IMG/VR virus record: IMGVR_UViG_3300027816_000062 | Reading direction: 5' to 3' (one strand) | Source of the DNA: an uncultured virus (IMG/VR IMGVR_UViG_3300027816_000062) | Taxonomy: Duplodnaviria > Heunggongvirae > Uroviricota > Caudoviricetes | Length of the DNA stretch: 64,000 nucleotides | Shown here: one piece after another, positions 1 to 64,000 of the stretch | Position numbering within the stretch: the stretch's first letter is position 1 | How the letters are laid out: each line of letters starts with the position of its first letter | Made by a program: the position numbers and the translations under genes | The notes under the pieces: generated by a model | The model's input: the letters and a program-made list of their open reading frames with translations, nothing else | What the model was told of the DNA's origin: nothing | The model's database searches: none

Positions 1-624
1 ATTAAGTACCCCAGAACCATGCATCTGCCCTGGAGCAATCCATCTTCAGATGACAAAGTTATCAAAAGCCTTGAGTTTTTCGAGGGGCAAGATATTGTTG
101 TGACTGAAAAAATGGACGGAGAAAATACAACGATGTATTGTGATTTTATTCACGCAAGATCGTTAGAGTATGCTCGCGGAGATGATCGCGGGTTCGTGAA
201 ATCACTTCAGGCGCAGATTGGATATAAAATTCCCGATGGTTGGAGAATTTGTGGAGAAAATCTTTATGCCAAGCATTCAATCCATTATAACAACTTGCCA
301 AGTTTCTTTTTGGTGTTTTCTGTATGGGATGAGAATAACGTTTGTCTTTCATGGGATAAAACCGTAGATTTCGCAAAGTCGCTTGATTTGCAAATGGTTC
401 CTGTTTTGTATCGAGGAGAATGGAATGAGAAAGTTGTCCGATCATTATATAAAGAAGGAACAGAAGGATATGTTGTAAGACGATCAGATTCCTTTCATTA
501 TGACGAATTTCAGAATTGTGTTGCCAAATACGTTCGCGCCAATCATGTGACAACAGATAAGCACTGGCGACATACTCAAATTATTCCAAATCAACTTAGG
601 GAGCAAAATCTCCCCGTTTTTTAA
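1..624 (+). CDS. ATP-dependent RNA ligase family protein (5' truncated by window)
   Basis: KYPRTMHLPWS N-terminus, motif I TEKMDGEN, ICGENLY, EGYVVR, AKYVR; frame is open back to base 1. Confidence 0.85.
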   Translation: MKYPRTMHLPWSNPSSDDKVIKSLEFFEGQDIVVTEKMDGENTTMYCDFIHARSLEYARGDDRGFVKSLQAQIGYKIPDGWRICGENLYAKHSIHYNNLPSFFLVFSVWDENNVCLSWDKTVDFAKSLDLQMVPVLYRGEWNEKVVRSLYKEGTEGYVVRRSDSFHYDEFQNCVAKYVRANHVTTDKHWRHTQIIPNQLREQNLPVF

Positions 625-647
625 ATAATGATCGGATATATAAGACA

Positions 648-992
648 ATGAATGATTCTGCTGATAATTTCTCCGAGCCGCAAGAATTCGGCACCAAGCC
701 GTTCATTTATTTTGAAGAGGGCGAGCCAGAAGACTACCCTCAAAGATATGGAGTAGTTCTTGTGCTTTCTGATTTTGCCCTGGCGGCAAAAGGGCTCGGC
801 CCTGAAGACAAAGATGAATTACTAATTCGAGGCGCAGTGAGTTATCGTGAATGTCTTAATATGGCCAGGGCTAAATGGAAACAAACCGTATTTTTTAAAG
901 GTAAGGAAGGGAAAATGTATTCGAAAATCTCCATTGAAGGCCCCGATGTGAGAACTACATGGAATAGACCCGAAACCCCGATCATTCCATAA
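648..992 (+). CDS. hypothetical protein
   Basis: ORF directly behind repeated promoter motif. Confidence 0.75.
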   Translation: MNDSADNFSEPQEFGTKPFIYFEEGEPEDYPQRYGVVLVLSDFALAAKGLGPEDKDELLIRGAVSYRECLNMARAKWKQTVFFKGKEGKMYSKISIEGPDVRTTWNRPETPIIP

Positions 993-1033
993 AAAATCCC
1001 CTCTTTTCAGAATTCTGATCGGATATAAAAGGC
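991..1033 (+). promoter_or_regulatory. representative copy of repeated putative phage promoter AAAAATCCCC-N16-ATCGGATATAAAA; many tens of copies across the window on both strands
   Basis: same bipartite motif before most ORFs and several RNA genes; start codon about 33 nt after the C-run. Confidence 0.8.
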
Positions 1034-1519
1034 ATGAATGATTTAATTCTCGTATATCTGGGCGAAGAAATTGTGAGCGTGGTTGAAGAAAATTCCGACA
1101 TGCACAAAAGATACATTCAAAGAAACAAAGAATCAGCTCAAAAACGCATTACTGATTGGCGAAAACGCTTTGATGATGCTCATATGATTTATCATAATTT
1201 TGCTCGGCATGGAAATAATCTGGCCGAATTCCTTGATAACGATTGTTCGCATTATTGTGATGCTTATATAACATATAAAGAAAAAGGCCTTGATGCTGCT
1301 CGGGATTCATTGCCGTTTCAATGTCTTTATGATGTGAATTTCCATAACACAGCATTACGTCTTTATTATAAACAAAATAAAATTAAAGATTTTTATAAAT
1401 TCTTATCAAAATTCACTGATGAAGAATTCTATCGTGTTACTTTTGGCGAACCTGAAAATGATGGTGAGTTTCAGTTCGTGAAAGCACCTTATAATGTTGA
1501 GCCACCGATCATTCCATAA
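1034..1519 (+). CDS. hypothetical protein, paralog of 1561..2043
   Basis: both start MNDLILV and share CLYD and IKDF motifs. Confidence 0.8.
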   Translation: MNDLILVYLGEEIVSVVEENSDMHKRYIQRNKESAQKRITDWRKRFDDAHMIYHNFARHGNNLAEFLDNDCSHYCDAYITYKEKGLDAARDSLPFQCLYDVNFHNTALRLYYKQNKIKDFYKFLSKFTDEEFYRVTFGEPENDGEFQFVKAPYNVEPPIIP

Positions 1520-1560
1520 AAAATCCCCTCTTTTCGTAAGACTGATCGTATATAAAAGAC

Positions 1561-2043
1561 ATGAATGATTTAATTCTCGTATCTCGCGGCAATAAGCCGC
1601 TGTGTGTAGTAGATGAAAGCTCTGATTTGTATCAAGAACTTGTCAGAGAAAACGAAGAGGCTATGCAAGGTGAAATTAATCACTGGTTAACGCCCTTTGA
1701 TGATGAATCTTTGATTTATTACAATTTTAACGAGTGGCCCGAAACAGAAAGCCTTACCGAATACATTGGAAACTTAACGCTTGGTTCACATGCGGCTTTC
1801 TACAAAGATATGCTTAAAGAAAAGGGTATTGAAGCAGTGAAGAAATCACTTAAATACCGATGTCTTTATGATTATCATCTTGCCACAGTCGGCTATGATA
1901 TTTTTCTTAAACAAGATGAAATCAAGGATTTCAAAAAGTTTGCAAAAACTTTAACTCCTAAAGATATTTTCATACAACTGTACGGAGACACTTCAAAATT
2001 GTTCAAGTTCACTGCAATCCCCTACAATACTTTTCCCGAGTAA
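1561..2043 (+). CDS. hypothetical protein, paralog of 1034..1519
   Basis: promoter motif; similarity to neighbour. Confidence 0.8.
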   Translation: MNDLILVSRGNKPLCVVDESSDLYQELVRENEEAMQGEINHWLTPFDDESLIYYNFNEWPETESLTEYIGNLTLGSHAAFYKDMLKEKGIEAVKKSLKYRCLYDYHLATVGYDIFLKQDEIKDFKKFAKTLTPKDIFIQLYGDTSKLFKFTAIPYNTFPE

Positions 2044-2050
2044 ATAAAAT

Positions 2051-2659
2051 ATGAGCACATTTTTTACTGCCGATTGGCACTTATCAGAAACACGATTGGA
2101 AATTATGTCGCGAGACATTTTTGACAGCCCCGAACACATGAATGAATCTTTGATTAATCTTCATAACATCAACTCAAAAGTTAAGAAGAATGACGAAGTA
2201 TATGTGATCGGAGATGTGATTTTTCGAGATGCTAATGTCGAAGAAACTCTTCCTTTGATCGAAAGATTTAACGGAAGAAAGATTCTTATTCGAGGAAATC
2301 ATGATCGTCACATAACAGATGAACAGTTTAGCCCATTTTTCGAGGAAATCATCCCCGAGGGAGAAGGCATTGAAATGATGATCGGAGATATTCCTTGTTA
2401 TTTAACACACTATCCAACTCGGGGGAAGAAATATAAGTATAATCTAGTTGGGCACATTCATGGTGCATGGAAACACCAACTGAATATGCTTAATGTTGGA
2501 GTCGATGTTCATCATTTTTGCCCCGTAAATGAAAAGTTTGTTTCAAAGTATTTCACAGCAATTACTGAATACTATGATGAAGATGTTTGGGTGGCATATA
2601 ATGAAATCAACTCGCGATATCGAAACAATCGAGGAAAGAAAGGTACATATTTCCCATGA
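2051..2659 (+). CDS. calcineurin-like metallophosphoesterase
   Basis: DWH, GD, GNHD, THYP and GHIH motifs. Confidence 0.9.
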   Translation: MSTFFTADWHLSETRLEIMSRDIFDSPEHMNESLINLHNINSKVKKNDEVYVIGDVIFRDANVEETLPLIERFNGRKILIRGNHDRHITDEQFSPFFEEIIPEGEGIEMMIGDIPCYLTHYPTRGKKYKYNLVGHIHGAWKHQLNMLNVGVDVHHFCPVNEKFVSKYFTAITEYYDEDVWVAYNEINSRYRNNRGKKGTYFP

Positions 2660-3006
2660 GATCAGAAGAATTTGATGAATATATGAGAGAAATTAGCAAC
2701 GAATTGCGCGTAACGCTAAAGCTGCCACCAAAGTATTTAAAAGGCTTTGAACCCGAACATTGGTCATTTACGCAATTAGAGCCGCTTAGTTTTGAAAAGC
2801 AACAAAAAATCAAGGAGCATTTCAGTAAAGAAATCCGAGACGCGCTTGACGACTATCTGAGTATTAAGGAAGAGTACCCCGATTGTGTGTGGGCTATTCT
2901 CAACTCAATTAAAAGGCAGGCCTCAAGATATGGAAACAAAACTCTCTGGAGAGAAATTTTCGCCCCTCACCTCGAAGAAGAAAAACTCAAAGAAATTTTC
3001 CCCTAA
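2656..3006 (+). CDS. hypothetical protein
   Basis: ATGA overlap with upstream gene. Confidence 0.7.
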   Translation: MRSEEFDEYMREISNELRVTLKLPPKYLKGFEPEHWSFTQLEPLSFEKQQKIKEHFSKEIRDALDDYLSIKEEYPDCVWAILNSIKRQASRYGNKTLWREIFAPHLEEEKLKEIFP

Positions 3007-3035
3007 ATTTCGAGTTATCCTTTGATATAAAAGGC

Positions 3036-3314
3036 ATGGACAAAGAAGCCATTAAACTAGCCATCTTGCCCCGTGGATCAAAACTAATCGAGGGTGAAGA
3101 AATTAAGTATTATCTTGTTCTCGGGATCGTGGCCACGAACAAGGACATCAACTGGGAAAAAGACTTTGTGACTATGGAAAGCGCAATCGGCTCGCCGATC
3201 ACAGATAAAATTGAGAAAATGACCAAGATGAAACTTGATGAAGATTGCGGAGACGCGAATTCTGTGTTAATGAAACTTCATAACACCAACAGAAACGAAC
3301 TTGAAGAACTCTAA
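3036..3314 (+). CDS. hypothetical protein
   Basis: promoter motif variant upstream. Confidence 0.7.
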   Translation: MDKEAIKLAILPRGSKLIEGEEIKYYLVLGIVATNKDINWEKDFVTMESAIGSPITDKIEKMTKMKLDEDCGDANSVLMKLHNTNRNELEEL

Positions 3315-3607
3315 TGGAACAAGACGTTTCTCAATATATTTTCATCTCACAAGAAAGCATTGACAAAGCTAAGAAACTTATGAAAAAAGCTCCAGAATCA
3401 TTAGAAGATTGGGCAGAAGAAAATTCGCGGAAAGAACGCCGATTAGAAACTCGACGCAGATACTATCGTGAAAACAAAATTCAAATCAATGTTCGACGTA
3501 AAGAACGAAAAGAAGAAATTCGAGCTGAACAGATTAGAACAGAAAAAGAACTATCGGACAAGCTTCAAATGACACTAAATTTTGATTCTGATCGTAGTAA
3601 TAATTAA
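3314..3607 (+). CDS. hypothetical charged/coiled-coil protein
   Basis: TAATG coupling to upstream gene. Confidence 0.65.
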   Translation: MEQDVSQYIFISQESIDKAKKLMKKAPESLEDWAEENSRKERRLETRRRYYRENKIQINVRRKERKEEIRAEQIRTEKELSDKLQMTLNFDSDRSNN

Positions 3608-3608
3608 G

Positions 3609-4841
3609 ATGAGAAGTTTTTTGTCTCAGGATTTATATAAAATTACGATGAGCCAAGCAGTTTGGCGACTGTTTCCTAATGCCTGGGTGAAATATCACTA
3701 TAAGCTTCGAACAAAAAACGTCAATCTTGCCCCGATTAAAGATCGAATTGATCGCAAAATTCATCAACTTCAAGGTATTGGGCCGACGGCGCTAGAAATC
3801 AACTTTCTTCGATCATTGGGATATTTTGATCCGTCATTTTTGGCATCATTGGCACATTTCAAACTGAACCCAGATGCGTATGTGAAAACAAGCGTGGATC
3901 AAGGGCATTTTGATCTCGTGATCGAAGGACCTTGGTATGATACGATCTTCTTCGAAGTTATGCTGTTGCAAATCATCTCGGAAACATATTTCGAAGATCA
4001 CGCCCGCGAACACCCAGAGGTTTTCGAGGAAGGCAGACAGCGATTGAATGAAAAAATCGAGCACTTGCTTCACATCTACGATCAGTATACAGATCATTAC
4101 GAAAGTCTAAGGGACCTTGAGGGCGGGGGAGAACTCAATCCTTTCTGCCTGATGGAATTCGGCACTCGTCGAGCTTTTTCAGAATCGTGGCAAGGAGAAG
4201 TTGTTGAAACACTTGCGCAAAAACTTCCGCGTGAAATGTTCCTCGGTACATCAAACGTGTATTGGGCACAACAACTTGGGCTTAAGCCACAAGGCACGAT
4301 GGCGCACGAATATATCTGTGCTCATGGAGCGCTTTATCCCTTGCATGAGGCGCAAAAGCAAGCTTTCTACAATTGGAACAAGGTGTTCCAAGGCAAGCTC
4401 GGAACCGCGCTTTCAGATACATTCACTTTTGATCAATTCCTAAGAGACTTTGATTCGGGCTTGGCCAACTTGTTTACAGGAGCTAGGCACGACTCTGGTG
4501 ATCCGTTCGAGTGGGGCCACAAACTCATTGAACACTATCGAACACTGGGAATCAACACTCATACCAAAGTGGCTGTGTGGAGCGATAATCTAGATATCGA
4601 GCTGGCAGAAAAGCTTTGGAAAACTTTTGCCCCGAAAATTAAAACATCATTCGGGATCGGGACCAATTTGACTAATGACATGGGGTTAAAGCCTTTGTCA
4701 CAAGTCATTAAGCTTACTCATGTGAACAACATGCCAGTGATTAAGATTAGTGATGAACCCGAGAAAGTGATGTGCGAAGATGAAACATACAAGGCCTGGG
4801 CTTTGCGACTATTTACAGAAATTTTACCAAATCAATCATGA
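3609..4841 (+). CDS. pncB: nicotinate phosphoribosyltransferase
   Basis: DLYKITM, EFGTRR, GTSNV, GTMAHE, RHDSGDP, FGIGTNLTND and KISDEP motifs. Confidence 0.92.
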   Translation: MRSFLSQDLYKITMSQAVWRLFPNAWVKYHYKLRTKNVNLAPIKDRIDRKIHQLQGIGPTALEINFLRSLGYFDPSFLASLAHFKLNPDAYVKTSVDQGHFDLVIEGPWYDTIFFEVMLLQIISETYFEDHAREHPEVFEEGRQRLNEKIEHLLHIYDQYTDHYESLRDLEGGGELNPFCLMEFGTRRAFSESWQGEVVETLAQKLPREMFLGTSNVYWAQQLGLKPQGTMAHEYICAHGALYPLHEAQKQAFYNWNKVFQGKLGTALSDTFTFDQFLRDFDSGLANLFTGARHDSGDPFEWGHKLIEHYRTLGINTHTKVAVWSDNLDIELAEKLWKTFAPKIKTSFGIGTNLTNDMGLKPLSQVIKLTHVNNMPVIKISDEPEKVMCEDETYKAWALRLFTEILPNQS

Positions 4842-5260
4842 TCGTAGAAACTCCTCAGTTAAACGAAAGCGAACTTAATAATGAACAGCTCACATATTGG
4901 GCATACTTTACGTATCTGCCCCATATCGGACACTATTACCAACAATTTGCCTCATCGCAGATGGTCAAACATAAAGTGATTTCAGGAGTGATGCTTTTTT
5001 CAAGCCCCGAAGAATGTGAACGAGTATGTTCGTGGTCAGGAGCAGCTATAGGATCGGGGGCAGTGGAAATTACATTTCAAGAAGCCAAAGATCATTCGAT
5101 CATGTCTCAAAAAGAGTATCCTCATATTACTCCAGTGATTTTCTTCTGTGACGGCATGATCGAGGCTTCATTTTTCGAAGAACACTCTATGGATGAAATT
5201 AAAAATCTTTCAGAATCAATTAAAGATAAAATGATCCCGAGTAAATTTGTATACGTGTAA
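4838..5260 (+). CDS. hypothetical protein
   Basis: ATGA overlap with pncB. Confidence 0.7.
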   Translation: MIVETPQLNESELNNEQLTYWAYFTYLPHIGHYYQQFASSQMVKHKVISGVMLFSSPEECERVCSWSGAAIGSGAVEITFQEAKDHSIMSQKEYPHITPVIFFCDGMIEASFFEEHSMDEIKNLSESIKDKMIPSKFVYV

Positions 5261-5327
5261 AAATCCCCTATTCTTGTGGCCCAATTTGAATGTATAAAGG
5301 GATGAATACATTTATGGGAGGCGTGTT

Positions 5328-5573
5328 TTGAACTACGCTTGGGAAGTGACCGTTGACGATGTTTTTTATGCTATCAATGCAAATGACATAAAAATCTCGT
5401 GGGAAAACGCAAACAAAATTCATGACATGCTTGATCATGATGAAGTCGTAGCTGCTGCGCTTTATGGCGAAGACATGGACGATCAGGCCGCATATGCAAG
5501 CGATGAAATTCGCAATCAAGTCTTTGACGAAAGTGGAAACTTGCGCACAGAGTTTGCCTTCGCAGGGGGATAA
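5328..5573 (+). CDS. hypothetical acidic protein
   Basis: GGAGG then TTG start; start uncertain. Confidence 0.6.
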   Translation: MNYAWEVTVDDVFYAINANDIKISWENANKIHDMLDHDEVVAAALYGEDMDDQAAYASDEIRNQVFDESGNLRTEFAFAGG

Positions 5574-5613
5574 AAATCCCCTGTTTTCTTTCTTCTGATC
5601 GGATATATAAATC

Positions 5614-6051
5614 ATGACGCCAAGCGAACAACAATACAAAGAAGCTTCTTACAGTGTCCTTTTCCAGAAAGGATGTGTGATCAAAGACGAACGAGACATC
5701 ATCAAGTATTATTCAAATACACTGAACGCAGATTATACGGAAACCAAACGAGCCTTAAAAGACCTCCAAGCCAATGGTATTAATATTGGGGAAAGCTCTT
5801 TGCCCTCTGATGGATATGGTTCTGTATTTAATGGAACTGACGCAAATAATATTGAAATTGAGTATATGAGCGCCACGATAGTGTCTAATTCAGGTGCTAA
5901 GTATTTTTGGGCCGTGCAAGTAGGATCATTGTCCAAGGTCATCAAACTCTTGACAAATCCAATGTCTTTAGAGGACGCCTTGTTTGTTTTGGCTCAGAGA
6001 CTTGAACGAGTCAATGACAGCCAAGAACTTGCTTACAACTCGGGACTGTAA
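5614..6051 (+). CDS. hypothetical protein, paralog of 6711..7235
   Basis: shared GCVI..DII..YS and TIVSN.G motifs. Confidence 0.8.
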   Translation: MTPSEQQYKEASYSVLFQKGCVIKDERDIIKYYSNTLNADYTETKRALKDLQANGINIGESSLPSDGYGSVFNGTDANNIEIEYMSATIVSNSGAKYFWAVQVGSLSKVIKLLTNPMSLEDALFVLAQRLERVNDSQELAYNSGL

Positions 6052-6092
6052 AAAATCCCCCATATTCATAATCCCAATCGGATATATAAAGC

Positions 6093-6668
6093 ATGGCTAA
6101 ATACACGTTCACAACTTATCGACGAAAGCAAGGCACATCTGAATTCACGGTAGTAAATCAAGAAACCCTTGATCGTTATTCTGATTATCGCAATTGTAGT
6201 GTGCTTGATGATTTTGTGATTGTTCACAATCATAAAACTGGCACATATCATAATTTTTGCCGAAAAGACTTCTATGGCGATGTTGATGGGCAAATTATTT
6301 TCGGATGCAATCTATTTGGAGTTCCTGTTGTTGAACACAAAGATGATATGCAAATTCATTCTGTGACTTTCGCACAGGTAGCGACGTCGTGGCGCAATCG
6401 AGACGTCTGTGTTCATTTTGACCGCAGCATTCATCCGCAAGATTTTCAAGATGTCCATGCCCTCATCGCCGCTATTGAAAATGCGCTTAAGAACATTCAT
6501 GGACAAAGCCAAGCTGCCAACCATGGAAGAATGTTGGCATGCGGAGGAGAAAATGCATATAGAGCCTATAACATGGGGGAAGTTTATTTTGCAATTTACC
6601 TTATACATCAGCGAACTGGCGCAAGAGTTGTCACACTTAATAATCGCGTGGGGATTTTTTACTACTAA
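6093..6668 (+). CDS. hypothetical protein
   Basis: promoter motif; weak similarity to 7639..8202. Confidence 0.75.
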   Translation: MAKYTFTTYRRKQGTSEFTVVNQETLDRYSDYRNCSVLDDFVIVHNHKTGTYHNFCRKDFYGDVDGQIIFGCNLFGVPVVEHKDDMQIHSVTFAQVATSWRNRDVCVHFDRSIHPQDFQDVHALIAAIENALKNIHGQSQAANHGRMLACGGENAYRAYNMGEVYFAIYLIHQRTGARVVTLNNRVGIFYY

Positions 6669-6710
6669 AAAATCCCCGATTTTCACCACTCCAATCGGAT
6701 ATATAATCAC

Positions 6711-7235
6711 ATGAACTTTGCTCACGAACTTAAAGCCAAGGTGTGTTGCATCCTTTTACAATCGGGATGTGTAATTCGTAACCCAGATGACATCATACAA
6801 ACATATAGCCAACGAATTGACGCTGATTTTCGAGCCACGGAAATGGCTTATGAAGATTTCAAACAAAATGGAATTGACCTAGAGGCATCGTCAACGATTG
6901 AAGATGGAACCGAGGGCGCATTTGATGGCTCATTTAATGAGCCTCTTCAAGTCCCTTATATTAAGTGCACGATTGTTTCCAACACGGGCATATCTTATCC
7001 TTTCGCGGCTCAAACAGGAGGAAAACTTGATAACTCACTATCGGCTATTATGAAACTTCTTTGTTCTAATCATGATATTAATGAGTCTCTTGAAGAACTC
7101 AAGACGCGATTAGAAGATGTTAAGAAGCAAACTCAGAAAATCGAGCGTGATGGACCCTACAAAGCCATGTTTGAAAGAGACTATGAGCTTATGCTCGATA
7201 GTCACTTGGCCTATGAGAGTTATTGCTATCTCTAA
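6711..7235 (+). CDS. hypothetical protein, paralog of 5614..6051
   Basis: promoter motif; paralogy. Confidence 0.8.
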   Translation: MNFAHELKAKVCCILLQSGCVIRNPDDIIQTYSQRIDADFRATEMAYEDFKQNGIDLEASSTIEDGTEGAFDGSFNEPLQVPYIKCTIVSNTGISYPFAAQTGGKLDNSLSAIMKLLCSNHDINESLEELKTRLEDVKKQTQKIERDGPYKAMFERDYELMLDSHLAYESYCYL

Positions 7236-7247
7236 AACAAAACAGAC

Positions 7248-7655
7248 ATGATTAAAAAACTAACAAAAGCACTCGAAAATAAAGCACAATTAAACTTTTC
7301 CGATGAAACCTTGGCACATATGCAACTAGGTCTCGCGATGATGCAAGCCGCGCAAATTTACCGTGACGCGATTAAAGCACTTCTTTCAGATCATGACGAA
7401 GAGGTTTTCGATGAAAGAATCAAAAGTGCCATGAATGAACACAACATCTGTGCATTAACGACTTTGATTGACTATATGTATGATGGTGGAGAAAACTATC
7501 TTGATGTGAATCTCAGTCACCTTACAGATGAAGAAGTTGAAAAAATGCCACTATCAGAAACAAACATGTATCACTTCCTGTTTATCCCCGTGAAGAAAAA
7601 TCCCCTAAATTTTTCACTAACAATGAATATAAAAGCCAATGATGAACCCCAATAA
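7248..7655 (+). CDS. hypothetical protein
   Basis: ORF in dense gene array. Confidence 0.7.
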   Translation: MIKKLTKALENKAQLNFSDETLAHMQLGLAMMQAAQIYRDAIKALLSDHDEEVFDERIKSAMNEHNICALTTLIDYMYDGGENYLDVNLSHLTDEEVEKMPLSETNMYHFLFIPVKKNPLNFSLTMNIKANDEPQ

Positions 7656-8202
7656 TCTCGCACTTTATAAAGCATCCACAGAGTATTTTAAGCAAGACCC
7701 TAAAACACTCCAGTTTTACTCTGTGGATTTTGAAGATGACGACACATTGCGCACATTACAAGGCATCGGATCAGTTGTTGTCCGCACGCACCCGCGCACT
7801 GAACTGATTTCTTTCTATGCTGATTTTCGCAACAAAGAATTGCAATATGCGCTCGGAGTTAAAATGCTCGGGGTTAATTTTGCCACGATCAGAGAACTAA
7901 CTCCCAATTGCAGCTTTTTTGATGATGAATGTACGTTCTATTTTCATGCCGAAAATCCAGATCAATTAGGAGATGTATATTTCCAAGAATACAGACGATA
8001 TCACAATCTTAGAGACAATTTAGCACAAACATCAAAGCTCAGTCGAAAGAAAATCGCTAAAGAGCTTGAACATTTTGATTCTTATGAAGAATATCGAGCT
8101 TTTCGAGCTGGGGCAATTTTCTTCGTGATCTTTAACATCTGCCGAAAGTATAATATGACTTTTGTGCAAATCCCTTCATGCAGACTGGATCGAGCTTTTT
8201 AA
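7639..8202 (+). CDS. hypothetical protein
   Basis: promoter motif embedded in end of upstream ORF. Confidence 0.75.
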   Translation: MMNPNNLALYKASTEYFKQDPKTLQFYSVDFEDDDTLRTLQGIGSVVVRTHPRTELISFYADFRNKELQYALGVKMLGVNFATIRELTPNCSFFDDECTFYFHAENPDQLGDVYFQEYRRYHNLRDNLAQTSKLSRKKIAKELEHFDSYEEYRAFRAGAIFFVIFNICRKYNMTFVQIPSCRLDRAF

Positions 8203-8203
8203 A

Positions 8204-8632
8204 ATGCAGACATTTCTTCCATATCCTGATTTTAAGAAAAGCGCACAGTCTCTCGATTATAGACGATTGCAAAACCAGATCGTTGAATGCCACCAATTGC
8301 TTAAAGCTCTCACGAGCCCCGAGCCAAGAGGGTGGCGAAACCACCCAGCTGCACTTATGTGGAAGGGGCATGAAAAGGCGTTAGCACAATATGCTGAAGC
8401 GTGCTGGGATGAATGGAAAAATCGAGGCTACGGCCCCGATCACAAATCCATTGTTAAAATTCGAGAAATAGCGCAAGCACTTCGATCAACAGACGAATCG
8501 CCCCGATGGATCGGTGATGAAGAATTTCATGCTTCTCATCGGGGAAATCTACTAAGAAAAGATTTGGCTTATTATAGCCAATACAACTGGACAGAAAGCC
8601 CCGATCTGGAGTATATCTGGCCAACACCATAA
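8204..8632 (+). CDS. pyrimidine dimer DNA glycosylase / MSMEG_6728-like protein
   Basis: MQTFLPY..LD..RL..Q.VE..Q, HPA..MW.G and HASHRGNLLRKD motifs. Confidence 0.85.
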   Translation: MQTFLPYPDFKKSAQSLDYRRLQNQIVECHQLLKALTSPEPRGWRNHPAALMWKGHEKALAQYAEACWDEWKNRGYGPDHKSIVKIREIAQALRSTDESPRWIGDEEFHASHRGNLLRKDLAYYSQYNWTESPDLEYIWPTP

Positions 8633-8647
8633 AAGAGAACAAACATA

Positions 8648-8839
8648 ATGACCGATAACGAACGACAAGAACTAGAACTCTTCCTTAAAGACATTGAAGT
8701 GCTTCAGGAAACTTTCACCACATTGCCCGATAAGATGCAAAGCACTATCGGCAAGGACATGGCGATTCAGATGGGCGATATTATGCAAGAGATTAAACGA
8801 CTCAAAGCAGAAACGCTTGTTGAGCTAGGGTTGGTTTAA
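8648..8839 (+). CDS. hypothetical protein
   Basis: ORF in array. Confidence 0.65.
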   Translation: MTDNERQELELFLKDIEVLQETFTTLPDKMQSTIGKDMAIQMGDIMQEIKRLKAETLVELGLV

Positions 8840-8844
8840 TTGAC

Positions 8845-9204
8845 ATGACAGAGCAGCAACAAATCAAACTTTTTCAAGAAATAGTCAAGATGGCAGCCAG
8901 TAATCCAACTGCTCATGAATTGGGTGAGTCCGTTGCTGAGTTGTTAAAAGAGAATAACGCGCTCGAATGGTGGGACAAAAAAACCAACCGCACCACATTC
9001 ACCAAAGAAGAACAAGAGGTTATTCACGCAGTAAAAAGTGGTTGGCAGTTTTATCGAATGGATGGTAAAAACTGGTATTGGATGAATGATGTGGAAGACC
9101 CATGGACATGCCCGCGCATGCCGAATATAAGATATGTTTCTACGCGAATGATAAACAGGCTAAAAGCCTGCGGGCAGTTTCCCAAAAACTACAAATTCGC
9201 TTAA
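8845..9204 (+). CDS. hypothetical protein
   Basis: ORF in array. Confidence 0.7.
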   Translation: MTEQQQIKLFQEIVKMAASNPTAHELGESVAELLKENNALEWWDKKTNRTTFTKEEQEVIHAVKSGWQFYRMDGKNWYWMNDVEDPWTCPRMPNIRYVSTRMINRLKACGQFPKNYKFA

Positions 9205-9219
9205 AAATCAATTCATATC

Positions 9220-9627
9220 ATGATCCTGTATCACATTAGCCATCAATACCTCGGGGAAAATCCAACTTTTTCCCCGAAAATCCCCGATCACCCAATGCCA
9301 GGGGAAAATGAAACCATCCCTCGAATTTGCACGGCTCCAACAATCTCGGGATGTTATCTTGCAATTTTGTCAGATTTCTATCTGCTCGCCAAAGAAGGAC
9401 AAGACATCCCCGAATATTTCGTCTATGCAACTGAAACTGACAAAGCTGTTTTCGCAGGGGAAAATGTCCCCGATTCCAACATAACAGGAGAACACTGGAT
9501 TAAGGAGCCAACACAATTTCATCTAATAGGCAAAGCACCTAGAATCAAAATCACAATGAAAAGATATGCCCAGAAACCATTTCTTAACCAACTCAGAAAA
9601 ACCGTGGATGAAACGATCACTTTCTAA
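9220..9627 (+). CDS. hypothetical phage protein
   Basis: LYH.S, IPRIC.APTI.GC and VPD...TGEHW motifs resemble a common phage family. Confidence 0.75.
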   Translation: MILYHISHQYLGENPTFSPKIPDHPMPGENETIPRICTAPTISGCYLAILSDFYLLAKEGQDIPEYFVYATETDKAVFAGENVPDSNITGEHWIKEPTQFHLIGKAPRIKITMKRYAQKPFLNQLRKTVDETITF

Positions 9628-9668
9628 AAAATCCCCCTTTTCATAAACTCTGATCGGATATATAAATC

Positions 9669-9971
9669 ATGCCGAAATTCAAAGTTGATTTCATTGTTCA
9701 GAACTTTCCCGATCCCGACGAGTCCGCATACCTAGCGACAAGAGAAGCTGTTCGCAATCAGCTCAAACATACTAAGGTCAAAACTAGGCAATGGAATAGG
9801 AGCACTACAACTATTGTCTATACAGAATTTTGTGATGATGCTGTGATCGGATATGAAGACTGGAAAGAAAAGTATCTCGAAAGCCTGATCGAAGAAGTCA
9901 AAGAAAAGGGAGTCGTGATCCGAAGTGTTGAGATCACTGCCACATCTTACGAATACATTATCCAAGACTGA
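9669..9971 (+). CDS. hypothetical protein, paralog of 10289..10597
   Basis: shared KH.K..TR.W and DD.VIGY.D..EKYL motifs. Confidence 0.8.
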   Translation: MPKFKVDFIVQNFPDPDESAYLATREAVRNQLKHTKVKTRQWNRSTTTIVYTEFCDDAVIGYEDWKEKYLESLIEEVKEKGVVIRSVEITATSYEYIIQD

Positions 9972-9978
9972 AAACACT

Positions 9979-10281
9979 ATGCCTAAAACTAACACTCAAG
10001 AACTGCTTGATCAAATCGTAGAACAGTGCTTTAATCATCTAACCCCAGGTAAAAACATTCATCTTATCTACAGAGAAGGCAACCCAGTTCCATGGGAATT
10101 AAGAATTGATGATTTTGAAAGCTGGACACATTTGAAAAAAGGTATGTCTTTTATGGGAATGATGATGAAGGTAGCGCAAATTCTAGATTGCGAAAATGGC
10201 GACCAAGAAGTATACAAGACTTATGGATGCCCCACTTGTGGCTGCGGCGACAAAGACATGTATACGCTTAAATTCTGGTGA
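9979..10281 (+). CDS. hypothetical protein with CxxCxC motif
   Basis: ORF in array; GCPTCGCG. Confidence 0.7.
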   Translation: MPKTNTQELLDQIVEQCFNHLTPGKNIHLIYREGNPVPWELRIDDFESWTHLKKGMSFMGMMMKVAQILDCENGDQEVYKTYGCPTCGCGDKDMYTLKFW

Positions 10282-10288
10282 AAACACT

Positions 10289-10597
10289 ATGCCGAAAATC
10301 AAAATTGAACTCCAAATTAAAGACTCGCAAAATCATACTAATCCGCCGCATGTCCTGATTAGAAATGTCTTTCGCGATCATATCAAGCACGCCAAGATTC
10401 AAACAAGAAACTGGAGGGCATATGCTCGATGGGGCTACTACTGGATGATTCTGAAATTCAATGATGATACAGTGATCGGATATGATGATTTTAACGAAAA
10501 GTATCTCCGCGAAATTTTGGATGAAATCGAACAAAATGGTGTATGTGTCCCGAAGGCGGAAGTCACTGTCAAATCCAAAGAAACGATCACTTTCTAA
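10289..10597 (+). CDS. hypothetical protein, paralog of 9669..9971
   Basis: paralogy. Confidence 0.8.
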   Translation: MPKIKIELQIKDSQNHTNPPHVLIRNVFRDHIKHAKIQTRNWRAYARWGYYWMILKFNDDTVIGYDDFNEKYLREILDEIEQNGVCVPKAEVTVKSKETITF

Positions 10598-10638
10598 AAA
10601 ATCCCCCTTTTCATAAACACTGATCGGATATATAAATC

Positions 10639-11304
10639 ATGAAAAACATTATTGACGTACATGGAAACAAAACCAGAGCCATTTATCATATCACCATACG
10701 CGGAACTGGTGCATGGGCTCAAATTGATGTTAGATCAACTGGCCCTAAAGCGATCCCAGAATATACGATTGCAGTGGATGAGCCAGATCAATTAGTTAGT
10801 TGTATGACCAATGCGATTAATGCCGCAGAATTTCTAGTGCAGAAGGAAAGAGAAAAGGGTACGCTGTGCGCCAACATTTCGCCCAACAATACTTTCATTG
10901 CAATTGACAACACATACCTTCGGGGCATTGATGTGAATACTATCGTTGAAATTTTGGAAACAGACTTCATTCACGCATGGATTGAAAAAACAAACAATAG
11001 ACTGTCAGCTAACATTAAAGTCAATGTAGAAATGCCCATTTTAGAGTTGCTGGGTTGCACTACAATTGATTATCGCTTTGTGAGCAATAAACACACCTCA
11101 ATCCCTAAGCGCCGAATCAACTTCCCCGAAGGATTTATGTTGCGAGAAAACTCAATCGGAGACTGCAAATACTCTCTTGAAAATCTCACAAGAACGAGCA
11201 TGGACGGTTGCTATATTGCCGATCTGCAAATTCCAGATTGGATGATGCCTCTCGTTGACGCATTCATGGACGAAAACGCAGATTGGGTTAACAATCATCC
11301 CTAA
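10639..11304 (+). CDS. hypothetical protein, paralog of 11653..12309
   Basis: shared P.NTFI.ID, ILELL, L.EN..G..KYSL and W.MP..D.FM.ENA. Confidence 0.8.
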   Translation: MKNIIDVHGNKTRAIYHITIRGTGAWAQIDVRSTGPKAIPEYTIAVDEPDQLVSCMTNAINAAEFLVQKEREKGTLCANISPNNTFIAIDNTYLRGIDVNTIVEILETDFIHAWIEKTNNRLSANIKVNVEMPILELLGCTTIDYRFVSNKHTSIPKRRINFPEGFMLRENSIGDCKYSLENLTRTSMDGCYIADLQIPDWMMPLVDAFMDENADWVNNHP

Positions 11305-11344
11305 AAATCCCCCATTTCACAAACCCCAATCGGATATATAAATC

Positions 11345-11653
11345 ATGCCAAAAGTTAACCTTACTGAACACGATACCACAATTCTTAGAGAAGCCAAAGC
11401 CTCCTTAGAACGACTTGCTGAAATGATCGGGCCAACTGGGTTTTACCCCATCAACTTGGCTAATCAAATCCAAGGTATCTTGGACAAAGCCGAACAAACC
11501 AAGACCGCAACCCCCGAGCTGATCGAACTTGCCCGACAACAATACCAGCAAGAAGGATATGTTGAAATTGATGACAACGCGGAAGTTTCCGAAGGCAAAG
11601 ATCAAGGCGTCTATGTGCAAGCATGGGTGTGGGTAGGCAAAGGAGAAGAATAA
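11345..11653 (+). CDS. hypothetical protein
   Basis: promoter motif; EIDDNA.VS..GVYVQAWVWV motif. Confidence 0.75.
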   Translation: MPKVNLTEHDTTILREAKASLERLAEMIGPTGFYPINLANQIQGILDKAEQTKTATPELIELARQQYQQEGYVEIDDNAEVSEGKDQGVYVQAWVWVGKGEE

Positions 11654-12309
11654 TGGAAAACCATCTCGTTTACGGTGAAAAAGGAAAGACATATAGCATC
11701 ACTTTGACTTTGCCTCGTCAAGATTGGCGATACGCTGACATTCACGTTGTTAATAACGCAAACTTACATCAACTGAATATGAACGTTGACCACATAGCAG
11801 AGCTTTCCGAAAAACTGATGTACGCCGTGAGGGCAATGAATCTTGTTGCGCAAAAAACCAGAAATGAAGCTCGTGACGAAGTGGCGAATGAATGGCCCGA
11901 AATGACCCCATACAATACTTTTATTGATATTGATTACGATGAAGATATGACGGTCAAAATTCTGAGAGAGATTGAATATGAAACGATCAGCACATTCGTC
12001 CCCGAATGGCAAGCAAAACATCAAGAAAAAACCATGGGATCAAGACAGATCAAGCTGGATCAAACTATTGATATTCTTGAACTTTTGGACTTTAATAACC
12101 AAGAATATGAATGGGAGAGAGATGTGCCCCCTTATAAACGATCAGTAATGATCGGACCCAAAATCTATCTTCAAGAAAATGAAAAGGGGGAATATAAGTA
12201 TTCATTAGTTAAATTTGTCTGGGTAGGAGAGCGCTCAGTTAAAAATCTCCCTATTCAAAAATGGCTTATGCCGATCATTGATAAATTCATGAATGAAAAC
12301 GCAAAGTAA
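11653..12309 (+). CDS. hypothetical protein, paralog of 10639..11304
   Basis: AGGAG SD, TAATG coupling, paralogy. Confidence 0.8.
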   Translation: MENHLVYGEKGKTYSITLTLPRQDWRYADIHVVNNANLHQLNMNVDHIAELSEKLMYAVRAMNLVAQKTRNEARDEVANEWPEMTPYNTFIDIDYDEDMTVKILREIEYETISTFVPEWQAKHQEKTMGSRQIKLDQTIDILELLDFNNQEYEWERDVPPYKRSVMIGPKIYLQENEKGEYKYSLVKFVWVGERSVKNLPIQKWLMPIIDKFMNENAK

Positions 12310-12334
12310 ACAAAAAATCATAGCCATTTGAAGC

Positions 12335-12368
12335 AATCCCCGATCTGAATTATGATCGGGGATTTTTT
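12335..12368 (+). terminator. intrinsic terminator
   Basis: AATCCCGATC/GATCGGGATT stem followed by T-run. Confidence 0.75.
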
Positions 12369-12480
12369 ATGACTTTCTATCACGATCTTTTTTATGACTT
12401 TCTATCACGATCTTTTTTATGACTTTCTATCACGATCTTTTTTATGACTTTCTATCACGATCTTTTTTATGACTTTCTAT
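12363..12480 (+). repeat. tandem repeat, 4 full + 1 partial copies of 25 bp TTTTTTATGACTTTCTATCACGATC
   Basis: exact 25 bp periodicity. Confidence 0.95.
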
Positions 12481-12579
12481 GATCGGGTGCCACGGCGGGC
12501 TTATTTTCTAAAAAAATCCCCTTTTTTCATCTGCTCGATATACTATATAAACTACCTTTAATCAGGAATCCACCAGATA

Positions 12580-14679
12580 ATGATTACTAACCAAACTAAC
12601 AAGCCTGTTGAATCTCTTGGGGTTCAATCTGAAGCATTTTTCAACGTCAAGCAAGAAAACCTCGCGTTTATCTTTGGTATCCTCCGCAATAACCTTTACT
12701 CTGATAAGCCCCTGGCTATTCTGCGAGAGTATTCTGCTAATGCCAAGGATGCTCATGCTGAAAATGGTTGCCCTGAGCGACCGTTTGTCGTCACGATGCC
12801 CACGGCCTTGTCTCCGAATCTTAGCATCCGAGACTTTGGCAAGGGTCTGAGCGAAGAACAAGTCTATAATATTTTTGCATCGTATGGTGCGTCAACCAAG
12901 CGCGAAACCAATGACCAGATTGGGGGCTTTGGCATTGGCTCCAAGTCGGCTTTCTGTTATGTTAATGGTTTTACGATTGTTAGCATCTTTGAAGGCAAGA
13001 AGTCTACTTATCGTGCCTACATTGATGAAACCAATATCGGTAAAATCTCTCGAATGGGCGAGCCTACTGACACCGATGAAGAAAGTGGCCTTGAAATCAT
13101 TGTTGAAATCAAGCAAAATGATATTCACTCTTTTGTTGCGGCTGGAAAGTCTCTCTTTAAGCACTTCAATCCCAAGCCGATTATTGTTTCTTGCCGCGAT
13201 TTGAGCGAGTATATTGCTAACTATCGTCAGGGTGAAGTCTTGATCGAAGGCTCTGATTGGAGCATTGTGAAGCGTCAAAACTATGGTTCTTCCGAGGCTT
13301 ATTGTGTTATGGGAGATATTCGCTATCCCATTCAGATCAACAAGATCACTTCTGATCGTAAGGGCTGGGTTGATTCACTTTATGGTAGCACAATCAACAT
13401 TGTCACTCCGATTGGGTCTGTGAAGATGAGCGCAAGCCGTGAATCACTTGAGTATGACGAGGTTACAATTGACTTTCTTAACAAGTCTGTCGAACGAATC
13501 TATGCCGAAGCCTGCCAAATGGTGACGAATGAACTCAAGAATTGCAAGACTCTTTGGGAAGCGCGAATTTACCTCAAGGAAATGGACAAAATTTACGGTA
13601 GCCTTAATGTTAAGGCTGAGTGGAATGGCGAACCTATTAAACTACCGCACGTCCATCTTGGGCCGAATGGTTCTGTTGGCGCGATTGAAGGTATTAGCCT
13701 TATTCGACGAGCAGAAAAGACCCGTAACGGGGACCTAAAGTGGTGCCGATGTGCTGATATTGTGCCTTCTAAGAATGTCATTATCTTTACGGACAATGGC
13801 ACGGTGAAGCGAAACACGCTCTTTTCGCGAATTAACAAGTACGTTGCTGACAACAACTTCGGGGGAACCTGCGTGCTTGCTCAATTCACTACGGCTGAGG
13901 CCCAGAAGGAGTTTGAGACTCACGAAGAAATCATCGGCGCGAATATCATTGATGTTGAAACCCTGGCTTATGTGCCTCCGATTCGTGCGAAGCGCATTAG
14001 CACTGGTGCGCGTGATAAGCAAAAGTGTTCGGCTTTCACTTACAATGGCAAGACCTATGCCAGCGTGAAGTCTCAAGCCTGGGACCCCGTGGAAGTGGAC
14101 CTTGTTAATGATGGCGGGGTTTATGTTTACATTGACAAATTCTTGCCAGTCGGTTTTAGTGGCTTTGGACACCTGAAAAAGATCATTGAAGCATTGGGAG
14201 AATTAACTAATGAAACGATCATTGTTCACGGGTTCCGCGCAATGAAGAAAACCGAAAACCTTGGAAGCAATTGGGTTAGCCTTGAGGACAAAATCAAGAG
14301 TGTTATGCAAGATTGGGCCGCTGATGAGCAAACTAGCATGATGGTTGCTTCAAACTACGTCCATGATGAAACGGAAAGAATTTTTGATTATATTCAAGCG
14401 CACCGTGACTTACTTGATGATTCAAGTGTCGCCGCTGAGTTTGTAGACTTTATCAGTGAGTTTCCGACTGTGGTTGATGAAAATGCTCTGGATAATCTGA
14501 AATACCTGTCTAATTATTCTTGTGATTTTTACAATACGTCTGATGTGGATGAGCATCGGAGTAAGTATAATGAACTCAAGAAAAAGGTCTGGGAAACTTA
14601 TCCTATGCTGATATGCATTGCCCATAAGCATGAAGATCGGCGAGCTTTAGACTACATTGCTCTGGTGGACAAAAAGTAG
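12580..14679 (+). CDS. rIIA: rIIA-like protein (N-terminal GHKL/Hsp90-type ATPase)
   Basis: LYSDK..ILREY.ANAKDAH, IRDFGKGL, STKR..NDQIGGFGIGSKS; adjacent to rIIB-like gene. Confidence 0.85.
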   Translation: MITNQTNKPVESLGVQSEAFFNVKQENLAFIFGILRNNLYSDKPLAILREYSANAKDAHAENGCPERPFVVTMPTALSPNLSIRDFGKGLSEEQVYNIFASYGASTKRETNDQIGGFGIGSKSAFCYVNGFTIVSIFEGKKSTYRAYIDETNIGKISRMGEPTDTDEESGLEIIVEIKQNDIHSFVAAGKSLFKHFNPKPIIVSCRDLSEYIANYRQGEVLIEGSDWSIVKRQNYGSSEAYCVMGDIRYPIQINKITSDRKGWVDSLYGSTINIVTPIGSVKMSASRESLEYDEVTIDFLNKSVERIYAEACQMVTNELKNCKTLWEARIYLKEMDKIYGSLNVKAEWNGEPIKLPHVHLGPNGSVGAIEGISLIRRAEKTRNGDLKWCRCADIVPSKNVIIFTDNGTVKRNTLFSRINKYVADNNFGGTCVLAQFTTAEAQKEFETHEEIIGANIIDVETLAYVPPIRAKRISTGARDKQKCSAFTYNGKTYASVKSQAWDPVEVDLVNDGGVYVYIDKFLPVGFSGFGHLKKIIEALGELTNETIIVHGFRAMKKTENLGSNWVSLEDKIKSVMQDWAADEQTSMMVASNYVHDETERIFDYIQAHRDLLDDSSVAAEFVDFISEFPTVVDENALDNLKYLSNYSCDFYNTSDVDEHRSKYNELKKKVWETYPMLICIAHKHEDRRALDYIALVDKK

Positions 14680-14827
14680 TCTAGCATCGGGGAGCGGGCA
14701 TAATGCCTGTCTCCCCATTTTTATGACTTTCTGCGATTATGCAGCACGATTAATCTTTTTTTAAAAAAATCCCCTTTTTTCGCAGAGAAACTTGCTATAA
14801 TAAAGTATCGGAGACGTAGAATAAGTA

Positions 14828-16081
14828 ATGAAGATCACCGCATGTATTTACCAAACTGGCGATAGCCTCACAATCGCTTTTGACAATGGAAGTCCGCTGA
14901 CTATCCATAGTTACGATGGCAATTTTAACAAGGCCGTTGAAGCCTATCGCAATGGGGATGTTGAAGAACTTTATAGTTTGATGAACATCCTCACATCTAT
15001 CGAAAAGATGAGCGAATCTATTGATGACATTAAGGTTGTCGGCAATAGCGTTTATTATCGTGATGAAGAAATCCACAACGTTATTGTTGATCGGATTTTG
15101 GACTTCCGTAATAATGGCTTTGACATTAAGCCGCTTGCGCGAATGTTGTCCAAGCTGATGCTGAACCCCTCTCGCCGCGCCGTGGAAGAACTCTACAAGT
15201 TCCTTGCCCACAAGAACCTTCCCGTCACCGATAATGGTAATTTTCTTGCCTATAAGGGCGTGACTTCGGATTATTGGAGCATTACGAGTGGTGATGCCAA
15301 GCTGATTAAGGGGACGGTTGATGATGGAGGCCGTATCTACAATGGTGTCGGTGAAGAAATCCAAATGCACCGCAATAAGGTGGATGACAATAAGGACAAT
15401 CACTGTTCTTATGGCCTTCATGCTGGTAGCCTTGAATACGCTGATAACTTCCGTAGTTACGGCGGCTACGGCGGAAAGCTGATGATCGTGGAAATTGACC
15501 CCGCTGATGTAGTGTCGATTCCTAGCGATTGTGGTTGCCAAAAGCTCCGAACTTGCCGCTATAAGGTTGTTGGCGAGTATGACGGACCTCTGACTCAGCC
15601 TCTGTACGAATCTAATTTTTCCACCGAAAATGACGATCTTTATGATGAAGATATTTTTGACGAAGATGATTGCAACGAAGGTGACTACGACTATACTGAG
15701 CCCGAGGATTTTGACAATGAAGATGATTTAGGTGTCGTCACCGACCAGTGTGGGAATGTTCTTAATGATGGCGATGTTTGTCTGTCTGATGACGGCAAGT
15801 TGTACGCCTGGAATGAAAATAACAAGACGTTTGTTGACCTTGACGATTCTGAAAATGAGCTTGATAGCGCGATGTGGGAGAAGATGACCTATCTCGACCC
15901 CGATGCCCGAAATGATAGTGACTTTTTGGTACTGATTGATGGCATGATCTACGAGGACTCTTTCGGCAATAAACTCAAGTGGAATGAGACGGCTGACTTG
16001 TTTGAATATGTCAATACAACGTCGTGGCCCAAGCCTACTTATCTTCAGGCAATTCGCAATAAGATTGTTCGCGTTCAGTGA
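14828..16081 (+). CDS. rIIB: rIIB-like protein with acidic C-terminal extension
   Basis: NPS..AVEELY.FL, GNFLAYKGV, CSYGLHAG, PADVVSIP.D and KLRTCRYKV motifs. Confidence 0.88.
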   Translation: MKITACIYQTGDSLTIAFDNGSPLTIHSYDGNFNKAVEAYRNGDVEELYSLMNILTSIEKMSESIDDIKVVGNSVYYRDEEIHNVIVDRILDFRNNGFDIKPLARMLSKLMLNPSRRAVEELYKFLAHKNLPVTDNGNFLAYKGVTSDYWSITSGDAKLIKGTVDDGGRIYNGVGEEIQMHRNKVDDNKDNHCSYGLHAGSLEYADNFRSYGGYGGKLMIVEIDPADVVSIPSDCGCQKLRTCRYKVVGEYDGPLTQPLYESNFSTENDDLYDEDIFDEDDCNEGDYDYTEPEDFDNEDDLGVVTDQCGNVLNDGDVCLSDDGKLYAWNENNKTFVDLDDSENELDSAMWEKMTYLDPDARNDSDFLVLIDGMIYEDSFGNKLKWNETADLFEYVNTTSWPKPTYLQAIRNKIVRVQ

Positions 16082-16096
16082 ACAATCAAATAAGAA

Positions 16097-16124
16097 GAAA
16101 GGCCCCTAAAAGGGGCCTTTCTTT
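16097..16124. terminator. intrinsic terminator
   Basis: GAAAGGCCCC/GGGGCCTTTC stem plus T-run. Confidence 0.75.
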
Positions 16125-16158
16125 ATGACTTTCTACGATTATGCGACAGCACAGCCGA

Positions 16159-16198
16159 TCACTCTCCAAGTCACTCTCCAAGTCACTCTCCAAGTCAC
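16159..16198 (+). repeat. tandem repeat 3x TCACTCTCCAAG
   Basis: exact 12 bp periodicity. Confidence 0.9.
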
Positions 16199-16243
16199 CA
16201 AAAATCCCCTTTTTTCTGGCAAGCAACACAATATATAGAAGTA

Positions 16244-16543
16244 ATGAAAGTCCGAGTTTATCACAACCCCGATGATGTTTTTGATTTCACCAGCATTGAA
16301 GATATGATCGCTGTTGCAGACGTTGAGTGTGATGATATTGAGCACGCAATGGAATTGACCATGAGTATTGATGACGATTGGTGGAAGAACAGCGGTGTGA
16401 CCAAGTTATTTGAGGATGAAATTTGTCGCAGCACGAATGCTGGCGATGCGATTGTGAACTTGGATACTAATAAGATTCATGTTGTTGAGTTGCTTGGTTT
16501 TCGCACGATTGAATCTGACGTAATCTTTACGGGGAAGGAATAA
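16244..16543 (+). CDS. hypothetical protein
   Basis: promoter motif upstream. Confidence 0.75.
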   Translation: MKVRVYHNPDDVFDFTSIEDMIAVADVECDDIEHAMELTMSIDDDWWKNSGVTKLFEDEICRSTNAGDAIVNLDTNKIHVVELLGFRTIESDVIFTGKE

Positions 16544-16545
16544 CA

Positions 16546-16761
16546 ATGCACGGTATTTTGTTGCTTGGTTTTTTAATGATCGGCTTTGTGGTCATGGCTT
16601 GCGGCGTGACTGGTTGGATGATGGCTGGCGTGTTAAGTGACACTATTTTCAATGAGAAGTCCGAGATTGATTTTCATAAGCGAATGGCTTTGATCGGTTT
16701 TATGATTATGGTGCTTACTGTTCTTATTGACTGGGCAATTGGAGGGTTCCCATGGGCGTGA
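16546..16761 (+). CDS. small membrane protein
   Basis: two hydrophobic segments; AAGGA SD. Confidence 0.7.
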   Translation: MHGILLLGFLMIGFVVMACGVTGWMMAGVLSDTIFNEKSEIDFHKRMALIGFMIMVLTVLIDWAIGGFPWA

Positions 16762-17084
16762 CACTTGAGTGTCGGTATTTGACCGAAGAGCGGAAGGGAG
16801 GATATGTAAATTTCATAAACGACAATTGTTTTATTTTTGCCAAGTTGCCAATTAATGATACTGGGATTGACGCGATTGGTAAAATGATTGTCCTTGAGGG
16901 TGATATCAGTAAGGTTGAAGAAGATCAACTTTTTGATTGGATCACAGGTGATATGGGAAGCCGAAAATATCACGAAGTGAAGTTTGTTGGGTCTTTTCAG
17001 CCAATTATCGAAGTAAAATACGAACCTTTGGAATTAGATCGGGTAAAAGAATATTTAAGTCTTTTGGAGAAAATCAATGGATAA
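16752..17084 (+). CDS. hypothetical protein, paralog of 17160..17534
   Basis: shared VTLEC, GGY..I, GKMI and EVK motifs. Confidence 0.75.
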   Translation: MGVTLECRYLTEERKGGYVNFINDNCFIFAKLPINDTGIDAIGKMIVLEGDISKVEEDQLFDWITGDMGSRKYHEVKFVGSFQPIIEVKYEPLELDRVKEYLSLLEKING

Positions 17085-17159
17085 TCTTGAAGCCATGACA
17101 GATTCACAAACGAATATTTGTGATCGGAATTCTTGTTTTCTAACTGGCAGGAGTTTAAC

Positions 17160-17534
17160 ATGAGTGTAACGCTTGAGTGCAGTTTTCTGGATTTTGGTTA
17201 TCGTCACCCACTGCGATTCGGTGTGTTGATGCTTGGCGGATATGCAAAATACATCGAGGGCAATTATTTTGTTTTTGTCAAGGTTCCTCCGCACATTGGA
17301 TGTGAATTTGTCGGGAAAATGATTAGTGAGTCGCATTTTCCTGATGATATAAGTAGCATGCGTGATGATGCTTTTCTTCGGTTGTTTAAGAACGATGCAG
17401 TTAAAGGTGAGTTTCGCGAAGTAAAGGTTACATCATCATCATGGCGTCATCAAACTATCGAAGTTGACGATGAGCCAATGCATCCCGATAAGCTAAAAAA
17501 ATTCATAAAATTATTAAAGGAAAGAAATGGATAA
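17160..17534 (+). CDS. hypothetical protein, paralog of 16752..17084
   Basis: AGGAG SD; paralogy. Confidence 0.75.
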   Translation: MSVTLECSFLDFGYRHPLRFGVLMLGGYAKYIEGNYFVFVKVPPHIGCEFVGKMISESHFPDDISSMRDDAFLRLFKNDAVKGEFREVKVTSSSWRHQTIEVDDEPMHPDKLKKFIKLLKERNG

Positions 17535-17907
17535 GTACGAACATCTTGAAACCATGACCGCGGAAGAATTGCGCTTCAGAATCCACTATTTGGAATCTGA
17601 GGTTGAAATGTTCCGTAGGCTTGGAAGAGACTTGCTTGAGCAGCGATTAAACTATCGTAGCTTAGTCAAGCATGCTATAGAAACGGGCGAATTAGATGAA
17701 CTGGAGCGGGCCTTGTATGAAACTCAGAGAGATGTTTCTGCTGACCCGCATGCTCATAAAGTGCTGCCAAATTCTCAATCGACTGTTTACACAGACGAAA
17801 AAGTCACAGTTCAATGGGACCCCGCTTGTTTCAATTACATCAAAGTGTATTTGCCCAGTGAGTTTTCAAAAAAGAAAGTTCATGTTCGTGTTCGCGCTGT
17901 AGAATAA
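17527..17907 (+). CDS. hypothetical protein
   Basis: AAGGA SD; ORF in array. Confidence 0.7.
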   Translation: MDKYEHLETMTAEELRFRIHYLESEVEMFRRLGRDLLEQRLNYRSLVKHAIETGELDELERALYETQRDVSADPHAHKVLPNSQSTVYTDEKVTVQWDPACFNYIKVYLPSEFSKKKVHVRVRAVE

Positions 17908-17943
17908 TCCCCTATTTTTTCACTCTGAGTTGATATAAAAGAC

Positions 17944-18276
17944 ATGGAAGAACTTTTGTTTAAGCATTATGACTCTTTGCTCGGGGAAGAAAAGGCAAAG
18001 GAAGCTCGTGCTATGGGCAATACTGAAGAAGCTCGGGGCTGGCTGGCTTCCGCGATTATTCTTAATGTTGAGGCCACGGACATTCACGAAAGTGAGCATG
18101 GGGACCCGAAGCGTCCCGAAAAGCTATTAAGTGCAGCCAAGTTACTGTATGATATAAAAGAATGGCGTCATGCAGAGCGACTTGCTGCTGAAGGCATTTC
18201 TTTGAATGCAGATAGGGACACGTTGGTATCGCTTCGCTCGTTGATGTTGGCGTGCCAAATTATGCTAGGGGATTAA
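17944..18276 (+). CDS. hypothetical helical protein
   Basis: promoter motif upstream. Confidence 0.7.
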   Translation: MEELLFKHYDSLLGEEKAKEARAMGNTEEARGWLASAIILNVEATDIHESEHGDPKRPEKLLSAAKLLYDIKEWRHAERLAAEGISLNADRDTLVSLRSLMLACQIMLGD

Positions 18277-18280
18277 TCCA

Positions 18281-18622
18281 GTGGAAAAACAAAGAATAAA
18301 GCACGATCTTGTTCAGATGGAGTGGGGCAATTATTATGGCAGAGAAGTCATCAAGAATGCTTTGAAAATTGTCAATGACCCCGATCAGGCTGCGAGGAAA
18401 GAGGCCTCATGTTGTGTTCGTTGTTATTATGTTACTCAAGTCGGCGGTGCAGCTATGACAACTTGGTATTGTGGCATTTGTGGAGCGAAGGACATGCATG
18501 GTAGCACCAATACACCTTGTTTGTGCAAGGCGTGTGCGAAAGATAATGGATTGTGTTTTCGCTGCGGAGCGGACATGGAATTAAAGAATCGGAGAAAACA
18601 AAAATGGACGATAACGGACTGA
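18281..18622 (+). CDS. Cys-rich putative zinc-finger protein
   Basis: four CxxC pairs. Confidence 0.7.
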   Translation: MEKQRIKHDLVQMEWGNYYGREVIKNALKIVNDPDQAARKEASCCVRCYYVTQVGGAAMTTWYCGICGAKDMHGSTNTPCLCKACAKDNGLCFRCGADMELKNRRKQKWTITD

Positions 18623-18867
18623 CATTAAAGTTTTTTACAGTCGGGCGGTTTTCCAAAGCTGCTTGGAATGAAATGGCAACTAAGTTTTTTGACCCTGGGG
18701 TTCAAACTACTATCCCGTCTTACACTCGCGCTGAGGCTTTGCGAACGAAAAAAAGAATGGCTAACAAGAAGATCAACATCATCAATGGTGATGGTGAAGT
18801 AGTTGAGTCTGTCAACTTATACGATCACGTTGTCGTCAGGAATGCCAAGGGTAAGATCGTAGGCTAA
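18604..18867 (+). CDS. hypothetical protein
   Basis: GGAG SD; ORF in array. Confidence 0.65.
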   Translation: MDDNGLTLKFFTVGRFSKAAWNEMATKFFDPGVQTTIPSYTRAEALRTKKRMANKKINIINGDGEVVESVNLYDHVVVRNAKGKIVG

Positions 18868-18916
18868 GCCACTAAAAAATCCCCTATAAAATCGTGGGGA
18901 TTTTCCTATATAAATT

Positions 18917-19180
18917 ATGATTGTTCATCAGAGTTCTTATCGGGGGTGGGACATCGAGATTCGTGAAGTTGATGGTGGGTTTACTGCTGTTTTCTCGAAC
19001 GAGTTTGTTGAGAGTTCTTTCCCCGAAGGTGTTCAAAGTGTCAGTATTGAAGACTGCGTTCGGAAGGCACAGCGTTGCATTGATGTGAACGACTATCACG
19101 AGCCTCAGTATCGTTCTGCTTCTTATCGCGACGTTGAGCCTCCTGATATTGATGATTGGTTGATAGGTAAAGAAAAATGA
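18917..19180 (+). CDS. hypothetical protein
   Basis: promoter motif upstream. Confidence 0.7.
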   Translation: MIVHQSSYRGWDIEIREVDGGFTAVFSNEFVESSFPEGVQSVSIEDCVRKAQRCIDVNDYHEPQYRSASYRDVEPPDIDDWLIGKEK

Positions 19181-19599
19181 AATGGTTTCCTCGATTTGCA
19201 TGGCTGAAGAAGAATGGATTCACTTACAGGCAGGTCGAGGAATTTTCTATTCCTTTGATTGATGATTGTGTGGCGAAATTGTGTGCAGCTACGGGCACTC
19301 CGATTGTCATCAGTAGTGTTTTACTGGGCGGTAAGTTAAGTGTTCGTGGCCGCTTGATTCGTCAAGTTAGGGTTGATGCTCGCGAGATTGATGGCTTTGA
19401 TCGAGATACTCTGCCTCAGAGCGCGATCAAGTATTTCGATCAGTACGTGAATAGTGCTTCACAATCGGAGTTGCGTTACTCTGGCGAGTTTAATTGGGCT
19501 TTAATTGATTTGGATAATCGGACTGTTCAGCATATTCTTGGGCAATATGCTGAACATCTTCGCGTCCTTCATCCTGGTTGCGAGTTTATTGTAATTTAA
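19177..19599 (+). CDS. hypothetical protein, shares domain with C-terminus of 29387..30016
   Basis: SIP.ID..V..LCAA and E.RYSG..NW.L shared. Confidence 0.75.
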   Translation: MKWFPRFAWLKKNGFTYRQVEEFSIPLIDDCVAKLCAATGTPIVISSVLLGGKLSVRGRLIRQVRVDAREIDGFDRDTLPQSAIKYFDQYVNSASQSELRYSGEFNWALIDLDNRTVQHILGQYAEHLRVLHPGCEFIVI

Positions 19600-19954
19600 C
19601 CGCGAGTCCTTGTTCAACTTCTTTTACATATCTATCAAAGAAGTTGGCTGTGATTCTTTTCATAATCGCAGGAGTGATTTCTTGTCCATGTGCCACTGCG
19701 TTATAAATCTCTGGCAATTCATTGAAATCCTTTTCATACATACTTGGCATAACCATATCTTCCGCTGTCGCTGATTGAATAATATTCACAATAATGATTG
19801 GGTTTCTTTCTATTTCGTCGATCAGAAAGCGATAAGCATGCTTTTTGATATGATATAGAACTTGAATATAGTCATCTTCCTGGATGTTGTCTGTGGAGAG
19901 GTCACAAATGGTTCCCCCGATCAATTTAACCAAAACTTCGCTCATTTGCTGCAT
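19586..19954 (-). CDS. hypothetical protein
   Basis: reverse-oriented promoter motif at 19989-19998; exact start uncertain. Confidence 0.65.
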   Translation of the reverse strand: MQQMSEVLVKLIGGTICDLSTDNIQEDDYIQVLYHIKKHAYRFLIDEIERNPIIIVNIIQSATAEDMVMPSMYEKDFNELPEIYNAVAHGQEITPAIMKRITANFFDRYVKEVEQGLAVKLQ

Positions 19955-20032
19955 TTGCATTATGTATTTGTTTGTGACAGGAAAAATAGGGGATTTTTTG
20001 GAATACATAGTGGAGAGGACAGGAGAAGAACA

Positions 20033-20752
20033 ATGGCTCTTACAACTGCAAGTACATTTCAACCTATCGCTGAGGCCATTGGCGCAGCTGATCACAACAT
20101 ACAGAGCACTTTAGACTTGGGTTCTGCCAGCAGCGCGGCGTCTAAGATTACAGATGCTCGCGAAGCGATTGGGGCTGAATCCCTTTTGGCAGCCGTGGCT
20201 GACTTTGACGACATGAACACTTATGAGACGTCGATGCGCACATTGGAAAAGGACTTGGTTACACGTGTTCAACCAGCCGTGGCTGCTGCGATCACAGCGA
20301 CACAAGTCTATTTCCTTGCGGAAACGGGCGCAAATTTTAGAGATTATTTTAATGCAACTACTAGTGGGAAAACATTTACATTTAACACGGACTTCAATCG
20401 ATTCCGCACTGCCTGGCGCAGAGTAAGAAATGAAGAGTTAATCGTTCCCATTGGTAGTGTTACTCGATCTGCTGGTGTTTGGCCGACGTCCTTGACCACC
20501 GAGCAAACATTCTCTTTGCCCAGTTTGCTTGAAGTTCGTGCTGGTAGTTTGATCGGGGCTGCTGCGATCACTCTGAATTTGACTTGTGTGCGTGCTGATG
20601 GGACAAATGATCTGATCGTTTTGAGCATCCCTGCCGCTACGCCCGATGGAACTCGCTTTTCTATTGGTGGGACGCAGAAATACACGAGTGTTACAACGGT
20701 CACTGCAACTGGTGGCACGAACGCTGATGTGCTCGAAGTCTGGATTCGTTAA
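20033..20752 (+). CDS. putative virion/structural protein
   Basis: strong AGGAG SD, Ala/Thr-rich beta-strand C-terminus, followed by terminator; function inferred only. Confidence 0.5.
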   Translation: MALTTASTFQPIAEAIGAADHNIQSTLDLGSASSAASKITDAREAIGAESLLAAVADFDDMNTYETSMRTLEKDLVTRVQPAVAAAITATQVYFLAETGANFRDYFNATTSGKTFTFNTDFNRFRTAWRRVRNEELIVPIGSVTRSAGVWPTSLTTEQTFSLPSLLEVRAGSLIGAAAITLNLTCVRADGTNDLIVLSIPAATPDGTRFSIGGTQKYTSVTTVTATGGTNADVLEVWIR

Positions 20753-20848
20753 TTTTCTTGATCATGAGTCGATAGCAGAAGGGCGGAGATTTTCTCCGTC
20801 CTTTTTAATTTTCCCCTATTTTTCTAGGCTTTATTTGATATATAAAAC

Positions 20849-21124
20849 ATGAACGAAGTTTCAGAAAATCAAATTATCGTAGATTGTTATGTTTATGAAC
20901 AGGACCCTAATATGTGGTGTGTTCAGGGGCATCTGGTGACTGGAGGATTGTCTATGATGTTTACGGATGGTCTTGTAGACTGCACTGAGCATTTTGACGT
21001 GTATGTTGACCATTTGCGCACAATGGCCGAAAGCCTTGGAATCCCTTTTGTTCTTGAAAAAGATGCCGTAGAGATTCGGCAAGAACTGGAAGAAGAAGAA
21101 ATGGGAGAAGAAAATCATGATTAA
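20849..21124 (+). CDS. hypothetical protein
   Basis: promoter motif upstream. Confidence 0.7.
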   Translation: MNEVSENQIIVDCYVYEQDPNMWCVQGHLVTGGLSMMFTDGLVDCTEHFDVYVDHLRTMAESLGIPFVLEKDAVEIRQELEEEEMGEENHD

Positions 21125-21314
21125 GGTCGGGCAAGTTGTTTACAACCGTGACAAATCTGAGGTTGGTGTTACCACTGGTTCTGGTCGTCGTTGTCAATCA
21201 AGTGGATGTTCTGGGTTTTGGATTATGGTTCGGTGGGATGATGGGAAAGTCACATGGCCTTGTCTAAAAGGAATGAAATTTGACCCTGATGCGAACTCTT
21301 GGCAAATTCTGTAA
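21117..21314 (+). CDS. hypothetical small protein
   Basis: GGAG SD; ORF in array. Confidence 0.7.
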   Translation: MIKVGQVVYNRDKSEVGVTTGSGRRCQSSGCSGFWIMVRWDDGKVTWPCLKGMKFDPDANSWQIL

Positions 21315-21355
21315 AAAATCCCCTTTCTTCTTGATTGTGATCGGATATATAAAGT

Positions 21356-21511
21356 ATGCGATTTAAGATTATTGATTTCAAGCCGTACTTCATTTTCGAT
21401 GATGAAGATGAAGCCTATGGTTTTTACAATCGGATTCCCCGTTCTTTGCGGCGATTCTTCTTCTTTCAGTGTGTGGGCGGATATTACAACGCGGTGACGC
21501 TTCGCTACTAA
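21356..21511 (+). CDS. small hypothetical protein (51 aa, below ORF-track cutoff)
   Basis: ATG at canonical distance from promoter motif; open to TAA 21511. Confidence 0.6.
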   Translation: MRFKIIDFKPYFIFDDEDEAYGFYNRIPRSLRRFFFFQCVGGYYNAVTLRY

Positions 21512-21517
21512 GAAAAT

Positions 21518-22129
21518 ATGACTTACATTGTTAAGCCTTTGTGGGAAATCATGGTCCCCTATGTTATGGGCGATCATGATGGAACAAATCCTGATTTACC
21601 GAAAAGAAATCGCAACATTCCCGTTCCCTATCATCAAGAATGGGATGAGTTTGTTCGCAATGTGACAGGCGGCTTAACGATTCATCGCGCTGCTCGTGGT
21701 CAGTGGGAAGATCGTGACGGAAAACTTTACAAGGAAATTATGATTCCTGTGCGGATTGCTTGCACACAAGAGCAGATCGCGGAAATCGCGGAATTTACAA
21801 TTCAGCATTACAAGCAGAAGGCAGTTTTCGTTACCCTTGTTAGCGAAAAGACTCTGATCTTTTATGCCGATGGTGAAGCTCCTGAGCCAGACCCCAACAC
21901 TATCGTTGCCGTGGCGTTTTACTGGGATGACTTGGAAGATATTGGTGGTTGGTGCTCCGATCTCAGTAAGGAAAGCCTCGATTATGAACGCAAAGAGTCC
22001 CCTGGCTTACGCTTCAAGCCCATCTATGCCAGCGATAAAGGACGATGGGAAAACGACATGGAAGATTGGACGTCAGATTGGATAAATGAGCTTTGCTCTC
22101 GTCCTTTTGTATTTGATAAAAATGATTAA
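21518..22129 (+). CDS. hypothetical protein
   Basis: TGGLTI...GQW..E.MIPVRIAC..HY.Q.AV motif. Confidence 0.75.
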   Translation: MTYIVKPLWEIMVPYVMGDHDGTNPDLPKRNRNIPVPYHQEWDEFVRNVTGGLTIHRAARGQWEDRDGKLYKEIMIPVRIACTQEQIAEIAEFTIQHYKQKAVFVTLVSEKTLIFYADGEAPEPDPNTIVAVAFYWDDLEDIGGWCSDLSKESLDYERKESPGLRFKPIYASDKGRWENDMEDWTSDWINELCSRPFVFDKND

Positions 22130-22604
22130 GCCTCAGAAACCAAGTGCCCGATTAGGATGGATAGCGCCGAATGGTGATTGGTATCCATGCGCTTATACTG
22201 CTCATCGACATTTAGCCTCGATCATTGGGCAGAATCTATTCCCAGACACATACTTTCATGACGAACTTCTTTTAGAGCAAAATGGATGGGTTTCTGTTCG
22301 ATCTGGTGGCATGATTAGTAATGGCAAAATGATCACGCCCGATCAGATGAATACATTAAGGCTAATCGTGGAAGAATTTGAATACATGGAAAGTGAAAAT
22401 CCTAATATAAGTTGGGATGAAGAACTCTGTCGTAATCCAGAACTATATTTTCGCGTCCGCTGTTTCACTATGCCAACAGAAGGCATGAAGGCCAGCTTTG
22501 CCAAAACACTACGATCACGATTTGATTACTTATCGGGGAATGATCATTCCTTGGTTGAAGAATCAAGATTGTCACGAAGAAATAACGTTCATCCAGGGGA
22601 TTAA
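22122..22604 (+). CDS. hypothetical protein
   Basis: GWI.P.G..Y.C...H motif; ORF in array. Confidence 0.7.
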   Translation: MIKPQKPSARLGWIAPNGDWYPCAYTAHRHLASIIGQNLFPDTYFHDELLLEQNGWVSVRSGGMISNGKMITPDQMNTLRLIVEEFEYMESENPNISWDEELCRNPELYFRVRCFTMPTEGMKASFAKTLRSRFDYLSGNDHSLVEESRLSRRNNVHPGD

Positions 22605-22645
22605 AATATCCCCTTTCTTTTTGATTGTGATCGGATATATAAACC

Positions 22646-23005
22646 ATGGACTACAAGATCGAATTAAATGAATATTCTGGAATGCTTGTGGGGAATAGAT
22701 GGTACGAGATTGACATCTTCTATTTAAGCGGCGGATGTTTCGTAGTTGCCATTAACTTTTTGGGATTTTATTCAAAAGGAACAAAATTGTCTCAGCACGG
22801 CAAAAAAGAAGTTGTTAAGAAGGCTTGTGGCTCGGTCAATGATGTGAAAGATTTTGTTTTGGCACATTTTGAAATGGAACAATCCACACATGGTGGTGAT
22901 GTTGAATTCACTGGGGCGATGATTGATAATGAAGTCCTGACCAAAAGCAAAATCCTTGGTTTTTCGCGGCGCGAAATTGTTATCCCTTCTGCGAGCTGCT
23001 GTTAA
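22646..23005 (+). CDS. hypothetical protein
   Basis: promoter motif upstream. Confidence 0.7.
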   Translation: MDYKIELNEYSGMLVGNRWYEIDIFYLSGGCFVVAINFLGFYSKGTKLSQHGKKEVVKKACGSVNDVKDFVLAHFEMEQSTHGGDVEFTGAMIDNEVLTKSKILGFSRREIVIPSASCC

Positions 23006-23928
23006 CTTTTTTGATTATCATCATTAGGGTTGGGATCGGGGAAGTTTTCTTGATCTTGAACAAAGTCTCTCAAATCTTCGGTTCGATTAAACCATCCTGG
23101 GTTTGCTTTGGCATGAGGTCTCGTCTTCAAATAGGCCTCTCGAAGATTCGTGATTTTAATTGCCAGCTCTTGGTCTTTTTCAGGTGTACTTGCGTATTCC
23201 CACGTAAGTTTCATCGTTGCAGGCCCAAGAACGCCTGTTTGTGGAGCCCCGACAATTCTTTGAAGCAGCCTTATAGCCCTTGTTGTTCCCCCATGATATC
23301 CCCAGTCGGCGAGGGCCACAGCAGTTCTTTCAGGAAGTTCATTTCCTCGAATGGGGTTCCAATACATCTTTTCCATAATTTTATGGGCTTCATTCGGGGT
23401 CATTTTTCTCACGCTTTGTCTTGGTAAATCCATCGAATCTCGCCATTGATTGTATGTGTTTTGTGTGACGCCCATGTTTGTGGCCCCGCCTGGGTCAGCG
23501 GATTTCTTTCTGTGGACAAATCCGCCTTCTGCTGGCAGCGTGAATTGTTTGAATTTTTTCAGATCGCCACGATTTGGTTTAACTTGTTTTGCTGGAGCTG
23601 GTTTAGTTGCTTGTTGTGGTGCAATAGGCTTGGATGTCTCTTTTCTGATCGGTTCTGGTGCTTTGGCTGCTGGCTGAACAAATTCTGTCGTGATCTTAAC
23701 TGGTTCTCGATTTGAATCATAAGCGGGCGTCATTAATGCTTGGCCTGCAAGCATTGCTGGCACGCCGTACATCAGCGCTTTTGCAAATGGGTTTGTTCGT
23801 TTTTTTCTTGATTGAGCAAGTTTAACTGCGATGTCGTCAAGATAGTCAGCCTCTGTATAATGCCCGATATTATCAAGATGGCTGGCTATTCTATTCAGCT
23901 CTCCGATCATAGCAGTAACGTCTCTCAT
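23002..23928 (-). CDS. glycoside hydrolase family 108 lysozyme with N-terminal extension
   Basis: EGGFV..DPGGATNMGVT, YW, LQRIVG...G.LGPAT, GWFNR; hydrophobic segment and Pro/Ala/Lys linker upstream. Confidence 0.85.
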   Translation of the reverse strand: MRDVTAMIGELNRIASHLDNIGHYTEADYLDDIAVKLAQSRKKRTNPFAKALMYGVPAMLAGQALMTPAYDSNREPVKITTEFVQPAAKAPEPIRKETSKPIAPQQATKPAPAKQVKPNRGDLKKFKQFTLPAEGGFVHRKKSADPGGATNMGVTQNTYNQWRDSMDLPRQSVRKMTPNEAHKIMEKMYWNPIRGNELPERTAVALADWGYHGGTTRAIRLLQRIVGAPQTGVLGPATMKLTWEYASTPEKDQELAIKITNLREAYLKTRPHAKANPGWFNRTEDLRDFVQDQENFPDPNPNDDNQKS

Positions 23929-24040
23929 ATTGGGCAATCTCCAGAACTTATATTTGGCGAAAATTCTGGCTCTCACCTTTGAGGCTAGACGACATTTGAA
24001 AAATCCCTTATTTTCGAGGTTCTGATCGGATATATGAGCT

Positions 24041-24489
24041 ATGGACATTTTGCGTTCGCCTATGACTCTCAAACAAATCATTTCCATGTCTGAGAATGAT
24101 GAAAATGGCTACGTTCATGGAATTGTGCCCTTTTCGCTTGATGAAATCATGAACAACGATTTCGAGGGTATGATGGATTTGTTTTCGGAAAGACTCACTG
24201 CCACTGATCTTTAATGGATATTCATTACGAGGCTGTTGGCTTTGCTAATGGAATGATCTTGATTAAAGTTACTGGCGACCCTGAAACGATCATTGAGGGT
24301 GAATTTGGTCTAAAGGATGAGTTTCCCTACAATCTTCAACCTGGCGACGAGGTTACTTGGAACGACCCCGATGATGGCCTTTGCAGTGTCACAGGTATTA
24401 TTTCTGAGATTGAGTGGAATGGCGACTCTGCAACAATCATGTTTACCTCTGGTCAAGAGATTGAAGTATTGGCAGGAGAGCTTTCGTGA
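24041..24489 (+). pseudogene. hypothetical gene apparently split by a 1-nt shift at CTT-TAA-TG (24209-24216)
   Basis: ORF from promoter-linked ATG 24041 stops at 24214; next frame continues MDIHYEAVG. Confidence 0.45.
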
Positions 24490-25016
24490 AGATTACTAAG
24501 TTTGCAGACATTCCTCAATACACCCGAGGGGCAAATTACGCAGTTAATGTTCCCTGGAGCCACTTGGAACGTGCGCTTGAAGCTTACAATGAGGGATGCA
24601 CTAATCTTTATCTGGACCCTGATTTCCAACGCGGTCATGTCTGGTCACTTGATAAGAAGATTGCTTATGTTACATACATTCTTCGCGGTGGTCAAGGCAG
24701 TCGTGAAATTAAGTTCAATCATCCTAATTGGTCAAATAGTGTCAAAGGAGATATGGTTCTTGTTGACGGTAAACAAAGACTTGAGGCTGTTCGTGGATTT
24801 CTTAGAGATGAATTCCCAATTTATGGTAGCTTGTTCAGTGAATTTACTGATGAATTGCGAATCATGCGATGCGATTTTGTTTTCCAAGTGAATGATTTGA
24901 AAACCAGAGAGGAAGTTTTACAATGGTATCTTGACTTGAATAGCGGTGGTGTTGTTCACACCGAAGAAGAGCTTAATCGAGTCAGAGAAATGCTTGAAAA
25001 GGAAAAGGGGAATTAA
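24486..25016 (+). CDS. DUF262 (GmrS/ParB-like) domain protein
   Basis: PDFQRGHVW and LVDGKQRL motifs. Confidence 0.85.
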   Translation: MKITKFADIPQYTRGANYAVNVPWSHLERALEAYNEGCTNLYLDPDFQRGHVWSLDKKIAYVTYILRGGQGSREIKFNHPNWSNSVKGDMVLVDGKQRLEAVRGFLRDEFPIYGSLFSEFTDELRIMRCDFVFQVNDLKTREEVLQWYLDLNSGGVVHTEEELNRVREMLEKEKGN

Positions 25017-25056
25017 AAAATCCCCTTTTTCAGAATAATGATCGGATATAAGAAGC

Positions 25057-25404
25057 ATGAGTGAAGATTTTTTGAACGGTTTTGCTATCGGTGCTGTTGC
25101 GATTATAGTTATTTGGGTTTGCTCGGCAATTAAGGCGAGTATTCCAAAACCTACAAACATGGGGTGGCTCGATGGATCGGGTGATTGGATTGAGGTGGTT
25201 CGTATCGGTCACTCAGGAGTGACTGTGCGACATTGTGGGTATAATTCACGTAATTCACACTGGACATTTAGGCGCTGTGCAGAAGATGCTGGCTGGCCTC
25301 TTTCCAAGATGCTTGATTACCTGGGCCTTCCCGATGAAAAGACACTCAAGGAAGCTGACATGACCATGGGTGAATGGCTTTCACAAAAAAATAAAAATTC
25401 TTGA
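25057..25404 (+). CDS. membrane-anchored hypothetical protein, paralog of 25906..26262
   Basis: N-terminal TM; CA.DAGW...KM...LGLPDE..LKE..MT.GEWL shared. Confidence 0.8.
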   Translation: MSEDFLNGFAIGAVAIIVIWVCSAIKASIPKPTNMGWLDGSGDWIEVVRIGHSGVTVRHCGYNSRNSHWTFRRCAEDAGWPLSKMLDYLGLPDEKTLKEADMTMGEWLSQKNKNS

Positions 25405-25472
25405 AACTTTTCAAAGGTGATCGCCGTATAACAAAAGAACATACACAAAGCAAAAGCTTTAAGGACACAATT

Positions 25473-25541
25473 ATGACTCGCCGATATCTTTCACTGCTAG
25501 GACTCTTATCGCTTTCTCTTGAGAAAGCGGCGATTAGCTGA
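25473..25541 (+). CDS. putative Leu-sensing attenuator leader peptide MTRRYLSLLGLLSLSLEKAAIS
   Basis: AAGGA SD; 7 Leu in 11 consecutive codons using CTT/CTG/CTA/CTC/TTA; followed by alternative hairpins and tRNA-Leu genes. Confidence 0.8.
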   Translation: MTRRYLSLLGLLSLSLEKAAIS

Positions 25542-25602
25542 TAGATTTTGCGATCAGTGTTTAATCCCCGATTTCTCTCAAGGAGTCGGGGATTTTTGTT
25601 TT
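25509..25602 (+). promoter_or_regulatory. transcription attenuator (pause hairpin, antiterminator, terminator)
   Basis: CGCTTTCT/AGAAAGCG; 25521-25537 pairs with 25561-25577; terminator AATCCCCGATTTC/GAGTCGGGGATT plus T-run. Confidence 0.8.
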
Positions 25603-25614
25603 TGCGTTTCACAT

Positions 25615-25699
25615 ACCGCTCTGGAGTAGCCAAACTTGCTACAGGCAACAGTCTTAGAAACTGTCTCTTTTCTGGGTTGGAATCCCAGGGGCGGTACCA
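25615..25699 (+). tRNA. atypical tRNA-Leu(UAG)-like gene
   Basis: ACCGCTC/GGGCGGT acceptor, ACAGT-CTTAGAA-ACTGT arm, CTGGG/CCCAG T-arm, ACCA end; abnormal D and variable regions. Confidence 0.65.
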
Positions 25700-25750
25700 A
25701 TATTGACAATAGAATAGAGGAAAGAGAAAATAGATTTTCGAGTGATAAAT

Positions 25751-25837
25751 GCGGACGTGGCGGAATTGGTTTACGCGCTACTTTGAGATGGTAGTCCCCG
25801 ATTGGGGGTGTGGGTTCGAGTCCCACCGTCCGCACCA
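25751..25837 (+). tRNA. tRNA-Leu(GAG)
   Basis: cloverleaf with long variable arm, TTCGAGT, CCA. Confidence 0.93.
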
Positions 25838-25905
25838 AAAATCCCTCAAATTTTCGAGCCGCGATTGTATATATGAATTATGAATGATTTTCATGGGAGT
25901 GCTCT

Positions 25906-26262
25906 TTGTCTAGTTGGCTGATCGGGTTGATTATCACGTTCTTTGTGATTTATTTTTTCTTCGGGAGTCAAAACCTTGATGATGAAGAAGAAGATTTAGA
26001 GTACTTACATTCTTGGAAAGATGGAAATGGCTTTACGACTAAAGTAATCCAAATCGGTCACGATAAGATCGTTGTAGAAAATTTTAGCAGAAAGCGCGGG
26101 CGAAAAGTTCGGGTGTGGACTGTTGAAGAATGCGCCAAAGACGCAGGATGGTCAGTTGAAAAGATGAGAGATCATCTTGGCCTTCCCGATGAAAGCGCTT
26201 TAAAAGAAGTTGAAATGACTCTTGGCGAGTGGCTTCACGAAAAGAATCAACATCAAAGATAG
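25906..26262 (+). CDS. membrane-anchored hypothetical protein, paralog of 25057..25404
   Basis: paralogy; start uncertain. Confidence 0.7.
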   Translation: MSSWLIGLIITFFVIYFFFGSQNLDDEEEDLEYLHSWKDGNGFTTKVIQIGHDKIVVENFSRKRGRKVRVWTVEECAKDAGWSVEKMRDHLGLPDESALKEVEMTLGEWLHEKNQHQR

Positions 26263-26316
26263 AACCGATCAGTAAAAAATCCCCTGTTTTCGTGGGGGAT
26301 TTTTGATAGATAAAGC

Positions 26317-27442
26317 ATGGCAACACGAGGCTGGGAGCCCACAGACTACAATCCGAACATTATTCGTGATGTTTCTAATCGAACCATTGAAGAATTTGAA
26401 AACGATATTCGATTTTCTCGTGACTGGGGCTTCGTACAAAGTTATGGCCTTGAAAGAGCTACTCAGCTTCTGGGTCGAGCCCCAGATACCCGAGCAGTTG
26501 AATTCTTTAATGAGTTCATGTCTCAGTATTCCCGAGCCGTCGAGCTTATGGAACAGCTAGGCATCAAAAAGAAGATTCTGAAAAAATTCAAGCGATATCC
26601 GATTGCTCCTTGTCTTTATGCTGATTTGAATGAAGAATGTAATGATGTATTGACGGGATCGAAAATCGGTGGAATTCCTGACCAGCGCCAAGCTGGAAGT
26701 GCGCTGTCTTCAAGGCAATATTGTTAGTCGCATCAAGGCAGCTTGGCCCAAGGATTCAAATGGTAAATATATGATATTCGTTGGCCAAATCAAAGTGCCT
26801 GGACACATCGTCGCTCCCTGGGATTATATCATGGGCGAGAAAATAGACAAGTATGGAAATTATGATCGACCTCTTAATGGGTTTAGCCACGGGCAGAACA
26901 TTTTTGAACAAGAGCATACTTATTTAATTTTTCGCAGTGCGCATGCACCAAATTTTGGAGACATGTTCGATTGTGCGATGGTGCATTCTCGCTTCGATGC
27001 CAATGAATCGGTAAAGGAAGATAAATATATTGAGGCTGTGAAAAAAGCTATTCCGCAGTATCGCCGAAGCAACATGGAAGACAATTGTCCAATTTGGAGT
27101 GATCGGTGTCACACGCTAACTGATTACCGAGTTAGCATGACGCTTGATTTAATTCGCGACTTTGAATGGGCAGGTGGGTTTGAAGGCAATGTATTTGATT
27201 ACATAGATTCGTGGAGAGAACACTTCGGTTCTTATGGCACAATTCAAATTTTTGGCGATCCAAGATCACAACAGACCCCACAGCGATTTGCTGAAACACG
27301 CACTGTTTACCGTCCTCGAATGATGCGCCCGTGGCTTGGAATGACAGACCTAAAGCACGATTACACTTGGCAATATAATTTTTGTCACGAAGGTTTTCTG
27401 AGTGAATCAATTATGGGCAAAGTTGATGGAAGCTGTACCTAA
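26317..27442 (+). pseudogene. YwqG/DUF1963-like gene split across two frames (26317..26727 and 26669..27442)
   Basis: SKIGGIPD in first ORF and WPK..G..M.FVGQI in second are normally contiguous. Confidence 0.5.
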
Positions 27443-27486
27443 TTAAAAATCCCCTGTTTTTCATGGGGGATTTTGATATATAAGGC

Positions 27487-27888
27487 ATGGCTGATTATTA
27501 CACCCATTTTTCCTTTGTCGTTGACGTTAAGAATCGTGAACAAGCAGACGGTTTGAAGAAAATGCTCACCCAGGCCAAAAATGAAGAGCTAAATGAAGAA
27601 ACTTTGTACACTCCTTGGAGTTGTGAAACTAAGGACGATTTAACTAGCTTTTGGTTTCACTCTGATGATTGTGGTCAGGTTGATCTTATTGTTGACATTT
27701 TGGCTAAATGGCAAGAAGACTTCAATTACGATCAGCCCATTTGTTTTGAGTGGGCGAATACTTGTAGTAAGCCCAAACTGGATGCTTTTGGTGGTGGGTC
27801 AGTTCTGATTTACAAGGGCGAAGCTCATTACACGAACACTTTTGATTGGTTGACTAAAAAGAAAGCCGAACTTGGAATCGTTGACTGA
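27487..27888 (+). CDS. hypothetical protein
   Basis: MADYYTHFS and FEWANTCSKP.LDAFGGG motifs; promoter upstream. Confidence 0.8.
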   Translation: MADYYTHFSFVVDVKNREQADGLKKMLTQAKNEELNEETLYTPWSCETKDDLTSFWFHSDDCGQVDLIVDILAKWQEDFNYDQPICFEWANTCSKPKLDAFGGGSVLIYKGEAHYTNTFDWLTKKKAELGIVD

Positions 27889-27935
27889 CTAAAAAATCCC
27901 CTGTTTTTCAATAGGGGATTTGATATATCAATTGT

Positions 27936-28070
27936 GCCAAGAAGCACTTGAAGTGCAGTCTACGGATATGCCTTATTAGGGCATGTGATTACTGCGTAGG
28001 AAGGACAGGGTGTAATGAAGTACGGTCGCGACGAAAAGTTACATCGGGTTAAAATCCCAACTTGGCACCA
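27936..28070 (+). ncRNA. tRNA-like RNA with enlarged core (~135 nt)
   Basis: GCCAAG/CTTGGC-ACCA ends, GGG-TTAAAAT-CCC T-like arm, internal hairpins; starts right after promoter motif. Confidence 0.6.
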
Positions 28071-28092
28071 AATTGAAAAATGAGAATCTAAT

Positions 28093-28393
28093 CGGGGCGT
28101 GGCGAAATGGCAGACGCAGGGGACTTATAAAATGAGCACTTGTTTGTGAAAGCTGCAAGTGAATGCAATCAAATTCGGTGAAACCTTAACAGTTAGGCTG
28201 ATGGCAATACCGAGCCAAGCTAACTCAAAACAGAGTTAGAAGGTGTAGAGACTAGATGGTTGCTGCCTAAGTCGAAAGATATGGCAAAGGTATAGTCCAG
28301 ACCACAAAATCCTTTGGGATCGTAGTGAAAGCTATAGTGGTATGAAAATCCCTTAGTAGCAATACTGTGTGGGTTCGAGTCCCACCGCCCCGA
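28093..28393 (+). tRNA. tRNA-Leu(UAA) interrupted by group I intron
   Basis: exons 28093-28126 and 28345-28393 splice to GGGGA-CTTAAAA-TCCCT; CGGGGCG/CGCCCCG acceptor. Confidence 0.9.
28127..28344 (+). mobile_element. group I intron (IC3-like) in tRNA-Leu(UAA) anticodon
   Basis: CTT/GAG P1, AAATTCGGTGAAAC (P), AATACCGAGCC (Q), GTAGAGACTAGATGG (R), AGGTATAGTCC (S), terminal G. Confidence 0.88.
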
Positions 28394-28443
28394 TTAGGTT
28401 ATATATTGATTACTAATGCGCTTTGTGTGCTTTTAGTATAAGA

Positions 28444-28941
28444 ATGTTTGTGTCACGTTTGCAAAAATATACCCTAGAGGAGATAAAAGAAATAATATCT
28501 AAATCAAAATCTTATGCTGAAGTAATTCGATCTATTGGTTTAATTCCTGCTGGTGGAAATTACAAAACATTGCAAAGTTTTGTACATGAATACCGAATTG
28601 ATACTTCGCATTTTCTGGGCTCAGCTTGGGGGCGAGGAAACCAATTGGATTATCTCCACAATAGCAATAGAAAATCATTAGAAGATGTTTTTTCGGGAAA
28701 AGTAGCTTATAAATCAAGCCATAAATTAAGGCTTCGGCTGATTAAAGAAGGATATTTTGAGCATAAATGCTATAAATGTGGACTAAAAGAGTGGCAAGGA
28801 CACGAAATACCCTTGGAATTAGAGCATATAAATGGAGATCATTGTGATAACAGTCTCGAAAACCTCATTATTCTTTGCCCCAACTGTCATGCTCAAACAG
28901 AAACTTATGCTGGTAAAAACAAAAAAAGACGATTAGGTTAA
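28444..28941 (+). CDS. free-standing HNH endonuclease
   Basis: CYKCG..W.G..IPLELEHINGD..DN.LENL..LCPNCH. Confidence 0.9.
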   Translation: MFVSRLQKYTLEEIKEIISKSKSYAEVIRSIGLIPAGGNYKTLQSFVHEYRIDTSHFLGSAWGRGNQLDYLHNSNRKSLEDVFSGKVAYKSSHKLRLRLIKEGYFEHKCYKCGLKEWQGHEIPLELEHINGDHCDNSLENLIILCPNCHAQTETYAGKNKKRRLG

Positions 28942-28981
28942 AAATCCCCTAAATTTTTCTTCAGATTTCGATAAATTAATT

Positions 28982-29230
28982 ATGATCGATGACAAAAGAA
29001 CTTCAGAATGTGTTATTCTTCATATTGAAGTTGATGTTGAGTACCCTGAAGGAATGCATCTTGGGGTTGTTCTATCTGGTTTGCAAAACAATGCGAAAAT
29101 TGCCATTACTGAACTTGATGACGATAGGGTCCAAATCACAGCAAATAGAATCACAGCAGTTGAACATTTTGTTACTGGAGAAATTTTAGAAGATTACCAG
29201 TGGAAAAAGAAAAAAGAATCTCCTCGATAA
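28982..29230 (+). CDS. hypothetical protein
   Basis: promoter motif variant upstream. Confidence 0.65.
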   Translation: MIDDKRTSECVILHIEVDVEYPEGMHLGVVLSGLQNNAKIAITELDDDRVQITANRITAVEHFVTGEILEDYQWKKKKESPR

Positions 29231-29234
29231 ATGT

Positions 29235-29318
29235 GCCGCAGTGGTGGAATGGTAGACACGGCAAGCTCAAACCTTGCTGCCGAAAGGCGTGAAGGTTCGA
29301 ATCCTTTTTGCGGCACCA
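29235..29318 (+). tRNA. tRNA-Leu(CAA)
   Basis: cloverleaf, GCAAG-CTCAAAC-CTTGC, variable arm, CCA. Confidence 0.93.
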
Positions 29319-29386
29319 TATTTTCACATATGCATGACTATGTGAAAAATCCCCTGTTTTCTCTTTCTTGATCGGATATATAAATC

Positions 29387-30016
29387 ATGTTTAATATGAA
29401 TGTGATTCTTTTCAAGAACAATTCTATCGAAGAAAATTATCTTTTCTCTGGTGAAAATTCTGAAGATGTTGCGAAAAAGGCAGAAAGCAAAATGATTGAA
29501 ATTCTTCGTTCAGAAATGTCTAACTTTGACGAATACACGTCGGAAGATATTGACAACATTTTGGAAGATGGATATGAATCCTTTGGAAATGGAGCGGTTT
29601 TTATTACGTGGCCTGACATTGTTGATGTTGATAAGGAGATTGATTCGGAAAATAATTTTGTTTTTCGTGGCACTATTGAATACTCCATCCCGCACATTGA
29701 TTCAGAAGTAGTTCGCCTGTGCGCCGCACTAAATGAGCCCATTGAAGTTGGTCTACAGTGGGAATCACATTATCGCAATGGTAATGGCTACGCTGTCCGC
29801 GTTAATGCAGATATCTACTCAGTTGATGAAGAACTTGCTGCCGAGGAATTTAGTGATTATTGGGATTCAGGATGCGATGATGAAATTCGCTATTCTGGGG
29901 ACTACAATTGGTCCCTTTTGGGCAAAGACTATAAAGAGGCCATCAGTATTCTCCAAAAGTATGTTGATGAGCAAAAGCGTCGTTACCCAGGCTACGATAT
30001 TAGAATTAGCAAATAA
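29387..30016 (+). CDS. hypothetical two-domain protein
   Basis: promoter motif; C-terminal half similar to 19177..19599. Confidence 0.75.
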   Translation: MFNMNVILFKNNSIEENYLFSGENSEDVAKKAESKMIEILRSEMSNFDEYTSEDIDNILEDGYESFGNGAVFITWPDIVDVDKEIDSENNFVFRGTIEYSIPHIDSEVVRLCAALNEPIEVGLQWESHYRNGNGYAVRVNADIYSVDEELAAEEFSDYWDSGCDDEIRYSGDYNWSLLGKDYKEAISILQKYVDEQKRRYPGYDIRISK

Positions 30017-30053
30017 TCCCCTGTTTTCTCTTTCTTGATCGAATATATAAATC

Positions 30054-30476
30054 ATGACAATTGACGGAAAGTTGCTTAAAAGACTAATGTGTAGCAACGA
30101 GGCTTTTGATATTTTGGGTGACATCGTAAGTTGGAATTCTGGAGGTTGCTGGATTCTTGCCGAAGCTCTGCGCCGATTCATTGGCGATCAGGCTACTATC
30201 GTGGCCATCGCTGATGATCGCTGCCAACACCAACATATTGTCGTGAAAGTGGGGAATTTGTATTATGACGCCGACGGAGAGTCGAACGAAGGGCGTCTGC
30301 TGCATCGCTGGATGGATTATGAACGACTCCGTAATCCTCGAATCGTAGGTTTTGATCCAGAACTGGCCGCTGATTTAGAAATTCCTTGCGAAGAAGAACT
30401 TGTAACGCAAGTCTATAACTTGCTGAACTCGCGTCTGAAAAATCCCCTTTTTTCACAATCGGGAGCGCATATATAA
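30054..30476 (+). CDS. hypothetical protein, possible Cys-His-Asp (papain/transglutaminase-like) fold
   Basis: GGC..LA.AL, QH.VV, YYDADG. Confidence 0.55.
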   Translation: MTIDGKLLKRLMCSNEAFDILGDIVSWNSGGCWILAEALRRFIGDQATIVAIADDRCQHQHIVVKVGNLYYDADGESNEGRLLHRWMDYERLRNPRIVGFDPELAADLEIPCEEELVTQVYNLLNSRLKNPLFSQSGAHI

Positions 30477-30479
30477 ATC

Positions 30480-30686
30480 ATGGACCCATTTCTTTTTTAT
30501 TCTACCTATTTTATCTTGGGACTTGGTTTTATGTTCGCATTGATGGCAATCGGAGCGCATCACTATACCAATGGCCCATCTCGTGAACAAGAACAAAAAC
30601 AAAGAATCAAGTTTATTATTCTATCAGTGCTTTTAATAGCTAGTGCAATTTTTCTGGGCCGTTATGCTGCGGGTCTGCTTTTTTGA
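30480..30686 (+). CDS. small membrane protein
   Basis: two TM segments; promoter motif. Confidence 0.7.
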   Translation: MDPFLFYSTYFILGLGFMFALMAIGAHHYTNGPSREQEQKQRIKFIILSVLLIASAIFLGRYAAGLLF

Positions 30687-30752
30687 TTTCATTCTCTTGA
30701 AATGGTTTTAAAAAATCCCCTTTTTTCAGAAAACCAAATCAATATAAAAAAT

Positions 30753-31073
30753 ATGCGAATTCGACCGCAATCCGACCCGAACAAGGAATATCTCATCGAC
30801 TTTTACTACCCGTATGGGAAGCAAGGACACAAGAAGAAGGGCACCAAGACTGTCTGCACTATCTCTGTCGGCCCTGTGGGTAGTCTCGACAAGGACAAGA
30901 CCGAAGTCTCGACCACTACCGTTCGCCGACATAGTACCGATCAGGACAATCTTGTCGTAGCTCGTAATTATGCACTGGCCAAGGCCCTATCCCCGATTGA
31001 AGCTAGTGTCCGACAAGAGATTTGGGAACAGGCTCCGATTCGACGAGCAGACATTTCCCTGGAACTCGACTAA
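30753..31073 (+). CDS. hypothetical phage protein
   Basis: promoter motif; T.CTI..H..D....AR..AL.KAL. Confidence 0.7.
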   Translation: MRIRPQSDPNKEYLIDFYYPYGKQGHKKKGTKTVCTISVGPVGSLDKDKTEVSTTTVRRHSTDQDNLVVARNYALAKALSPIEASVRQEIWEQAPIRRADISLELD

Positions 31074-31200
31074 ACTCCAAAAACATTCTCATTGAGGGAG
31101 AATTTAATCCCTCAATGAGAAAAAACAAAAAACTGCTAACAAAAAGCAGGTGATCGTCGTATAATAAGAGAAGAAACTGAAAAGCACAAAGAGCTATATT

Positions 31201-31323
31201 ATGAATCATCTCTTATCGACGACAATATGTGGAACAACAGGAACCTCAACAAGAGGAATCCTTTCCCTTGGCGTTATCGGCAAGGATAGTGATTCTGATT
31301 CAGGAGAACCCATCGAATCGTAG
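31201..31323 (+). CDS. putative Gly/Thr/Ser-sensing attenuator leader peptide (40 aa)
   Basis: MNHLLSTTICGTTGTSTRGILSLGVIGKDSDSDSGEPIES; codon run GGA ACA ACA GGA ACC TCA ACA AGA GGA; followed by alternative hairpins and tRNA-Gly(UCC), Ser(UGA), Thr(UGU). Confidence 0.75.
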   Translation: MNHLLSTTICGTTGTSTRGILSLGVIGKDSDSDSGEPIES

Positions 31324-31343
31324 CTTTACTGTGATTACAGAAC

Positions 31344-31384
31344 AAAGAGGCTCGATTCGATAAGATCGAGCCTCTTTTCTTTTT
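31344..31384 (+). terminator. attenuator terminator with overlapping antiterminator
   Basis: AAAGAGGCTCGAT/ATCGAGCCTCTTT plus T-run; 31312-31327 can instead pair with 31347-31361. Confidence 0.85.
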
Positions 31385-31513
31385 AGATATGATGTCTGGG
31401 AAGAGAAAGATCGAATATTGAAAATTTCATACAGGTATAGATATAAAAGTGTTAGGGGGTGTTGGATCGATCTTTGATCGCAGGCCTCACCCCCTTGATC
31501 GAGACACATTTTC

Positions 31514-31587
31514 GCGAGATTGGTATATGGGTTGTGCCCTAGCCTTCCAAGCTAGAGAAAAGGGTTCGAATCCCTTATCTCGCTCCA
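31514..31587 (+). tRNA. tRNA-Gly(UCC)
   Basis: cloverleaf, CTAGC-CTTCCAA-GCTAG, TCCA end. Confidence 0.92.
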
Positions 31588-31638
31588 ATTTAAGACACAT
31601 TTCTTTGTGCTGCCAATGGGCAGCTTTCAAAAGAAAAC

Positions 31639-31725
31639 GGATGGGTGACAGAGCGATCTATTGTAGCGGTCTTGAAAACCGCCGTGCCAAAAGCACCGTG
31701 GGTTTGAATCCCACCCCATCCTCCA
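31639..31725 (+). tRNA. tRNA-Ser(UGA)
   Basis: cloverleaf, GCGGT-CTTGAAA-ACCGC, variable arm, CCA. Confidence 0.9.
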
Positions 31726-31823
31726 TTTTGTAACAAAATCATAAAATTCAAAGCAGGTGTAGCTCAGTGGTAGAGCGCCCGCCGCGAAGGTTGATGGTTG
31801 CAATATCGATAAATAGATTATGT

Positions 31824-32240
31824 ATGGCAATAACAAAATACAAAGGAGCCGTCGGGCTAACTAATGTAATGGCCTGTCTTGTCAATCAAAAAGCAAAAAT
31901 CTTTGTTCCAATAGACGAAGACTGTCAATATGACCTGGTGGTAGATTATCAAAATTATCTTTACAGAGTGCAAGTTAAATATGCTGAGGCAAAAAATGGC
32001 AAGATCGTTGTAAAGACGCGCTCAACGAATAACTATTGTGAAATTCGTTATACTAAAGATCATTTTGACGTGATTGCTGTTTGGGACAATGTTGGCAAAA
32101 AAGCATATTTTATTTCATCGAATTTAATCACAGAAGGAATGACGGAAATGACCTTGAGATTAGATGCACCAAAAAACAATCAAACTAAAAACATAAGATT
32201 GGCTCGTAATTATGAGCAATTTAATGCTGCGGTCGCATAG
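31824..32240 (+). CDS. PD-(D/E)XK homing-type endonuclease (group I intron-associated family)
   Basis: KG..G, P.DE...YDLVVD.....RVQVKY, Y....FD. Confidence 0.85.
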   Translation: MAITKYKGAVGLTNVMACLVNQKAKIFVPIDEDCQYDLVVDYQNYLYRVQVKYAEAKNGKIVVKTRSTNNYCEIRYTKDHFDVIAVWDNVGKKAYFISSNLITEGMTEMTLRLDAPKNNQTKNIRLARNYEQFNAAVA

Positions 32241-32308
32241 TGGTCGATTGCACCTCTCTTGTAAAGAGGAACTCCACACCGTGGGTTCGAATCCCACCCG
32301 TAGCTCCA
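32226..32308 (+). tRNA. tRNA-Thr(UGU)
   Basis: GCTGCGG/CCGTAGC, CCTCT-CTTGTAA-AGAGG, TCCA; 11-nt variable region. Confidence 0.88.
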
Positions 32309-32422
32309 TTTTTCGCACATATGTGTCAGGGGTTCGAATCCCCTCTCCTGCTTTGAGTTGAGTGATGATATCCGATCATAAAAAATCCCCCTTTTTCTCA
32401 ATAGTGATCGGATATATAAAGT

Positions 32423-33022
32423 ATTGCTGTGAGCTAAATCAATTGACACAGCATGATGAAACCAAAATCATCTAAAAACAATAAGGTGCTCCATATACGT
32501 CTGGGAAAGATAAATTAGACGTGGACACACTGTGATGTGGACTAATCACAGCGCACTGGGGCATGTGTGCAAGCCCGAAAAGCCTATCTTTACTGATATA
32601 GTTAAAGAGAAAGAGCAGAGAGTTAAGGCTTAAAATAAACTCCATGCGTTCGTAAGGATGAACTCAAAGACGAGTTCAGTTATGACTAGGATACGAGAGG
32701 AGGGAGGCAATGAGTTTCTCTCCTCTCCCCGACAAAGCGATTTCCGACTGCTCATCGGAGAAGTGATCTAGTAAAACACTCAGAAAAACACTAGCGTAGG
32801 AAATGCGTTAATCCCTGATTTTTTATCGGTTTTTAGAGACAAAAAACTGTTCGTATAGGGCTTGCGGTAAGCCTCTTGTTTTAGCTAGGTGATCCTGTAT
32901 GTAAAAACCAAGCGGATGGAACAAATCAATTTGTTTTCGCGAGCAAATGATCCATTGACTTTGGGGAACAGCGTAAGAACGTTTCGCCATGAGGCTTTGA
33001 GCAAAGTCTCGTTCCCCAAAAA
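32423..33022 (+). ncRNA. large highly structured ncRNA (~600 nt), possibly ROOL/GOLLD-like
   Basis: no credible ORF, begins at promoter motif, more than 10 helices, abuts tRNA-Asp. Confidence 0.7.
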
Positions 33023-33034
33023 TAAAAAGATTCT

Positions 33035-33111
33035 GGGTATGTAGTTCAGTTGGTTAGAGCACCTGCCTGTCACGCAGGAAGTCGCGAGTTCAAGTCTCGT
33101 CATATCCGCCA
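33035..33111 (+). tRNA. tRNA-Asp(GUC)
   Basis: cloverleaf, CCTGC-CTGTCAC-GCAGG, GCCA. Confidence 0.94.
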
Positions 33112-33131
33112 AAATTTCCAAAGGAGACAAA

Positions 33132-33347
33132 ATGAATAGACAAATAGAAAGCCTCGATCATCTGGTGTCTCTTGGGCTACTGACATCATATGAGTTTGTA
33201 AACGTGTCAGCCAATAACATTGAGGGCGAGATTTCAGAACATCATAATTCTGATCGATTGAAACTCATATTCCCGAATGGGTTGGAAGTGAAGATCACTG
33301 CGATCACAACAGGCATGGAAGAAGATGCTCTTTTGAGATTGGAATAA
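33132..33347 (+). CDS. hypothetical protein
   Basis: AAGGAG SD. Confidence 0.7.
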   Translation: MNRQIESLDHLVSLGLLTSYEFVNVSANNIEGEISEHHNSDRLKLIFPNGLEVKITAITTGMEEDALLRLE

Positions 33348-33387
33348 AAATCCCCCATTTTCAGAAGAGTGATCGGATATAAGAAGT

Positions 33388-33645
33388 ATGGAAGCAAAGA
33401 TTTATCGCCAGGCTCATCCCCAGGATGAAAATCGTCTTTCTGTTGCCGCTGATATTTTTGCACGGCGGCACCGCCTTGAGATTTCTCACCACAGCGATTT
33501 GAACTACACTGATCTAACTGGGGCAAACAATTTGGCTTTCCTTTGGGAACGCGCAAAGTGCCGAGCATTACTTATGCCCTTGAAGATCAGTGAAAAGCAT
33601 CAAATTTGGCTTGAGAACGACAAAATTGTTCTGACTCCTTACTGA
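33388..33645 (+). CDS. hypothetical protein
   Basis: promoter motif upstream. Confidence 0.7.
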   Translation: MEAKIYRQAHPQDENRLSVAADIFARRHRLEISHHSDLNYTDLTGANNLAFLWERAKCRALLMPLKISEKHQIWLENDKIVLTPY

Positions 33646-33695
33646 CAATGGTCCCGCTTGGGAACACTATCGGCAAGACCAATCGTAGAACAAGT

Positions 33696-33986
33696 ATGAA
33701 TAGTTCAGACAACATTCTTCAGGAACAAGAAATCGAAAGAATTCTCACGTCATTTATCCAATCGCGAAATCGACAAGAAAGAGAATGCTCATTGGAGGAA
33801 TGCCAAGGGATTATTAATTGGGCAGCTGAAGTTATTGTGAATTACACAGCCTTGCAGCTTTTATTAAAAGGTCATGCGGAAATCGAAGATTTTGATGGTG
33901 ATGATGTTCGTCTCACCACTCCCGAAAACATTCAGTTTCATACTCCGCTGATGAATCAAATCGCGAGGCAAATTGAAGAACTTTAA
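33696..33986 (+). CDS. hypothetical protein
   Basis: ORF in array; start uncertain. Confidence 0.6.
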   Translation: MNSSDNILQEQEIERILTSFIQSRNRQERECSLEECQGIINWAAEVIVNYTALQLLLKGHAEIEDFDGDDVRLTTPENIQFHTPLMNQIARQIEEL

Positions 33987-34167
33987 TAATTGATTTTCCA
34001 ACGAAGCACCTTGGCAAGAGCTTTTTCTAACAGTTTTGGCTCCATGCCAAGAAGGACACGTGCCCTGAAACCACGTGTTAATGCTGAAAATATGGGGACA
34101 ATCGGGAGAGACCGATAAAAAATCCCTCTTTTTTGGGGAATGAAATTCATATAAGAAATGTGAAGTG

Positions 34168-34435
34168 AAAGAAAAGTAAAAAGTTCGCCCGAATTAAATA
34201 TCGGAACAATCCTTTCCTGAAGAGGTTTAGCACTAATTAGGATTAAAGACACTTGGAGTGGGAACTCTGTTTGAAAGAAGTAACATATACCCCGCAATGG
34301 TAACAGACCTACCACCGAGGCGAAAAATTGCTAGATAAATGGAAATCTAGCTCAACGAGCACAGACACCTTGTAGCTAAAAGCGTCGCATGTGAGAGCCA
34401 TTGCGGAAGTGGTGTGACAATCGGGAGAGACCGAT
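34168..34435 (+). ncRNA. putative structured ncRNA, motif shared with 58420-58614
   Basis: TTCGCCCGAATTAAATATCGGA...ACCACCGAGGCGAAAAATT present twice; follows promoter motif. Confidence 0.6.
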
Positions 34436-34542
34436 AAAAAATCCCCTTTTTTCGAGGGATAAAACAATATAAAAGATATCAGTGCAGTGCGGAGTGATAG
34501 CTACACGAAGCACCTGGAAAAGCTAACCAGAGACACTGTGAT

Positions 34543-34627
34543 GCTACGGTGGTGTATAGAGCACAGCAGAACGAATTGACCTCGGTCATGCAGGGACGCA
34601 GGAGGCGACTTCGCTCGCCCCGTAGCT
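34543..34627 (+). ncRNA. tRNA-like RNA without canonical anticodon arm
   Basis: GCTACGG/CCGTAGC, GTGT/GCAC D-like arm, GGCGA/TCGCC T-like arm. Confidence 0.5.
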
Positions 34628-34637
34628 ATAATTTTTC

Positions 34638-34725
34638 GGAGAGTAAACCAGTCAAGGATTGGGGCATCCTGGAAAGATGATCGGATGTGCGAACATCTAC
34701 GGGGCAGGTCCGTTGCTCTCCTCCA
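34638..34725 (+). tRNA. non-canonical 8/4-fold tRNA-Ser(GGA)
   Basis: 8-bp acceptor GGAGAGTA/TGCTCTCC, 6-bp D stem, CATC-CTGGAAA-GATG, long variable arm, 4-bp T stem, TCCA. Confidence 0.75.
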
Positions 34726-34742
34726 TTTTCATTCAAAAGAAC

Positions 34743-34828
34743 GGAACGTAATCCCGACAGGTGCTGGGCGATGTTTGCTAAACAATCGGCTTTGTAAAAG
34801 AAGTGGGGTTCGAGTCCTCTGCGTTCCT
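34743..34828 (+). tRNA. non-canonical 8/4-fold tRNA-Ser(GCU)
   Basis: 8-bp acceptor GGAACGTA/TGCGTTCC, TGT-TTGCTAA-ACA, variable arm, GGGG-TTCGAGT-CCTC; no encoded CCA. Confidence 0.72.
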
Positions 34829-34873
34829 AAAAAAATCCCCCTTTCTTTTTGTTCCTGGAGTGATATATAAAAC

Positions 34874-35074
34874 ATGAAAGATTTTGAAGACGTGGTTTTT
34901 GGAAGTTCCGATGAATGGAATGGGGCAGCTGGTATTGTGCCTGAGGACAAGTTTTACGTTTCTTATCCCGATTGTTCCATTCAGATTTGCGACACCGAAG
35001 GAGAGTGTGCGGCAATTCAAAGAGAATTCCGTGTTATGCACCGCCGAAACCCGATCACTGGCGAAGCAACTTAA
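34874..35074 (+). CDS. hypothetical protein
   Basis: promoter motif upstream. Confidence 0.7.
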   Translation: MKDFEDVVFGSSDEWNGAAGIVPEDKFYVSYPDCSIQICDTEGECAAIQREFRVMHRRNPITGEAT

Positions 35075-35114
35075 AAATCCCCTTTCTTTCGTGGCCTAAT
35101 CGGATATATAAGAT

Positions 35115-35297
35115 ATGGAACGAGACTACCAAGTTGATATTAGTGCCACGGCTGTGGTGCGAACCTGTGTTGAAGTTCGGGCTTCCAGCCCCGAAGAGGC
35201 CGTAGGCTTGGCCATCGAAGTTGCTGAAAGCGGCAACGTGATCTGGAAGTATGACGGCGTAAACGATGGGACTATGATCGTTTTTAACGTGGAATAA
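35115..35297 (+). CDS. hypothetical protein
   Basis: promoter motif upstream. Confidence 0.7.
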   Translation: MERDYQVDISATAVVRTCVEVRASSPEEAVGLAIEVAESGNVIWKYDGVNDGTMIVFNVE

Positions 35298-35338
35298 AAA
35301 ATCCCCTTTTTGTTCACAAGCAAAATCATATAAAAGAC

Positions 35339-35689
35339 ATGGGAAACACATCTTACAAACCCACGCTCGGATTCTATATCACTTTTGGTATTTTGAATCT
35401 TGTCACTTCGATTTTTTCAGGCTACGCCGTCTCGACTCTCTGGGAATGGTTTGTTGTTCCCCTTGGGGTTCCTAGCATCGGGCTTTTTCATGCGATTGGG
35501 CTCGTTGTCTTGGGGACTGTGTTCACGATGGGAATCACCCAAGTTCTTGCGATTCTTAACATGAACACTAGCGAGAATGTTTCACCAGAAGAGAGTTACA
35601 CTCGTTTGAATGTTGTCCTCGGGTTTGTTGGCATTATGCTTCCCGCAATTGCTCTTGGCTCGGGATACATCTGCAAGATTTTGATGTAA
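35339..35689 (+). CDS. membrane protein, related to 36514..36882
   Basis: three TM segments; LW.WF..P.G motif. Confidence 0.75.
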   Translation: MGNTSYKPTLGFYITFGILNLVTSIFSGYAVSTLWEWFVVPLGVPSIGLFHAIGLVVLGTVFTMGITQVLAILNMNTSENVSPEESYTRLNVVLGFVGIMLPAIALGSGYICKILM

Positions 35690-35734
35690 AACATTATCCA
35701 GGGGGAGTAATTCCCCCTGGAAGCGAGCATAAAC

Positions 35735-36001
35735 ATGAAATTCAAAGTTTGCAACATTCAACATGGCGAAGAAGATTTTTGTGTCATGGTGTCTATTCAT
35801 CAAGACCCGATCAGTGATCTGACCGTAGTGCAATGCTTGGATTATGATATTGCTTCACAAGGCAAAACCGAAGAAGCTGCGATGATTCGATTTGAGCGAT
35901 GTTTTATTGTCGCTATCGAAGCCTTTGAAAAATACGGCGTGAACTTTCGAGAAAGTCTTGCTGAAGCTCCGCCCGAATACTGGAAAGGCTGCCCGATTTA
36001 A
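35735..36001 (+). CDS. HicB-like fold protein
   Basis: VVQCLDYDIASQGKTEEAA resembles the HicB N-terminal motif. Confidence 0.55.
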   Translation: MKFKVCNIQHGEEDFCVMVSIHQDPISDLTVVQCLDYDIASQGKTEEAAMIRFERCFIVAIEAFEKYGVNFRESLAEAPPEYWKGCPI

Positions 36002-36076
36002 GCTGATATGGCGCAGTGGTAGCGCATCTCCTTGGTAAGGAGAAGGCCGCGAGTTCAAATCTCGCTATCAGCTCCA
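36002..36076 (+). tRNA. tRNA-Thr(GGU)
   Basis: cloverleaf, TCTCC-TTGGTAA-GGAGA, TCCA. Confidence 0.94.
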
Positions 36077-36118
36077 AAAAATCCCCCATTTTCTAAACTC
36101 TTATCGGATATATAAGAT

Positions 36119-36460
36119 ATGAGCAATTACATCAAGAAGGCAGATGAAATTTACAAAGCAATCGAAGACCTGAGCCGAAATGACGATGGAGTTGAACGAT
36201 TTAAGAAAGCCGAAGAAGATGATCTGATTGACGTTGAGGTTTATGGCAAGGACTTTCGTCACGCAAAGCATGGTGAAGGATGCTATGTTCTGCAAATCAC
36301 GATTTGCGATAAGGATTATTGCGCCGTTTGGTTCAACACTGTTGGCGGCGATTGGATTGAAATCAATCACTATGAATTTTCCGAATGGCGTCAGCTATAC
36401 AAGAAGTATATTTCCAACACTTCTAATGATATTTTGGGCGATGATTTGGTGACCAATTGA
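36119..36460 (+). CDS. hypothetical protein
   Basis: promoter motif upstream. Confidence 0.7.
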   Translation: MSNYIKKADEIYKAIEDLSRNDDGVERFKKAEEDDLIDVEVYGKDFRHAKHGEGCYVLQITICDKDYCAVWFNTVGGDWIEINHYEFSEWRQLYKKYISNTSNDILGDDLVTN

Positions 36461-36513
36461 AAATCGGGTAAAAAAATCCCCTTTTTTCATTCAATCAGAA
36501 TCATATAAGAAAT

Positions 36514-36882
36514 ATGGGTAATGATCCTGTAGTAATCAAAGTTCGGGCGTCGGCCTTTTTCGGATTTCTTTTCATGTCTGTTTTGGTGGGCATCTATCGA
36601 GCCTTCGTACTGACTCAAATTTGGCTTTGGTTTGCCACCCCTCATGGAGCCACGCCTTTGACGATCTTCCAGGCTATTGTGATTATGCTTGTAACCTCAC
36701 TTCTGTCATATTCCAAGTCATTGTCAAATACTCAATATAAAGTCGAAGAAAAGACTGAGACTAAGCCGAATGAAAAGTTCAATGATTTTGTGAGTATTCT
36801 TTACAGCAATCTCAACTCTTCCCTAGTGTTGATCACGTTCGTTTACATCACTTGTTTCGCCATCTACAAACTGGCCCCCTAA
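36514..36882 (+). CDS. membrane protein, related to 35339..35689
   Basis: TM segments; IW.WF..P.G motif. Confidence 0.75.
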   Translation: MGNDPVVIKVRASAFFGFLFMSVLVGIYRAFVLTQIWLWFATPHGATPLTIFQAIVIMLVTSLLSYSKSLSNTQYKVEEKTETKPNEKFNDFVSILYSNLNSSLVLITFVYITCFAIYKLAP

Positions 36883-36930
36883 AAGATTTGTCCCCTGTAA
36901 ACCAGGGGGCAAACTCCCCATAATATCACC

Positions 36931-37191
36931 ATGAATTCAGAAACCGAAAAGCAAGAAAGTATTCTTGTCGTGAAAGATCACAAGACGCTCAGAAATCATC
37001 CCGTGCCCGTGCTGAAAGCCTGGTTGAATAGATTTGTTGAGAATGGAGATCAAGTGACAATCAAACAAGTGGACGATGACATTCTATTTACTTGTCCTAA
37101 TCGATCACTTGAATTTTATGTTCTTAAACTTTGTGATGTGATCGATGAATTTGGATTTGCAAAAACACTCTTCCCCGAGGACACGATCTAA
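36931..37191 (+). CDS. hypothetical protein
   Basis: ORF in array. Confidence 0.65.
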   Translation: MNSETEKQESILVVKDHKTLRNHPVPVLKAWLNRFVENGDQVTIKQVDDDILFTCPNRSLEFYVLKLCDVIDEFGFAKTLFPEDTI

Positions 37192-37235
37192 AAAATCCCC
37201 CTTTTTTGCACGACGAAACAGATATATAAAAAGTA

Positions 37236-37430
37236 ATGGTAATTTTCAACAAAGGTGATCGAGTTCAAATCTCCGCAAAAGAATCCACTTCCGTGGATGA
37301 ATGGGGTAGAATCTCCTCGACTGGAACCGTGGAAAGCAACATCCCAGACCAAAATGGCGAAATCTTAGTGCATGCTGATGGCCTTTTGGCTATGATTAGT
37401 GTTCTGCCTACAGAATTGACGAAAATCTAA
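37236..37430 (+). CDS. small SH3/KOW-like protein
   Basis: F.KGDRV.I...GTV pattern; promoter motif. Confidence 0.6.
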   Translation: MVIFNKGDRVQISAKESTSVDEWGRISSTGTVESNIPDQNGEILVHADGLLAMISVLPTELTKI

Positions 37431-37448
37431 AACAACGTAAAACACCTT

Positions 37449-37526
37449 GGGGGTGTAGCTTAGTTGGACTAAAGCAAACCGCTCATAACGGTTAGATCGT
37501 GGGATCGTAGCCCACCGCCCCCACCA
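37449..37526 (+). tRNA. tRNA with CAU anticodon (probably Ile2, otherwise elongator Met)
   Basis: cloverleaf, AACCG-CTCATAA-CGGTT, ACCA. Confidence 0.88.
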
Positions 37527-37568
37527 AATTTCCCCTTTTTTCACCCGATCAGAATCATATAATAGATA

Positions 37569-38048
37569 ATGAACATCTCAGTTAGAAACGCAAAGGTTGA
37601 CGCACATAATTCCCAGGAAACTCTGTGCTTTTCGGCGCAAATAACCATTGATGACAAACTTGCTTTTTATGCCGAAAACAATGGCACTGGCGGAACTAAT
37701 ACTTATTATCTCAACACTGATGAAGATCAATCCGCACAATTCCTTGAAGATGCAGAGGAATTTGCTAAGAATCTAACTGGAGAAAATTTTGAAGCACTGG
37801 ATTTGCTGATCGGGTCACTGGTAAGCGCATACACAACCGCGAACGAAAAGATTGACACGACCATTTTTATGATCGAAGATTCACAAGTTTACACCGTGGA
37901 TTTTGGAAAGAATCTTACCCTGTTGGATATTGTAGGCTTTGTTAAAGACAATCCCAACGCAAAGGTTCTGAATATGCTGAATTTTTCAGACGCAGTTCGC
38001 GAAATCGCCCTGGCAGATTTGAAGAACCAGGATTTTTCCCAAGTTTAA
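37569..38048 (+). CDS. hypothetical protein
   Basis: SQETLCFSA and AEN.G.GG motif; promoter upstream. Confidence 0.75.
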   Translation: MNISVRNAKVDAHNSQETLCFSAQITIDDKLAFYAENNGTGGTNTYYLNTDEDQSAQFLEDAEEFAKNLTGENFEALDLLIGSLVSAYTTANEKIDTTIFMIEDSQVYTVDFGKNLTLLDIVGFVKDNPNAKVLNMLNFSDAVREIALADLKNQDFSQV

Positions 38049-38093
38049 GAGAAAAATCCCCTAAGTTTTGGAAATCAAAAGGATATATAAAAC

Positions 38094-38675
38094 ATGAACC
38101 AGCTGCTTTCGGAAGAAGAACAACAAGATCGCGCAAGCTTCTTGAAGAAACAAAAGTTATCTCAAATCAAGACAATCGCGATCATTATGGTGATCGTGTT
38201 CACTGGAATCTGGGGCACGACTAGTATCATCAAGAACCATCAAAACATGATTGCACAACAAAAAGCCGCGCAAGAACGACAAGCAAAGAAAGATCAAGAA
38301 GCTGCACGGCTCGCAGAACAATCGAAGGCTGAACAAGATTTTATCGAATCCTATAAAGGACGACTTGAAGCATGGGAGAACATTCTCGGCAATGACAACC
38401 CCATTAAGGGCTGGCCCGTGCGCCGACGAGAATACATCATTCAAGACATTGCCAATAAAGAAGCAGAGATCACAAATATCTTGAGCAAAATTGGTTCAGC
38501 CACAACTAGGACTGAACACAATAACGGAAACACATCGCTTGCTTACAACGTAGAACAGATGAGCGAACTGCAAAGTCAACTCAAAAAGGCTGAATACGAG
38601 CTTTATCTACTGAATACAGAACTCCGCCGCGATGAATACTTTGAAGGACGAATCGCTGGATACGATCTAAAATGA
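38094..38675 (+). CDS. membrane-anchored coiled-coil protein
   Basis: single TM then heptad-rich region. Confidence 0.75.
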   Translation: MNQLLSEEEQQDRASFLKKQKLSQIKTIAIIMVIVFTGIWGTTSIIKNHQNMIAQQKAAQERQAKKDQEAARLAEQSKAEQDFIESYKGRLEAWENILGNDNPIKGWPVRRREYIIQDIANKEAEITNILSKIGSATTRTEHNNGNTSLAYNVEQMSELQSQLKKAEYELYLLNTELRRDEYFEGRIAGYDLK

Positions 38676-38778
38676 TTAGCTTTTTCTATGTCATGTCGTT
38701 TGTAACGATCATAGCCATTGTTCTGATCGTAGCGTGGATTAAAGAAGTGATTCATCACTTCAAAAAGTAAAACAAAAT

Positions 38779-38854
38779 GCCCCAGTAGCTCAGTGGATAG
38801 AGCAGCGGCCTTCTAAGCCGTTTGTCGGAGGTTCGAGTCCTCTCTGGGGCACCA
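38779..38854 (+). tRNA. tRNA-Arg(UCU)
   Basis: cloverleaf, GCGGC-CTTCTAA-GCCGT, ACCA. Confidence 0.94.
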
Positions 38855-38897
38855 AATTTTCCCCTTATTTCAAAACACTTTTATACTATATCAAAGT

Positions 38898-39608
38898 ATG
38901 AAGCTCTACACCACGCAACCAATTGAAGTGTGGAACAAACTCCAAGAACAAAAGATTCTGATCGCAGATGCGATGCTGGGAGAACACATCGATCAAGAAT
39001 ACGCAGAAAAGAATGGGTTTTCTATCGAAGATGATAGCTTCTATGCCGCCTATTCGTGGATGAAAGAGCAAATGGAACATCGAATTCCAGGCTACCAAGG
39101 TAACTGGCCGTGGTGGGCATGGACGCATAAAATTGACATCCGATCAGAACGACATCTGTACCCAAAGGGAGAAGAATTTGTTATGATCGAACTCGAAATC
39201 CCCGATGAGAAAGTATTATGTTCTTGCTTCCAGGGATGGCACTCCGTTTTGAATCGACGCTATCTAGCGAAAACTATGATCGAAGAAGCCAAAGCCGATC
39301 AAGAATGGATGGAGATTACGAACATGGACACAGACCCCGAGAAACCCAAAATCTCACTCTACCAATTACGAAAGTATGCCAAGGGCGAAGAACCATGGCC
39401 CGAAACAATCGAAGATTCCCCCGAAAAAGCACGAAAGAAGCAAGAATATAAAGAAAAGCAAAAACGAACATGGGAAAATATCTTCGACATTGAATGGATG
39501 AAGAAATCACAGTACGAAGGCGGGGACCAGATTCAAGCCTGCTTTGAAGAACTAAACATCAACCAAGTCATCAAAGCAAAGATGTTCAAAGGGGCGCGAA
39601 AGTCATAA
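38898..39608 (+). CDS. DUF3841-like protein
   Basis: LYT.QP, AY.WM..QM..RI, P.WAW, LEIP...VL.S.F..WH.VLN, IQAC. Confidence 0.75.
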   Translation: MKLYTTQPIEVWNKLQEQKILIADAMLGEHIDQEYAEKNGFSIEDDSFYAAYSWMKEQMEHRIPGYQGNWPWWAWTHKIDIRSERHLYPKGEEFVMIELEIPDEKVLCSCFQGWHSVLNRRYLAKTMIEEAKADQEWMEITNMDTDPEKPKISLYQLRKYAKGEEPWPETIEDSPEKARKKQEYKEKQKRTWENIFDIEWMKKSQYEGGDQIQACFEELNINQVIKAKMFKGARKS

Positions 39609-39648
39609 AAATCCCCCTTTTGTTTACGATCAAATTCATATAATAGAT

Positions 39649-39858
39649 ATGAACGATTCAAATCGCTTTGAAGTAATCAGCTCAGGTCCATACAATTTGA
39701 AGATTGTTGCGCAAACTATGACTGAGTGCATGGATATGATTCGACGAAACTCTGACATGGTGGACTTCTGGGCAGTTTTAGACCATTCTACGAAAACCGT
39801 GGTCGCTTTAAGCCAGGACTGGAAAGTCTTGCCAACATTCAAACCCGCAGTAAACTAA
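39649..39858 (+). CDS. hypothetical protein
   Basis: promoter motif; TAATG-coupled to PARP gene. Confidence 0.65.
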   Translation: MNDSNRFEVISSGPYNLKIVAQTMTECMDMIRRNSDMVDFWAVLDHSTKTVVALSQDWKVLPTFKPAVN

Positions 39859-41138
39859 TGAAAGAATCTCGATATATTTTCGCTGACGTGAGCGCGAATA
39901 ATAACAAGTTTTGGAACATCAAAATTGAACCAAACTTCACGGTCGTAACTTCGTGGGGCCGAGTCGGAGATAACGCACAATCAAAGGAATTTCCCCACGG
40001 AAGCCTTGCAGACGCAGAAAAGTTCTTCGATAGGAAATGCCGCGAAAAGGAACGAAAAGGATACGTTAAGCAAAGAGTTCTGATCGGAGAATACACCACG
40101 CAAGATAACACTTCGCTTGCGTCAGTTGCCAAACAACAAATCAACACAAATAGCCCCGAATTAGATGAACTAATTGCCTTCCTGACTAAAGCAAACGTTC
40201 ATAACATTCTAACAGCAACAGCTATGGAATACGACACTTCAAAGGGAGTTTTTACAACGCCCCTCGGAGTTGTCACGAACGATGCCATTCAAGATGCACG
40301 AAGCATCTTGGCATCAATGGGCCTTCTTGTGCATAATCAAGATTGGAACTCCCCCGATTGGAATTCGCTCTTGTCTATGTACCTTACTGCCATCCCTCAA
40401 AAGATTGGACGCAGAAAGCCAGACCCAAGAGAACTCTTCCCGAGCCTTCAAGCTATTCAAAATCAAAGCAAAATTCTTGACGACCTGGAAGCATCATTCC
40501 AATCTGTCGTGAGCGCACCACTGACGCAGAAAGGGGATGACACAAACACGCCACAAGTGTTTGATGTGAAATTGCATCTTGTAGACGATCAAAGCATAAT
40601 TCGACGAATCAAAAACAAATACGACTCCACACGAAAGACCATGCACGCATCATATCATCTGGGGGTGAAACGAGTCTTTTCTGTCGAAATTAACGCGATG
40701 GCAAAGGCATATGGTGATCGGGGAAAGAACGTCGGCAACGTGATGGAACTCTGGCATGGGACACGAGCGGGGAACCTTTTGAGCATCCTTAAAGGCGGAC
40801 TGCAAGTCCCACCCGCATCGAGCCCTCATGTGACGGGGAGAATGTTCGGGGATGGATTGTATTTTTCAGATCAGTCCACGAAAAGCCTCAATTATGCCTA
40901 TGGAGCAGCACCAGGACAAAGAGGAGGAATTGAATCGTCCACGTTCATGTTTCTCGCAGATGTAGCAATGGGACGCCCATTTGTCCCAACGTCCTATACA
41001 CGACCGTCAAAGTACCCCGTGCAAGGACATGATTCAATATTTGCAAAAGCAGGACAATCAGGCGTACACAATAATGAAATGATCGTATACACCACCGATC
41101 AATGCAACCTCACCTACCTGGTTGAATTCGGAAACTAA
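39858..41138 (+). CDS. WGR-domain PARP-like ADP-ribosyltransferase
   Basis: NNKFW..WGRVG..KERKGY (WGR); LWHGT, GRMFGDGLYFSD.STKS.NY, NNEMIVY (H-Y-E triad). Confidence 0.92.
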   Translation: MKESRYIFADVSANNNKFWNIKIEPNFTVVTSWGRVGDNAQSKEFPHGSLADAEKFFDRKCREKERKGYVKQRVLIGEYTTQDNTSLASVAKQQINTNSPELDELIAFLTKANVHNILTATAMEYDTSKGVFTTPLGVVTNDAIQDARSILASMGLLVHNQDWNSPDWNSLLSMYLTAIPQKIGRRKPDPRELFPSLQAIQNQSKILDDLEASFQSVVSAPLTQKGDDTNTPQVFDVKLHLVDDQSIIRRIKNKYDSTRKTMHASYHLGVKRVFSVEINAMAKAYGDRGKNVGNVMELWHGTRAGNLLSILKGGLQVPPASSPHVTGRMFGDGLYFSDQSTKSLNYAYGAAPGQRGGIESSTFMFLADVAMGRPFVPTSYTRPSKYPVQGHDSIFAKAGQSGVHNNEMIVYTTDQCNLTYLVEFGN

Positions 41139-41187
41139 AAAAATCCCCCGTTATCAAAAGGGGGATTTGATATAATAAAATACCACA

Positions 41188-41481
41188 ATGACCGTTAAAC
41201 AAGCATTTGAAAAGGCCTTTGGACCAATCCCCGAAGGGGCTACTTGCCATATCGGGTGCCGCGACATGTACAAGAACATCGAAGTGGACGCTTGCTATCG
41301 CCACATTGGTGAGACGTTCTTTTTGAACGTTCATAACAAGTTTGTTAGGTTCTGCGACCATTTTGCGTTTGGACCCGACATTAGCCACCGACCCGCGTCA
41401 GCGTTCCTCGGCTTCTTTGGGGGTGAGTATGATCGTGTGGTCGAAGAATGGATCGAATCTCAAAACGAAAAGCATAACTAA
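41188..41481 (+). CDS. hypothetical protein
   Basis: promoter motif upstream. Confidence 0.65.
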   Translation: MTVKQAFEKAFGPIPEGATCHIGCRDMYKNIEVDACYRHIGETFFLNVHNKFVRFCDHFAFGPDISHRPASAFLGFFGGEYDRVVEEWIESQNEKHN

Positions 41482-41526
41482 AAAAAATCCCCCTTTTTTC
41501 AAAAGGGGATTGAATATATAGAAGAG

Positions 41527-42201
41527 ATGAGCATTTCTCAATCGCAAACCAATAGCATCAAGAACATCGTAAACGAGCTTGTGAAGAAGGGGACTTCCTT
41601 CACCGCCCATGACATCACCCTGATTATGCGCGGCTCTGGCAATGACGTTACGCATAATTCCGTCAAGCCCGTTGTGCATGATTATATGCAGAGCGTAGGA
41701 AAGTATTCCAGTAAGCTGCGCACCTTCGGCCTCGCCGTGTTCGGCACGCTCGTCGCCATCCGCGCCATTGTCTATGGCCCGACTTCCACGGACATTGCCA
41801 ATTATGACCCGAATTCCATTCGGAATATTCTTGCCAATAATCAGGCACCCGTGACCTCCAACACGAATCAGCCCACGACTAGTTCTGCTCGTGGAACTAA
41901 GACCACCAACACTCAAAACAAGGGAGTGATTAAGGTGGGTAGTGGTGGCCGTGTCCGCGTCCCGACCAAGTATGTAAACGCCCTTGGAGTGAACTGGCAA
42001 GGCAAGGAAGTTGGACCTTACGTTTACTACTCGAAAACCAGTGACGGCTTTATCGTCGCCAAGAATGACCAAGGTCAAGGATGGAAGTCCATCACCGTCG
42101 ATCAATACGGAAACGTTCTGCTCCGAACCAATCTCAACGTAAGTAACTTTACGATTGAACAAGTTGGCTCCGACAAGATTGAAATTCGCGCAAGTCAATA
42201 A
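41527..42201 (+). CDS. hypothetical protein, possible AbrB-like DNA-binding repeats
   Basis: VGSGGRVRVP and TVDQYGNVLL; promoter motif. Confidence 0.6.
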   Translation: MSISQSQTNSIKNIVNELVKKGTSFTAHDITLIMRGSGNDVTHNSVKPVVHDYMQSVGKYSSKLRTFGLAVFGTLVAIRAIVYGPTSTDIANYDPNSIRNILANNQAPVTSNTNQPTTSSARGTKTTNTQNKGVIKVGSGGRVRVPTKYVNALGVNWQGKEVGPYVYYSKTSDGFIVAKNDQGQGWKSITVDQYGNVLLRTNLNVSNFTIEQVGSDKIEIRASQ

Positions 42202-42377
42202 ACTGACTTAACACAATCGGCTATAGGCGGAAGTGATTTTATCACTTCCGCTTTTCTTTTATGAACACGATTTTTTATGACTTTATATCATGATCTTTTT
42301 TATGACTTTCTATGATCGGGTGGCACGATTATAATAAAAATCCCCTTTCTTTTGTGGTCCAATCGGATATATAAATT

Positions 42378-42959
42378 GTGATTAATATCAGTAATTTCCG
42401 CGGTCCTATCGTCCAAATCGAACTTCGCCAGGGGAGTCTTTTGGAAGCAAAAGACTTAGACATCATTGTTAATGCTGCGAACTGTAAGATGCGCGGTGGC
42501 GGAGGATTAGACGGCGCGGTTCATGATGCTGCAGGCCCTAACCTTCTTGAAAAGCTGAAAGAACTTGCCCCCTACGGCAGCCCGACTTCCCATCCCGTTG
42601 TTACAGATGGCTTTGAAACTGGATTTAAGAAAATCATTCACACTCCTGGTCCTGTGTGGGCTGATGGTGTTTCAGGCGAGCGCATTGCACTTCGGGCAAC
42701 ATATGATTATGCTCTTGATGCCGCTAATGCGATCTGCAAAAACAAGAATTATAAATCAGTGGGGTTTGGTTCTATTAGCACAGGAATCTTTGGATTTCCT
42801 CTTGACCTTGCAATGCCCATCGCTCTTGGTGCCGTATCTGAATGGGTGCGGGTTGCGCAAAATGTTTATTTCAACAAAATTGTCTTTGTGATGTACGGGG
42901 AAGAAGAATACAACAAGTATAAAACAGCTTTTGACGCTATTAAAGCGTGGAACCCGTAA
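42378..42959 (+). CDS. macrodomain ADP-ribose hydrolase (YmdB/MacroD-like)
   Basis: IVNAAN..M.GGGGLDGAVH.AAG, IIHTPGPVW, ISTGIFGFP. Confidence 0.92.
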   Translation: MINISNFRGPIVQIELRQGSLLEAKDLDIIVNAANCKMRGGGGLDGAVHDAAGPNLLEKLKELAPYGSPTSHPVVTDGFETGFKKIIHTPGPVWADGVSGERIALRATYDYALDAANAICKNKNYKSVGFGSISTGIFGFPLDLAMPIALGAVSEWVRVAQNVYFNKIVFVMYGEEEYNKYKTAFDAIKAWNP

Positions 42960-43107
42960 AATATCGCCAAAATCAAAAGAACTCTAATATGGGTTCTTTT
43001 GATTTTATAACGCTCTTCCATCGTGACGCATAAAAATAGAAAGTCATAAAAATCCCCGATTTTCGAGCGAAAACCTACTATAATAATTAAGGAAAATCGA
43101 GGAAACA

Positions 43108-43656
43108 ATGAAAACCCTGAGTGAATGGAAATCTTTCCTGAAGACAAATCCCTGCATGAACTCTCGATTTGCCAAGGCACGAGAAGAATGTCCCGATTTA
43201 ATTAACAAAGAATTAAATCAATTGCCTGTCCCACCATTGGATTTGATTTTCGAGGCTGTAAGTCGTGCGTCTTGCGATCCAAACTTTGATCCTTACGAGC
43301 CTTTCGAGGCCCTTTTGCACGAAGACCCGATGCGGCGCATGCGGGCACTTTCAGAGGTTAACATGCGCATGGATCATATTTACACTCTGGTTCACAAAAC
43401 ACATTGTCGAGGATGCTTAGCGAGAGGCAATTTTGAATACATTTGGCAAATCATCAAGCATTACTGCCCCGATCACGATATTGACTGGCCCGACATTGAA
43501 TATAAAAAATTCTCATTGAGTGATTATGTTCGTGACGTAACTAAAACGCTTAATAGTCGCATGTGTTACGATATTGGCTGCATGGATTCCATGAGTGAAG
43601 ATTATGGTCGAGAAGGCAAAGCGCAGCTTTTGCCACATGTGCTTGACGAGGGATAA
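43108..43656 (+). CDS. hypothetical protein
   Basis: GAGGA SD; ORF. Confidence 0.7.
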   Translation: MKTLSEWKSFLKTNPCMNSRFAKAREECPDLINKELNQLPVPPLDLIFEAVSRASCDPNFDPYEPFEALLHEDPMRRMRALSEVNMRMDHIYTLVHKTHCRGCLARGNFEYIWQIIKHYCPDHDIDWPDIEYKKFSLSDYVRDVTKTLNSRMCYDIGCMDSMSEDYGREGKAQLLPHVLDEG

Positions 43657-43697
43657 AAATCCCCTTATTTTCGAGGTTCTGATCGGATATATAAGCC

Positions 43698-43946
43698 ATG
43701 AAGTCTTGTGATTTCGAGCTTAGTGGCCAGTTATTGATCGACGAAAATCTTGCCCCCCAACACGATTTTGAAGGAAAGTGCTTTGGATTCAAGCTGCCTG
43801 ATGGTCGTATTGTTCGAATGGTAATGGCCTTGGAGATTGAAAACCCAGACACGGGGAATTTCGAGTATTTTTCTGATTGTTCCAAGATGGAATCCATCGG
43901 GATGACTCTTCTCGATTACTTTAAGTCTAATTTTACTTTGATCTGA
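43698..43946 (+). CDS. hypothetical protein
   Basis: promoter motif upstream. Confidence 0.7.
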   Translation: MKSCDFELSGQLLIDENLAPQHDFEGKCFGFKLPDGRIVRMVMALEIENPDTGNFEYFSDCSKMESIGMTLLDYFKSNFTLI

Positions 43947-43963
43947 AGTGGAGAAGAATAAAA

Positions 43964-44353
43964 ATGTCTAAGTGGACCAAAGAAATTCCGACGGAACCTG
44001 GGTATTATTGGTTCTACGGATGGTTTGAAAAAAACAGCTCTTACTACAAAAAAGACGGAAGTATGTATTTTGTCGAGGTTAGTAAAGCGGCAAATTCTCT
44101 TGTCTTCGTAACGAAAGGTACGTTTCTTTATCCCACAATGGCCCTTGGACAATGGTCTAAAGCTGATGTCCCCGATGTGCCCGATCTTGGTCCGCATTTT
44201 TATGAGGGTTGTGAAGCATTGTTGATTGAAGATCAAGAGCGCCATATAGTCGCAAAAATAGATGCCCCCACCACCCGTGTGAAAACCCACCCGATTGGTG
44301 TTGACCCAATTCATGCGGTGTGGCGGGCAATGGATGATCTTGAATTCATCTAA
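43964..44353 (+). CDS. hypothetical protein
   Basis: GGAG SD; WT.E.PTEPGYYW motif. Confidence 0.75.
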   Translation: MSKWTKEIPTEPGYYWFYGWFEKNSSYYKKDGSMYFVEVSKAANSLVFVTKGTFLYPTMALGQWSKADVPDVPDLGPHFYEGCEALLIEDQERHIVAKIDAPTTRVKTHPIGVDPIHAVWRAMDDLEFI

Positions 44354-44405
44354 AAATCCCCTTTCTATCGTTGCAGAAAATAATATAAAACCGAGGATAC
44401 ACATT

Positions 44406-44645
44406 TTGATTTCAAAGCAACAAGCACTTGATTATAATACGAAAGAGTCTTTATTGATGCGTTACATTGATTCAAAGATTCTTCTCTATCGCGGTCGTAT
44501 ATTAGAGTTTTCGGTTGAGGGTCATTCTCAAGAATTGCTTGATAAGTTGATGCCATTGTATCAAGAAAATGGGTGGGATATCAAGCAAATTAATCGAAAA
44601 AAGACAGGTGGACACAGCAAACATCGGTATTGGCGCGTAAAATAA
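44406..44645 (+). CDS. hypothetical protein
   Basis: GAGGA SD before TTG; start uncertain. Confidence 0.55.
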   Translation: MISKQQALDYNTKESLLMRYIDSKILLYRGRILEFSVEGHSQELLDKLMPLYQENGWDIKQINRKKTGGHSKHRYWRVK

Positions 44646-44684
44646 TCCCCCATTTTCCATAGCCGAAAATAATATAAAAAGAAC

Positions 44685-44760
44685 GGGTCAGTAGCTCAGC
44701 AGGTAGAGCAGCGGTCTTTTAAACCGCGGGTCGTGGGTTCGAGTCCCACCTGGCCCACCA
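44685..44760 (+). tRNA. tRNA-Lys(UUU)
   Basis: cloverleaf, GCGGT-CTTTTAA-ACCGC, ACCA; directly behind promoter motif. Confidence 0.94.
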
Positions 44761-44776
44761 AATTTCCATCACTCTC

Positions 44777-45001
44777 ATGAACATATATTCAACCAGCGCA
44801 GAAGAAATCGTTTCGGCGATTGTCAAGCAGCAAAAGAACAAGCCGACATTTGTGCATGTTCAAGGTGATGACAGTTATGAATTTTACATGACTGATGCCA
44901 ATGTGTTCCTGTGCTACGATTGGAATATTAACAAGGAATTTAAGGTCGAAACGATTGAAGAACTGATCGACGAAATCAATCGACTCAAGTCGTACACCTA
45001 A
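44777..45001 (+). CDS. hypothetical protein
   Basis: ORF in array. Confidence 0.65.
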   Translation: MNIYSTSAEEIVSAIVKQQKNKPTFVHVQGDDSYEFYMTDANVFLCYDWNINKEFKVETIEELIDEINRLKSYT

Positions 45002-45046
45002 TTTTCCCCCGTTTTTACACGATCAGAATCAATATATAAAGGTATC

Positions 45047-45955
45047 ATGGACGAATCGCAGATCATCTTTTATTCTGTTTTTCTGGGGTTGATTTTCTTG
45101 AGCATTGCGATTTACGCATTGTGCCAACACCTAGACAAGAAAAAGAAAGTAGAAAGAGTAGAGCTTTATTCATTTATCAAAACTGGTCTGGCACAGACGG
45201 TTGATATCAAAGTGTTTTTTTCTACAATTGAAACAATGGCTCATAAGCAGCGCTGGAGTTGTTATCAGGTATCTAGGGCGATTGCTGAAGTTACTTGCAC
45301 TTCGATGCTTAATAAACCAATAGGATCAGCATTATTTTCCTGGATTGATATACCCCGCTTTGCTGTGTGGTATGCAGTAAATGTTTTTGCCAGCGAAAAC
45401 ACAAGAAAAATGGCATGCATCAATCCACTTACTGCAATTGACTACGCTCTATATGTTGACAAAATGCCTCACCACACAACCAGATCAGCAGCATGTAGAC
45501 TAGGCGTTGTCCCGAACTATCTCGAAGCCCCATACAATACTTTTTTTGCTATTGATCGCAGCTTTGGTTACACTAATGTTGAAAAACAACATAATTATAG
45601 TTTGCCTTGGAAGGTTTTAGTGTCATCTGGCAGGTTCGCAATAGATTATGCATTAAAGGTTGATAAATCCCCCAACGAAGAAACTAGAGAGGCGGCATGC
45701 AGGCATTTTGTAACGGCGATGGAGTATGCTATTCAGATTGATCGAGGTCCTAATGAAAAAACTCGGAAGGCCTGTTGTGAAGATGCACGCTGCGCCTTTG
45801 AATATGCTTTTAATATAGATAAGTCGGCGCATCCTGATACGTATAGATCAGTTTGCGGTTTGCAGCTCCATCACGGCCTTGTTAGGTGGAAGCATGTTAA
45901 ATTCAATGATTTAGTTAGACAATATGAAGCTTCGTTGGGTAAACCAAAGATTTAA
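45047..45955 (+). CDS. membrane-anchored protein with ~24-aa internal repeats
   Basis: N-terminal TM; repeats A..YA..VDK.P...TR.AAC. Confidence 0.75.
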   Translation: MDESQIIFYSVFLGLIFLSIAIYALCQHLDKKKKVERVELYSFIKTGLAQTVDIKVFFSTIETMAHKQRWSCYQVSRAIAEVTCTSMLNKPIGSALFSWIDIPRFAVWYAVNVFASENTRKMACINPLTAIDYALYVDKMPHHTTRSAACRLGVVPNYLEAPYNTFFAIDRSFGYTNVEKQHNYSLPWKVLVSSGRFAIDYALKVDKSPNEETREAACRHFVTAMEYAIQIDRGPNEKTRKACCEDARCAFEYAFNIDKSAHPDTYRSVCGLQLHHGLVRWKHVKFNDLVRQYEASLGKPKI

Positions 45956-46000
45956 CTTAATTTTCCCCGTTTTTGCACGATCAGAATCAATATATAAAGT

Positions 46001-46328
46001 ATGAGCAAAATCACAATTGGAATCTACAAGTCCGATGGCACTCTACTTGGTTACAAGGCAAGCCCCAAGTGGACACTCACTTCTGACAAAAGTGATGCCG
46101 AACGCTACGTTTACAATCCAAGCGGGGATGGTTACAATTACAACATTGAGAAAGTGTTCCATATTGTCACGCGCAATCATGGGGCCTCTAAATTTCGTTT
46201 TCGATGAAATCTTCAACATACTAAAGTCTCACAAAGGTTTGAGAATCGGATATGAGTTTGAGGATTCTGACGAGCCTGTAATCACACACATGATTGAAAG
46301 CTCGGGTGTCTACCAAATTTCCCCTTAA
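46001..46328 (+). pseudogene. frameshifted paralog of 46358..46687
   Basis: extra C at 46178 relative to paralog (CGCAATCATGGGG vs CGCAATATGGGT). Confidence 0.75.
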
Positions 46329-46357
46329 TTTCTAAAAAGCAATCAATATATAAAGCA

Positions 46358-46687
46358 ATGAAGGACACAATTGCTATTGGCATTTACCACTCTGACGGAA
46401 AACTTCTCGGATACAAAGTAGACACGTTTTGGTCACTTTCTCAAGACAAAGCTGATGCCAAGCCTCACATTTTTGATGAAAAAGGAGAAATCCCCGATAA
46501 TATTATTGGTAATCTAAGTCAGATTGTCACGCGCAATATGGGTCCTCTAGCCTTCTTCTCCGCAGAAACCGTGAACAAGATCAGTTCTCATAAGGGTCTC
46601 CGAGTGGGCTATGAACAAGATGGCTCCGACAAGCCTGTGATCACACACATGATCGAGGCTACAGGGGTTCATAAAATTTCCCCTTAA
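46358..46687 (+). CDS. hypothetical protein
   Basis: intact paralog of upstream gene. Confidence 0.75.
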   Translation: MKDTIAIGIYHSDGKLLGYKVDTFWSLSQDKADAKPHIFDEKGEIPDNIIGNLSQIVTRNMGPLAFFSAETVNKISSHKGLRVGYEQDGSDKPVITHMIEATGVHKISP

Positions 46688-46715
46688 TTCCAAACAAAAC
46701 TCCCTATATAAAGAC

Positions 46716-47612
46716 ATGAGTAGAGTAAAGAGAGTTATTGATAATGGTCTGGTATCGAAAAACTCAGTGCCAAAGCACTTCCCCGATTCGATTCAATACG
46801 AGACGATCATGGGAAGTGTGGCCTACGGAGTGTCTTCTGATACGTCGGATATGGATATTTATGGATTTTGTATCCCGCCCAAGCACATTGTCTTTCCTCA
46901 CTTAGCGGGACATATCCCTGGCTTTGGTCAACAGCCTGAGAAATTCGAGCAATGGTCGGTGCATCATATCAAAGATGAAGAAAAAAATACCGAGTACGAT
47001 TTTTGCATTTACAATATCGTCAAGTATTTTAGTTTGGTTATGGAAAACAATCCCAACATGGTGGATTCTCTTTTCACTCCACAAAACGCGATTTTGCACT
47101 GCTCTCCAATCGCTCAAATGGTGCGTGACGAACGTCATATCTTCTTGCATAAGGGAGCGTGGCACAAGTTCAAGGGCTATGCCTACTCGCAGATGCACAA
47201 AATTCGATCAAAGGAGGCTCCGCAAGGCAAGCGAAAAGAGCTGGTGGAACAGTTTGGATTCGACGTGAAGTTTGCTTATCATGTTGTAAGATTGATTGAC
47301 GAAGTTGAGCAAATTCTTGTTGAGGGCACTCTTGATCTTCAAAGAAATCGAGAACAGCTTAAATCTATTCGGAGAGGTGAATGGACTTTAGAGGAAATCG
47401 AGGAATACTTTACTCGTCGAGAAAAAGAACTTGAGCTGGCTTATGCTAACTCAAAGCTGCCTCACACGCCCGATGAAAAGCGAATCCGCCAGCTTTTGAT
47501 GAATTGCCTTGAGCATCATTACGGAAACCTATCAGACGCCGTAGTGGATGTTGACGCGGCCACGAGAACACTTCAGCAAGTTGCGCATCTAATTCGACAA
47601 GGGGGATTCTAA
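46716..47612 (+). CDS. pol-beta superfamily nucleotidyltransferase
   Basis: GSVAYG....SDMDIYG, NNPN, FKGYA, K.AYH..RL, L.SIRRG. Confidence 0.88.
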   Translation: MSRVKRVIDNGLVSKNSVPKHFPDSIQYETIMGSVAYGVSSDTSDMDIYGFCIPPKHIVFPHLAGHIPGFGQQPEKFEQWSVHHIKDEEKNTEYDFCIYNIVKYFSLVMENNPNMVDSLFTPQNAILHCSPIAQMVRDERHIFLHKGAWHKFKGYAYSQMHKIRSKEAPQGKRKELVEQFGFDVKFAYHVVRLIDEVEQILVEGTLDLQRNREQLKSIRRGEWTLEEIEEYFTRREKELELAYANSKLPHTPDEKRIRQLLMNCLEHHYGNLSDAVVDVDAATRTLQQVAHLIRQGGF

Positions 47613-47652
47613 AAATCCCCCGTTTTTTCTTTTTTGATCAATATATAATTCC

Positions 47653-48003
47653 GTGAGCATCAACAGATTGCAGCTATCACCATCGGTTCTCGAAAAGCTC
47701 GATTCTCTAATTAATCGAGCTAAGGAAATTGAGAAGAACGCTCCTGATGACTATGACGAAAATGGAGTCATCATTGATTTTTTGGGAGACAACACAAAGA
47801 CCAAGGCCCAATCAGCGATCAGTTTTTTCCGCGATTCTATTACAGAACGAGCAACACGCCTTTCTGAAAATCTTGTTGAAGCTATTGAGCAACAGGTTCC
47901 GCAATTACCAGATCATCCTCTTGAAGCCTTTGATATCGCGAATCAACCCAAAAGCCCAATGAGAAACATGATGATTCGGAATGAAATTGATCTTCTTGAT
48001 TGA
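47653..48003 (+). CDS. hypothetical protein
   Basis: GTG at canonical distance from promoter motif. Confidence 0.7.
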   Translation: MSINRLQLSPSVLEKLDSLINRAKEIEKNAPDDYDENGVIIDFLGDNTKTKAQSAISFFRDSITERATRLSENLVEAIEQQVPQLPDHPLEAFDIANQPKSPMRNMMIRNEIDLLD

Positions 48004-48046
48004 TAAAATTCCCCTTTGTTTTTGAATCCAATCGGATATATAAGAA

Positions 48047-48403
48047 GTGAAGTTCAATCAAGAAGCGCCTGGTGAATTTGTTTCGTCCTGTGGCAATTGG
48101 TGCATTCAAGCATCCAATTCTAAGTTCCGCGCATTTAAGGTTTTCACTCAAATCAACCTTGGGCCTTTTGACACTTTTGAATTAGCAGTCGCGGGCATCG
48201 GCGATTATGACCCCAGCACTTGCAGCCGCGATGAAGAATTCGATGTTGATGACCGTGTGCAAGTTCCCGCGCCCGTAGAGGGCGATTTGCACAATCATGA
48301 ATTTGTTGGTACAATTGTGGGTTTTCGTGAAGATTATGCCCAGGTCGAAGATATGGAAGGTAATGTTTTCGATATTGAACCATGCAGACTCGAAAAGATT
48401 TAG
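48047..48403 (+). CDS. hypothetical protein
   Basis: GTG behind promoter motif. Confidence 0.7.
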   Translation: MKFNQEAPGEFVSSCGNWCIQASNSKFRAFKVFTQINLGPFDTFELAVAGIGDYDPSTCSRDEEFDVDDRVQVPAPVEGDLHNHEFVGTIVGFREDYAQVEDMEGNVFDIEPCRLEKI

Positions 48404-48448
48404 TCAAAAAATCCCCTTAGTTCATGGTGCAAAAATCATATATTAAGG

Positions 48449-48760
48449 GTGGACAAGCGAGAACCCAGTAACCTTTTTGACGCTTTTAGCATTTGTGCAG
48501 AAATTATTAAGCAAATGCTAGCAGGACGTTCGACTGCCGAAATCATCGACAGCATTGACGTGAATGAAGAACATCTTGCCAACATTGCCGCCGACATGAT
48601 TGTTGTTTGTGGGTTGAATAATGATTTGGCGATGGTTCTTAATGATGGAGAAACTTACACAAACATCTCAGGGTGTTCTATTCGGCAAATGACCGAAGAG
48701 TTTGACGAAGATGGGGAGTTCGTTGAAGATACGTTCGGTGACCCTATCATCGTAATGTGA
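48449..48760 (+). CDS. hypothetical protein
   Basis: GTG behind promoter motif. Confidence 0.7.
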   Translation: MDKREPSNLFDAFSICAEIIKQMLAGRSTAEIIDSIDVNEEHLANIAADMIVVCGLNNDLAMVLNDGETYTNISGCSIRQMTEEFDEDGEFVEDTFGDPIIVM

Positions 48761-48800
48761 GTAAATTGACAGGAAACTAATCGGGGCAATGAAGCCCTGA

Positions 48801-48840
48801 TTTTTTATAACTTTCTACGATTGTGCGGCACGATCATTAT
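48801..48840 (+). repeat. representative copy of dispersed ~35 bp repeat TTTTATRACTTTCTRYGATTRTGNGNCACGATCAT (at least 20 copies, both orientations)
   Basis: near-identical copies listed in findings. Confidence 0.9.
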
Positions 48841-48883
48841 AAAAATCCCCCTTATTAATCGGCTCAATTTACTATAATGATAT

Positions 48884-49222
48884 ATGTACCACGTAGACGA
48901 TTGCGTTATCGGAAAAGAAATTGCAAGTCAGGCTGAATATCATATCAATGTTTATGACTATGACGTTCGGTTATGTTCCGATGGCTGTTGCATTGAGGCG
49001 CGGACGGCAGCTGAACTTTGGAGCAACGACTGTAAAACTTTTCTAACCGAAGATGTGGATGGGTTTTGCAATAGTGGCGAGGCCGCTCAGAAGGTAATCA
49101 ATTTGGCCAAGGCGCGTGGCCTCAATGTTCATCGAGGTAATACGGCGATCTATGTGGACGGCGATAGAGATTGTTCTAACGAATTGATTTACGGATTGAA
49201 AAAATTTCCCCTAGATTACTGA
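48884..49222 (+). CDS. hypothetical protein
   Basis: promoter motif upstream. Confidence 0.7.
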   Translation: MYHVDDCVIGKEIASQAEYHINVYDYDVRLCSDGCCIEARTAAELWSNDCKTFLTEDVDGFCNSGEAAQKVINLAKARGLNVHRGNTAIYVDGDRDCSNELIYGLKKFPLDY

Positions 49223-49246
49223 GACAAGAGGCATATATAAACTACC

Positions 49247-49987
49247 ATGACAATCGAACACGATAACATCGAAGAGCGAGTTGGAAAGGGAACTTTAATT
49301 CGTATTTCCAAGCTGCTTACCATGGCGAAGGATAAGCGCACGAACGAGAATGAAGCCCATAGCGCTATGCAATCGGCTCTTGCGCTTTTGTCTCGGTATA
49401 ACATTACGGCTTCTGATGTTGAGAATTCGGGCATTTTCGAGGAAGCAGTGGGTTCTGAATCTTTTAATCCAACTGAAAATCGAAATCACTCCACATGGCG
49501 ATCCCAGCTAATCAATTCCATCGCAAGCACTCACTTCTGTCATGTCTATCGACGAAACGGGGGCGAGTTTATTCTGACTGGTAAGGAAACTAATCGTGCC
49601 GCCGCGATGATGCTTTTTCAGTATCTTTCCGTCGTGATTGAAGAAAATGCCCTTCAGGCTGTCCGCGAATACGACGGATGGGAATCGAAAAAGACTTATG
49701 GCAATGCCTATCGGCTTGGAATGGTGACTCGAATTAATGAACGACTTATTGACCAAAAGCGCCAAATTATTCAAGAGGCTTCATCCAATAACACTGAAAT
49801 TGTTGCTGTCAATCCTTATGAACAGGCCGAAAAAGAAAATCAAGCCTATGTCAAATCGAAGGGCGTAAAACTGTCGTCACACGCCTCAAGCAGTAATCTT
49901 GGAAGTGGCGCGGGTTGGCATCGAGGGCGCAAAGATGGCGAGCGCGTTGGGCTTACCGCTGGGCGAGCACTAGGATATAAAAAGTGA
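49247..49987 (+). CDS. DUF2786-domain protein
   Basis: RISKLL.MA.....NENEA..A...A..LL..YN. Confidence 0.8.
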   Translation: MTIEHDNIEERVGKGTLIRISKLLTMAKDKRTNENEAHSAMQSALALLSRYNITASDVENSGIFEEAVGSESFNPTENRNHSTWRSQLINSIASTHFCHVYRRNGGEFILTGKETNRAAAMMLFQYLSVVIEENALQAVREYDGWESKKTYGNAYRLGMVTRINERLIDQKRQIIQEASSNNTEIVAVNPYEQAEKENQAYVKSKGVKLSSHASSSNLGSGAGWHRGRKDGERVGLTAGRALGYKK

Positions 49988-50412
49988 GAGATACGCAAAA
50001 AGCCAAATTTTACAAATTCGAGGACTATATCATCAAGCGATTCCTCCAAAAAGAACTACATGATGGACTTGAATTTCGAGAAATCGAAGGGCTTGTTGGA
50101 AGAATCTGCCATTCTTATAATGTCCGCCCGCCAAAGATAAAGGTCGGTCGGCAGAATTCGAGCAAAGCCTACTACAAAACGATTGACCATAGTATCACGC
50201 TTCCGCCATGGGCTCAGAGAACATGGACGGTAGTCCATGAAACAGCTCATGCAATTACTTATGGGAAAGGATATAAGGACCCTGGGCACGATGGTGATTT
50301 TGTTGGAGTATGGGTAGAGCTTTTTTCAAGAATGTATGACATCCCCAAGGAAACTCTTGAGTCGGAAGTTAAGCTGGCGGGATTGAGATATGTCAAATTT
50401 TCCCCCAAATAA
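49984..50412 (+). CDS. HExxH zinc metallopeptidase-like protein
   Basis: VVHETAH and GH...F motifs; coupled to DUF2786 gene. Confidence 0.8.
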   Translation: MRDTQKAKFYKFEDYIIKRFLQKELHDGLEFREIEGLVGRICHSYNVRPPKIKVGRQNSSKAYYKTIDHSITLPPWAQRTWTVVHETAHAITYGKGYKDPGHDGDFVGVWVELFSRMYDIPKETLESEVKLAGLRYVKFSPK

Positions 50413-50437
50413 ATCAGAAAGAAATCATATATAAGAC

Positions 50438-50653
50438 ATGAACACCAAGCAAAATCAGGTCGCAGATGACATTTATAATCGGCTTTCCAGTTCCGCGCCT
50501 GGGTTTTATCGATATTGGTCTGATACGGTTGACCGATCAGTGGCCCAAGCACTAATCAAAAAGGGACCATTTTTCAGTTACGGCAATTCTTGGCGATTCA
50601 AGGCCGAAAGTCTCGGGGCTGGAATGTATCGTGTCAAGATCATTGAAGCCTAG
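50438..50653 (+). CDS. hypothetical protein
   Basis: promoter motif upstream. Confidence 0.7.
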   Translation: MNTKQNQVADDIYNRLSSSAPGFYRYWSDTVDRSVAQALIKKGPFFSYGNSWRFKAESLGAGMYRVKIIEA

Positions 50654-50724
50654 TCCCGATCAGGCCATCTTCATAAAAATCCCTTATTTTTATCGTTTCG
50701 ATTCGATATAAAAAGGGAGGCTAA

Positions 50725-51177
50725 ATGATTACCCTTTTCAAGTTCGAGACCGAAGATGACGGCACGATTATCATTCCGATGGAGAAAATCGGAGTCACTA
50801 TCAAGGACCTACAAGATGCCTTCAAGGAGGCAAAAGAACACGCCCAAGACGAATATGATGTAGAGCTGACCAAAGACACGATTTTCACAGTCGAAGAAGT
50901 CCACGGCCTGAAAGATTTTCTTGAGAAATACACTCTAATCGAGCGTCCGACGGCGAAGGCTGGCAAACCGTTCTCTAAAGCCGTTTTTGACCCTGATTTG
51001 CATACCCTTCCCGAAGTTGCAGACCAGAACCAAGTCTGGACCTGGACCGATTGTGATGATGGCGGAAGTTATCTGATTCAAGGATACCATCATGCCAATC
51101 GCTTGGGCTATATCTTTACTGAAAACAAAGATGGAGAACCAGTGCCGATTGATGGAAACTCCTACTTTGTAGACTAG
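50725..51177 (+). CDS. hypothetical protein
   Basis: GGAGG SD; VWT..D.D....G.H..NRLGY..TE motif. Confidence 0.75.
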   Translation: MITLFKFETEDDGTIIIPMEKIGVTIKDLQDAFKEAKEHAQDEYDVELTKDTIFTVEEVHGLKDFLEKYTLIERPTAKAGKPFSKAVFDPDLHTLPEVADQNQVWTWTDCDDGGSYLIQGYHHANRLGYIFTENKDGEPVPIDGNSYFVD

Positions 51178-51297
51178 GTGACTGGGAACAAGAAAGGGGG
51201 AAGTAACTCCCTCTTTCTTTATGACTTTCCGTGATTATGCGCCACGATCATTAAAAATCCCCTATATCTTATATTCCAATCGGATATATAAGATATA

Positions 51298-51468
51298 ATG
51301 AAAACCAAACATGTTTTTCGAGTTTACCCCAAGAATGCAACATCTTCCGAGGATGCTTTGGTAATTGAGAAAACCATAAGCCCGAAATCTGTCCTTCGAG
51401 TAATGGGAAACCTTCTTGGCAAGTATAATGCTTCAGAAGTGGCTTTATTGAAATCCGAGGACAAATAA
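51298..51468 (+). CDS. small hypothetical protein (56 aa, below ORF-track cutoff)
   Basis: ATG behind promoter motif; open to TAA 51468. Confidence 0.55.
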   Translation: MKTKHVFRVYPKNATSSEDALVIEKTISPKSVLRVMGNLLGKYNASEVALLKSEDK

Positions 51469-51545
51469 GACTTTTTTAACAAAAAGTCCCAAAATCATAG
51501 GACGATTTTGTTTTTTGATCGTATAATAGATAAGGACACTTTATT

Positions 51546-51638
51546 ATGAAGACCCACACCACATCAAATACGAATATGGTCTTCACCCGACGCAATTCCG
51601 CGACGGGCGTCCAACAACGCTGTCGGCGTTCCGCTTAA
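51546..51638 (+). CDS. putative Gln/Arg/Cys-sensing leader peptide MKTHTTSNTNMVFTRRNSATGVQQRCRRSA
   Basis: AAGGA SD; codon run CAA CAA CGC TGT CGG CGT; precedes tRNA-Gln x2, Arg x2, Cys. Confidence 0.7.
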   Translation: MKTHTTSNTNMVFTRRNSATGVQQRCRRSA

Positions 51639-51727
51639 GTCGGGCTGACACGTTACCACCTGCAAGTAACTTCTTTTTCGAAGAATTAGCCCGCTCTCTG
51701 AGCGAGACGTCGATTATCATCTCGTGC

Positions 51728-51801
51728 TCGGGGATCGTCTAGAGGCAGGACTCTGGTCTCTGGAACCAGAAGCGGTGGTTCGAATCCATCTCTCCGAGCC
51801 A
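51728..51801 (+). tRNA. tRNA-Gln(CUG)
   Basis: cloverleaf, CTGGT-CTCTGGA-ACCAG, GCCA. Confidence 0.9.
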
Positions 51802-51808
51802 GCTTCAC

Positions 51809-51894
51809 TGGGTCTTAGGCGAATTGGTAGAGCCGCCTGTCTTTGGAACAGGACTCCTGAAAAGGTGGAGGTTCGAATCCTCCCGACCCAGCCA
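51809..51894 (+). tRNA. tRNA-Gln(UUG) with extended variable arm
   Basis: CCTGT-CTTTGGA-ACAGG, CCT-GAAA-AGG extra arm, GCCA. Confidence 0.85.
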
Positions 51895-51966
51895 ATTAAA
51901 GGCTTTATGCATTTTGAAAAAATAATTAAAAAAGGCTTTCTTAACAGAAGTACATAATTAAAACGA

Positions 51967-52752
51967 GTGATTCAAACTTCCAATAAGAAAACAAGAGTAA
52001 AGCGCAGTCGAATTTGGACGATGCCTAAAGACGAGTTCGCTCAACTAGTGGCCTCAAGTCAAACTTATGTCGAAATTCTCCGAGCCATTAACTACACCAT
52101 ACGAGGAGGAGCTTTTCGAATTTTAAAAGAACGAATTGCGACAGAAATGATCGACGATTCACATATATTAAAGAATGGAAGGCAAACCATTTATGCCCAT
52201 AGATTCAATACTCGGTCAGATGACGATATATTTTGCGAAAATTCTACATACAATAGTGGCCCTGCCCTGAAAAAGAGAATGATTAAGCTAGGCTTACCTG
52301 AAGAATGCACAAAATGTGGGCTTGGTGCAACATGGAATGATGAACCTCTATCTCTGCAAGTAGACCATATCAATGGGGTGCGCAACGATAACAGATTAGA
52401 GAATTTGAGGCTTCTGTGCCCAAATTGTCATTCTCAAACCGAAAATTTTGCTGGCAGAAAGTTGAACGCAAAAAACAAATCATGTCCAGAATGCTGCGCT
52501 AAGATCAGTGGATACCGTAAAGATCAGAGATGCCAATCTTGTGCCAATAAGATCAGGTCTAGAGAAATGCAACTAATATCAAAACCATCAAAAGACGAGC
52601 TTCAAGATATGTTGTGGAAAATGCCCGCGACTAGGATTGCTAAGATATACAATGTGTCCGATAAAACAGTTGGTAATTGGGCTAAATCCTACAAAATTGA
52701 CAAACCGAGCCGTGGACACTGGGTCAAAAAAAATACTCCCCCCCCCTTGTAG
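51967..52752 (+). CDS. HNH endonuclease with C-terminal zinc ribbon and HTH
   Basis: LQVDHING.RNDNRLENLRLLCPNCHSQT; CPEC..CQSC; IAK.Y.VSDKTV..W. Confidence 0.9.
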   Translation: MIQTSNKKTRVKRSRIWTMPKDEFAQLVASSQTYVEILRAINYTIRGGAFRILKERIATEMIDDSHILKNGRQTIYAHRFNTRSDDDIFCENSTYNSGPALKKRMIKLGLPEECTKCGLGATWNDEPLSLQVDHINGVRNDNRLENLRLLCPNCHSQTENFAGRKLNAKNKSCPECCAKISGYRKDQRCQSCANKIRSREMQLISKPSKDELQDMLWKMPATRIAKIYNVSDKTVGNWAKSYKIDKPSRGHWVKKNTPPPL

Positions 52753-52818
52753 CTTAATGGATAGAGCGCAGCACTTCGGATGCTGATGTTATGGGTTCGA
52801 GTCCTATCGAGGGGGCCA
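52743..52818 (+). tRNA. tRNA-Arg(UCG)
   Basis: cloverleaf, CAGCA-CTTCGGA-TGCTG, GCCA. Confidence 0.9.
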
Positions 52819-52829
52819 AAATTTAAAAC

Positions 52830-52905
52830 ACGCCTGTAGCTCAGTGGATAGAGCATCAGCTTGCGGAGCTGAGGGTCGGAGGTTCGAACCCTCTCAGGCG
52901 TGCCA
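52830..52905 (+). tRNA. tRNA-Arg(GCG)
   Basis: cloverleaf, TCAGC-TTGCGGA-GCTGA, GCCA. Confidence 0.9.
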
Positions 52906-52911
52906 ATATAC

Positions 52912-52986
52912 GGCCACGTACCCAAATGGTTAAGGGCTCCCTCTGCAAAAGGGATGTTGCGAGTTCGATTCTCGCCGTGGCCTCCA
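52912..52986 (+). tRNA. tRNA-Cys(GCA)
   Basis: cloverleaf, TCCCT-CTGCAAA-AGGGA, TCCA. Confidence 0.93.
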
Positions 52987-53030
52987 AAAATCCCCTATAT
53001 TTTTGTCACAATCGGATATATAGTTAGAGA

Positions 53031-53597
53031 ATGACCCAGATTCAAATCGAAGCCGCGAAGCAAATGAAAAAGGCCTGCTATCGGAGTCGCGGGACCTTAA
53101 TCAAAGCAATTCTGGCTTATGTCGAATACCTGATGCGATGTTCGGATTGCCCGCGCAATTGGCCCAAGCACAATCAAGTGAACGTTTCTGCCGAAACTCT
53201 AAAGTCTCTTGCGTGGCTTTACGGCAATTATCATACTGCGGTTTTAGGACAGAAGTTAAACAACCTTCAGTTTTGGATTGAAGAAAGTGGTCGTCAAATC
53301 CCGAGCGAATCTATCGAAGACTATCATGTAAACTCTCTTGACAATAGGATGCTTACCCGAAGAGAGATTTGGGCTGGTGAGATTTTGAGTCACTTGGTTT
53401 TTGCGATTGTCTTTCCCGAAGAAATGGCTCAGACGGGGCTGACTGCTGATGGAATGAATCAAAGATTCGCGGAACTTGATTATGATTTTAACTTGGTGCT
53501 TGAAGATGCTTCAGAAGGCTACGGGACGATTTGCGCATGGATGTCTAAATCAACATCGGTTGAAGTCTTGCGAGACATCTGGCACTTAAACAAGTAA
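53031..53597 (+). CDS. hypothetical protein
   Basis: promoter motif upstream, terminator downstream. Confidence 0.7.
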   Translation: MTQIQIEAAKQMKKACYRSRGTLIKAILAYVEYLMRCSDCPRNWPKHNQVNVSAETLKSLAWLYGNYHTAVLGQKLNNLQFWIEESGRQIPSESIEDYHVNSLDNRMLTRREIWAGEILSHLVFAIVFPEEMAQTGLTADGMNQRFAELDYDFNLVLEDASEGYGTICAWMSKSTSVEVLRDIWHLNK

Positions 53598-53716
53598 GTT
53601 GATAAAAATACCCCTGTCCACCAAGGGGTATTTTTTATTACTTTCTACGATTATGGTTCACGATCATTATAAAAAATCCCCTGTTTTCGAGAAATCAAAA
53701 CAATATATAAAATAGA

Positions 53717-53956
53717 ATGTTGATTCAAGTGTATGACAGTCTTGACGGCAATTATGTCGGCGGCATCTACAAAGTCACTCGCAATGATGGCGGAGACCAA
53801 TCGCAACACCAATTCATTGATGCTTGGGCTCGTGCTGTGGAACAAGCGAAAAGCATTGGAGAGGATTGGGGAGAAGATGACATTTTCGAGGCTCTGAAAG
53901 AGTTTGGTTGGGAAGTCGTGCTTCCAGCCATTGACATTTTGCCAGTACAATACTAA
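53717..53956 (+). CDS. hypothetical protein
   Basis: promoter motif upstream. Confidence 0.7.
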   Translation: MLIQVYDSLDGNYVGGIYKVTRNDGGDQSQHQFIDAWARAVEQAKSIGEDWGEDDIFEALKEFGWEVVLPAIDILPVQY

Positions 53957-53957
53957 A

Positions 53958-54287
53958 ATGACCGCAAAACAAGCAAAAGAAATTCAACAAGAAGTCATTG
54001 TGAAGCAAAACAATGATAACGCAAGCATCATCGACAATCTTCTTGAAAAGGGTATTTTTAAGAAGATTGAAGACGCGGCTAGGGATGGTAGAAATTCAAC
54101 TCGTATTGGGCGTCCTTACCACGATACTGGTTTTGAAACTCCAGAATTCCGTTGTGGCGACTTTAGCCTAAATTATGTTTTGGGCTTCATTGACAACAAT
54201 GCGATGCGCGAGATTATCATTCAAAAACTCAAAAACCTGGGATATACTGTGTCTGTTGAGGCCTCTAGTTTGATAATTGAGTGGTAA
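53958..54287 (+). CDS. hypothetical protein
   Basis: ATG right after upstream stop. Confidence 0.7.
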   Translation: MTAKQAKEIQQEVIVKQNNDNASIIDNLLEKGIFKKIEDAARDGRNSTRIGRPYHDTGFETPEFRCGDFSLNYVLGFIDNNAMREIIIQKLKNLGYTVSVEASSLIIEW

Positions 54288-54335
54288 AAATCCTTTCTTT
54301 TCATTGATGCAATCGGATATATGATTTAGGTCACG

Positions 54336-54620
54336 ATGAGAAACGAAGACGCCTCTAGCATTAATTTTGACATTGATAAGCCCTTTCATGTATTTATTTG
54401 CGATGGATGTCGGGAGGCTGGCCCGTATACTCAATATGGCATAAGTCATCTTGACGCTGCTGGTCGCTTTGCAGAACGATGGAACAAGAATCTTATGTCA
54501 TGCTCTAAATCGCATTATGGCTATGGGAAACAATGGGAGGAAGCCCCCCGTAAACCTGAACAGTACGCAAACCATCACTATTTCCAAGACGAGCGAGGCA
54601 ACAAACTCTTGATTATCTAA
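54336..54620 (+). CDS. hypothetical protein
   Basis: promoter motif; CxxC..GP.....A...WN. Confidence 0.65.
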   Translation: MRNEDASSINFDIDKPFHVFICDGCREAGPYTQYGISHLDAAGRFAERWNKNLMSCSKSHYGYGKQWEEAPRKPEQYANHHYFQDERGNKLLII

Positions 54621-54714
54621 CCAAGAGTTTGTTGCAATATAATTATTTTTCACGACAAAATGATCGTGCCGCATAACCATAGAAAGTTATAAAAAAGAAG
54701 GGGGCAGTGCCCCC

Positions 54715-55401
54715 TTAGTGTTTGAGAAAAGCAATATCTTTCTTATGCTTGGGATTGAAGCACAGACGACAGGCCGCGCAATTTGTTTTCTTATCACTTC
54801 CTTTATGAAGTGCCAAGTCATAAGGGCAAAGAGTCGTATTATCGTCCTGGTCTGCAATCGTATCAATGACTTGCGCGGTTCGGAATCCGTTATCCTTCGC
54901 AATCTTGCGCTCAATCGGAGACTCTACAGAGGCCACAATATGTAGGTTTTCGGGGAAACTTCCCTTGGCATAACTGAAGCCCGCCGCAATCATACAACGC
55001 ACGTCATGAGTATACGTCCATACCGTCACGTCGGGATTCTGCTTGCACCATTCAATAACTTCCGTTAGATACGGCACGTCTAGCGCATGAACACCGTTCC
55101 CGTCAGAAGTAAAGAAGTCGCCAGAAGTATGCAAACGAACCAATCTGGCACCTTTTGAAGTCAGGCGGTCAAGGTCATCATGCCGCGCCGCAGACTTTTT
55201 TTGTTGCTGATTTACAAGAAACTTCCGAGTGTAACACCCTCCGCCCTTACTCGGCAAGTGAGGACAGGTGCCAGGACAGGTGCCTTCACCCTTGCCAGCA
55301 TCCCCGACAGGGCGATAAGTCGTCGCCACCTTATTGAGTTTATCCTTGGGGTCGCTCAGTTTGGAGTTCTGCGACCAAGGAGAAATCAAAGTCGTGTTCA
55401 T
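54715..55401 (-). CDS. phage GP88-like Cys-rich protein
   Basis: NSKL, TCPGTCP..GCY, RLH.SGDF, WTYTH, CP....C..CRLC. Confidence 0.7.
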   Translation of the reverse strand: MNTTLISPWSQNSKLSDPKDKLNKVATTYRPVGDAGKGEGTCPGTCPHLPSKGGGCYTRKFLVNQQQKKSAARHDDLDRLTSKGARLVRLHTSGDFFTSDGNGVHALDVPYLTEVIEWCKQNPDVTVWTYTHDVRCMIAAGFSYAKGSFPENLHIVASVESPIERKIAKDNGFRTAQVIDTIADQDDNTTLCPYDLALHKGSDKKTNCAACRLCFNPKHKKDIAFLKH

Positions 55402-55518
55402 GCTTTATATATCCGATTGTGCTACGGCAGAAAGGGGATTTTTTATGACTTTCTAAGGTTATGTGCCACGATCATAAAAAATCCCTTGCTTTTTGTGTTT
55501 CAAGCGGATATATAAGAT

Positions 55519-55995
55519 ATGTTGATTTTGCCTAAGTTTCACAGCCGATTTGGTGATAAGGGTTTTGCACGCACGCTAGGCAGGCTTATCAGATTTTATT
55601 TTTGGCCTGTTGCCTTTTTTGTCATTTCTCTTGTCTGCCGATTTCAGACTAACCATCATGCAGCGTTTATCTTTAGTGTAGCCACACTGGGAGTGGTAAT
55701 CGTTCTGTGCGTTTTATCGGGGTTCGTTGCAAAACTTTCTGAGTCAAGCAATGAACAAGTAGATGCTTTTTGGGCTTTTCTTTCGCATACGGCAAAGGGC
55801 ATTTCTGTTGGGTTTTCGCTTTCTGTTTTGAGTTTCATCTTGTGCGTGGCAAGCGTTGTAATTTATAACACCCAAGTCAATGACTTGGTGTCTATAACTC
55901 TATCGTCTCTTATCGTGGCAAATCTTGTGGTAATGGGCTCTATCGTAAAAGAAACCTTTGAAGACATCGTGCTTGCTTTTAGGGAGCAAAAATAA
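55519..55995 (+). CDS. four-TM membrane protein
   Basis: hydrophobic segments; promoter motif. Confidence 0.75.
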   Translation: MLILPKFHSRFGDKGFARTLGRLIRFYFWPVAFFVISLVCRFQTNHHAAFIFSVATLGVVIVLCVLSGFVAKLSESSNEQVDAFWAFLSHTAKGISVGFSLSVLSFILCVASVVIYNTQVNDLVSITLSSLIVANLVVMGSIVKETFEDIVLAFREQK

Positions 55996-56089
55996 TGCGA
56001 CACTATATCATTTTTATGACTTTCTACGATTGTGTGGCACGATCATAAAAAATCCCCCTAATAAAGCTGAGTAATCGGATATATAATGT

Positions 56090-56169
56090 GGGGCAAATAG
56101 CTCAGTAAAGACATATGGGAATGTAACAGTAGAGGTTTCCGCGTATGTTCAAATCCTGTTGCTCCACCA
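56090..56169 (+). ncRNA. tRNA-derived hairpin RNA / pseudo-tRNA
   Basis: GGGGCAA/TTGCTCC-ACCA, TAGCTCAG and GTTCAAATCC remnants; starts 33 nt after promoter C-run. Confidence 0.55.
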
Positions 56170-56210
56170 AAAATCCCCTATATTTTCCGCGTTCATGCCA
56201 TATATAAACT

Positions 56211-56393
56211 ATGGCAAAATACACTGTCACCTGCTACAATCCTCACTGCGGCCAAAATGGTCAAGTCATCAATAAAATTGACGTTGACGAGGCTAACGAA
56301 AATCTACTCGTAGAAAACTTTGGTCAAGGAGGAGAAGATGAAGAAGATTTTTGTGAAGAGTGCGGAATGTTAGGGGTTTTGGAAGAAGCCTAA
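56211..56393 (+). CDS. small acidic zinc-ribbon-like protein
   Basis: CYNPHCG and CEECG; promoter motif. Confidence 0.65.
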   Translation: MAKYTVTCYNPHCGQNGQVINKIDVDEANENLLVENFGQGGEDEEDFCEECGMLGVLEEA

Positions 56394-56432
56394 AACCATT
56401 TTTTGAGGAAAAAATCGAAGGAGAAAATCGAA

Positions 56433-56750
56433 GTGAACAACCAAACCGTAACAATCCCGCAGGTGGGCATGGGAGCCACTCAATGCGTCGGCTCTGACCG
56501 ACGAGCGTATACAGTCGTTGAAATTATCAATGACCGAAAAATTGTCCTCCAGCGAGACAAGGTAAAGCGCATCGACTCGAACGGTTTTAGCACAGAACAA
56601 AAGTACTCTTATGAACCAAACCCCAATGGTCACGAAGTTGTTGTGACTTTACGCAAGAATGGACGATGGTGCGAGGTTGGAGAGGCCATCGACAACGGAG
56701 TTCAATATGTAGTTGGGCATCGAAAAGAATACGACGACCCGCACTTCTAA
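56433..56750 (+). CDS. hypothetical phage protein
   Basis: AAGGAG SD before GTG; VGMGAT...GSDR.AYTV and Y.DPHF. Confidence 0.7.
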   Translation: MNNQTVTIPQVGMGATQCVGSDRRAYTVVEIINDRKIVLQRDKVKRIDSNGFSTEQKYSYEPNPNGHEVVVTLRKNGRWCEVGEAIDNGVQYVVGHRKEYDDPHF

Positions 56751-56887
56751 AACAAAAGCAAAAGACAATGGTATCTAAGAAAATGATGCCATTGTCTTTT
56801 GCGAAAAAATCGAAAAATCGTGGCACACAATCGCAGAAAGTCATAAAAAATCCCTTATCTTTGAGATTCTAATCGGATATATAAATT

Positions 56888-57100
56888 ATGAAGAAGTTTC
56901 TCCTTTTCGCTGGCGAATATACTCCCGAGGGAGGAATGAAAGATTTTCAGGCCTCTGATGACAATGTCGATGCTCTTTACAGAATTTTGTCTTACGAAAT
57001 GGTCAAGCATGATTGGCGATGGTGGCATATTGTTGATAGAGACACTATGAACATTGTTTCAGACAGCAAGTTCCCCGAAGATGGTCCGACCCGAGTGTAA
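56888..57100 (+). CDS. hypothetical protein, paralog of 57102..57299
   Basis: both start MKKFLLFAG and share WWHIV...TM.IV. Confidence 0.8.
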   Translation: MKKFLLFAGEYTPEGGMKDFQASDDNVDALYRILSYEMVKHDWRWWHIVDRDTMNIVSDSKFPEDGPTRV

Positions 57101-57101
57101 A

Positions 57102-57299
57102 ATGAAGAAGTTTCTCCTTTTCGCTGGCTCTTTCCCAAATGAGGGGCAAGGCTGGCGAGATTATAAGTTCACAGCAGATACGATAGGGGAGGTTCACGCC
57201 TTCCTTGCCAACTACATGGTAAACGAAATGGTGGGCTGGTGGCATATTGTATCTGCGGAAACGATGGAAATTGTAGATAATAACAAGCCGATTCATTGA
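57102..57299 (+). CDS. hypothetical protein, paralog of 56888..57100
   Basis: paralogy. Confidence 0.8.
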   Translation: MKKFLLFAGSFPNEGQGWRDYKFTADTIGEVHAFLANYMVNEMVGWWHIVSAETMEIVDNNKPIH

Positions 57300-57418
57300 T
57301 AAGGGCAATTCGTTGAAAAGCGAAAAGTCCTTTTTTCACGCCTTAATGATCGTGCCGCACAATCGTAGAAAGTCATAAAAAATGGGGGCCAATCCCCCAT
57401 TTTTTATCTTAGTCCTTT

Positions 57419-58294
57419 TTAGGCCGTCGCCAGTTCTTTCTTTGCTTCCAGGCTCTTGGCCTTGCCTCGGCCCATAATGAAGTTTGCGGCTTTCCCCGCA
57501 AGTCCTGCGGCCTGCACGACCATTTTGGGGTCGTCATTCAGAACCTTGAGCCAGCCCTGAATATAGGCCTGGGTGTTCTCGGTGTCATTGTCGATGCCGA
57601 TTTCTTGGCAGAGAAAGGCGGCTGTGAGTTCTGCTACCAGTTCCTCGCGGCTGTAACCTTCCTTGTCAAGCGTTGAGATTTGCATGACTTCGGGTCGAGC
57701 CAATCGGGATTCGTGGCCCGTCGCGTGACCAAGTTCATGGAATAAGGTCGCGTAATAGGCTTCGGAACTGACAAAAGATTCGATAATAGGCATTTGGACC
57801 CAATCGCCATAAGGCGAATAACAGGCACGATTTCCACCGTGACGAATCTCAGGCACCAGCGGCATTTCTTGGACCACTTCCTCACAACGTTCGATGCGGC
57901 GATTGTCTTTCAGTTCCTCAATCGGCGGCAGGTCGAGCCCTTCGGTTTGCTCCACATTGAAAACATAAAATTGCTTCAATACGGGGTAGGAACCTGTCTT
58001 GCCAGTCTTATCATCCTCATAACTCACCTGCTTCCAGAACACAATCGGTGTGCCCTTCTCGCCCTTCTTGATTCGCCCGCCCATCTTGTTGATTTGATTG
58101 CAAGTCATCCAGCGCGGGTCGGCAAAGGTAGACATTGACAAAAGCAGAAGGTTGAGCCCGCTATACTTGGTTCCGCTACTGGGGTTGCAGGGTCGAATCA
58201 CCGACCAGGGTCGCTTCCAAGCAACGTTTCCGCTCTTTAGGCCCTCGATGATGGTGTTGGTTACGATTTCGTAGACTTCGGACTTCTTCTTCAT
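57419..58294 (-). CDS. ardC: ArdC-like antirestriction ssDNA-binding/zincin protein
   Basis: W..PW, YSGLNLLLL, KGEKG, VFNVEQ, HELGHATGH..RL.R, Y..EELVAEL, YI.GWL..L. Confidence 0.92.
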   Translation of the reverse strand: MKKKSEVYEIVTNTIIEGLKSGNVAWKRPWSVIRPCNPSSGTKYSGLNLLLLSMSTFADPRWMTCNQINKMGGRIKKGEKGTPIVFWKQVSYEDDKTGKTGSYPVLKQFYVFNVEQTEGLDLPPIEELKDNRRIERCEEVVQEMPLVPEIRHGGNRACYSPYGDWVQMPIIESFVSSEAYYATLFHELGHATGHESRLARPEVMQISTLDKEGYSREELVAELTAAFLCQEIGIDNDTENTQAYIQGWLKVLNDDPKMVVQAAGLAGKAANFIMGRGKAKSLEAKKELATA

Positions 58295-58419
58295 TAGTCT
58301 GCCTCTCTTTATATATCCGATTAGACTACGATAGAAAGGGGATTTTTTATGGCTTTCTGAGATTATGGGCCACGATCATTAAAAATCCCCTTTTCAAGTA
58401 AATTCATATAATATAATAG

Positions 58420-58614
58420 AAAGAAAGGCAAAATTCGCCCGAATTAAATATCGGATTAATGAAGCGAACACATGAATAAATCATGTGGTGACATTGAAAA
58501 TAAAGAGGCCGTAAAGATAAGACTTGGCATCCAAGTCAATGCCGTGAAGCCAAGGGCCAACGACATCTGGTGGAGCCTTACCACCACCGAGGCGAAAAAT
58601 TACTTGACAATCGG
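58420..58614 (+). ncRNA. putative structured ncRNA, second copy of motif at 34168
   Basis: shared 5' 22-mer and 3' 19-mer, different core hairpins. Confidence 0.6.
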
Positions 58615-58656
58615 AAAAATCCCCCTTTTCCACTAACACAATCGGATATATAAGCA

Positions 58657-58760
58657 GGTGTCCAGGGGGCGGTGAAAGTCCGCAAGGCGGCTGCAGAGTC
58701 ATGAATCTGCAGTGCGGCTGGTTTCCTCTGCGCTTGCGCAAGACCACCCTGGCGAGCCTT
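58657..58760 (+). ncRNA. GC-rich structured leader/ncRNA
   Basis: CCAGGG/CCCTGG closure, GCGG-TGAAAGT-CCGC, CTGCAGA/TCTGCAG, TGGTTT/AGACCA. Confidence 0.5.
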
Positions 58761-58774
58761 CACAAGAGAGAAAT

Positions 58775-58987
58775 ATGCACGAGTTTGGTATAACTTTCCA
58801 AAACATCCATGGCGAAACATATGACAGCCCCGAATATGTTGGTCTTACGCTGCCGTTTCGCCCAAATGTTGGTGATGAAATCCTGATTGTGGGGGCAGGA
58901 GGAAAATCCTACAGAGTCTTGAAAGTTGAATATTGCGCTGGGCCATCGTTTGGTGACTTTCTTCTCACCGTCGAACCCGTGGTGTAA
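58775..58987 (+). CDS. hypothetical protein
   Basis: LPFRP.VGD.I motif; ATG after structured leader. Confidence 0.65.
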   Translation: MHEFGITFQNIHGETYDSPEYVGLTLPFRPNVGDEILIVGAGGKSYRVLKVEYCAGPSFGDFLLTVEPVV

Positions 58988-59028
58988 AAAATCCCCTATA
59001 TCTTTTCATCACAAAAGATATAACAAGT

Positions 59029-59265
59029 ATGCTGGAACAGCTGACTCTTGAACATCACGGCGACTTTCATTGCGTGCGTGAGTTTTGGGATTGTGAATGT
59101 GATGATGATTACATTCGGGGCAATGATGACCACAAGTGCGAAAAGTGCGGCATTGAACGCGATGATGCGCCAAACTCTCGACTGACCGAAGTGATTGAAC
59201 GCTATCCCGATTTGGAGAACGTTCCCTGGGTCATTGACCAAGCGTCCAAGAGCTTCATTCACTAA
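59029..59265 (+). CDS. small zinc-finger-like protein
   Basis: FWDCEC..DYI.....CEKCG....DAPNSR; promoter motif. Confidence 0.7.
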   Translation: MLEQLTLEHHGDFHCVREFWDCECDDDYIRGNDDHKCEKCGIERDDAPNSRLTEVIERYPDLENVPWVIDQASKSFIH

Positions 59266-59360
59266 AGGTTCAAACAAAAAAGAGGGCATTGCCCTCTTTT
59301 TTATAACTTTCCATGATTATGGGCCACGATCATTAAAAATGGAAACAAAAAAATGAGACC

Positions 59361-59543
59361 CTATAAGGGCCTCTCGGAGATTTCTTTCTTCCATTCGGTA
59401 ATGGTTCGATACCATCCTGGGTACGTATCGGTTTTCCATCCGCCTTGGTATCTAAAGATATTACAAACCGCCACCCAGCCGTGACCATTGTGATAGCCAA
59501 TTTGCTTCGAGCCGTCTGACAAAACCGTGGTTTGGATTCTCAT
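59361..59543 (-). CDS. hypothetical protein
   Basis: ATGA-coupled to 59540..59752. Confidence 0.6.
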   Translation of the reverse strand: MRIQTTVLSDGSKQIGYHNGHGWVAVCNIFRYQGGWKTDTYPGWYRTITEWKKEISERPL

Positions 59544-59752
59544 TGCGACTTTGCATTGCTGCGAACTTGGCAGCAGTGACAGGGAAAAAACATGTTATTC
59601 ACCAAAATCATAAGAATGGCGACATTAAGCCAATCTTGAGTATCAAGTGGAATGCCCAGCGAGAAAACAGAATTACACAGCACAAGAAGAGCCAACGGGA
59701 TGAGAGTGATTGTGTTATTGATGATATTGTTCTTGATGGTCGAAAAACTCAC
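59540..59752 (-). CDS. small membrane protein
   Basis: reverse promoter motif at 59753-59794; two hydrophobic segments. Confidence 0.65.
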   Translation of the reverse strand: MSFSTIKNNIINNTITLIPLALLVLCNSVFSLGIPLDTQDWLNVAILMILVNNMFFPCHCCQVRSNAKSQ

Positions 59753-59841
59753 ACTTTATATATCCGATTAGACCACGAAAAACAAGGGATTTTTCAATAA
59801 TCGTGACACATAATCTCAGAAAGTTATAAAAAATCCGCTTC

Positions 59842-60282
59842 CTAAAAGGAAACGGATTTGAGTGTGTCTAGTATGGCTTCGTTCGATTTGATTTCGGCTT
59901 CCATTTCTTTAAGTCTTTGTTTAGCCCGAGGTATCGAATCCGATAAACGCCTAATTCTATCCTTTCTCCACTTTTCAAGATTCCCCCGCAAAATGTCATT
60001 GTCCAAAATCGCTTTCACCACCAAGTCCTGAAGTTCTTGAGGCACTTGAAACGACTGGCGTCCAGGTCCATGTTTATTGGGCTCCCATCCTTTGAAACGC
60101 CATTCACCGTTATCAAAAGTTGCGCTAATAACATGGCTCATTTGCCTAAAGTGAATAATAGGGGCATTTGAAAGAAGAGTTCCATAACCGACTTCAAACT
60201 GATTGTTATAGTGTCCTTCACCCATGAAACACACCCCATATTTGCCCAAATCACCTTGGTGGTTATAACATCTTGTGTTCAC
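59842..60282 (-). CDS. hypothetical protein
   Basis: reverse promoter motif upstream. Confidence 0.7.
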   Translation of the reverse strand: MNTRCYNHQGDLGKYGVCFMGEGHYNNQFEVGYGTLLSNAPIIHFRQMSHVISATFDNGEWRFKGWEPNKHGPGRQSFQVPQELQDLVVKAILDNDILRGNLEKWRKDRIRRLSDSIPRAKQRLKEMEAEIKSNEAILDTLKSVSF

Positions 60283-60322
60283 ACTTTATATATCCGATTA
60301 GGCCATGAAAAACAAGGGATTT

Positions 60323-60667
60323 TTATCGAACCCAGTGAATTGCCACGGTTCGCTCACCCTGTTGAAGCCCCAGCCCGTGAACACTTGGCTTGCTTACAGC
60401 AATTTCACGCGCTTCCTCGAAAGTCTTAGTTACTAGGTCGCCAGTCAAATCATAAATGGCACTCCACGCTTCTGCATCTTGCTCAGACGCGAAAGTAGCC
60501 AAAAGACCAACCGTCATAGGGTCTGGCGCAGGAGTCGTTGCATTTACAGCCGCAAAACGACCACTACCAAGTGAAATCATCACTACAGCATCGGGGAAAG
60601 ATTCATCCCCGCCAAGAACATCATTGACTTCAATGTCCAAATCACTCAGAATATCTTCGAGGGGCAC
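60323..60667 (-). CDS. hypothetical protein
   Basis: reverse promoter motif upstream. Confidence 0.7.
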   Translation of the reverse strand: MPLEDILSDLDIEVNDVLGGDESFPDAVVMISLGSGRFAAVNATTPAPDPMTVGLLATFASEQDAEAWSAIYDLTGDLVTKTFEEAREIAVSKPSVHGLGLQQGERTVAIHWVR

Positions 60668-61035
60668 CCTTTATATATCCGATTAGAACAAGAAAAACAA
60701 GGGATTTTTATGACTTTCTACAATCATGTGCCACACCCAAAGAACACACCAAAATCTCGGATGGAGCGAACACACTTTTGTGCGCCGCTCAAGCCGAGAA
60801 ACATACAGAAAACAGAAAATGCCAGAATACTTAGATGCTACATGGTTTTGTTCTCCTCGATGGTGTTTCGCATATTGATTTGATTTTCCTTCGAGTTTAG
60901 AGCTGTTGCCAACTCTTCTTTATATATCCGATTAGAGCCATGCAAAAAGGGGATTTTTTATATAATGATCGTATCACATAATCTCGGAAAGTCATAAAGA
61001 AAGGCCCCATTTTAGGGGCCTTGTTTTCTTAGACG

Positions 61036-61206
61036 CTAGTCGTCATAATCGTCATTCCGACGTTCTTTTCCTCGGCGGCGAGACCAATTTAGGTCCTCAC
61101 GAGCATGCTTCCCCGCCTTTTCTTTCTTTCTCTTGTTTTTGATGTCTTTGGGCACTAGCCCCCAGTGTTTTTCTGGCCAATCCGAGTTTCGGTTGGGATT
61201 CATCAT
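61036..61206 (-). CDS. small basic hypothetical protein
   Basis: reverse promoter motif and AGGAGG SD. Confidence 0.6.
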   Translation of the reverse strand: MMNPNRNSDWPEKHWGLVPKDIKNKRKKEKAGKHAREDLNWSRRRGKERRNDDYDD

Positions 61207-61341
61207 TACCCTCCTTTTTATATATCCGATTGAAACCATTCAAAAAGGGGATTTTTATAATGATCGTGGCGCATAATCGCAGAAAGTTATAAAGAAAGGG
61301 GCATTAGCCCCTAGTCTTTACTTATGCCCCAGAAGGCAACT

Positions 61342-61536
61342 TCACTTAGCCGTCGGCTTGAGATAAAACATTCCGTCAGTGGCGTCCACACGTTCAAGAG
61401 GTAATTGTTCAGTCACCCCAAGTGACTCCGCAAAACCAAGAAGCGAATAATACGCACTTTCCACCACGCCCATGTCGTTGTCAAGAAGCTCATTGAAGAG
61501 TAGAAGGAATTGCTTTTGTATGAGTCCCTTATTCAC
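61342..61536 (-). CDS. hypothetical protein
   Basis: reverse promoter motif upstream. Confidence 0.7.
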   Translation of the reverse strand: MNKGLIQKQFLLLFNELLDNDMGVVESAYYSLLGFAESLGVTEQLPLERVDATDGMFYLKPTAK

Positions 61537-61576
61537 TCTTTATATATCCGATTAGAACACGAAAGAAAAGGGATTT

Positions 61577-61972
61577 TTATGAAGCCCACTCGAAGCGATT
61601 CCGCTCAATATGATTCTGAAACACGCGGACAACGGCATCAATGTCCGTGAGTTTTTCATACTCCATATGAGTGTTGAGGCCACCACGGTAGTCCTTTTGC
61701 CCCTTAACGCATCGATAGTAGAACTCAGGTCGCGGAATGCTTCCACCCAGGTGAACATAAAGATTGTCCGAGTGCAAAATCACTTCACCAAGACAAGCCA
61801 CGCCAGCCTTGTTTGAGCGAATAGAATACTGCCCGTCTCTCAGGCCAAGACCGTGAGCAATTTCTTCAAGATACTGCTTTGCAAGACGATGAAAAGTTCG
61901 CTTAGCCCTATCATTATAGCCACTATGGGTGGAAGCGATATGAGCCATCATCCTAATGTCTTTAACGTCCAT
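61577..61972 (-). CDS. hypothetical protein
   Basis: K..FH, IRSNKAG.A..GEV.LH, YR.....DY.GG.N motifs. Confidence 0.75.
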   Translation of the reverse strand: MDVKDIRMMAHIASTHSGYNDRAKRTFHRLAKQYLEEIAHGLGLRDGQYSIRSNKAGVACLGEVILHSDNLYVHLGGSIPRPEFYYRCVKGQKDYRGGLNTHMEYEKLTDIDAVVRVFQNHIERNRFEWAS

Positions 61973-62103
61973 GGTTTGTTCCTACATTATATATCTGATT
62001 GAAATACAAAAGAAAAGGGATTTTTTATAATGATCGTGGCGCATAATCTCAGAAAGTTATAAAGAAAGCCCCGTTTTCAGGGGCATTTCTTTGAAGTCAG
62101 TTA

Positions 62104-62565
62104 TTAGAACCCAAAAGACGGGGTTTTCAGCAAGGTGGGCAGTTCTTGAATCGGCACCAACTTCACCTTCCCGTTGGTCTTTTGGTGGACCAAATCCGCC
62201 CACTTTTCATCCAAGTGCGTGTTAGCGTTGTAAACGATGAGCCCGCCGTCGTAATTCCCGATAATGCTCATCAATCGGGCCACATTGTTCTTCACCATAG
62301 ACCCGATGTAAAGTTGCTGGGTGGCGAAGATTTCAACGGCAATTTTCTTGCCGTTAGTCACCACTTCAAGGTCAATGGTGTGTTCAAATCCAGGCCGCTC
62401 AACGACCGCTTGCGGAACAACCATACCCTTTCCAACGACGGCCTCGAAGGCCTGTTGGACAACAAGTTCGAGCTGAGAGTGCTCGTTGCTGGTGGAGCGG
62501 AAAAGCTTTAGGGGCCAATTGTCGGGGATTTGAAGAAGGGCGACGATGGTTGCAATCTCAGTCAT
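62104..62565 (-). CDS. PD-(D/E)XK-fold-like protein
   Basis: IDL.V....KKIAVEI pattern; catalytic Lys absent. Confidence 0.5.
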   Translation of the reverse strand: MTEIATIVALLQIPDNWPLKLFRSTSNEHSQLELVVQQAFEAVVGKGMVVPQAVVERPGFEHTIDLEVVTNGKKIAVEIFATQQLYIGSMVKNNVARLMSIIGNYDGGLIVYNANTHLDEKWADLVHQKTNGKVKLVPIQELPTLLKTPSFGF

Positions 62566-62970
62566 GATTGTTTTCCTCTCCTTATATATCAGATTGGGCT
62601 ACGAAAGAAAGAGGATTTTTTATGACTTTCTGCGATTGTGTGACACAATTCAATGCAAGCCAAATATAAACAAAATCCCTGGCCACGGAGCCTCATGCTC
62701 ATGCGCGACCAGGGTGCCGTCAGTTTTTGGATAATCTCTATACTGTTTGCAACCAATATAGAACCACGTAATCGCGTCCTGAGACTGACCGTTGCATTTT
62801 CACGCTCTGCAACTAGAGGGGAAGCGGATACTCTTTGGTGTGCAGTCCACTTCTCAGCACTAGCGAGGTTGAGGCCTCGTTCTTCTTATATATCCGATTA
62901 GGCCAATGTAAAAAGGGGATTGTTTATAAAAAAACCCCCGCATTTTCAAACACAATCGGATATATAAAAT

Positions 62971-63369
62971 ATGACCGAAGTCTTTGGACAGACCACAGTC
63001 GCCGAGGCACTGCACTCGTCAGTTCACGAAGTCGCAAATCTCATTCTTGACAAAGGTTACCAAATCTTTACAGCTGACTGCCGCCCCGACATTCACTTCG
63101 CATGGCCCAATCGTGACTTTTACTTCACTGACGGGAAGCGCGTTGGATATTGCCAGTATGACAATCTCAATGGACTTGTATTTTGTCAAGTGTTGAAGGG
63201 TCATGGGTTTGGGAATGTCTACGATTATAAAAGCCCCCTGAGCGATTTAGTAGAAAAGACCCTAAACGAAATGCATGAACGACAATATCAAGACTTTGCA
63301 GAGTTTTTGGAATACAGAAAGCAAATTGGTGTACTGTATGAAGTGAAGTCTTTTGAAGTGAAGTTGTAA
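62971..63369 (+). CDS. hypothetical protein
   Basis: promoter motif; FYFTDG..VGYCQ. Confidence 0.7.
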   Translation: MTEVFGQTTVAEALHSSVHEVANLILDKGYQIFTADCRPDIHFAWPNRDFYFTDGKRVGYCQYDNLNGLVFCQVLKGHGFGNVYDYKSPLSDLVEKTLNEMHERQYQDFAEFLEYRKQIGVLYEVKSFEVKL

Positions 63370-63466
63370 ATCTCAGGGGCAAAATAAGCCCTTGATATTT
63401 ACTTTTATAACCAAAATGATCGTGCCACACAATCGTAGAAAGTTATAAAAAAGACTAGGGCAAGCC

Positions 63467-63655
63467 CTAGTCCAAATCCTCAAGAAGTTCAGCGTCGCCT
63501 TCATCCATCTCGTTGTCAGAATACCATCGAGAAAATGGGATACTGGCTTTGAAATCTTCCCATGCTTGCCCCAATTCATCTGCTGAATTTACAGAGAATG
63601 ATGCCGTATAAGCGGCACTACTGTCTTTATCACAAGCCCGAAAGATTCCAGTCAT
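63467..63655 (-). CDS. small acidic hypothetical protein
   Basis: reverse promoter motif upstream. Confidence 0.65.
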   Translation of the reverse strand: MTGIFRACDKDSSAAYTASFSVNSADELGQAWEDFKASIPFSRWYSDNEMDEGDAELLEDLD

Positions 63656-63695
63656 GCCTTATATATCCGATTGGGACAAAACAAACGGGGGATTT

Positions 63696-64000
63696 TTAGA
63701 TTTGACTCTCTCGAACAGGAATCCAGTTCTTTTGACGTTCAACTCTTTGGCCAAACTTACCAACCGTGGAAATCAACTCACGAAGTGAAGCGTATCCCTT
63801 CTCTCGCTCATTGCCCTCGACAATCCCGTAAAACAGGAAGTCATGAGCCTCGGACTGGCGGGCAGTCGAATCTTCGGGGTGAATCATCACACCATTTTCG
63901 TCCACGGGGCTGCCCTCGATTATAAACCATCGCCAAGTAGGAGCAACAAAGAACAGTTTCAAAACCACCATCGGATTCGGATTCGAGTCTTGAGAGTAGA
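63696..64000 (-). CDS. DUF2958-like protein (5' truncated by window)
   Basis: P.VVLKLF....W.W.I.E, FYG.V.G.E.E.GY.SL.EL, VER. Confidence 0.7.
   Translation of the reverse strand, partial: YSQDSNPNPMVVLKLFFVAPTWRWFIIEGSPVDENGVMIHPEDSTARQSEAHDFLFYGIVEGNEREKGYASLRELISTVGKFGQRVERQKNWIPVRESQI

Follow-up and report, generated by a model that had tools for sequence, protein, structure and literature searches.

Codon-matched leader ORFs, candidate attenuators, precede tRNA clusters in a giant freshwater phage

In the enterobacterial attenuators trpL, hisL, leuL, thrL, ilvL and pheL, a promoter-proximal short ORF carries a run of regulatory codons and the 5′ arm of a terminator has an alternative partner upstream, with the position of the ribosome deciding between the two. 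The phage leaders that we describe here have a similar layout. They differ in that the element resides in a phage, that the predicted targets are tRNA genes instead of biosynthetic enzymes, and that a leader combines amino acids from the entire cluster of tRNAs behind it. The multivalent ilv and thr leaders offer a parallel to such multi-amino-acid leaders. The Rfam leader families for His, Leu, Thr and Trp are not among the 20 matches in our window (cmscan, E<=1). The pheM-pheST system likewise places a component of the decoding apparatus under the control of ribosome speed on the codons of its own amino acid, but its target is a synthetase protein operon, whereas in the phage leaders the tRNA species sensed would be the tRNA made. 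T-box riboswitches likewise sense the status of a tRNA in a codon-specific way and select the terminator or the antiterminator accordingly; they bind uncharged tRNA directly and are independent of translation, whereas the phage leaders carry their codons in an ORF with a ribosome-binding-like site. A T-box identity was considered and rejected, with no T-box match in a cmscan of the whole window (E<=1).

In T4, T5 and other large phages, too, tRNA genes are clustered, and small ORFs, homing endonucleases and stable small RNAs lie among them. Their transcription has been attributed to ordinary early or middle promoters, and we are aware of no codon-matched leaders reported for them. The first-pass annotation of this DNA had known of no described case of leader-peptide attenuation of tRNA genes; a literature search agrees, finding no description of codon-matched leader attenuation of phage tRNA genes in the portions of the literature that were accessible.

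The window, the whole stretch of DNA that was analysed, is 64,000 nucleotides long (IMG/VR IMGVR_UViG_3300027816_000062). The source is a giant freshwater phage with a genome of 379 kb, and its complete record is G001 (378,848 bp). The window contains 15 tRNAs, the same set as previously described. Also present, each ahead of a tRNA cluster and with the codons reported for it, are the three short ORFs that had been singled out as possible leaders. The leaders, their promoter-like motifs and the genes that follow are:

25416..25432, + strand, leader 1 promoter-like motif GGT-N8-TATAAC, which includes GATCGCCGTATAAC
25473..25541, + strand, leader ORF 1, 22 codons including 7 Leu, peptide MTRRYLSLLGLLSLSLEKAAIS
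25616..25694, + strand, tRNA-like cloverleaf with encoded CCA and anticodon loop CUUAGAA (UAG, Leu box), sub-threshold Rfam score
25751..25837, + strand, tRNA-Leu(GAG)
31149..31165, + strand, leader 2 promoter-like motif GGT-N8-TATAAT
31201..31323, + strand, leader ORF 2, 40 codons, stop TAG, peptide MNHLLSTTICGTTGTSTRGILSLGVIGKDSDSDSGEPIES
31514..33111, + strand, leader 2 tRNA cluster
31514-31587, + strand, tRNA-Gly(UCC)
31639-31725, + strand, tRNA-Ser(UGA)
32226-32308, + strand, tRNA-Thr(UGU)
33035-33111, + strand, tRNA-Asp(GUC)
51517..51527, + strand, leader 3 promoter-like motif GATCGTATAAT
51546..51638, + strand, leader ORF 3, 30 codons, peptide MKTHTTSNTNMVFTRRNSATGVQQRCRRSA
51728..52986, + strand, leader 3 cluster: tRNA-Gln(CUG), tRNA-Gln(UUG), HNH endonuclease gene, tRNA-Arg(UCG), tRNA-Arg(GCG) and tRNA-Cys(GCA)
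51967-52752, + strand, the HNH endonuclease gene inside this cluster

The cloverleaf at 25616..25694 scores 25 bits against the Rfam cut-off of 29, and ARAGORN makes no call for it. From 31514 to 33111, a 157-aa ORF and an abundant non-coding RNA are interspersed among the tRNA genes. The window tRNAs Leu(CAA), Thr(GGU), Met and Arg(UCU) have no matched leader (all P>=0.06). The tRNA-Lys gene at 44685 has no leader and lies directly 3′ of a different promoter type.

All three leaders are promoter-proximal short ORFs with a start codon and a putative ribosome-binding site. A TATAAY −10-like hexamer, the putative promoter, lies 19-41 nt upstream of each start, and AAGGA or AAGAG is found 7-9 nt upstream of each ATG (AAGGA at 7 nt in leader 1). 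On the + strand of the window, CGTATAAY occurs three times, on every occasion 5′ of a leader. A looser form of the motif has four occurrences in the complete record of the source genome; three are before leaders and the fourth is 5′ of an ordinary gene. Despite these common front ends, the three leader peptides have no mutual similarity.

The regulatory codons correspond to the products predicted to be regulated. Leader ORF 2 contains GGA (four), ACA (four), ACG, TCA (two), TCG (two) and GAT (three); leader ORF 3 contains CGA CGC and, near its 3′ end, the run CAA CAA CGC TGT CGG CGT. Counting as cognate those codons that are read by the tRNAs of the next downstream cluster, wobble allowed, we find 16 of 39 in leader 2 (5.5 expected, P 3.6e-5), 8 of 29 in leader 3 (2.6 expected, P 0.003) and 4 of 21 in leader 1 (1.0 expected, P 0.018), the last becoming 6 of 21 (P 0.002) when the sub-threshold UAG tRNA-like gene is included. 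The six pairings of a leader with another leader's cluster show no enrichment (P>0.3 each). The match is also greatest in frame (16 versus 2 and 4 in the other frames for leader 2, 8 versus 4 and 4 for leader 3, 4 versus 3 and 1 for leader 1), which bears out the earlier claim of cognate codon runs. When 380 small ATG ORFs from the window are ranked by this match, leader 2 comes first, leader 3 tenth and leader 1 sixteenth, and with 4 of 21 codons and this rank the match of leader 1 is weak taken alone. The enrichment in the three leaders sits at the amino-acid level, and their synonymous codon choice has no significant cognate bias. The Arg codons of leader 3 are CGN only, ahead of tRNA-Arg(UCG) and tRNA-Arg(GCG), and the sole Arg codon of leader 2 is AGA, with tRNA-Arg(UCU) located further downstream.

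Leaders 1 and 2, and not leader 3, have an intrinsic terminator between leader and tRNAs (stems at 25563-25594 and 31344-31377). The elements predicted to be involved in alternative pairing are:

25510..25535, + strand, leader 1 segment 1 CGCUUUCUC and segment 2 GAGAAAGCGGCGAUU
25563..25604, + strand, leader 1 predicted intrinsic terminator and T run; stem of 14 pairs, −20.1 kcal/mol
31314..31327, + strand, leader 2 antiterminator strand, across the stop codon, with its partner at 31344-31359
31344..31385, + strand, leader 2 predicted intrinsic terminator and T run; stem of 14 pairs, −21.1 kcal/mol

Mutually exclusive antiterminator and terminator hairpins had been proposed for two leaders, and these two contain them. 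Segments 1 and 2 of leader 1 make a local hairpin, and the alternative partner of segment 2 is the terminator 5′ arm, with which it forms an antiterminator duplex of −14.4 kcal/mol (3 of 500 shuffles are as good). The antiterminator duplex of leader 2 has −16.2 kcal/mol (9 of 500). The same test of upstream complementarity on four control terminators gives 289-405 of 500 shuffles as good. The RNAs of leaders 1, 2 and 3 are all much more stably folded than their shuffles (z of −4.8, −4.8 and −4.6).

We also folded the RNA cut before the terminator 3′ arm, with an assumed ribosome footprint of 27 nt. The 5′ arm of the leader 1 terminator is predicted to be free without a ribosome (probability paired 0.16), paired with a ribosome at codons 1-12 (0.64-0.83), which hold five of the seven Leu codons, and free with the ribosome anywhere from codon 13 to the stop (0.14-0.27). 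In leader 2 the antiterminator has a probability of 0.84 by default and drops to 0.56-0.74 with the ribosome over the last seven positions (six codons and the stop). Unlike in the enterobacterial attenuators, the modelled default of leader 2 without translation is read-through. In the models of both leaders, the antiterminator and the terminator are mutually exclusive, and formation of the antiterminator varies with where the ribosome is placed. At equilibrium both terminators form at P 0.93-0.96 for every ribosome placement, and the switch would therefore have to be kinetic. The gap between terminator and first tRNA in leaders 1 and 2 (130-150 nt) contains promoter-like sequence: TTGACA-17-GAAAAT at 25703, between the leader 1 terminator and tRNA-Leu(GAG), and a AATATTGA[CA]AAT sequence common to the two gaps, found by eye. 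The tRNAs of these two clusters may therefore also be transcribed independently of the leader.

Leaders 1 and 2 probably work as the trp, his and leu attenuators do. RNA polymerase would initiate at the GGT-N8-TATAAY-class promoter, and a ribosome would enter at the AAGGA/AAGAG site and translate the leader. Stalled at a hungry cognate codon, the ribosome would leave the upstream segment free to pair with the terminator 5′ arm, and transcription would proceed into the tRNA genes. A ribosome at the last codons or the stop would cover the upstream segment or, in leader 1, may instead allow the local 1:2 hairpin to re-form; in either case the 14-bp terminator would fold and transcription would end.

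Leader 2 is covered by RNA contigs, with no mismatches, in four of four freshwater metatranscriptomes from four studies. Two of the contigs end at the terminator (31368, 31381) and two pass it (to 31435 and 31458), although as contigs they give neither true ends nor strand. Within the four metatranscriptomes, neither leader 1 nor the protein genes neighbouring leader 2 have RNA contig cover.

The same design occurs elsewhere in the source genome and in two further complete records of huge phages from IMG/VR. In the source genome, a His leader (MSDDHHHSTKLHM...) lies immediately 5′ of tRNA-His and its ORF overlaps the tRNA gene by 29 nt, with no intervening hairpin; MRHNILKRKPKHY, with the same promoter class, lies 5′ of two tRNA-Lys genes. 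Other IMG/VR huge phages have a His leader 5′ of two tRNA-His genes, an Asn leader 5′ of two tRNA-Asn genes, a V/T/I leader 5′ of Ile, Thr, Thr, Thr and Val tRNAs, and the run LYPMPCYP 5′ of Tyr, Pro, Leu, Met and Cys tRNAs. L311 has a 12-codon Leu/Pro run, LPLLPLLPLPLL, 5′ of eight Pro and Leu tRNAs, and seven of the eight downstream anticodons each have one exactly matching codon in this run. The terminator T run directly adjoins the first tRNA in L104, L106, L113 and L290, which therefore have no space for a promoter. L104 shows the textbook arrangement of 1:2, 2:3 and 3:4 pairings, and none of 500 shuffles does as well as its perfect 10-bp antiterminator; in L106 the duplex test is not significant (232 of 500). 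L186 has the same promoter type, a small ORF and a terminator, followed by a coding region and no tRNA.

Cognate enrichment upstream of tRNA clusters in other phage genomes had been put forward as a check. Using three complete genomes, the source included, with 59 tRNA-cluster starts, we permuted the tRNA sets 5000 times. A matched upstream ORF (P<=0.005) is present at 11 of the 59 starts; the permutations average 1.9 such starts and do not exceed 7, and in summed score, too, none of them reaches the real data. In G002 and G003, 25 of 38 scored starts are unmatched (P>0.05). No diverged relatives of the source phage were found, all copies being identical.

The promoter-like motif, the ribosome-binding-like site, the frame-specific match, the terminator and antiterminator, the ribosome-position folds and the RNA of leader 2 lead us to read leaders 1 and 2 as leader-peptide attenuators whose codons match the tRNAs downstream. 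This assignment is supported by computation and is made stronger by the same design in other huge phages. We consider it likely that all three ORFs are translated leader peptides that report the decoding speed of downstream-tRNA codons, with leaders 1 and 2 acting as attenuators. The attenuator reading of the first-pass annotation is thus partly supported, by computation for these two; leader 3 has the codon match and no terminator.

No + strand terminator was found between leader ORF 3 and its tRNAs, where the sole hairpin ahead of a U run has −2.6 kcal/mol. The folds contain instead:

51622..51714, + strand, long irregular helix, not a terminator

The helix begins within the last leader 3 codons, the regulatory ones, stops 13 nt 5′ of tRNA-Gln and is opened in the folds solely by ribosomes at codons 23-31. 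Leader 3 may act via this helix, which lies close to the 5′ end of the tRNA, either through processing or in some other way. For leader 3 and the His leader, both terminator-less, control could tentatively be placed after transcription: running ribosomes would disturb the helix or the tRNA body and alter 5′ processing or stability, and ribosomes stalled at cognate codons would let the tRNA fold and be processed. The position of the helix and the 29 nt by which the His ORF extends into tRNA-His fit such a scheme, but we infer it entirely, and the helix may be there by coincidence or may mark a processing site that has nothing to do with translation.

It is unlikely that the leaders, using the same machinery, respond to the amino-acid or charging state of the host. 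They would then be general starvation sensors that match the timing of tRNA expression to the physiology of the host, and would neither adjust the quantity of tRNA by feedback nor answer anticodon nucleases. A stalled ribosome does not distinguish a missing from an uncharged tRNA, as is known from the trp and his attenuators, and enrichment at the amino-acid level, not in synonymous choice, would suit such a sensor. However, extra tRNA would presumably give no relief of amino-acid starvation, and the exact codons of L311 and the separation of CGN and AGA codons between leaders 3 and 2 fit sensing of tRNA species. Slightly less probable still is that the leaders are independent tiny early units for small proteins or RNAs that have a promoter and a constitutive terminator to themselves and are near tRNAs by chance, with the tRNAs made from downstream promoters or upstream read-through and the codon match due to phage codon usage or chance: the equilibrium terminators, the promoter-like sequences in the gaps (25703), the two contigs that end at the leader 2 terminator, the tRNA-less L186 unit and the motif copy before an ordinary gene speak for it, but the match is specific to cluster and frame and withstands permutation of the tRNA sets, the peptides are dissimilar while the front ends are alike, terminators adjoin tRNAs in four of the other huge-phage cases, antiterminator complementarity exceeds shuffles at the leaders and not at control terminators, and two contigs bridge the leader 2 terminator.

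Under the attenuator reading, the source phage probably makes the tRNAs of these clusters only when the matching codons are read slowly. Anticodon nucleases and starvation had been put forward by the first-pass annotation as the trigger. The phage would regulate its own tRNA supply by negative feedback, which would set in once the corresponding charged tRNAs run short, and because the tRNA species that is monitored would also be the one that is made, this would be direct autoregulation.

The first-pass annotation had placed three short ORFs just upstream of tRNA clusters, each with a run of codons read by the tRNAs that follow. All three lie where it had placed them and carry the codons it described:

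25473-25541, + strand, leader ORF L1, upstream of tRNA-Leu(GAG)
25563-25594, + strand, terminator stem of L1
31201-31323, + strand, leader ORF L2, upstream of Gly, Ser, Thr and Asp tRNA genes
31344-31377, + strand, terminator stem of L2
51546-51638, + strand, leader ORF L3, upstream of Gln, Gln, Arg, Arg and Cys tRNA genes

A codon was counted as cognate if any tRNA in the next cluster reads it under standard wobble, with usage in 48 long window ORFs as the baseline. Cognate codons make up 4 of 21 in L1 (1.0 expected, P 0.018), 16 of 39 in L2 (5.5 expected, P 3.6e-5) and 8 of 29 in L3 (2.6 expected, P 0.003). When a leader is paired with the tRNAs of a different cluster, P exceeds 0.3 in all six cases, and the two other frames contain 3 and 1 cognate codons in L1, 2 and 4 in L2, and 4 and 4 in L3; these cross-cluster and frame controls rule out the codon runs as a by-product of A-rich sequence. 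When the 380 small ATG ORFs of the two strands are ranked for each tRNA set, L1 is 16th, L2 is 1st and L3 is 10th for its own set. Taken alone, L1 is statistically weak. Its match would be stronger if the cloverleaf at 25616-25694 (anticodon loop CUUAGAA, encoded CCA, 25 bits against a 29-bit cut-off) is a real tRNA, as 6 of the 7 L1 Leu codons would then be cognate. The match resides in amino-acid composition; synonymous codon choice in the leaders has no significant cognate bias. Several window tRNAs have no leader.

The leader ORFs can also be recognised without regard to their codons, which makes multiple testing less of a concern. On the window's + strand the octamer CGTATAAY is present three times, in each case 19-41 nt 5′ of a leader ATG. 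A looser form, GATCG-N0-3-TATAAY, has four copies across the 379 kb of the genome, one of them upstream of an ordinary gene, and GGT-N8-TATAAY is common to L1, L2 and the leader of two tRNA-Lys genes outside the window. Every one of the three leaders has AAGGA or AAGAG 7-9 nt 5′ of its ATG. Promoter-like sequences are found between the terminator and the first tRNA in L1 and L2. A recurrent motif spotted by eye, AAAAATCCCC followed ~25 nt on by ATATAAAA, precedes many window genes (for example at 25838, 28933, 34437, 34826, 37190, 44351, 44637 and 52986) and stands immediately upstream of tRNA-Lys (44685). This motif differs from the leader promoters and is probably the main promoter type of the phage itself.

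The leader RNAs fold far better than shuffled sequences (z of -4.8, -4.8 and -4.6 for L1, L2 and L3), and L1 and L2 have at their 3′ ends a 14-bp hairpin and then a T run. In equilibrium folds with ribosome masks, the L1 and L2 terminators form at P 0.93-0.96 wherever the ribosome sits. The terminator is thermodynamically dominant, so any switch must be kinetic, as in classical attenuators. Because equilibrium folds show no switch, it was tested on folds ending before the terminator 3′ arm. Here the earlier proposal of mutually exclusive antiterminator and terminator hairpins in two leaders is borne out by competing pairings computed in L1 and L2. With no ribosome on L1, CGCUUUCUC forms a local hairpin with GAGAAAGCG and the terminator 5′ arm is free. 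A ribosome at codons 1-12, which include five of the seven Leu codons, lets GAGAAAGCGGCGAUU pair with the 5′ arm (P 0.64-0.83), and from codon 13 through the stop the arm is free once more. The modelled L1 layout is 1:2, 2:3, 3:4. In L2, the segment 31314-31327 across the TAG stop pairs with the 5′ arm (P 0.84), and this antiterminator drops to 0.56-0.74 with a ribosome over the last seven positions (six codons and the stop). As the pairing weakens only with the ribosome at the ORF end, termination would need completed translation. Upstream complementarity to the 5′ arm is rarely equalled by chance: 3 of 500 shuffles do as well as L1 and 9 of 500 as well as L2, against 289-405 of 500 for four other strong window terminators in the same test.

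No terminator, including a conditional one, was found for L3 on the + strand. The only U run nearby follows a hairpin of -2.6 kcal/mol, and the region is dominated by a long helix (51622-51714) reaching from the QQRCRR codons to 13 nt before tRNA-Gln.

The source of the window is a very large phage. In addition to an endolysin-like protein, HNH endonucleases, a nucleotidyltransferase and 15 tRNA genes, all on the + strand, the window encodes:

12580-14679, rIIA
14828-16081, rIIB

The closest virus record (G001, 378,848 bp, rated complete) matches the window exactly over L1, L2 and L3 and has 32 tRNA matches above the Rfam cut-off. Three contigs from one metagenome scan have the same sequence as the window. 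Fourteen runs belonging to 10 studies (2017-2025), freshwater for the most part, contain identical DNA; this identity is unusually clonal for an environmental phage, and 5 of the 14 runs carry the label fungus metagenome. We found no syntenic relative, cultured or uncultured, in INPHARED, IMG/VR and one metagenome scan. Megablast of 25000-33500 against INPHARED gave three matches only, all tRNA-sized, and tblastn matches spanning most of rIIA had at most 30% identity. Scans of IMG/VR returned 19 chance matches to the promoter motif, otherwise dissimilar, and, with five neighbouring proteins, homologues of two widespread genes without synteny. HNH homing-endonuclease genes of one PHROG family lie within tRNA clusters of the window (28423-28941, 51967-52752) and of L283, another locus of the same genome (~6640-7079).

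Since the window phage offers no sequence variation, recurrence of the design was sought in other genomes. A first screen covered 60 tRNA clusters in loci retrieved for other reasons, and its top five were, in order, a His leader in IMG/VR locus L113 (MFTHSHHIHHHCSEGSGKV, upstream of two tRNA-His genes), L2, an Asn leader in locus L106 (MMMNRNNSNNIEGHA, upstream of two tRNA-Asn genes), L3 and L1. L113, L106 and a further locus, L104, have TTGAC-N17-19-TATAAAT with an ATG ~6 nt downstream, then the cognate run and a terminator with a T run adjoining the tRNA. With ribosome masks, the L113 and L106 leaders are predicted to keep the antiterminator at the cognate codons and to lose it toward the stop. 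The L104 2:3 helix is a perfect 10 bp, and 0 of 500 shuffles were as good. The window's own genome contains two more leaders:

His leader, MSDDHHHSTKLHM..., directly 5′ of tRNA-His and overlapping the tRNA
Lys leader, MRHNILKRKPKHY, upstream of tRNA-Lys(UUU) and tRNA-Lys(CUU)

Upstream of a 12-tRNA cluster in L283 stands a leader of 43 codons, which has a strong terminator. In its core EIIAAGAFNATAVVFAIPASPWYFEP, picked post hoc, 23 of 26 residues are amino acids of its cluster; whole-ORF scoring flags neither this leader (P 0.12) nor the L104 leader, the match in both being concentrated in a core recognised post hoc. L3 and the His leader of this genome, both without a terminator, may, speculatively, affect how the tRNA next to them is processed or folded.

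We then surveyed two other complete huge-phage records, G002 (607,744 bp) and G003 (499,572 bp). Of 48 cluster starts 38 were scored, those dropped having only Met or suppressor tRNAs or no candidate ORF. Seven starts are at P<=0.005 against 1.3 expected from mismatched sets, and 13 at P<=0.05 against 4.5 expected; 25 of the 38 have no match. The best leaders are unmistakable: MNKNVTTTVVIITTV... is upstream of Ile, Thr, Thr, Thr and Val tRNAs, ...LPLLPLLPLPLL... is upstream of eight Pro/Leu tRNAs and matches seven of their anticodons with exactly cognate codons, and MFNALYPMPCYP... is upstream of Tyr, Pro, Leu, Pro, Met, Cys, Pro and Cys tRNAs. When tRNA sets were shuffled among the 59 starts of the three complete genomes (5000 permutations), short ORFs upstream of tRNA clusters proved enriched in cognate codons, with 11 of 59 starts at P<=0.005, among them L1, L2 and L3, from which the idea arose; the permuted sets averaged 1.9 such starts and never exceeded 7. 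Summing -log10 P gives 63.5 for the real sets and 34.4 +/- 4.6 for the permuted ones, and 0 of 5000 permutations reach the observed count or the observed summed score.

A scan for the pattern TTGAC-N17-20-TATAAATAA-N4-ATG gave at least 120 stretches. The 80 examined are mostly chance matches on ordinary genes, and L187 (at the position of L106), L201 and L228 alone are leader-like; locus L186 has a look-alike unit with no tRNA behind it. Many leaders in L289, L299, L311 and L113, which belong to G002, G003 and one further IMG/VR contig, open with Met-Phe or Met-Asn right behind TATAAATAA-N4, which suggests that translation of these other huge-phage leaders starts in leaderless fashion and that their second codon is conserved.

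Four freshwater metatranscriptomes, each of a different study, supplied contigs that were mapped to window positions 24000-40000. These contigs cover a few short stretches and leave the protein genes between bare, which argues for RNA over contaminating DNA. L2 is covered without mismatch in all four runs (31199-31368, 31224-31381, 31182-31435 and 31185-31458). Two of these contigs end at the terminator and two cross it, reaching 50-70 nt past the T run; molecules spanning the L2 terminator exist, true ends and strand being indeterminable from contigs. L1 has no contig cover in the four runs, which is uninformative.

Other RNAs appear in the same data. A highly abundant RNA (32340-32983, core ~32425-32885) maps between tRNA-Thr(UGU) and tRNA-Asp, with contig depths of 53, 142 and 84 in three of the four metatranscriptomes against 2.5-7 for L2. 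It has its own promoter-like AAAAATCCCC...ATATATAAAG, a terminator at 32858-32874, a fold z of -3.8, no long ORF and no Rfam match, and is probably an undescribed stable phage RNA. A group I intron match (28116-28399, 58 bits, above cut-off), with the HNH ORF at 28423-28941, is covered in three of four runs by whole, mismatch-free contig pieces. In one intron contig position 28391 is followed by 28130, the junction expected of a circular or permuted intron RNA, and the loose end of another matches a second tRNA region (L283 ~4250-4280), which suggests a second intron copy in the genome. RNA contigs from all four runs also cover 34165-34489, a stretch without a convincing + strand ORF; just 3′ of it, at 34742-34828, is a tRNA-Sec-like match (35.6 bits against a threshold of 47) with no ARAGORN call. 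The tRNA regions also contain tRNA-like fragments or unusual tRNAs (T-arm and acceptor 3′ ends, some with CCA) without ARAGORN calls:

L283, 4247-4290, 4420-4450 and 7488-7620, tRNA-like fragments
L282, another locus of the same genome, 1360-1440, tRNA-like fragment
window, 32310-32350, tRNA-like fragment

Ribosome-mediated transcription attenuation of tRNA genes would be the best reading of the leaders: slow decoding of a cluster's own codons would open the terminator, as feedback. We infer translation of the leaders, the stalls, a working kinetic competition and the cause of tRNA depletion. Anticodon nucleases or starvation are plausible as the trigger, and simple homeostasis of the phage tRNA supply would account for the design equally well. 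Two tRNAs with anticodon CUA, of amber-suppressor type, are present in L282 (1692-1764 and 1785-1859, at ~294.7 kb in G001). They could add a further twist to attenuation, conceivable since L2 and the Lys leader both terminate in TAG, in which TAG read-through carries ribosomes over the terminator.

The mechanism would be of the same class as classical leader-peptide attenuators, from which the phage leaders differ in the phage setting, in tRNAs as the regulated genes and in bar-code-like multi-amino-acid leaders. No T-box or known leader family (Rfam) was matched in the window. The first-pass annotation knew of no case of leader-peptide attenuation of tRNA genes; likewise, a full-text literature search, with subscription journals largely outside its scope, returned no relevant description. 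The known controls of bacterial tRNA genes are global (growth rate, stringent response), and gene-by-gene tRNA regulation is, to our knowledge, poorly understood. With an attenuator before tRNA genes, the level of a single tRNA species would set its own synthesis via ribosome speed on its own codons.

We see as evenly poised between right and wrong the wider proposition that huge phages keep tRNA genes under autogenous, codon-resolved feedback, in which a bar-code leader samples the codons of the cluster behind it and any tRNA species that has become scarce, whether through the codon demand of the phage, host shut-off or an anticodon nuclease acting in defence, triggers transcription of a replacement. 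That a leader lists the amino acids of its cluster would explain the grouping of tRNAs into clusters. The elements are short, self-contained and portable, which makes the idea directly testable in vitro, and they are possible codon-specific sensors of decoding capacity. The phage leaders offer a testable account of the economical use of large tRNA repertoires and of a possible answer to host tRNA depletion, including anticodon-nuclease defences. If this is true, bar-code leaders would add a general layer of control over tRNA genes, not described before, in several giant-phage lineages.

Follow-up and report, generated by a model that had tools for sequence, protein, structure and literature searches.

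An uncultured virus of the Caudoviricetes (IMG/VR record IMGVR_UViG_3300027816_000062) is represented here by a window of 64,000 nucleotides, the whole stretch of DNA that was analysed. The phage codes for 15 tRNA genes recognized by ARAGORN and an additional, intron-split tRNA-Leu(UAA) gene, as well as an RlaP-family protein of an RNA repair pathway. Unit 1 (positions 25415 to 25837, plus strand) is organized as a promoter-like box, a leader ORF, a series of RNA hairpins, a tRNA-like element, and a tRNA-Leu(GAG) gene (Table 1), and we lean slightly towards reading it as an independent transcription unit from a large, uncultured phage of freshwater. Its box has ATCG..TATAA in common with the standard promoters of the phage, and the exact sequence GATCGNCGTATAA occurs only twice, in unit 1 and at 31152. 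The predicted transcript begins with an unusual 5' untranslated region of 40 nt containing AAGGA, and the leader ATG is the first ATG of the transcript. Whether the host of this phage uses Shine-Dalgarno pairing is uncertain, because a Shine-Dalgarno-like 4-mer precedes just 12 of the 69 long ORFs in the window and most genes appear to be leaderless.

Table 1. Positions of the predicted features of units 1 to 3 and of the two other tRNA-Leu genes (window coordinates)
Feature	Position	Strand	Details
Unit 1 promoter-like box	25415-25432	+	AGGTGATCGCCGTATAAC; putative promoter
Unit 1 Shine-Dalgarno-like motif	25461-25465	+	AAGGA; 7 nt upstream of leader ATG
Unit 1 leader ORF	25473-25541	+	22 codons, MTRRYLSLLGLLSLSLEKAAIS, 7 Leu; ATG 25473, TGA 25539-25541
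Unit 1 hairpin 1:2	25510-25529	+	Strand 1 25510-25517, strand 2 25522-25529; -10.4 kcal/mol
Unit 1 antiterminator hairpin 2:3	25521-25577	+	-20.3 kcal/mol
Unit 1 intrinsic terminator 3:4 and T-run	25563-25603	+	Stem 25563-25594, 14 pairs, then TTTGTTTTTG; -20.6 kcal/mol
tRNA-like element, UAG loop	25615-25699	+	Rfam 25 bits (threshold 29)
Sigma-70-like site	25703-25731	+	TTGACA-17-GAAAAT; between tRNA-like element and tRNA-Leu(GAG)
tRNA-Leu(GAG)	25751-25837	+	ARAGORN; Rfam 57.6 bits
Standard phage promoter	25839-25877	+	Directly after tRNA-Leu(GAG); starts next gene and bounds unit 1
tRNA-Leu(UAA)	28092-28394		Split by 218-nt group I intron
tRNA-Leu(CAA)	29235		ARAGORN
Unit 2 promoter-like box	31148-31165	+	AGGTGATCGTCGTATAAT; homologous to unit 1 box
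Unit 2 leader ORF	31201-31323	+	40 codons, MNHLLSTTICGTTGTSTRGILSLGVIGKDSDSDSGEPIES; 22/39 residues G/S/T/D
Unit 2 antiterminator	31312-31361	+	-20.6 kcal/mol; 5' strand straddles leader stop codon (31321-31323)
Unit 2 intrinsic terminator and T-run	31344-31386	+	-21.7 kcal/mol
Unit 2 tRNA block	31514-32308	+	Gly(UCC) 31514-31587, Ser(UGA) 31639-31725, PD-(D/E)XK endonuclease ORF, Thr(UGU) 32226-32308
Unit 3 promoter-like sequence	51517-51528	+	GATCGTATAATA
Unit 3 short ORF	51546-51638	+	MKTHTTSNTNMVFTRRNSATGVQQRCRRSA; weak member
Unit 3 tRNA block	51728-52986	+	Gln(CUG), Gln(UUG), HNH endonuclease ORF, Arg(UCG), Arg(GCG), Cys(GCA)

The leader contains the leucine run described in an earlier note on this DNA, with 7 Leu within 11 codons and five of the six Leu codon types (CTT, CTG, CTA, CTC, TTA, CTT, and CTT at codons 6, 8, 9, 11, 12, 14, and 16, respectively). 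Leucine thus makes up 7 of the 21 residues after Met1, compared with a background frequency of 0.079 (binomial P = 8e-4), and this fraction is reached by 2 of the 594 small ATG-initiated ORFs in the window, the leader itself included. Six of the seven codons are of the CTN type, compared with 66% of the Leu codons in the phage's genes, and in hand counts the codon-level (wobble) match between the leader and the anticodons trends in the right direction and is not significant. The CU-rich strand 1 imposes Leu and Ser codons in the leader frame, and the predicted peptide, with two Arg followed by a Leu-rich stretch, resembles the start of a signal peptide. The Leu richness could therefore stem from another cause, either the composition of strand 1 or likeness to a signal peptide.

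All three RNA structures reported in the earlier note are present, including the pause hairpin and the terminator with its T-run (25563 to 25602), which sits between the leader ORF and the tRNA genes, 11 nt before the tRNA-like element. The antiterminator pairing is likewise confirmed, with 15 of 17 positions paired between 25521-25537 and 25561-25577 (14 Watson-Crick and one G-U, by hand count), and in the predicted fold it forms part of a longer hairpin. This hairpin takes up 13 of the 16 bases of the terminator 5' arm together with 2 bases of its loop, so that the two structures are mutually exclusive, and their predicted stabilities are near equal. An antiterminator of this strength is matched by only 1 of 2,000 dinucleotide shuffles and by 6 of 9,118 natural 42-mers. 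Hairpin 1:2 belongs to a larger upstream domain (-33.4 kcal/mol), which in the absence of a ribosome does not engage the terminator arm, and the region as a whole folds at -50.5 kcal/mol (z = -4.2), which none of 200 shuffles equals.

The predicted folds respond to ribosome position in a manner suggestive of attenuation, as seen in a ribosome-mask scan in which strand 4 is absent and the number of terminator 5' arm bases (of 14) held by the antiterminator is counted. With the A site on any of codons 1 to 12, which include the Leu codons 6, 8, 9, 11, and 12, the antiterminator holds 12 of the 14 arm bases; this falls to 3 at codon 13 and to 0 with the ribosome at codons 14 to 19 or at the stop codon, with a partial return to 6 at codons 20 to 22, and in the absence of a ribosome none are held. 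The proposal in the earlier note that a ribosome stalled on the Leu run frees strand 2 therefore stands in silico for codons 1 to 12 and fails for Leu 14 and Leu 16, where a stall would still terminate, such that the useful stall zone covers five of the seven Leu codons. The same script applied to Escherichia coli thrL yields 9 of 14 arm bases held and then 0, the closest simulated behaviour to that of unit 1, and E. coli leuL gives a weaker version of the same qualitative pattern (3 to 6 of 13, and then 0).

Constrained folding of stalled versus terminating states, as proposed in the earlier note, gives a divided answer, with the mask scan distinguishing them (12 of 14 versus 0) and the equilibrium partition function favouring the terminator at every stalled position (P 0.93 to 0.96). 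However, the E. coli controls likewise gain 12 to 24 kcal/mol upon terminator formation, so a terminator win at equilibrium is expected of a kinetic switch; the equilibrium test was set aside as evidence, and the energetic profile of unit 1 agrees with those of the control attenuators. In silico, both the arrangement of four strands and the ribosome-dependent logic of unit 1 hold, with antitermination itself a prediction.

The tRNA genes downstream of the switch are only in part as anticipated. The tRNA-Leu(GAG) gene is well supported, but the UAG-type element is non-canonical: it has a 7-bp acceptor stem, an A and CCA, a perfect 5-bp stem with the loop CUUAGAA (UAG), and a T arm with the loop TTGGAAT, joined by odd connectors. 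A canonical cloverleaf was sought at 25615-25699, where the score lies below the RF00005 threshold and ARAGORN makes no default call; with relaxed thresholds, ARAGORN folds the same sequence differently, as Val(AAC). The sigma-70-like site that follows could act as an internal promoter feeding tRNA-Leu(GAG) independently of the switch, although such sites number 40 in 14 kb compared with 28 +/- 5 expected, making this weak evidence for the one at hand. Leu(UAA) and Leu(CAA) do lie farther downstream, as the earlier note had it, but other promoters and genes precede them, and they are outside unit 1.

The layout recurs at 31148-31386, ahead of a second tRNA block, a repeat overlooked in the earlier note. 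Unit 2 is, judging from an alignment of the box and the start of the untranslated region (25 of 30 positions identical), a paralogue of unit 1. Its leader is rich in Gly, Ser, Thr, and Asp (P = 1e-5; reached by 2 of the 594 null ORFs, itself counted), and the tRNA set downstream comprises tRNA-Gly, -Ser, and -Thr, perhaps with tRNA-Asp as a further member. The unit 2 antiterminator is equalled by none of 2,000 shuffles and by 2 of 9,116 natural 42-mers. Unit 2 has no protector hairpin, and its untranslated RNA would therefore be expected to read through. This repetition of the layout strengthens the attenuator interpretation. At none of 12 other plus-strand terminator-like sites in the window is a strong terminator accompanied by an upstream partner able to occupy 80% or more of its arm; alternative-fold energies at these control sites are -0.5 to -13.9 kcal/mol, compared with -20.3 for unit 1 and -17.5 for unit 2, and unit 2 is the only other strong terminator that precedes a tRNA block.

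A third tRNA block is preceded by a weaker candidate. The short ORF of unit 3 contains the run QQRCRR, with six residues cognate to the downstream tRNAs, and the single one of the 594 null ORFs with such a run is the ORF itself; its overall cognate fraction (8/29) is reached by 28 of the 594. A terminator scan finds no canonical terminator here, just a 5-bp GTTAC/GTAAC stem and a T-run, and unit 3 is not counted as an attenuator. In a 3x3 comparison of the leaders with the tRNA sets, enrichment is seen on the diagonal only.

Relatives of this phage are scarce. Three metagenome contigs (84 to 379 kb) are identical over 481 bases and three DNA runs are identical as well, so that the copies found elsewhere show no sequence variation from which covariation could be read. 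A DNA search of a phage collection matched the tRNA alone (74 to 79% identity), and the best phage match of the rIIA protein has 29% identity. Of three neighbouring proteins searched in IMG/VR, only the widespread ParB/GmrSD_N-like protein has relatives (best 62%), and none of the 17 such loci examined, among at least 80 matches listed, has a tRNA block directly downstream as in the window. The odd T arm and the standard promoter have no matches in IMG/VR, and the three matches of the promoter box all lie in coding DNA and are attributed to chance. A metagenome scan returned one protein relative (47%), in high-GC DNA without tRNAs. In one metatranscriptome run (X20), a contig covers 25884-26099 and there is otherwise only a 35-base piece resembling a tRNA; the leader is uncovered, which carries no weight either way.

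Leader-peptide attenuation is textbook control of amino acid biosynthesis, and to our knowledge the genes regulated by the described leader-peptide attenuators are all biosynthetic or synthetase genes. Unit 1 departs from these in that its targets are a tRNA-like element and tRNA-Leu(GAG), and a search of open-access papers and preprints found no published description of leader-peptide control of tRNA genes. The E. coli tRNA-Phe gene was considered as a precedent for a tRNA gene with a Phe leader and rejected, as pheV is immediately preceded by just a promoter, with no ORF of that kind. The closest design is leuL of E. coli and Salmonella (RF00512), which also has a short ORF with a Leu cluster, a protector, an antiterminator, and a terminator, with ribosome position selecting the fold. 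However, unit 1 shares no sequence or structure homology with leuL, and neither the Leu_leader model nor other Rfam leader families give any match in the window at the gathering score or at E-values up to 1 in 24000-34000. It also differs in that its Leu codons are of five kinds and interspersed rather than a run of one codon, and in that it is directed at phage tRNA genes rather than biosynthetic enzymes, so that feedback would act on tRNA supply and not on amino acid supply.

Unit 2 resembles thrL, which mixes several regulatory amino acids (Thr and Ile), as does the ilvGMEDA leader, another multivalent attenuator, but it differs from thrL in lacking the protector hairpin and in targeting tRNA genes. 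Genes of the translation apparatus are controlled by charged or uncharged tRNA in the pheST (pheM) attenuator and in T-box riboswitches, whose regulated products, as in unit 1, take part in decoding the amino acid that is sensed. In those systems, however, it is aminoacyl-tRNA synthetase genes that are regulated, and T-boxes bind tRNA directly with no need for an ORF; the Rfam T-box model has no match in the window.

These features make it somewhat probable that unit 1 works as a leader-peptide attenuator responsive to the decoding of Leu codons, a function proposed from sequence and computation, and that the phage probably makes Leu tRNAs when ribosomes slow on Leu codons. A ribosome would load onto the nascent leader, and with fast reading of the Leu codons it would arrive at codons 14 to 22 or the stop codon and cover strand 2, allowing the terminator to form and releasing an RNA of ~168 nt (about 25436-25603). 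With Leu-tRNA scarce, the ribosome would lag on Leu codons 6 to 12, covering strand 1 and the upstream protector, and the freed strand 2 would capture the terminator 5' arm as it emerges, such that RNA polymerase enters the Leu tRNA genes. An untranslated leader would terminate, with the protector domain retaining strand 2. Unit 2 would be a simpler two-state version for Gly, Ser, and Thr (perhaps also Asp), its antiterminator being masked only by a ribosome that is promptly at the stop codon.

Alternatively, a plain terminator may end the upstream gene (25057-25404) and insulate tRNA genes that have their own promoter, with the ORF being a chance frame in CU-rich RNA, a micropeptide, or a signal-peptide remnant; we consider this unlikely, though by no means negligible. 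The stem does resemble other hairpins of the generic AATCCCC...GGGGATT form, such as the one at 12335-12364 of the window and the promoter-linked ones, and the sigma-70-like site and the dominance of the terminator at equilibrium are consistent with it. It leaves unexplained, however, why an antiterminator equal in strength to the terminator arises in unit 1 and again in unit 2 but at none of the 12 control sites, why the leaders are enriched solely in the amino acids of their own blocks, and why unit 1 has a dedicated promoter-like box and an unusual untranslated region with AAGGA.

A stand-alone sRNA gene spanning the same 168 nt, whose structured product acts in trans and whose ORF is untranslated or secondary, is improbable. 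The promoter-to-terminator span is typical of sRNAs, the region folds far beyond shuffled sequences, and terminated attenuator RNAs are described as able to act as sRNAs in passages of two reports (10.1101/606483, PMC7968998), but no Rfam family reaches threshold, and an sRNA has no need of a Shine-Dalgarno-ATG ORF with a composition matching the next genes, yet this arrangement occurs twice. Matches to anti-hemB (24.5 versus 49.5 bits) and NsiR1 (23 versus 39) are sub-threshold, overlap the terminator hairpin, and were discarded. An sRNA role is moreover compatible with attenuation rather than exclusive of it. Equally doubtful is a translation-dependent switch that responds to ribosome availability or transcription-translation coupling with Leu richness secondary, for although a simulated stall anywhere in codons 1 to 12, Leu or not, favours the antiterminator, and unit 2 would read through by default unless a ribosome gets to the stop codon region, generic coupling does not require leader compositions that track the downstream tRNA sets.

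Under the attenuator interpretation, Leu-tRNA could become scarce through shut-off of the host, through defence nucleases that cleave tRNAs, or because the phage's own demand is heavy, and the switch would thus act as a readout of decoding capacity whose output feeds back on the supply of tRNA. According to published reports, phage tRNAs counteract defences that target tRNAs, and the phages concerned are, like this one, large with many tRNA genes; the passages in question deal with the roles of the tRNAs and make no mention of an upstream leader-peptide switch (PMC10264068, PMC11555353, PMC11464382). A broader reading, held tentatively and with a little more doubt than belief, is that the phage has a family of codon-matched attenuators, with one for each tRNA block (Leu; Gly/Ser/Thr; and perhaps Gln/Arg/Cys by another RNA mechanism), and that each block is turned on when precisely its own codons are decoded slowly. 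If true, the phage would have an inbuilt means of sensing that host tRNAs are being depleted or cleaved, and attenuation would reach beyond amino acid supply to tRNA supply, with decoding speed as the quantity sensed and tRNA as the output joined in a direct feedback loop. Such switches, if real, would explain the timing and dosing of tRNA arrays in large phages, tie these arrays to tRNA-targeting bacterial defences, and provide small, naturally occurring sensors of how fast particular codons are translated.

The Leu unit (25415 to 25837) comprises a promoter-like box, a Leu-rich leader ORF, a putative RNA switch, a tRNA-like element, and tRNA-Leu(GAG), and all of the features listed in the earlier note, which proposed a Leu attenuator here, are present in the sequence. 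The leader ATG has an AAGGA 7 nt upstream, and Leu codons 6, 8, 9, 11, 12, 14, and 16 are, as described, CTT, CTG, CTA, CTC, TTA, CTT, and CTT; strand 1 is CU-rich, which favors Leu and Ser codons. The protector hairpin (strands 1:2; 25510-17/25522-29) folds at -10.4 kcal/mol, and the terminator (strands 3:4; 25563-25594) has 14 pairs followed by TTTGTTTTTG (-20.6 kcal/mol). The antiterminator (strands 2:3) is real and bigger than first proposed, being a single hairpin (25521-25577; -20.3 kcal/mol) that pairs 13 of 16 tested bases, these being the terminator 5' arm plus two loop bases. The whole leader folds at -50.5 kcal/mol (z -4.2), with none of 200 shuffles as good. The terminator is of an AATCCCC...GGGGATT type, without a -10 part; such hairpins with a T-run recur at 12335-12364, 26280-26310, and 27447-27486, and are often fused with the phage's standard promoter as a joint terminator and promoter.

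A plain terminator preceded by an unrelated ORF, which we consider rather unlikely, has to be set against the composition of the leader and the rarity of the alternative hairpin. Leu makes up 7 of the 21 residues after Met1, whereas its share across the window's 69 long ORFs is 7.9% (binomial P 8e-4). The leader's fraction is reached by 2 of 594 null ORFs (ATG ORFs of 15 to 60 codons, all six frames), one of them the leader itself; at the codon level, the match between leader codons and anticodons is not significant. When the 42 nt preceding the terminator arm are shuffled with dinucleotides preserved, an alternative hairpin that is as stable and holds as many arm bases arises in 1 of 2,000 trials; natural 42-mers from the window give one in 6 of 9,118 cases. 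The controls were all 12 other plus-strand terminator-like sites from four scans (at least 7 pairs and at least 4 G-C pairs), and their best upstream alternatives range from -0.5 to -13.9 kcal/mol. The alternative-to-terminator ratio is 0.03 to 0.58 for the five strong control terminators (-15 kcal/mol or better) and 1.01 for the Leu unit; three weak control hairpins (-9.7 to -11.4 kcal/mol) exceed 1, yet use just 5 to 7 of 10 arm bases.

Ribosome positions were simulated by masking from -15 to +13 of the A site on each codon and folding with strand 4 absent. With no ribosome, an upstream domain of -33.4 kcal/mol, formed by 1:2 and pairings of the ORF start with 25531-25562, occupies strand 2, and none of the 14 arm bases is captured. 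With the A site on any of codons 1 to 12, including Leu codons 6, 8, 9, 11, and 12, the antiterminator captures 12/14, so that the proposal that a stall on the Leu run frees strand 2 holds for codons 6 to 12 but not for Leu codons 14 and 16, where capture is 0/14. Capture is 3/14 at codon 13, 0 at codons 14 to 19 and the stop codon, and 6 at codons 20 to 22. Two annotated Escherichia coli attenuators served as positive controls with the same script: thrL gives 0 without a ribosome, 8 to 9 of 14 on codons 1 to 15, and 0 at the stop codon, and leuL gives 0, 3 to 6 of 13, and 0 in the same three states. In the full-length equilibrium fold of the Leu unit the terminator is always favored (P 0.93 to 0.96), although this fold cannot discriminate, because the stalled-state energy gain of the terminator (-14 to -19 kcal/mol) is comparable in thrL (-12 to -24) and leuL (-18 to -20). 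Any antitermination would have to be kinetic, as in classical attenuators.

A second unit, in the Gly/Ser/Thr tRNA block (31148-32308), is organized similarly. The box GATCGNCGTATAA has two exact matches in the window (25419 and 31152), and from AGGTGATCG on the two units align with 25 of 30 positions identical, both running on to ...ATTATGA. tRNA-Gly(UCC), Ser(UGA), and Thr(UGU) follow its terminator, and tRNA-Asp(GUC) is separated from them by another standard promoter. Gly, Ser, Thr, and Asp account for 22 of 39 leader residues, compared with a 23.6% background (P 1e-5), a composition reached by 2/594 null ORFs, itself included. Its antiterminator is matched by 0/2,000 shuffles and 2/9,116 natural 42-mers, and its alternative-to-terminator ratio is 0.83. 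There is no protector, and the antiterminator forms in all states except, in part, with the ribosome on codons 36 to 41; the unit would work as a race, with termination only if the ribosome gets promptly to the stop codon. tRNA-Thr(UGU) (32226-32308; 83 nt) has an enlarged variable region. Apparent 5' and 3' tRNA halves (31751-31790 and 32325-32352), whose acceptor strands, judged by eye, can pair at 6 of the 7 positions, flank tRNA-Thr(UGU) and a PD-(D/E)XK endonuclease ORF (PF11645, E 7e-23). A mobile insertion may have split a tRNA gene here; ARAGORN, allowing introns as long as 700 nt, does not call this split gene. About 600 nt lacking a long ORF (32420-33034) separate a standard promoter (32383) from tRNA-Asp; they contain two terminator-like hairpins, a degenerate tRNA-unit box around 32887 (AGGTGATCCTGTATGTAA), and a short Shine-Dalgarno (SD)-led ORF (MSFSPLPDKAISDCSSEK) read by eye.

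The third unit (51517-52986) gives only a hint of membership in this repeated layout. Its ORF precedes tRNA-Gln(CUG), Gln(UUG), an HNH endonuclease gene, Arg(UCG), Arg(GCG), and Cys(GCA), and contains a six-residue cognate run found in 1 of 594 null ORFs, namely itself; cognate residues overall (8/29) are reached by 28/594, and scanning found no canonical terminator. tRNA-Gln(UUG) (51809-51894; 86 nt) is atypical for Gln in its long variable arm, and the HNH gene overlaps the start of tRNA-Arg(UCG) at its 3' end. When the three leaders are tabulated against the three tRNA sets, enrichment is on the diagonal only. A translation-coupling sensor without Leu specificity and a stand-alone sRNA share the probability left beyond a Leu attenuator and a plain terminator, and even jointly are not likely.

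Positions and properties of features in and around the tRNA units
Feature	Position	Size or score	Remarks
Leu-unit leader ORF	ATG 25473 to TGA 25539-41		Product MTRRYLSLLGLLSLSLEKAAIS
Paralogous genes flanking Leu unit	25057-25404 and 25906-26262	43% identical	
tRNA-Leu(UAA) with group I intron	28092-28394	Rfam 58.2 bits	ARAGORN intron mode
Gly/Ser/Thr leader ORF	31201-31323	40 codons	MNHLLSTTICGTTGTSTRGILSLGVIGKDSDSDSGEPIES
Gly/Ser/Thr antiterminator	31312-31361	-20.6 kcal/mol	12/14 arm bases; 5' strand spans leader stop codon
Gly/Ser/Thr terminator with T-run	31344-31386	14 bp, -21.7 kcal/mol	3' of leader ORF
Gln/Arg/Cys ORF	51546-51638		Behind GATCGTATAAT and AAGGACAC; C-terminal end ...VQQRCRRSA
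HNH endonuclease gene (PF13392, PF01844)	51967-52752		Inside Gln-Gln/Arg-Arg-Cys tRNA block
Standard promoter, examples	5574, 9629, 21316, 29347, 43657		
NAPRTase gene	3582-4841		
WGR-PARP-like protein gene	39858-41138		
RlaP-family protein gene (PF10127)	46716-47612		RNA repair pathway

Downstream of the putative Leu switch, the tRNA-Leu(UAG)-like element (25615-25699) combines a good acceptor stem, A73-CCA, and a T arm with a perfect anticodon-type stem-loop (CUUAGAA), but the segments connecting these parts are unusual, and its score of 25 bits falls short of the threshold of 29. The group I intron of tRNA-Leu(UAA) (218 nt) lies within the anticodon loop, and a weak HNH-like ORF (28423-28941) is directly 3' of this gene. 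A TTGACA-17-GAAAAT site at 25703-25731, of a kind slightly above chance in number (40, with 28 ± 5 expected), might serve as a separate promoter for tRNA-Leu(GAG). The phage-specific standard promoter, AAAAATCCCC-N16-ATCGGATATATAA (41 plus-strand and 10 minus-strand matches), precedes most genes and starts at 25839, directly 3' of tRNA-Leu(GAG); the Leu unit is therefore a closed module. An ATG lies 3 nt past the promoter in 18 of the 41 plus-strand matches, implying leaderless mRNAs for most genes, and an SD-like 4-mer is present for just 12 of the 69 long ORFs. The tRNA-unit promoters retain ATCG..TATAA without the AAAAATCCCC box and have a 40-nt untranslated region (UTR) with AAGGA; the UTR and missing box set them apart, though SD use in the host is uncertain.

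The source is a large uncultured phage with 15 tRNA genes in the window by ARAGORN, plus the intron-split tRNA-Leu(UAA), and coding for rIIA-like, NAPRTase, PARP-like, ArdC-like, and RlaP-family proteins and a GH108 lysin; the RlaP-family protein fits a phage having to cope with RNA or tRNA damage. Protein searches found no close cultured phage (best rIIA match, 29% identity), and matches to phage DNA are confined to the tRNA itself. The paralogues flanking the Leu unit have a common C-terminal motif, DAGW...LGLPDE...GEWL, and one distant relative (47%) in a high-GC metagenome contig. Identical DNA is present in three metagenome contigs (84 to 379 kb), and 19 DNA runs (2017 to 2025), mostly freshwater labelled, contain at least half of its sampled words, the share being 99 to 100% for 24900-26300, with no base differences over 1.4 kb in the three runs compared. 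This suggests that the phage is both widespread and highly uniform, or else that linked waters were sampled repeatedly; all copies of the Leu unit that were found are identical.

An Rfam search found no homology of the Leu unit to leader families or the T-box, no leader of this type lies upstream of E. coli pheV, and full-text searches of open-access papers and preprints, among them PMC3082878, yielded no description of leader-peptide attenuation of tRNA genes. The leader, hairpins, and tRNA context reported earlier are confirmed. Attenuation, putative as a function, has good support from the anatomy, from the recurrence of the layout within the window, and from the controls. The Leu unit resembles the leader-peptide attenuators of leu, thr, and ilv operons in its working and in every structural respect that could be tested, but differs from known examples in the class of its target, phage tRNA genes; we lean modestly toward its being a Leu-decoding attenuator of the tRNA genes downstream.

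Follow-up and report, generated by a model that had tools for sequence, protein, structure and literature searches.

Paired candidate leader-peptide attenuators upstream of tRNA genes in a jumbo phage

Two loci of a 379-kb jumbo phage carry what may be two paralogous transcription attenuators of the ribosome-mediated (leader-peptide) type, through which the supply of tRNA would regulate itself, a reading whose chances we judge to be evenly balanced. Both lie in the window, by which we mean the whole 64,000-nt stretch of phage DNA analyzed here; genome-wide ranks were taken from a near-identical 379-kb record (G001). Unit B precedes genes for tRNA-Gly, tRNA-Ser, and tRNA-Thr and had already been proposed as an attenuator in a sequence-only reading of the locus, which missed a paralogous unit A at 25416-25837. 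The proposed architecture is present in unit B, is statistically unusual, and recurs in a Leu-specific paralogue, and RNA that begins upstream of the unit B open reading frame (ORF), at promoter P1, partly crosses the unit B terminator. The regulatory function is our interpretation of these observations, and a second promoter, P2, offers another account of how the tRNAs are transcribed.

In the mechanism that we propose, a sigma-70-like promoter (P1) would produce a short transcript with a small ORF, the stop codon of which lies shortly before a strong terminator (20 nt in unit B and 21 nt in unit A). The final codons of the ORF would serve as the 5' strand of an antiterminator, and the 5' arm of the terminator would be its partner. 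A ribosome that smoothly reached the stop codon would cover the antiterminator strand, the terminator would fold, and transcription would end; a ribosome lagging on codons of scarce tRNAs would allow the antiterminator to form first, and the polymerase would continue into the tRNA genes. The sensed codons would be GGA, ACA, and TCA in unit B and CUN and UUA in unit A, and the gated tRNAs are predicted to decode them: Gly(UCC), Ser(UGA), and Thr(UGU) in unit B and a Leu(UAG)-like element and Leu(GAG) in unit A. In this way the supply of tRNA would be under negative feedback, in addition to basal transcription from P2, nearer the tRNAs. Translation of the ORFs, ribosome stalling, kinetic competition between hairpins, and an effect on tRNA levels are the parts of this scheme that we infer.

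Table 1. Features of units A and B and of the surrounding locus (window coordinates).
Feature	Coordinates	Strand	Basis or score
P1-A, paralogous promoter box GGTGATCGCCGTATAACAAAAGAA	25416-25439	+	
Leader ORF A, 22 codons, MTRRYLSLLGLLSLSLEKAAIS, 7 Leu (CTT x3, CTC, CTG, CTA, TTA)	25473-25541	+	
1:2 hairpin A: segment 1 25509-25517 (TCG CTT TCT), segment 2 25522-25530	25509-25530	+	MFE
Antiterminator 5' strand A, partner 25563-25578	25520-25536	+	-14.4 kcal/mol
Intrinsic terminator A: stem-loop 25563-25597 and U-tract	25563-25607	+	-20.6 kcal/mol
Irregular tRNA-like element: 7-bp acceptor stem, loop CUUAGAA (UAG, Leu), ACCA end	25615-25699	+	
Candidate P2-A: TTGACA, 17 nt, GAAAAT	25703-25731	+	read from sequence; aligned with P2-B
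tRNA-Leu(GAG)	25751-25837	+	ARAGORN, Rfam
P1-B, conserved promoter box GGTGATCGTCGTATAATAAGAGAA, -10 TATAAT at 31160-31165	31149-31172	+	promoter scan, 10 of 12
Leader ORF B, 40 codons, ATG to TAG, MNHLLSTTICGTTGTSTRGILSLGVIGKDSDSDSGEPIES	31201-31323	+	
Codon run GGA ACA ACA GGA ACC TCA ACA AGA GGA	31231-31257	+	sole such window, six frames
Segment 1 B (GUGAUUCUGAUUC), alternative partner of segment 2	31288-31301	+	nascent-RNA MFE; duplex -5.8 kcal/mol
Segment 2, antiterminator 5' strand B; stop codon TAG 31321-31323 inside	31312-31327	+	
Intrinsic terminator B: 14-bp stem 31344-31377, then U-tract	31344-31387	+	-21.1 kcal/mol
Segment 3, antiterminator 3' strand B; most of terminator 5' arm and loop	31347-31361	+	
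Candidate P2-B: TTGAAA, 18 nt, TATAAA	31418-31447	+	read from sequence
Spacer hairpin GGGGGUG...CACCCCC upstream of tRNA-Gly	31453-31495	+	
tRNA-Gly(UCC)	31514-31587	+	ARAGORN; Rfam tRNA 55.2 bits
tRNA-Ser(UGA)	31639-31725	+	ARAGORN; Rfam tRNA 48.7 bits
tRNA gene 5' fragment: acceptor, D arm, anticodon stem start	31753-31783	+	read from sequence
PD-(D/E)XK homing-endonuclease-like ORF	31824-32240	+	Pfam PDDEXK_5, E 4.3e-23
tRNA-Thr(UGU), 83 nt, long variable region	32226-32308	+	ARAGORN; Rfam tRNA 57.3 bits
tRNA gene 3' fragment: T arm and acceptor 3' strand, matching the 31753-31783 fragment	32326-32353	+	read from sequence

The codon content of leader ORF B is evidence for a link to the downstream tRNAs. 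The nine-codon run that the sequence-only reading had singled out lies inside this ORF, and ARAGORN and Rfam confirm all three of the tRNA genes, Gly(UCC), Ser(UGA), and Thr(UGU), with which its codons had been matched. No other nine-codon window in the six frames of the window draws at least seven codons from {GGA, ACA, TCA}, and none of 100 Markov simulations contained any. Over its whole length the ORF has GGA four times, ACA four times, ACG once, and TCA and TCG twice each. The three codons GGA, ACA, and TCA make up 10 of its 40 codons, which places it 7th among 3,887 ORFs of 25 to 80 codons in G001; with their G-ending partners the count is 13 of 40 and the rank 5th in the same set. By binomial p, it ranks 3rd (three codons) and 2nd (with G-ending partners) among 6,033 ATG-initiated ORFs. 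This enrichment is bound to the frame: the ORF frame has 13 such codons and each of the other two has 2. Translation of the ORF into a peptide is proposed from its ATG, start context, and codon content; the weak-SD, A-rich context that it shares with ORF A is usual in this phage, where GGAG stands before 17% of 180 late gene starts. No homologue of the peptide was found in the protein collection.

Matches had also been suggested between other leader codons and more distant tRNA genes. Genes for Asp(gtc), Thr(ggt), cat, and Arg(tct) are indeed called by ARAGORN, and Ser(gct) was recovered at 34743-34828, solely at a lowered ARAGORN threshold, but Ser(gga) was not found. We regard the Asp, Arg, Thr(GGU), and CAU matches as uninformative because the tRNA load of this phage (33 tRNA calls and a tmRNA, 35 genes in all in G001) gives nearly any codon a partner.

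Unit B has the conserved box of P1 with a -35-like hexamer, CTAACA, at 31136-31141 upstream of its -10, and the terminator claimed downstream of the leader was recovered at 31344-31377 with 14 pairs, a T-run, and a folding energy of -21.1 kcal/mol. The perfect 9-bp pairing that had been described holds, in that the reverse complement of ATCGAATCG (31312-31320) is exactly CGATTCGAT (31353-31361), but it is only part of a 15-bp antiterminator that joins 31312-31327 to 31347-31361 at -17.3 to -19.9 kcal/mol. When the sequence was shuffled 1,000 times with its dinucleotides preserved, only 0.5% of the shuffles produced an equally good antiterminator, and among 37 terminator-like hairpins in G001 this one is the best, the next reaching -11.7 and the median -7.7. 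The alternative partner, TGATTCTGAT, is likewise located at 31290-31299, as had been said; the 3' half of segment 1 lies within GAT TCA, and a GGA codon (31303-31305) follows directly. In models of nascent RNA extending to 31364, the antiterminator is predicted with a probability of 0.98 whether the RNA is free of ribosomes or has one on the codon run, and with a probability of 0.00 when the ribosome stands at the stop codon. For the full-length RNA at equilibrium, by comparison, the terminator is predicted to fold in every ribosome state with a probability of about 0.95, and therefore a working switch would need to rely on kinetics. Unit B departs from the textbook attenuator layout in two respects: it has no clear 1:2 hairpin, the pairing of segments 1 and 2 being weak (-5.8 kcal/mol), and 55 nt separate the main codon run from the antiterminator strand downstream.

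Unit A keeps closely to the layout of the attenuators of amino acid and synthetase operons. Its 1:2 hairpin has 9 bp and sits on TCG CTT TCT, its antiterminator has 13 bp (3.5% of shuffles were equally good), and the stop codon of ORF A (25539-25541) comes 3 nt after the antiterminator strand. In MFE predictions, the antiterminator appears only with the Leu codon region masked, and masking of the stop region yields no antiterminator. The Leu share of ORF A (7 of 22 codons) is modest, ranking 68th to 118th of 6,033 ORFs; the CTY codons read by the downstream tRNA-Leu(GAG) number 4 of 22, ranking 26th to 37th of 6,033, and two further codons, CTA or CTG, match the CUUAGAA loop of the tRNA-like element. 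This enrichment, too, is frame specific. The tRNA-like element scores 25.0 bits against the Rfam tRNA model (threshold, 29) and is called by ARAGORN only with a lowered threshold. Since it begins about 8 nt past the U-tract of terminator A and upstream of P2-A, it would be transcribed by read-through only.

The two units are related to one another, and we regard this paralogy as the decisive finding. Copies of the 24-nt P1 box are confined to 25416 and 31149, both in the window and in G001, with no match in 100 shuffles. The start codons of ORFs A and B occupy the same alignment column, within a conserved 5' untranslated region (UTR) box, and identity between the units is 55 of 84 positions upstream through the ATG and 64 of 135 after it. 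The peptides show no similarity when compared with one another, and the codon matches of each unit fit its own downstream tRNAs without cross-matching.

Metatranscriptome contigs cover unit B in four of four runs from four studies (31182-31435, 31199-31368, 31185-31458, and 31187-31343). They start just upstream of ORF B, at about 31182 to 31199, positions that are contig ends and not true transcript ends. Two of the four bridge terminator B and extend over 31 nt beyond it in both directions, the other two stop at or before it, and none of the four runs yielded a contig reaching tRNA-Gly; the contigs give no transcript levels. Within 30400-33300, no RNA covers 30400-31175, the tRNAs, or most of the endonuclease gene. 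Contig joints at 31686/32277, 31686/32327, and 31777/32280 were considered as splicing and rejected, as foreign letters stand between the two sides and the sequences are other organisms' tRNAs that match conserved arms only.

An independent promoter had been suspected near 31433-31450, and a sigma-70-like site, P2, does lie there and is conserved in the paralogue. Such a candidate stands between terminator and tRNAs in both units, with flanks conserved between A and B and the block AATATTGAMAAT of P2-B common to unit A. P2-B overlaps a phage -10-like element, GATATAAAAG, at 31440-31449, where the upstream box is absent. With P2 behind each terminator, the tRNAs need not depend on read-through. 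In another part of the genome, a similar TTGAAA-17-TAATAT site was seen 57 nt upstream of tRNA-Ser(CGA).

P2 gives substance to an account without attenuation, which we consider unlikely but which deserves serious weight: P1 would make a short stable RNA that serves as a micro-protein mRNA or as a noncoding regulator and simply ends at the terminator, P2 would make the tRNAs, and the codon matches and hairpins would be by-products of local repeats (GATTC/GAATC and GATCGA) or of A/R-rich motifs. The promoter-like character and conservation of P2, the strength of both terminators (-21.1 kcal/mol in B and -20.6 kcal/mol in A), and the recovery of leader RNA as its own contigs in every run, half of them stopping at or before the terminator, are what such an account would predict, and leader B RNA is highly structured (z, -5.2). 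Both GATCGA (5 in 220 nt) and GATTC/GAATC (6 in 220 nt) reach their highest genome-wide density at unit B, so chance complementarity there should exceed the shuffle expectation. Furthermore, GGAACAACAGGAAC and AACAAGAGGAAU can be read by eye as two (ARN)4 tracts beside a U-tailed terminator, which we take to be a signature of Hfq-binding RNAs of the class II type. Independent small transcripts leave several features unexplained, however. Two unrelated ORFs each fit their own tRNAs, in frame only and without cross-match; the stop codon lies in or adjoins the antiterminator strand, 20 to 21 nt from the terminator, in both units; and terminator A and P2-A have a tRNA-like element between them. 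Paralogous protein genes should also have a coding part conserved at least as well as the 5' UTR, and the reverse is observed.

Coincidence combined with duplication, in which a single duplicated promoter-terminator module drifted and its codon matches were noticed among many windows, strikes us as improbable. The finding was picked for precisely such a coincidence out of a very large scan (about 250,000 windows), which could by itself yield cases with the empirical p values of the single units, about 0.0004 to 0.002 for B and 0.004 to 0.02 for A. The joint occurrence in two paralogues of matches to their own tRNAs, of antiterminators with p values of 0.005 and 0.035, and of the same spacing from stop codon to terminator is nonetheless hard to obtain by chance. 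We assign a very low probability to regulation of another kind, in which the hairpins are real and are set by an RNA-binding protein, a small RNA, or direct tRNA binding in the manner of a T-box. The statistical support for the antiterminator and terminator pairs counts in its favor, proteins could bind the local GATCGA and GGA repeats, and unit A resembles a three-hairpin PyrR attenuator model, though at 27.3 bits against a threshold of 54. Yet no T-box or other cis-regulatory family in Rfam reached threshold, and the aligned, conserved ATG and the frame-specific codons point to translation.

Leader-peptide transcription attenuators control the amino acid operons trp, his, leu, thr, pheA, and ilv and the synthetase genes pheST and hisS. 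To our knowledge, the described cases of leader-peptide attenuation control enzymes and synthetases, not tRNA genes, and a full-text search of the literature found no leader-peptide attenuator controlling tRNA genes. One report describes His leader peptides upstream of hisS paralogues (PMC2965389). The phage units have in common with the amino acid and synthetase attenuators a short ORF rich in the codons that would be sensed, an intrinsic terminator, and a predicted masking of segment 2 by a ribosome at the stop codon; the 1:2/2:3/3:4 hairpin logic is followed closely by unit A, whereas the 1:2 pairing of unit B is weak. They differ in lying in a phage, in that the genes to be gated are tRNA genes, and in having a second promoter behind the terminator, and no sequence similarity was found. 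Three amino acids, each with one specific codon, are combined in unit B, which would therefore sense the supply of isoacceptors and not that of a single amino acid.

Peptide B (LSTTICGTTGTSTRG), like the Rfam Thr_leader family (RF00506), is rich in Thr, with Ile and Gly, and presumably has the flavor of the Escherichia coli thrL peptide. The only match of the RF00506 model was on the opposite strand over terminator B, at 22.7 bits (threshold, 55), and unit B is not a member; on unit A, no Rfam leader family, Leu_leader included, gave a match at E values up to 10. T-box riboswitches likewise sense tRNA status through a choice between terminator and antiterminator, but here a conserved ORF takes the place of the T-box, and Rfam scans of units A and B gave no match to the T-box model.

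Comparative searches gave the attenuator reading no support, which counts against it. Portal relatives were found at 47 loci with 48 to 75% identity, and the best match to leader B in five family-level relatives identified by the portal had an E value of 0.086, which is no match; of these relatives, G002 has only 5 tRNAs and G003 has none. The P1 box had 0 matches in viral contigs, the flanking proteins had no relatives in viral contigs, 50 viral loci with the same 25-nt tRNA-Gly arm showed no upstream similarity, and the phage promoter motif gave only single chance matches in 41 contigs. No homologue outside this phage was found in the collections searched. A metagenome scan found three copies, identical over 1,825 nt. 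The tRNA-Gly arm also matches nine genome contigs, five of them labeled as cyanobacterial metagenome-assembled genomes but possibly binned phage DNA, and we rejected this as too weak a guide to the host.

We also scanned 100 tRNA clusters from 53 phage sequences systematically; 91 clusters were testable, and 14 had an upstream terminator-like hairpin, giving 32 test rows. Only units A and B reached p < 0.05. A small ORF and terminator before a 12-tRNA cluster (unit C; G001 312680-312876) was rejected as a third attenuator, as 31% of shuffles gave equally good pairing; its codon match is weak, ranking 258th (strict) and 32nd (loose) of 3,887.

Should units A and B be attenuators, we would tentatively go one step further, a step that we think somewhat less than evenly probable, and propose a homeostat of tRNA supply in which two diverged copies sense, by ribosome speed, exactly the isoacceptors that they gate. 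Scarcity of the gated tRNAs would release transcription into their genes, and such scarcity could come early in infection, with differing host codon usage, or after a host defense cuts or depletes tRNAs. If true, no attenuator before it would have yielded the very tRNA that it senses, and phages would control tRNA genes by direct feedback on decoding. It would bear on why large phages carry tRNAs, whether for codon usage matching or for replacing tRNAs lost to host defenses. It would also provide a compact sensor for individual isoacceptors, which could be put to use elsewhere to report how available a tRNA is, and paralogues of differing specificity would be a natural experiment on the retuning of such sensors.

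The tRNA cluster of unit B is broken by a homing-endonuclease-like gene, as is the T4 tRNA region with SegB, an example of a phage tRNA cluster with a homing endonuclease. We know of no attenuator in phage tRNA clusters with homing endonucleases, and a full-text literature search found none. A whole intron-containing tRNA spanning the endonuclease gene was considered and rejected, as ARAGORN with introns allowed returned none. Amber read-through of the leader B TAG was likewise rejected: treating TAG as a sense codon raises coding density from 0.852 to 0.879, a smaller rise than for TGA or TAA. G001 carries two tRNA(CUA) genes.

A short leader peptide ahead of three tRNA genes had been proposed, in the sequence-only reading, to control their transcription by attenuation, and the parts it named are in place: a 40-codon ORF with the run GGA ACA ACA GGA ACC TCA ACA AGA GGA, tRNA-Gly(UCC), tRNA-Ser(UGA), and tRNA-Thr(UGU) genes behind it, and a terminator with a 14-bp stem and a T-run between them (unit B). 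Across six frames of the window, this run is the only stretch of nine codons with at least seven from the set GGA, ACA, and TCA, and no such stretch arose in 100 simulations. The enrichment is confined to the ORF frame and places the leader 7th and 5th among 3,887 ORFs of 25 to 80 codons in G001, a near-identical virus record, and 3rd and 2nd by binomial p among 6,033 ATG-initiated ORFs. None of the three codons is rare in this phage; GGA makes up 0.32 of its Gly codons, ACA 0.26 of its Thr codons, and TCA 0.20 of its Ser codons.

The 9-nt complementarity described between the end of the leader and the terminator is exact, but its extent was underestimated; the full antiterminator pairing is 15 bp, AUCGAAUCG-U-AGCUUU (31312-31327) with GAGGCUCGAUUCGAU (31347-31361), and takes in the stop codon and most of the terminator 5' arm. 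When the 100 nt upstream are dinucleotide-shuffled 1,000 times, just 0.5% of the shuffled sequences do equally well, and among the 37 terminator-like hairpins in G001 this one is the best (-17.1; second best -11.7, median -7.7). When the nascent RNA is folded as far as 31364, the antiterminator has a probability of 0.98 if the RNA is free of ribosomes or the ribosome sits on the codon run, and 0.00 if the ribosome has reached the stop codon. After the 3' arm has been made, the equilibrium favors the terminator for all ribosome states, which implies that any switching in unit B would be kinetic. GATCGA (5 in 220 nt), TCGA (7), and GATTC/GAATC (6 in 220 nt) reach genome-wide density maxima at 31295-31520 and 31135-31415; given the GATCGA and GATTC/GAATC maxima, self-complementarity here is above what the shuffles model. 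With six GATC sites in about 140 nt as well, these motifs could be protein-binding or methylation sites. Directly 3' of the upstream ORF lies another 14-bp hairpin (31086-31121), followed on the + strand by an A-run that doubles as an UP-like tract before the leader promoter; the hairpin is therefore terminator-like on the - strand only, and no gene is near there.

The strongest addition to the proposal is a paralogue. A scan of 53 phage sequences (G001, two records of relatives, and 50 loci) took in 100 tRNA clusters. Of these clusters, 91 were testable and 14 carried a terminator-like hairpin (7 bp or more) on their upstream side, which yielded 32 test rows. Just two cases gave p < 0.05, both in this phage; the second (unit A) lies upstream of tRNA-Leu(GAG). 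Its promoter and 5' untranslated region are homologous to those of unit B: a 24-nt box, GGTGATCGYCGTATAAYAARAGAA, is found only at 25416 and 31149, and from box to ATG the units share 40/55 positions with both ATGs in one alignment column. Downstream of the ATG identity is near random (64/135), and the two peptides show no similarity. Among the Leu codons of leader A, four are CTY, the codons that the tRNA-Leu(GAG) at 25751 reads; CTA or CTG accounts for two more, which fit an intervening tRNA-like element, and TTA for one. By Leu content the ORF is only moderately unusual (rank 68-118 of 6,033); by CTY it ranks 26-37 of 6,033. The stop codon stands 21 nt from the terminator, versus 20 nt in unit B. 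A 9-bp anti-antiterminator (1:2) hairpin forms on TCG CTT TCT, and the antiterminator joins 25520-25536 to 25563-25578 in 13 bp (-14.4 kcal/mol; 3.5% of shuffles do equally well). Minimum-free-energy folds show the antiterminator solely with the Leu-codon region masked; it is missing both without a ribosome and with one at the stop codon. As modeled, this is the textbook layout.

Coordinates of features in the window
Feature	Position	Details
Leader ORF A	25473-25541	peptide MTRRYLSLLGLLSLSLEKAAIS; 7 Leu in 22 codons
Terminator A	25563-25597	-20.6 kcal/mol
tRNA-like element	25615-25699	anticodon loop CUUAGAA, ACCA end; irregular; Rfam tRNA 25.0 bits, below threshold 29
P2-A, sigma-70-like	25703-25731	TTGACA-17-GAAAAT; between terminator A and tRNA-Leu(GAG)
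tRNA-Leu(UAA)	28092-28394	218-nt group I intron (ARAGORN with introns; Rfam Intron_gpI 58.2 bits at 28116-28319)
Leader ORF B	31201-31323	40 codons
Terminator B	31344-31377	-21.1 kcal/mol
P2-B, sigma-70-like	31418-31447	TTGAAA-18-TATAAA; between terminator B and tRNAs
RNA contigs over leader B	31182-31435; 31199-31368; 31185-31458; 31187-31343	0 differences from window in all
Early promoter sites, + strand (examples)	30711, 29345, 36077	
Nicotinate phosphoribosyltransferase	3582-4841	
PARP-like protein	39858-41138	WGR, regulatory, and catalytic domains
RlaP RNA-repair nucleotidyltransferase	46716-47612	
ArdC-like protein	57419-58294	zincin peptidase

The attenuation proposal finds partial support: we give an even chance to the view that ribosome-mediated attenuators gate these tRNA genes. 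The paralogue strengthens it, and the P2 sites argue against the part that makes the tRNAs dependent on read-through. P2-A and P2-B align, sharing a block, AATATTGAMAAT, that occurs on the G001 + strand at these two places only, and tRNA-Ser(CGA), elsewhere in the genome, has a similar site ahead of it; the tRNAs of both units thus probably have their own promoter. Of the genes behind the two terminators, the tRNA-like element of unit A alone lies upstream of P2. An attenuator would then supply regulation in addition to P2-driven transcription. The same sites suit a less probable account, in which the leaders are independent small transcripts and the tRNAs are made from P2. RNA contigs from four metatranscriptome runs in four studies, which give neither levels nor true ends, cover leader B; three of them start, without a loose end, between 31182 and 31187, which hints weakly at a 5' end a few bases downstream of the -10 TATAAT (31160-31165). 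Two of the four bridge terminator B, and none extends to tRNA-Gly. Another kind of switch, or chance, jointly takes the small remaining share.

If attenuation holds, it would be a novel form of an already known type of regulation. The mechanism predicted here works like that of the trp, his, leu, and thr leader-peptide attenuators. Rfam scans place neither unit in a leader family or the T-box family, and a full-text literature search, in the text available to it, returned no leader-peptide attenuator of tRNA genes; the available portion of PMC2965389 describes leader peptides upstream of hisS paralogues, with 'tRNA gene' occurring 0 times. Searches of proteins, viral contigs, related loci, and metagenomes found no diverged copies of the units. 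At G001 312680-312947, a 43-codon ORF (MKAMQVNNMEIIAAGAFNATAVVFAIPASPWYFEPGRKTETLT) precedes a strong terminator with a stem like the one in unit B (GGCTCG...CGAGCC), 70 nt upstream of a 12-tRNA cluster (Trp, Ser, Ile, Phe, Glu x2, Ala, Pro x2, Val x2, Tyr); it has no significant antiterminator and a weak codon match.

Window positions 30700-32700 are 100% identical to the 378,848-bp G001, which encodes terminase, portal, DNA polymerase, a CCA-adding enzyme, RtcB, and 35 tRNA and tmRNA genes; match and gene content indicate that the window is part of a jumbo bacteriophage. Sampled 40-nt words at 1, 5001, 7001, and 7695 are absent from G001, and the assemblies therefore probably differ at the 1-7694 end. 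With RtcB and the CCA-adding enzyme, the tabulated auxiliary genes would amount to a large tRNA maintenance kit. At G001 294065-295477, a tmRNA (tag AENNFAFAA) lies together with two tRNA-Lys genes and two tRNAs whose anticodon is CUA; coding density gives no sign of genome-wide TAG recoding in G001, where TAG ends 35/394 long ORFs.

The tRNA region belongs to a block of early genes whose hallmark is a strong phage promoter motif, AAAAATCCCCYTTTTY, followed by a GATCGGATATATAAA element. The motif matches 38 times in the window (0.02 expected), only within the first 60 kb (1-60000) of G001, and more than once in no other viral contig searched. Motif start to start codon is exactly 42 nt in 19, and 41-45 nt in 27, of the 35 listed + strand cases, a spacing that implies leaderless or nearly leaderless early mRNAs. 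Most tRNAs of the block sit at the end of a motif-driven unit or directly at the promoter; tRNA-Lys(UUU) at 44685 starts at the usual ATG position.

A canonical phage promoter (motif at 32381) is followed, up to tRNA-Asp, by about 600 nt without an ORF of more than 51 codons (32381-33034). RNA contigs from three runs cover it (32340-32983, depth 53; 32556-32908, depth 142; 32437-32690 and 32754-32993), the deepest among those wholly on the stretch. It matches no Rfam family (fold z-score -3.1) and may be an abundant non-coding RNA of no known family. An apparently split tRNA gene (31753-32353), with complementary acceptor strands in its 5' (31753-31783) and 3' (32326-32353) fragments, lacks the loop of the anticodon arm and the 3' strand of its stem. 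The two fragments flank a PDDEXK_5 homing-endonuclease ORF (31824-32240) and tRNA-Thr(UGU), an 83-nt gene whose variable region is long and whose T arm is almost the same as in the neighboring tRNA-Ser.
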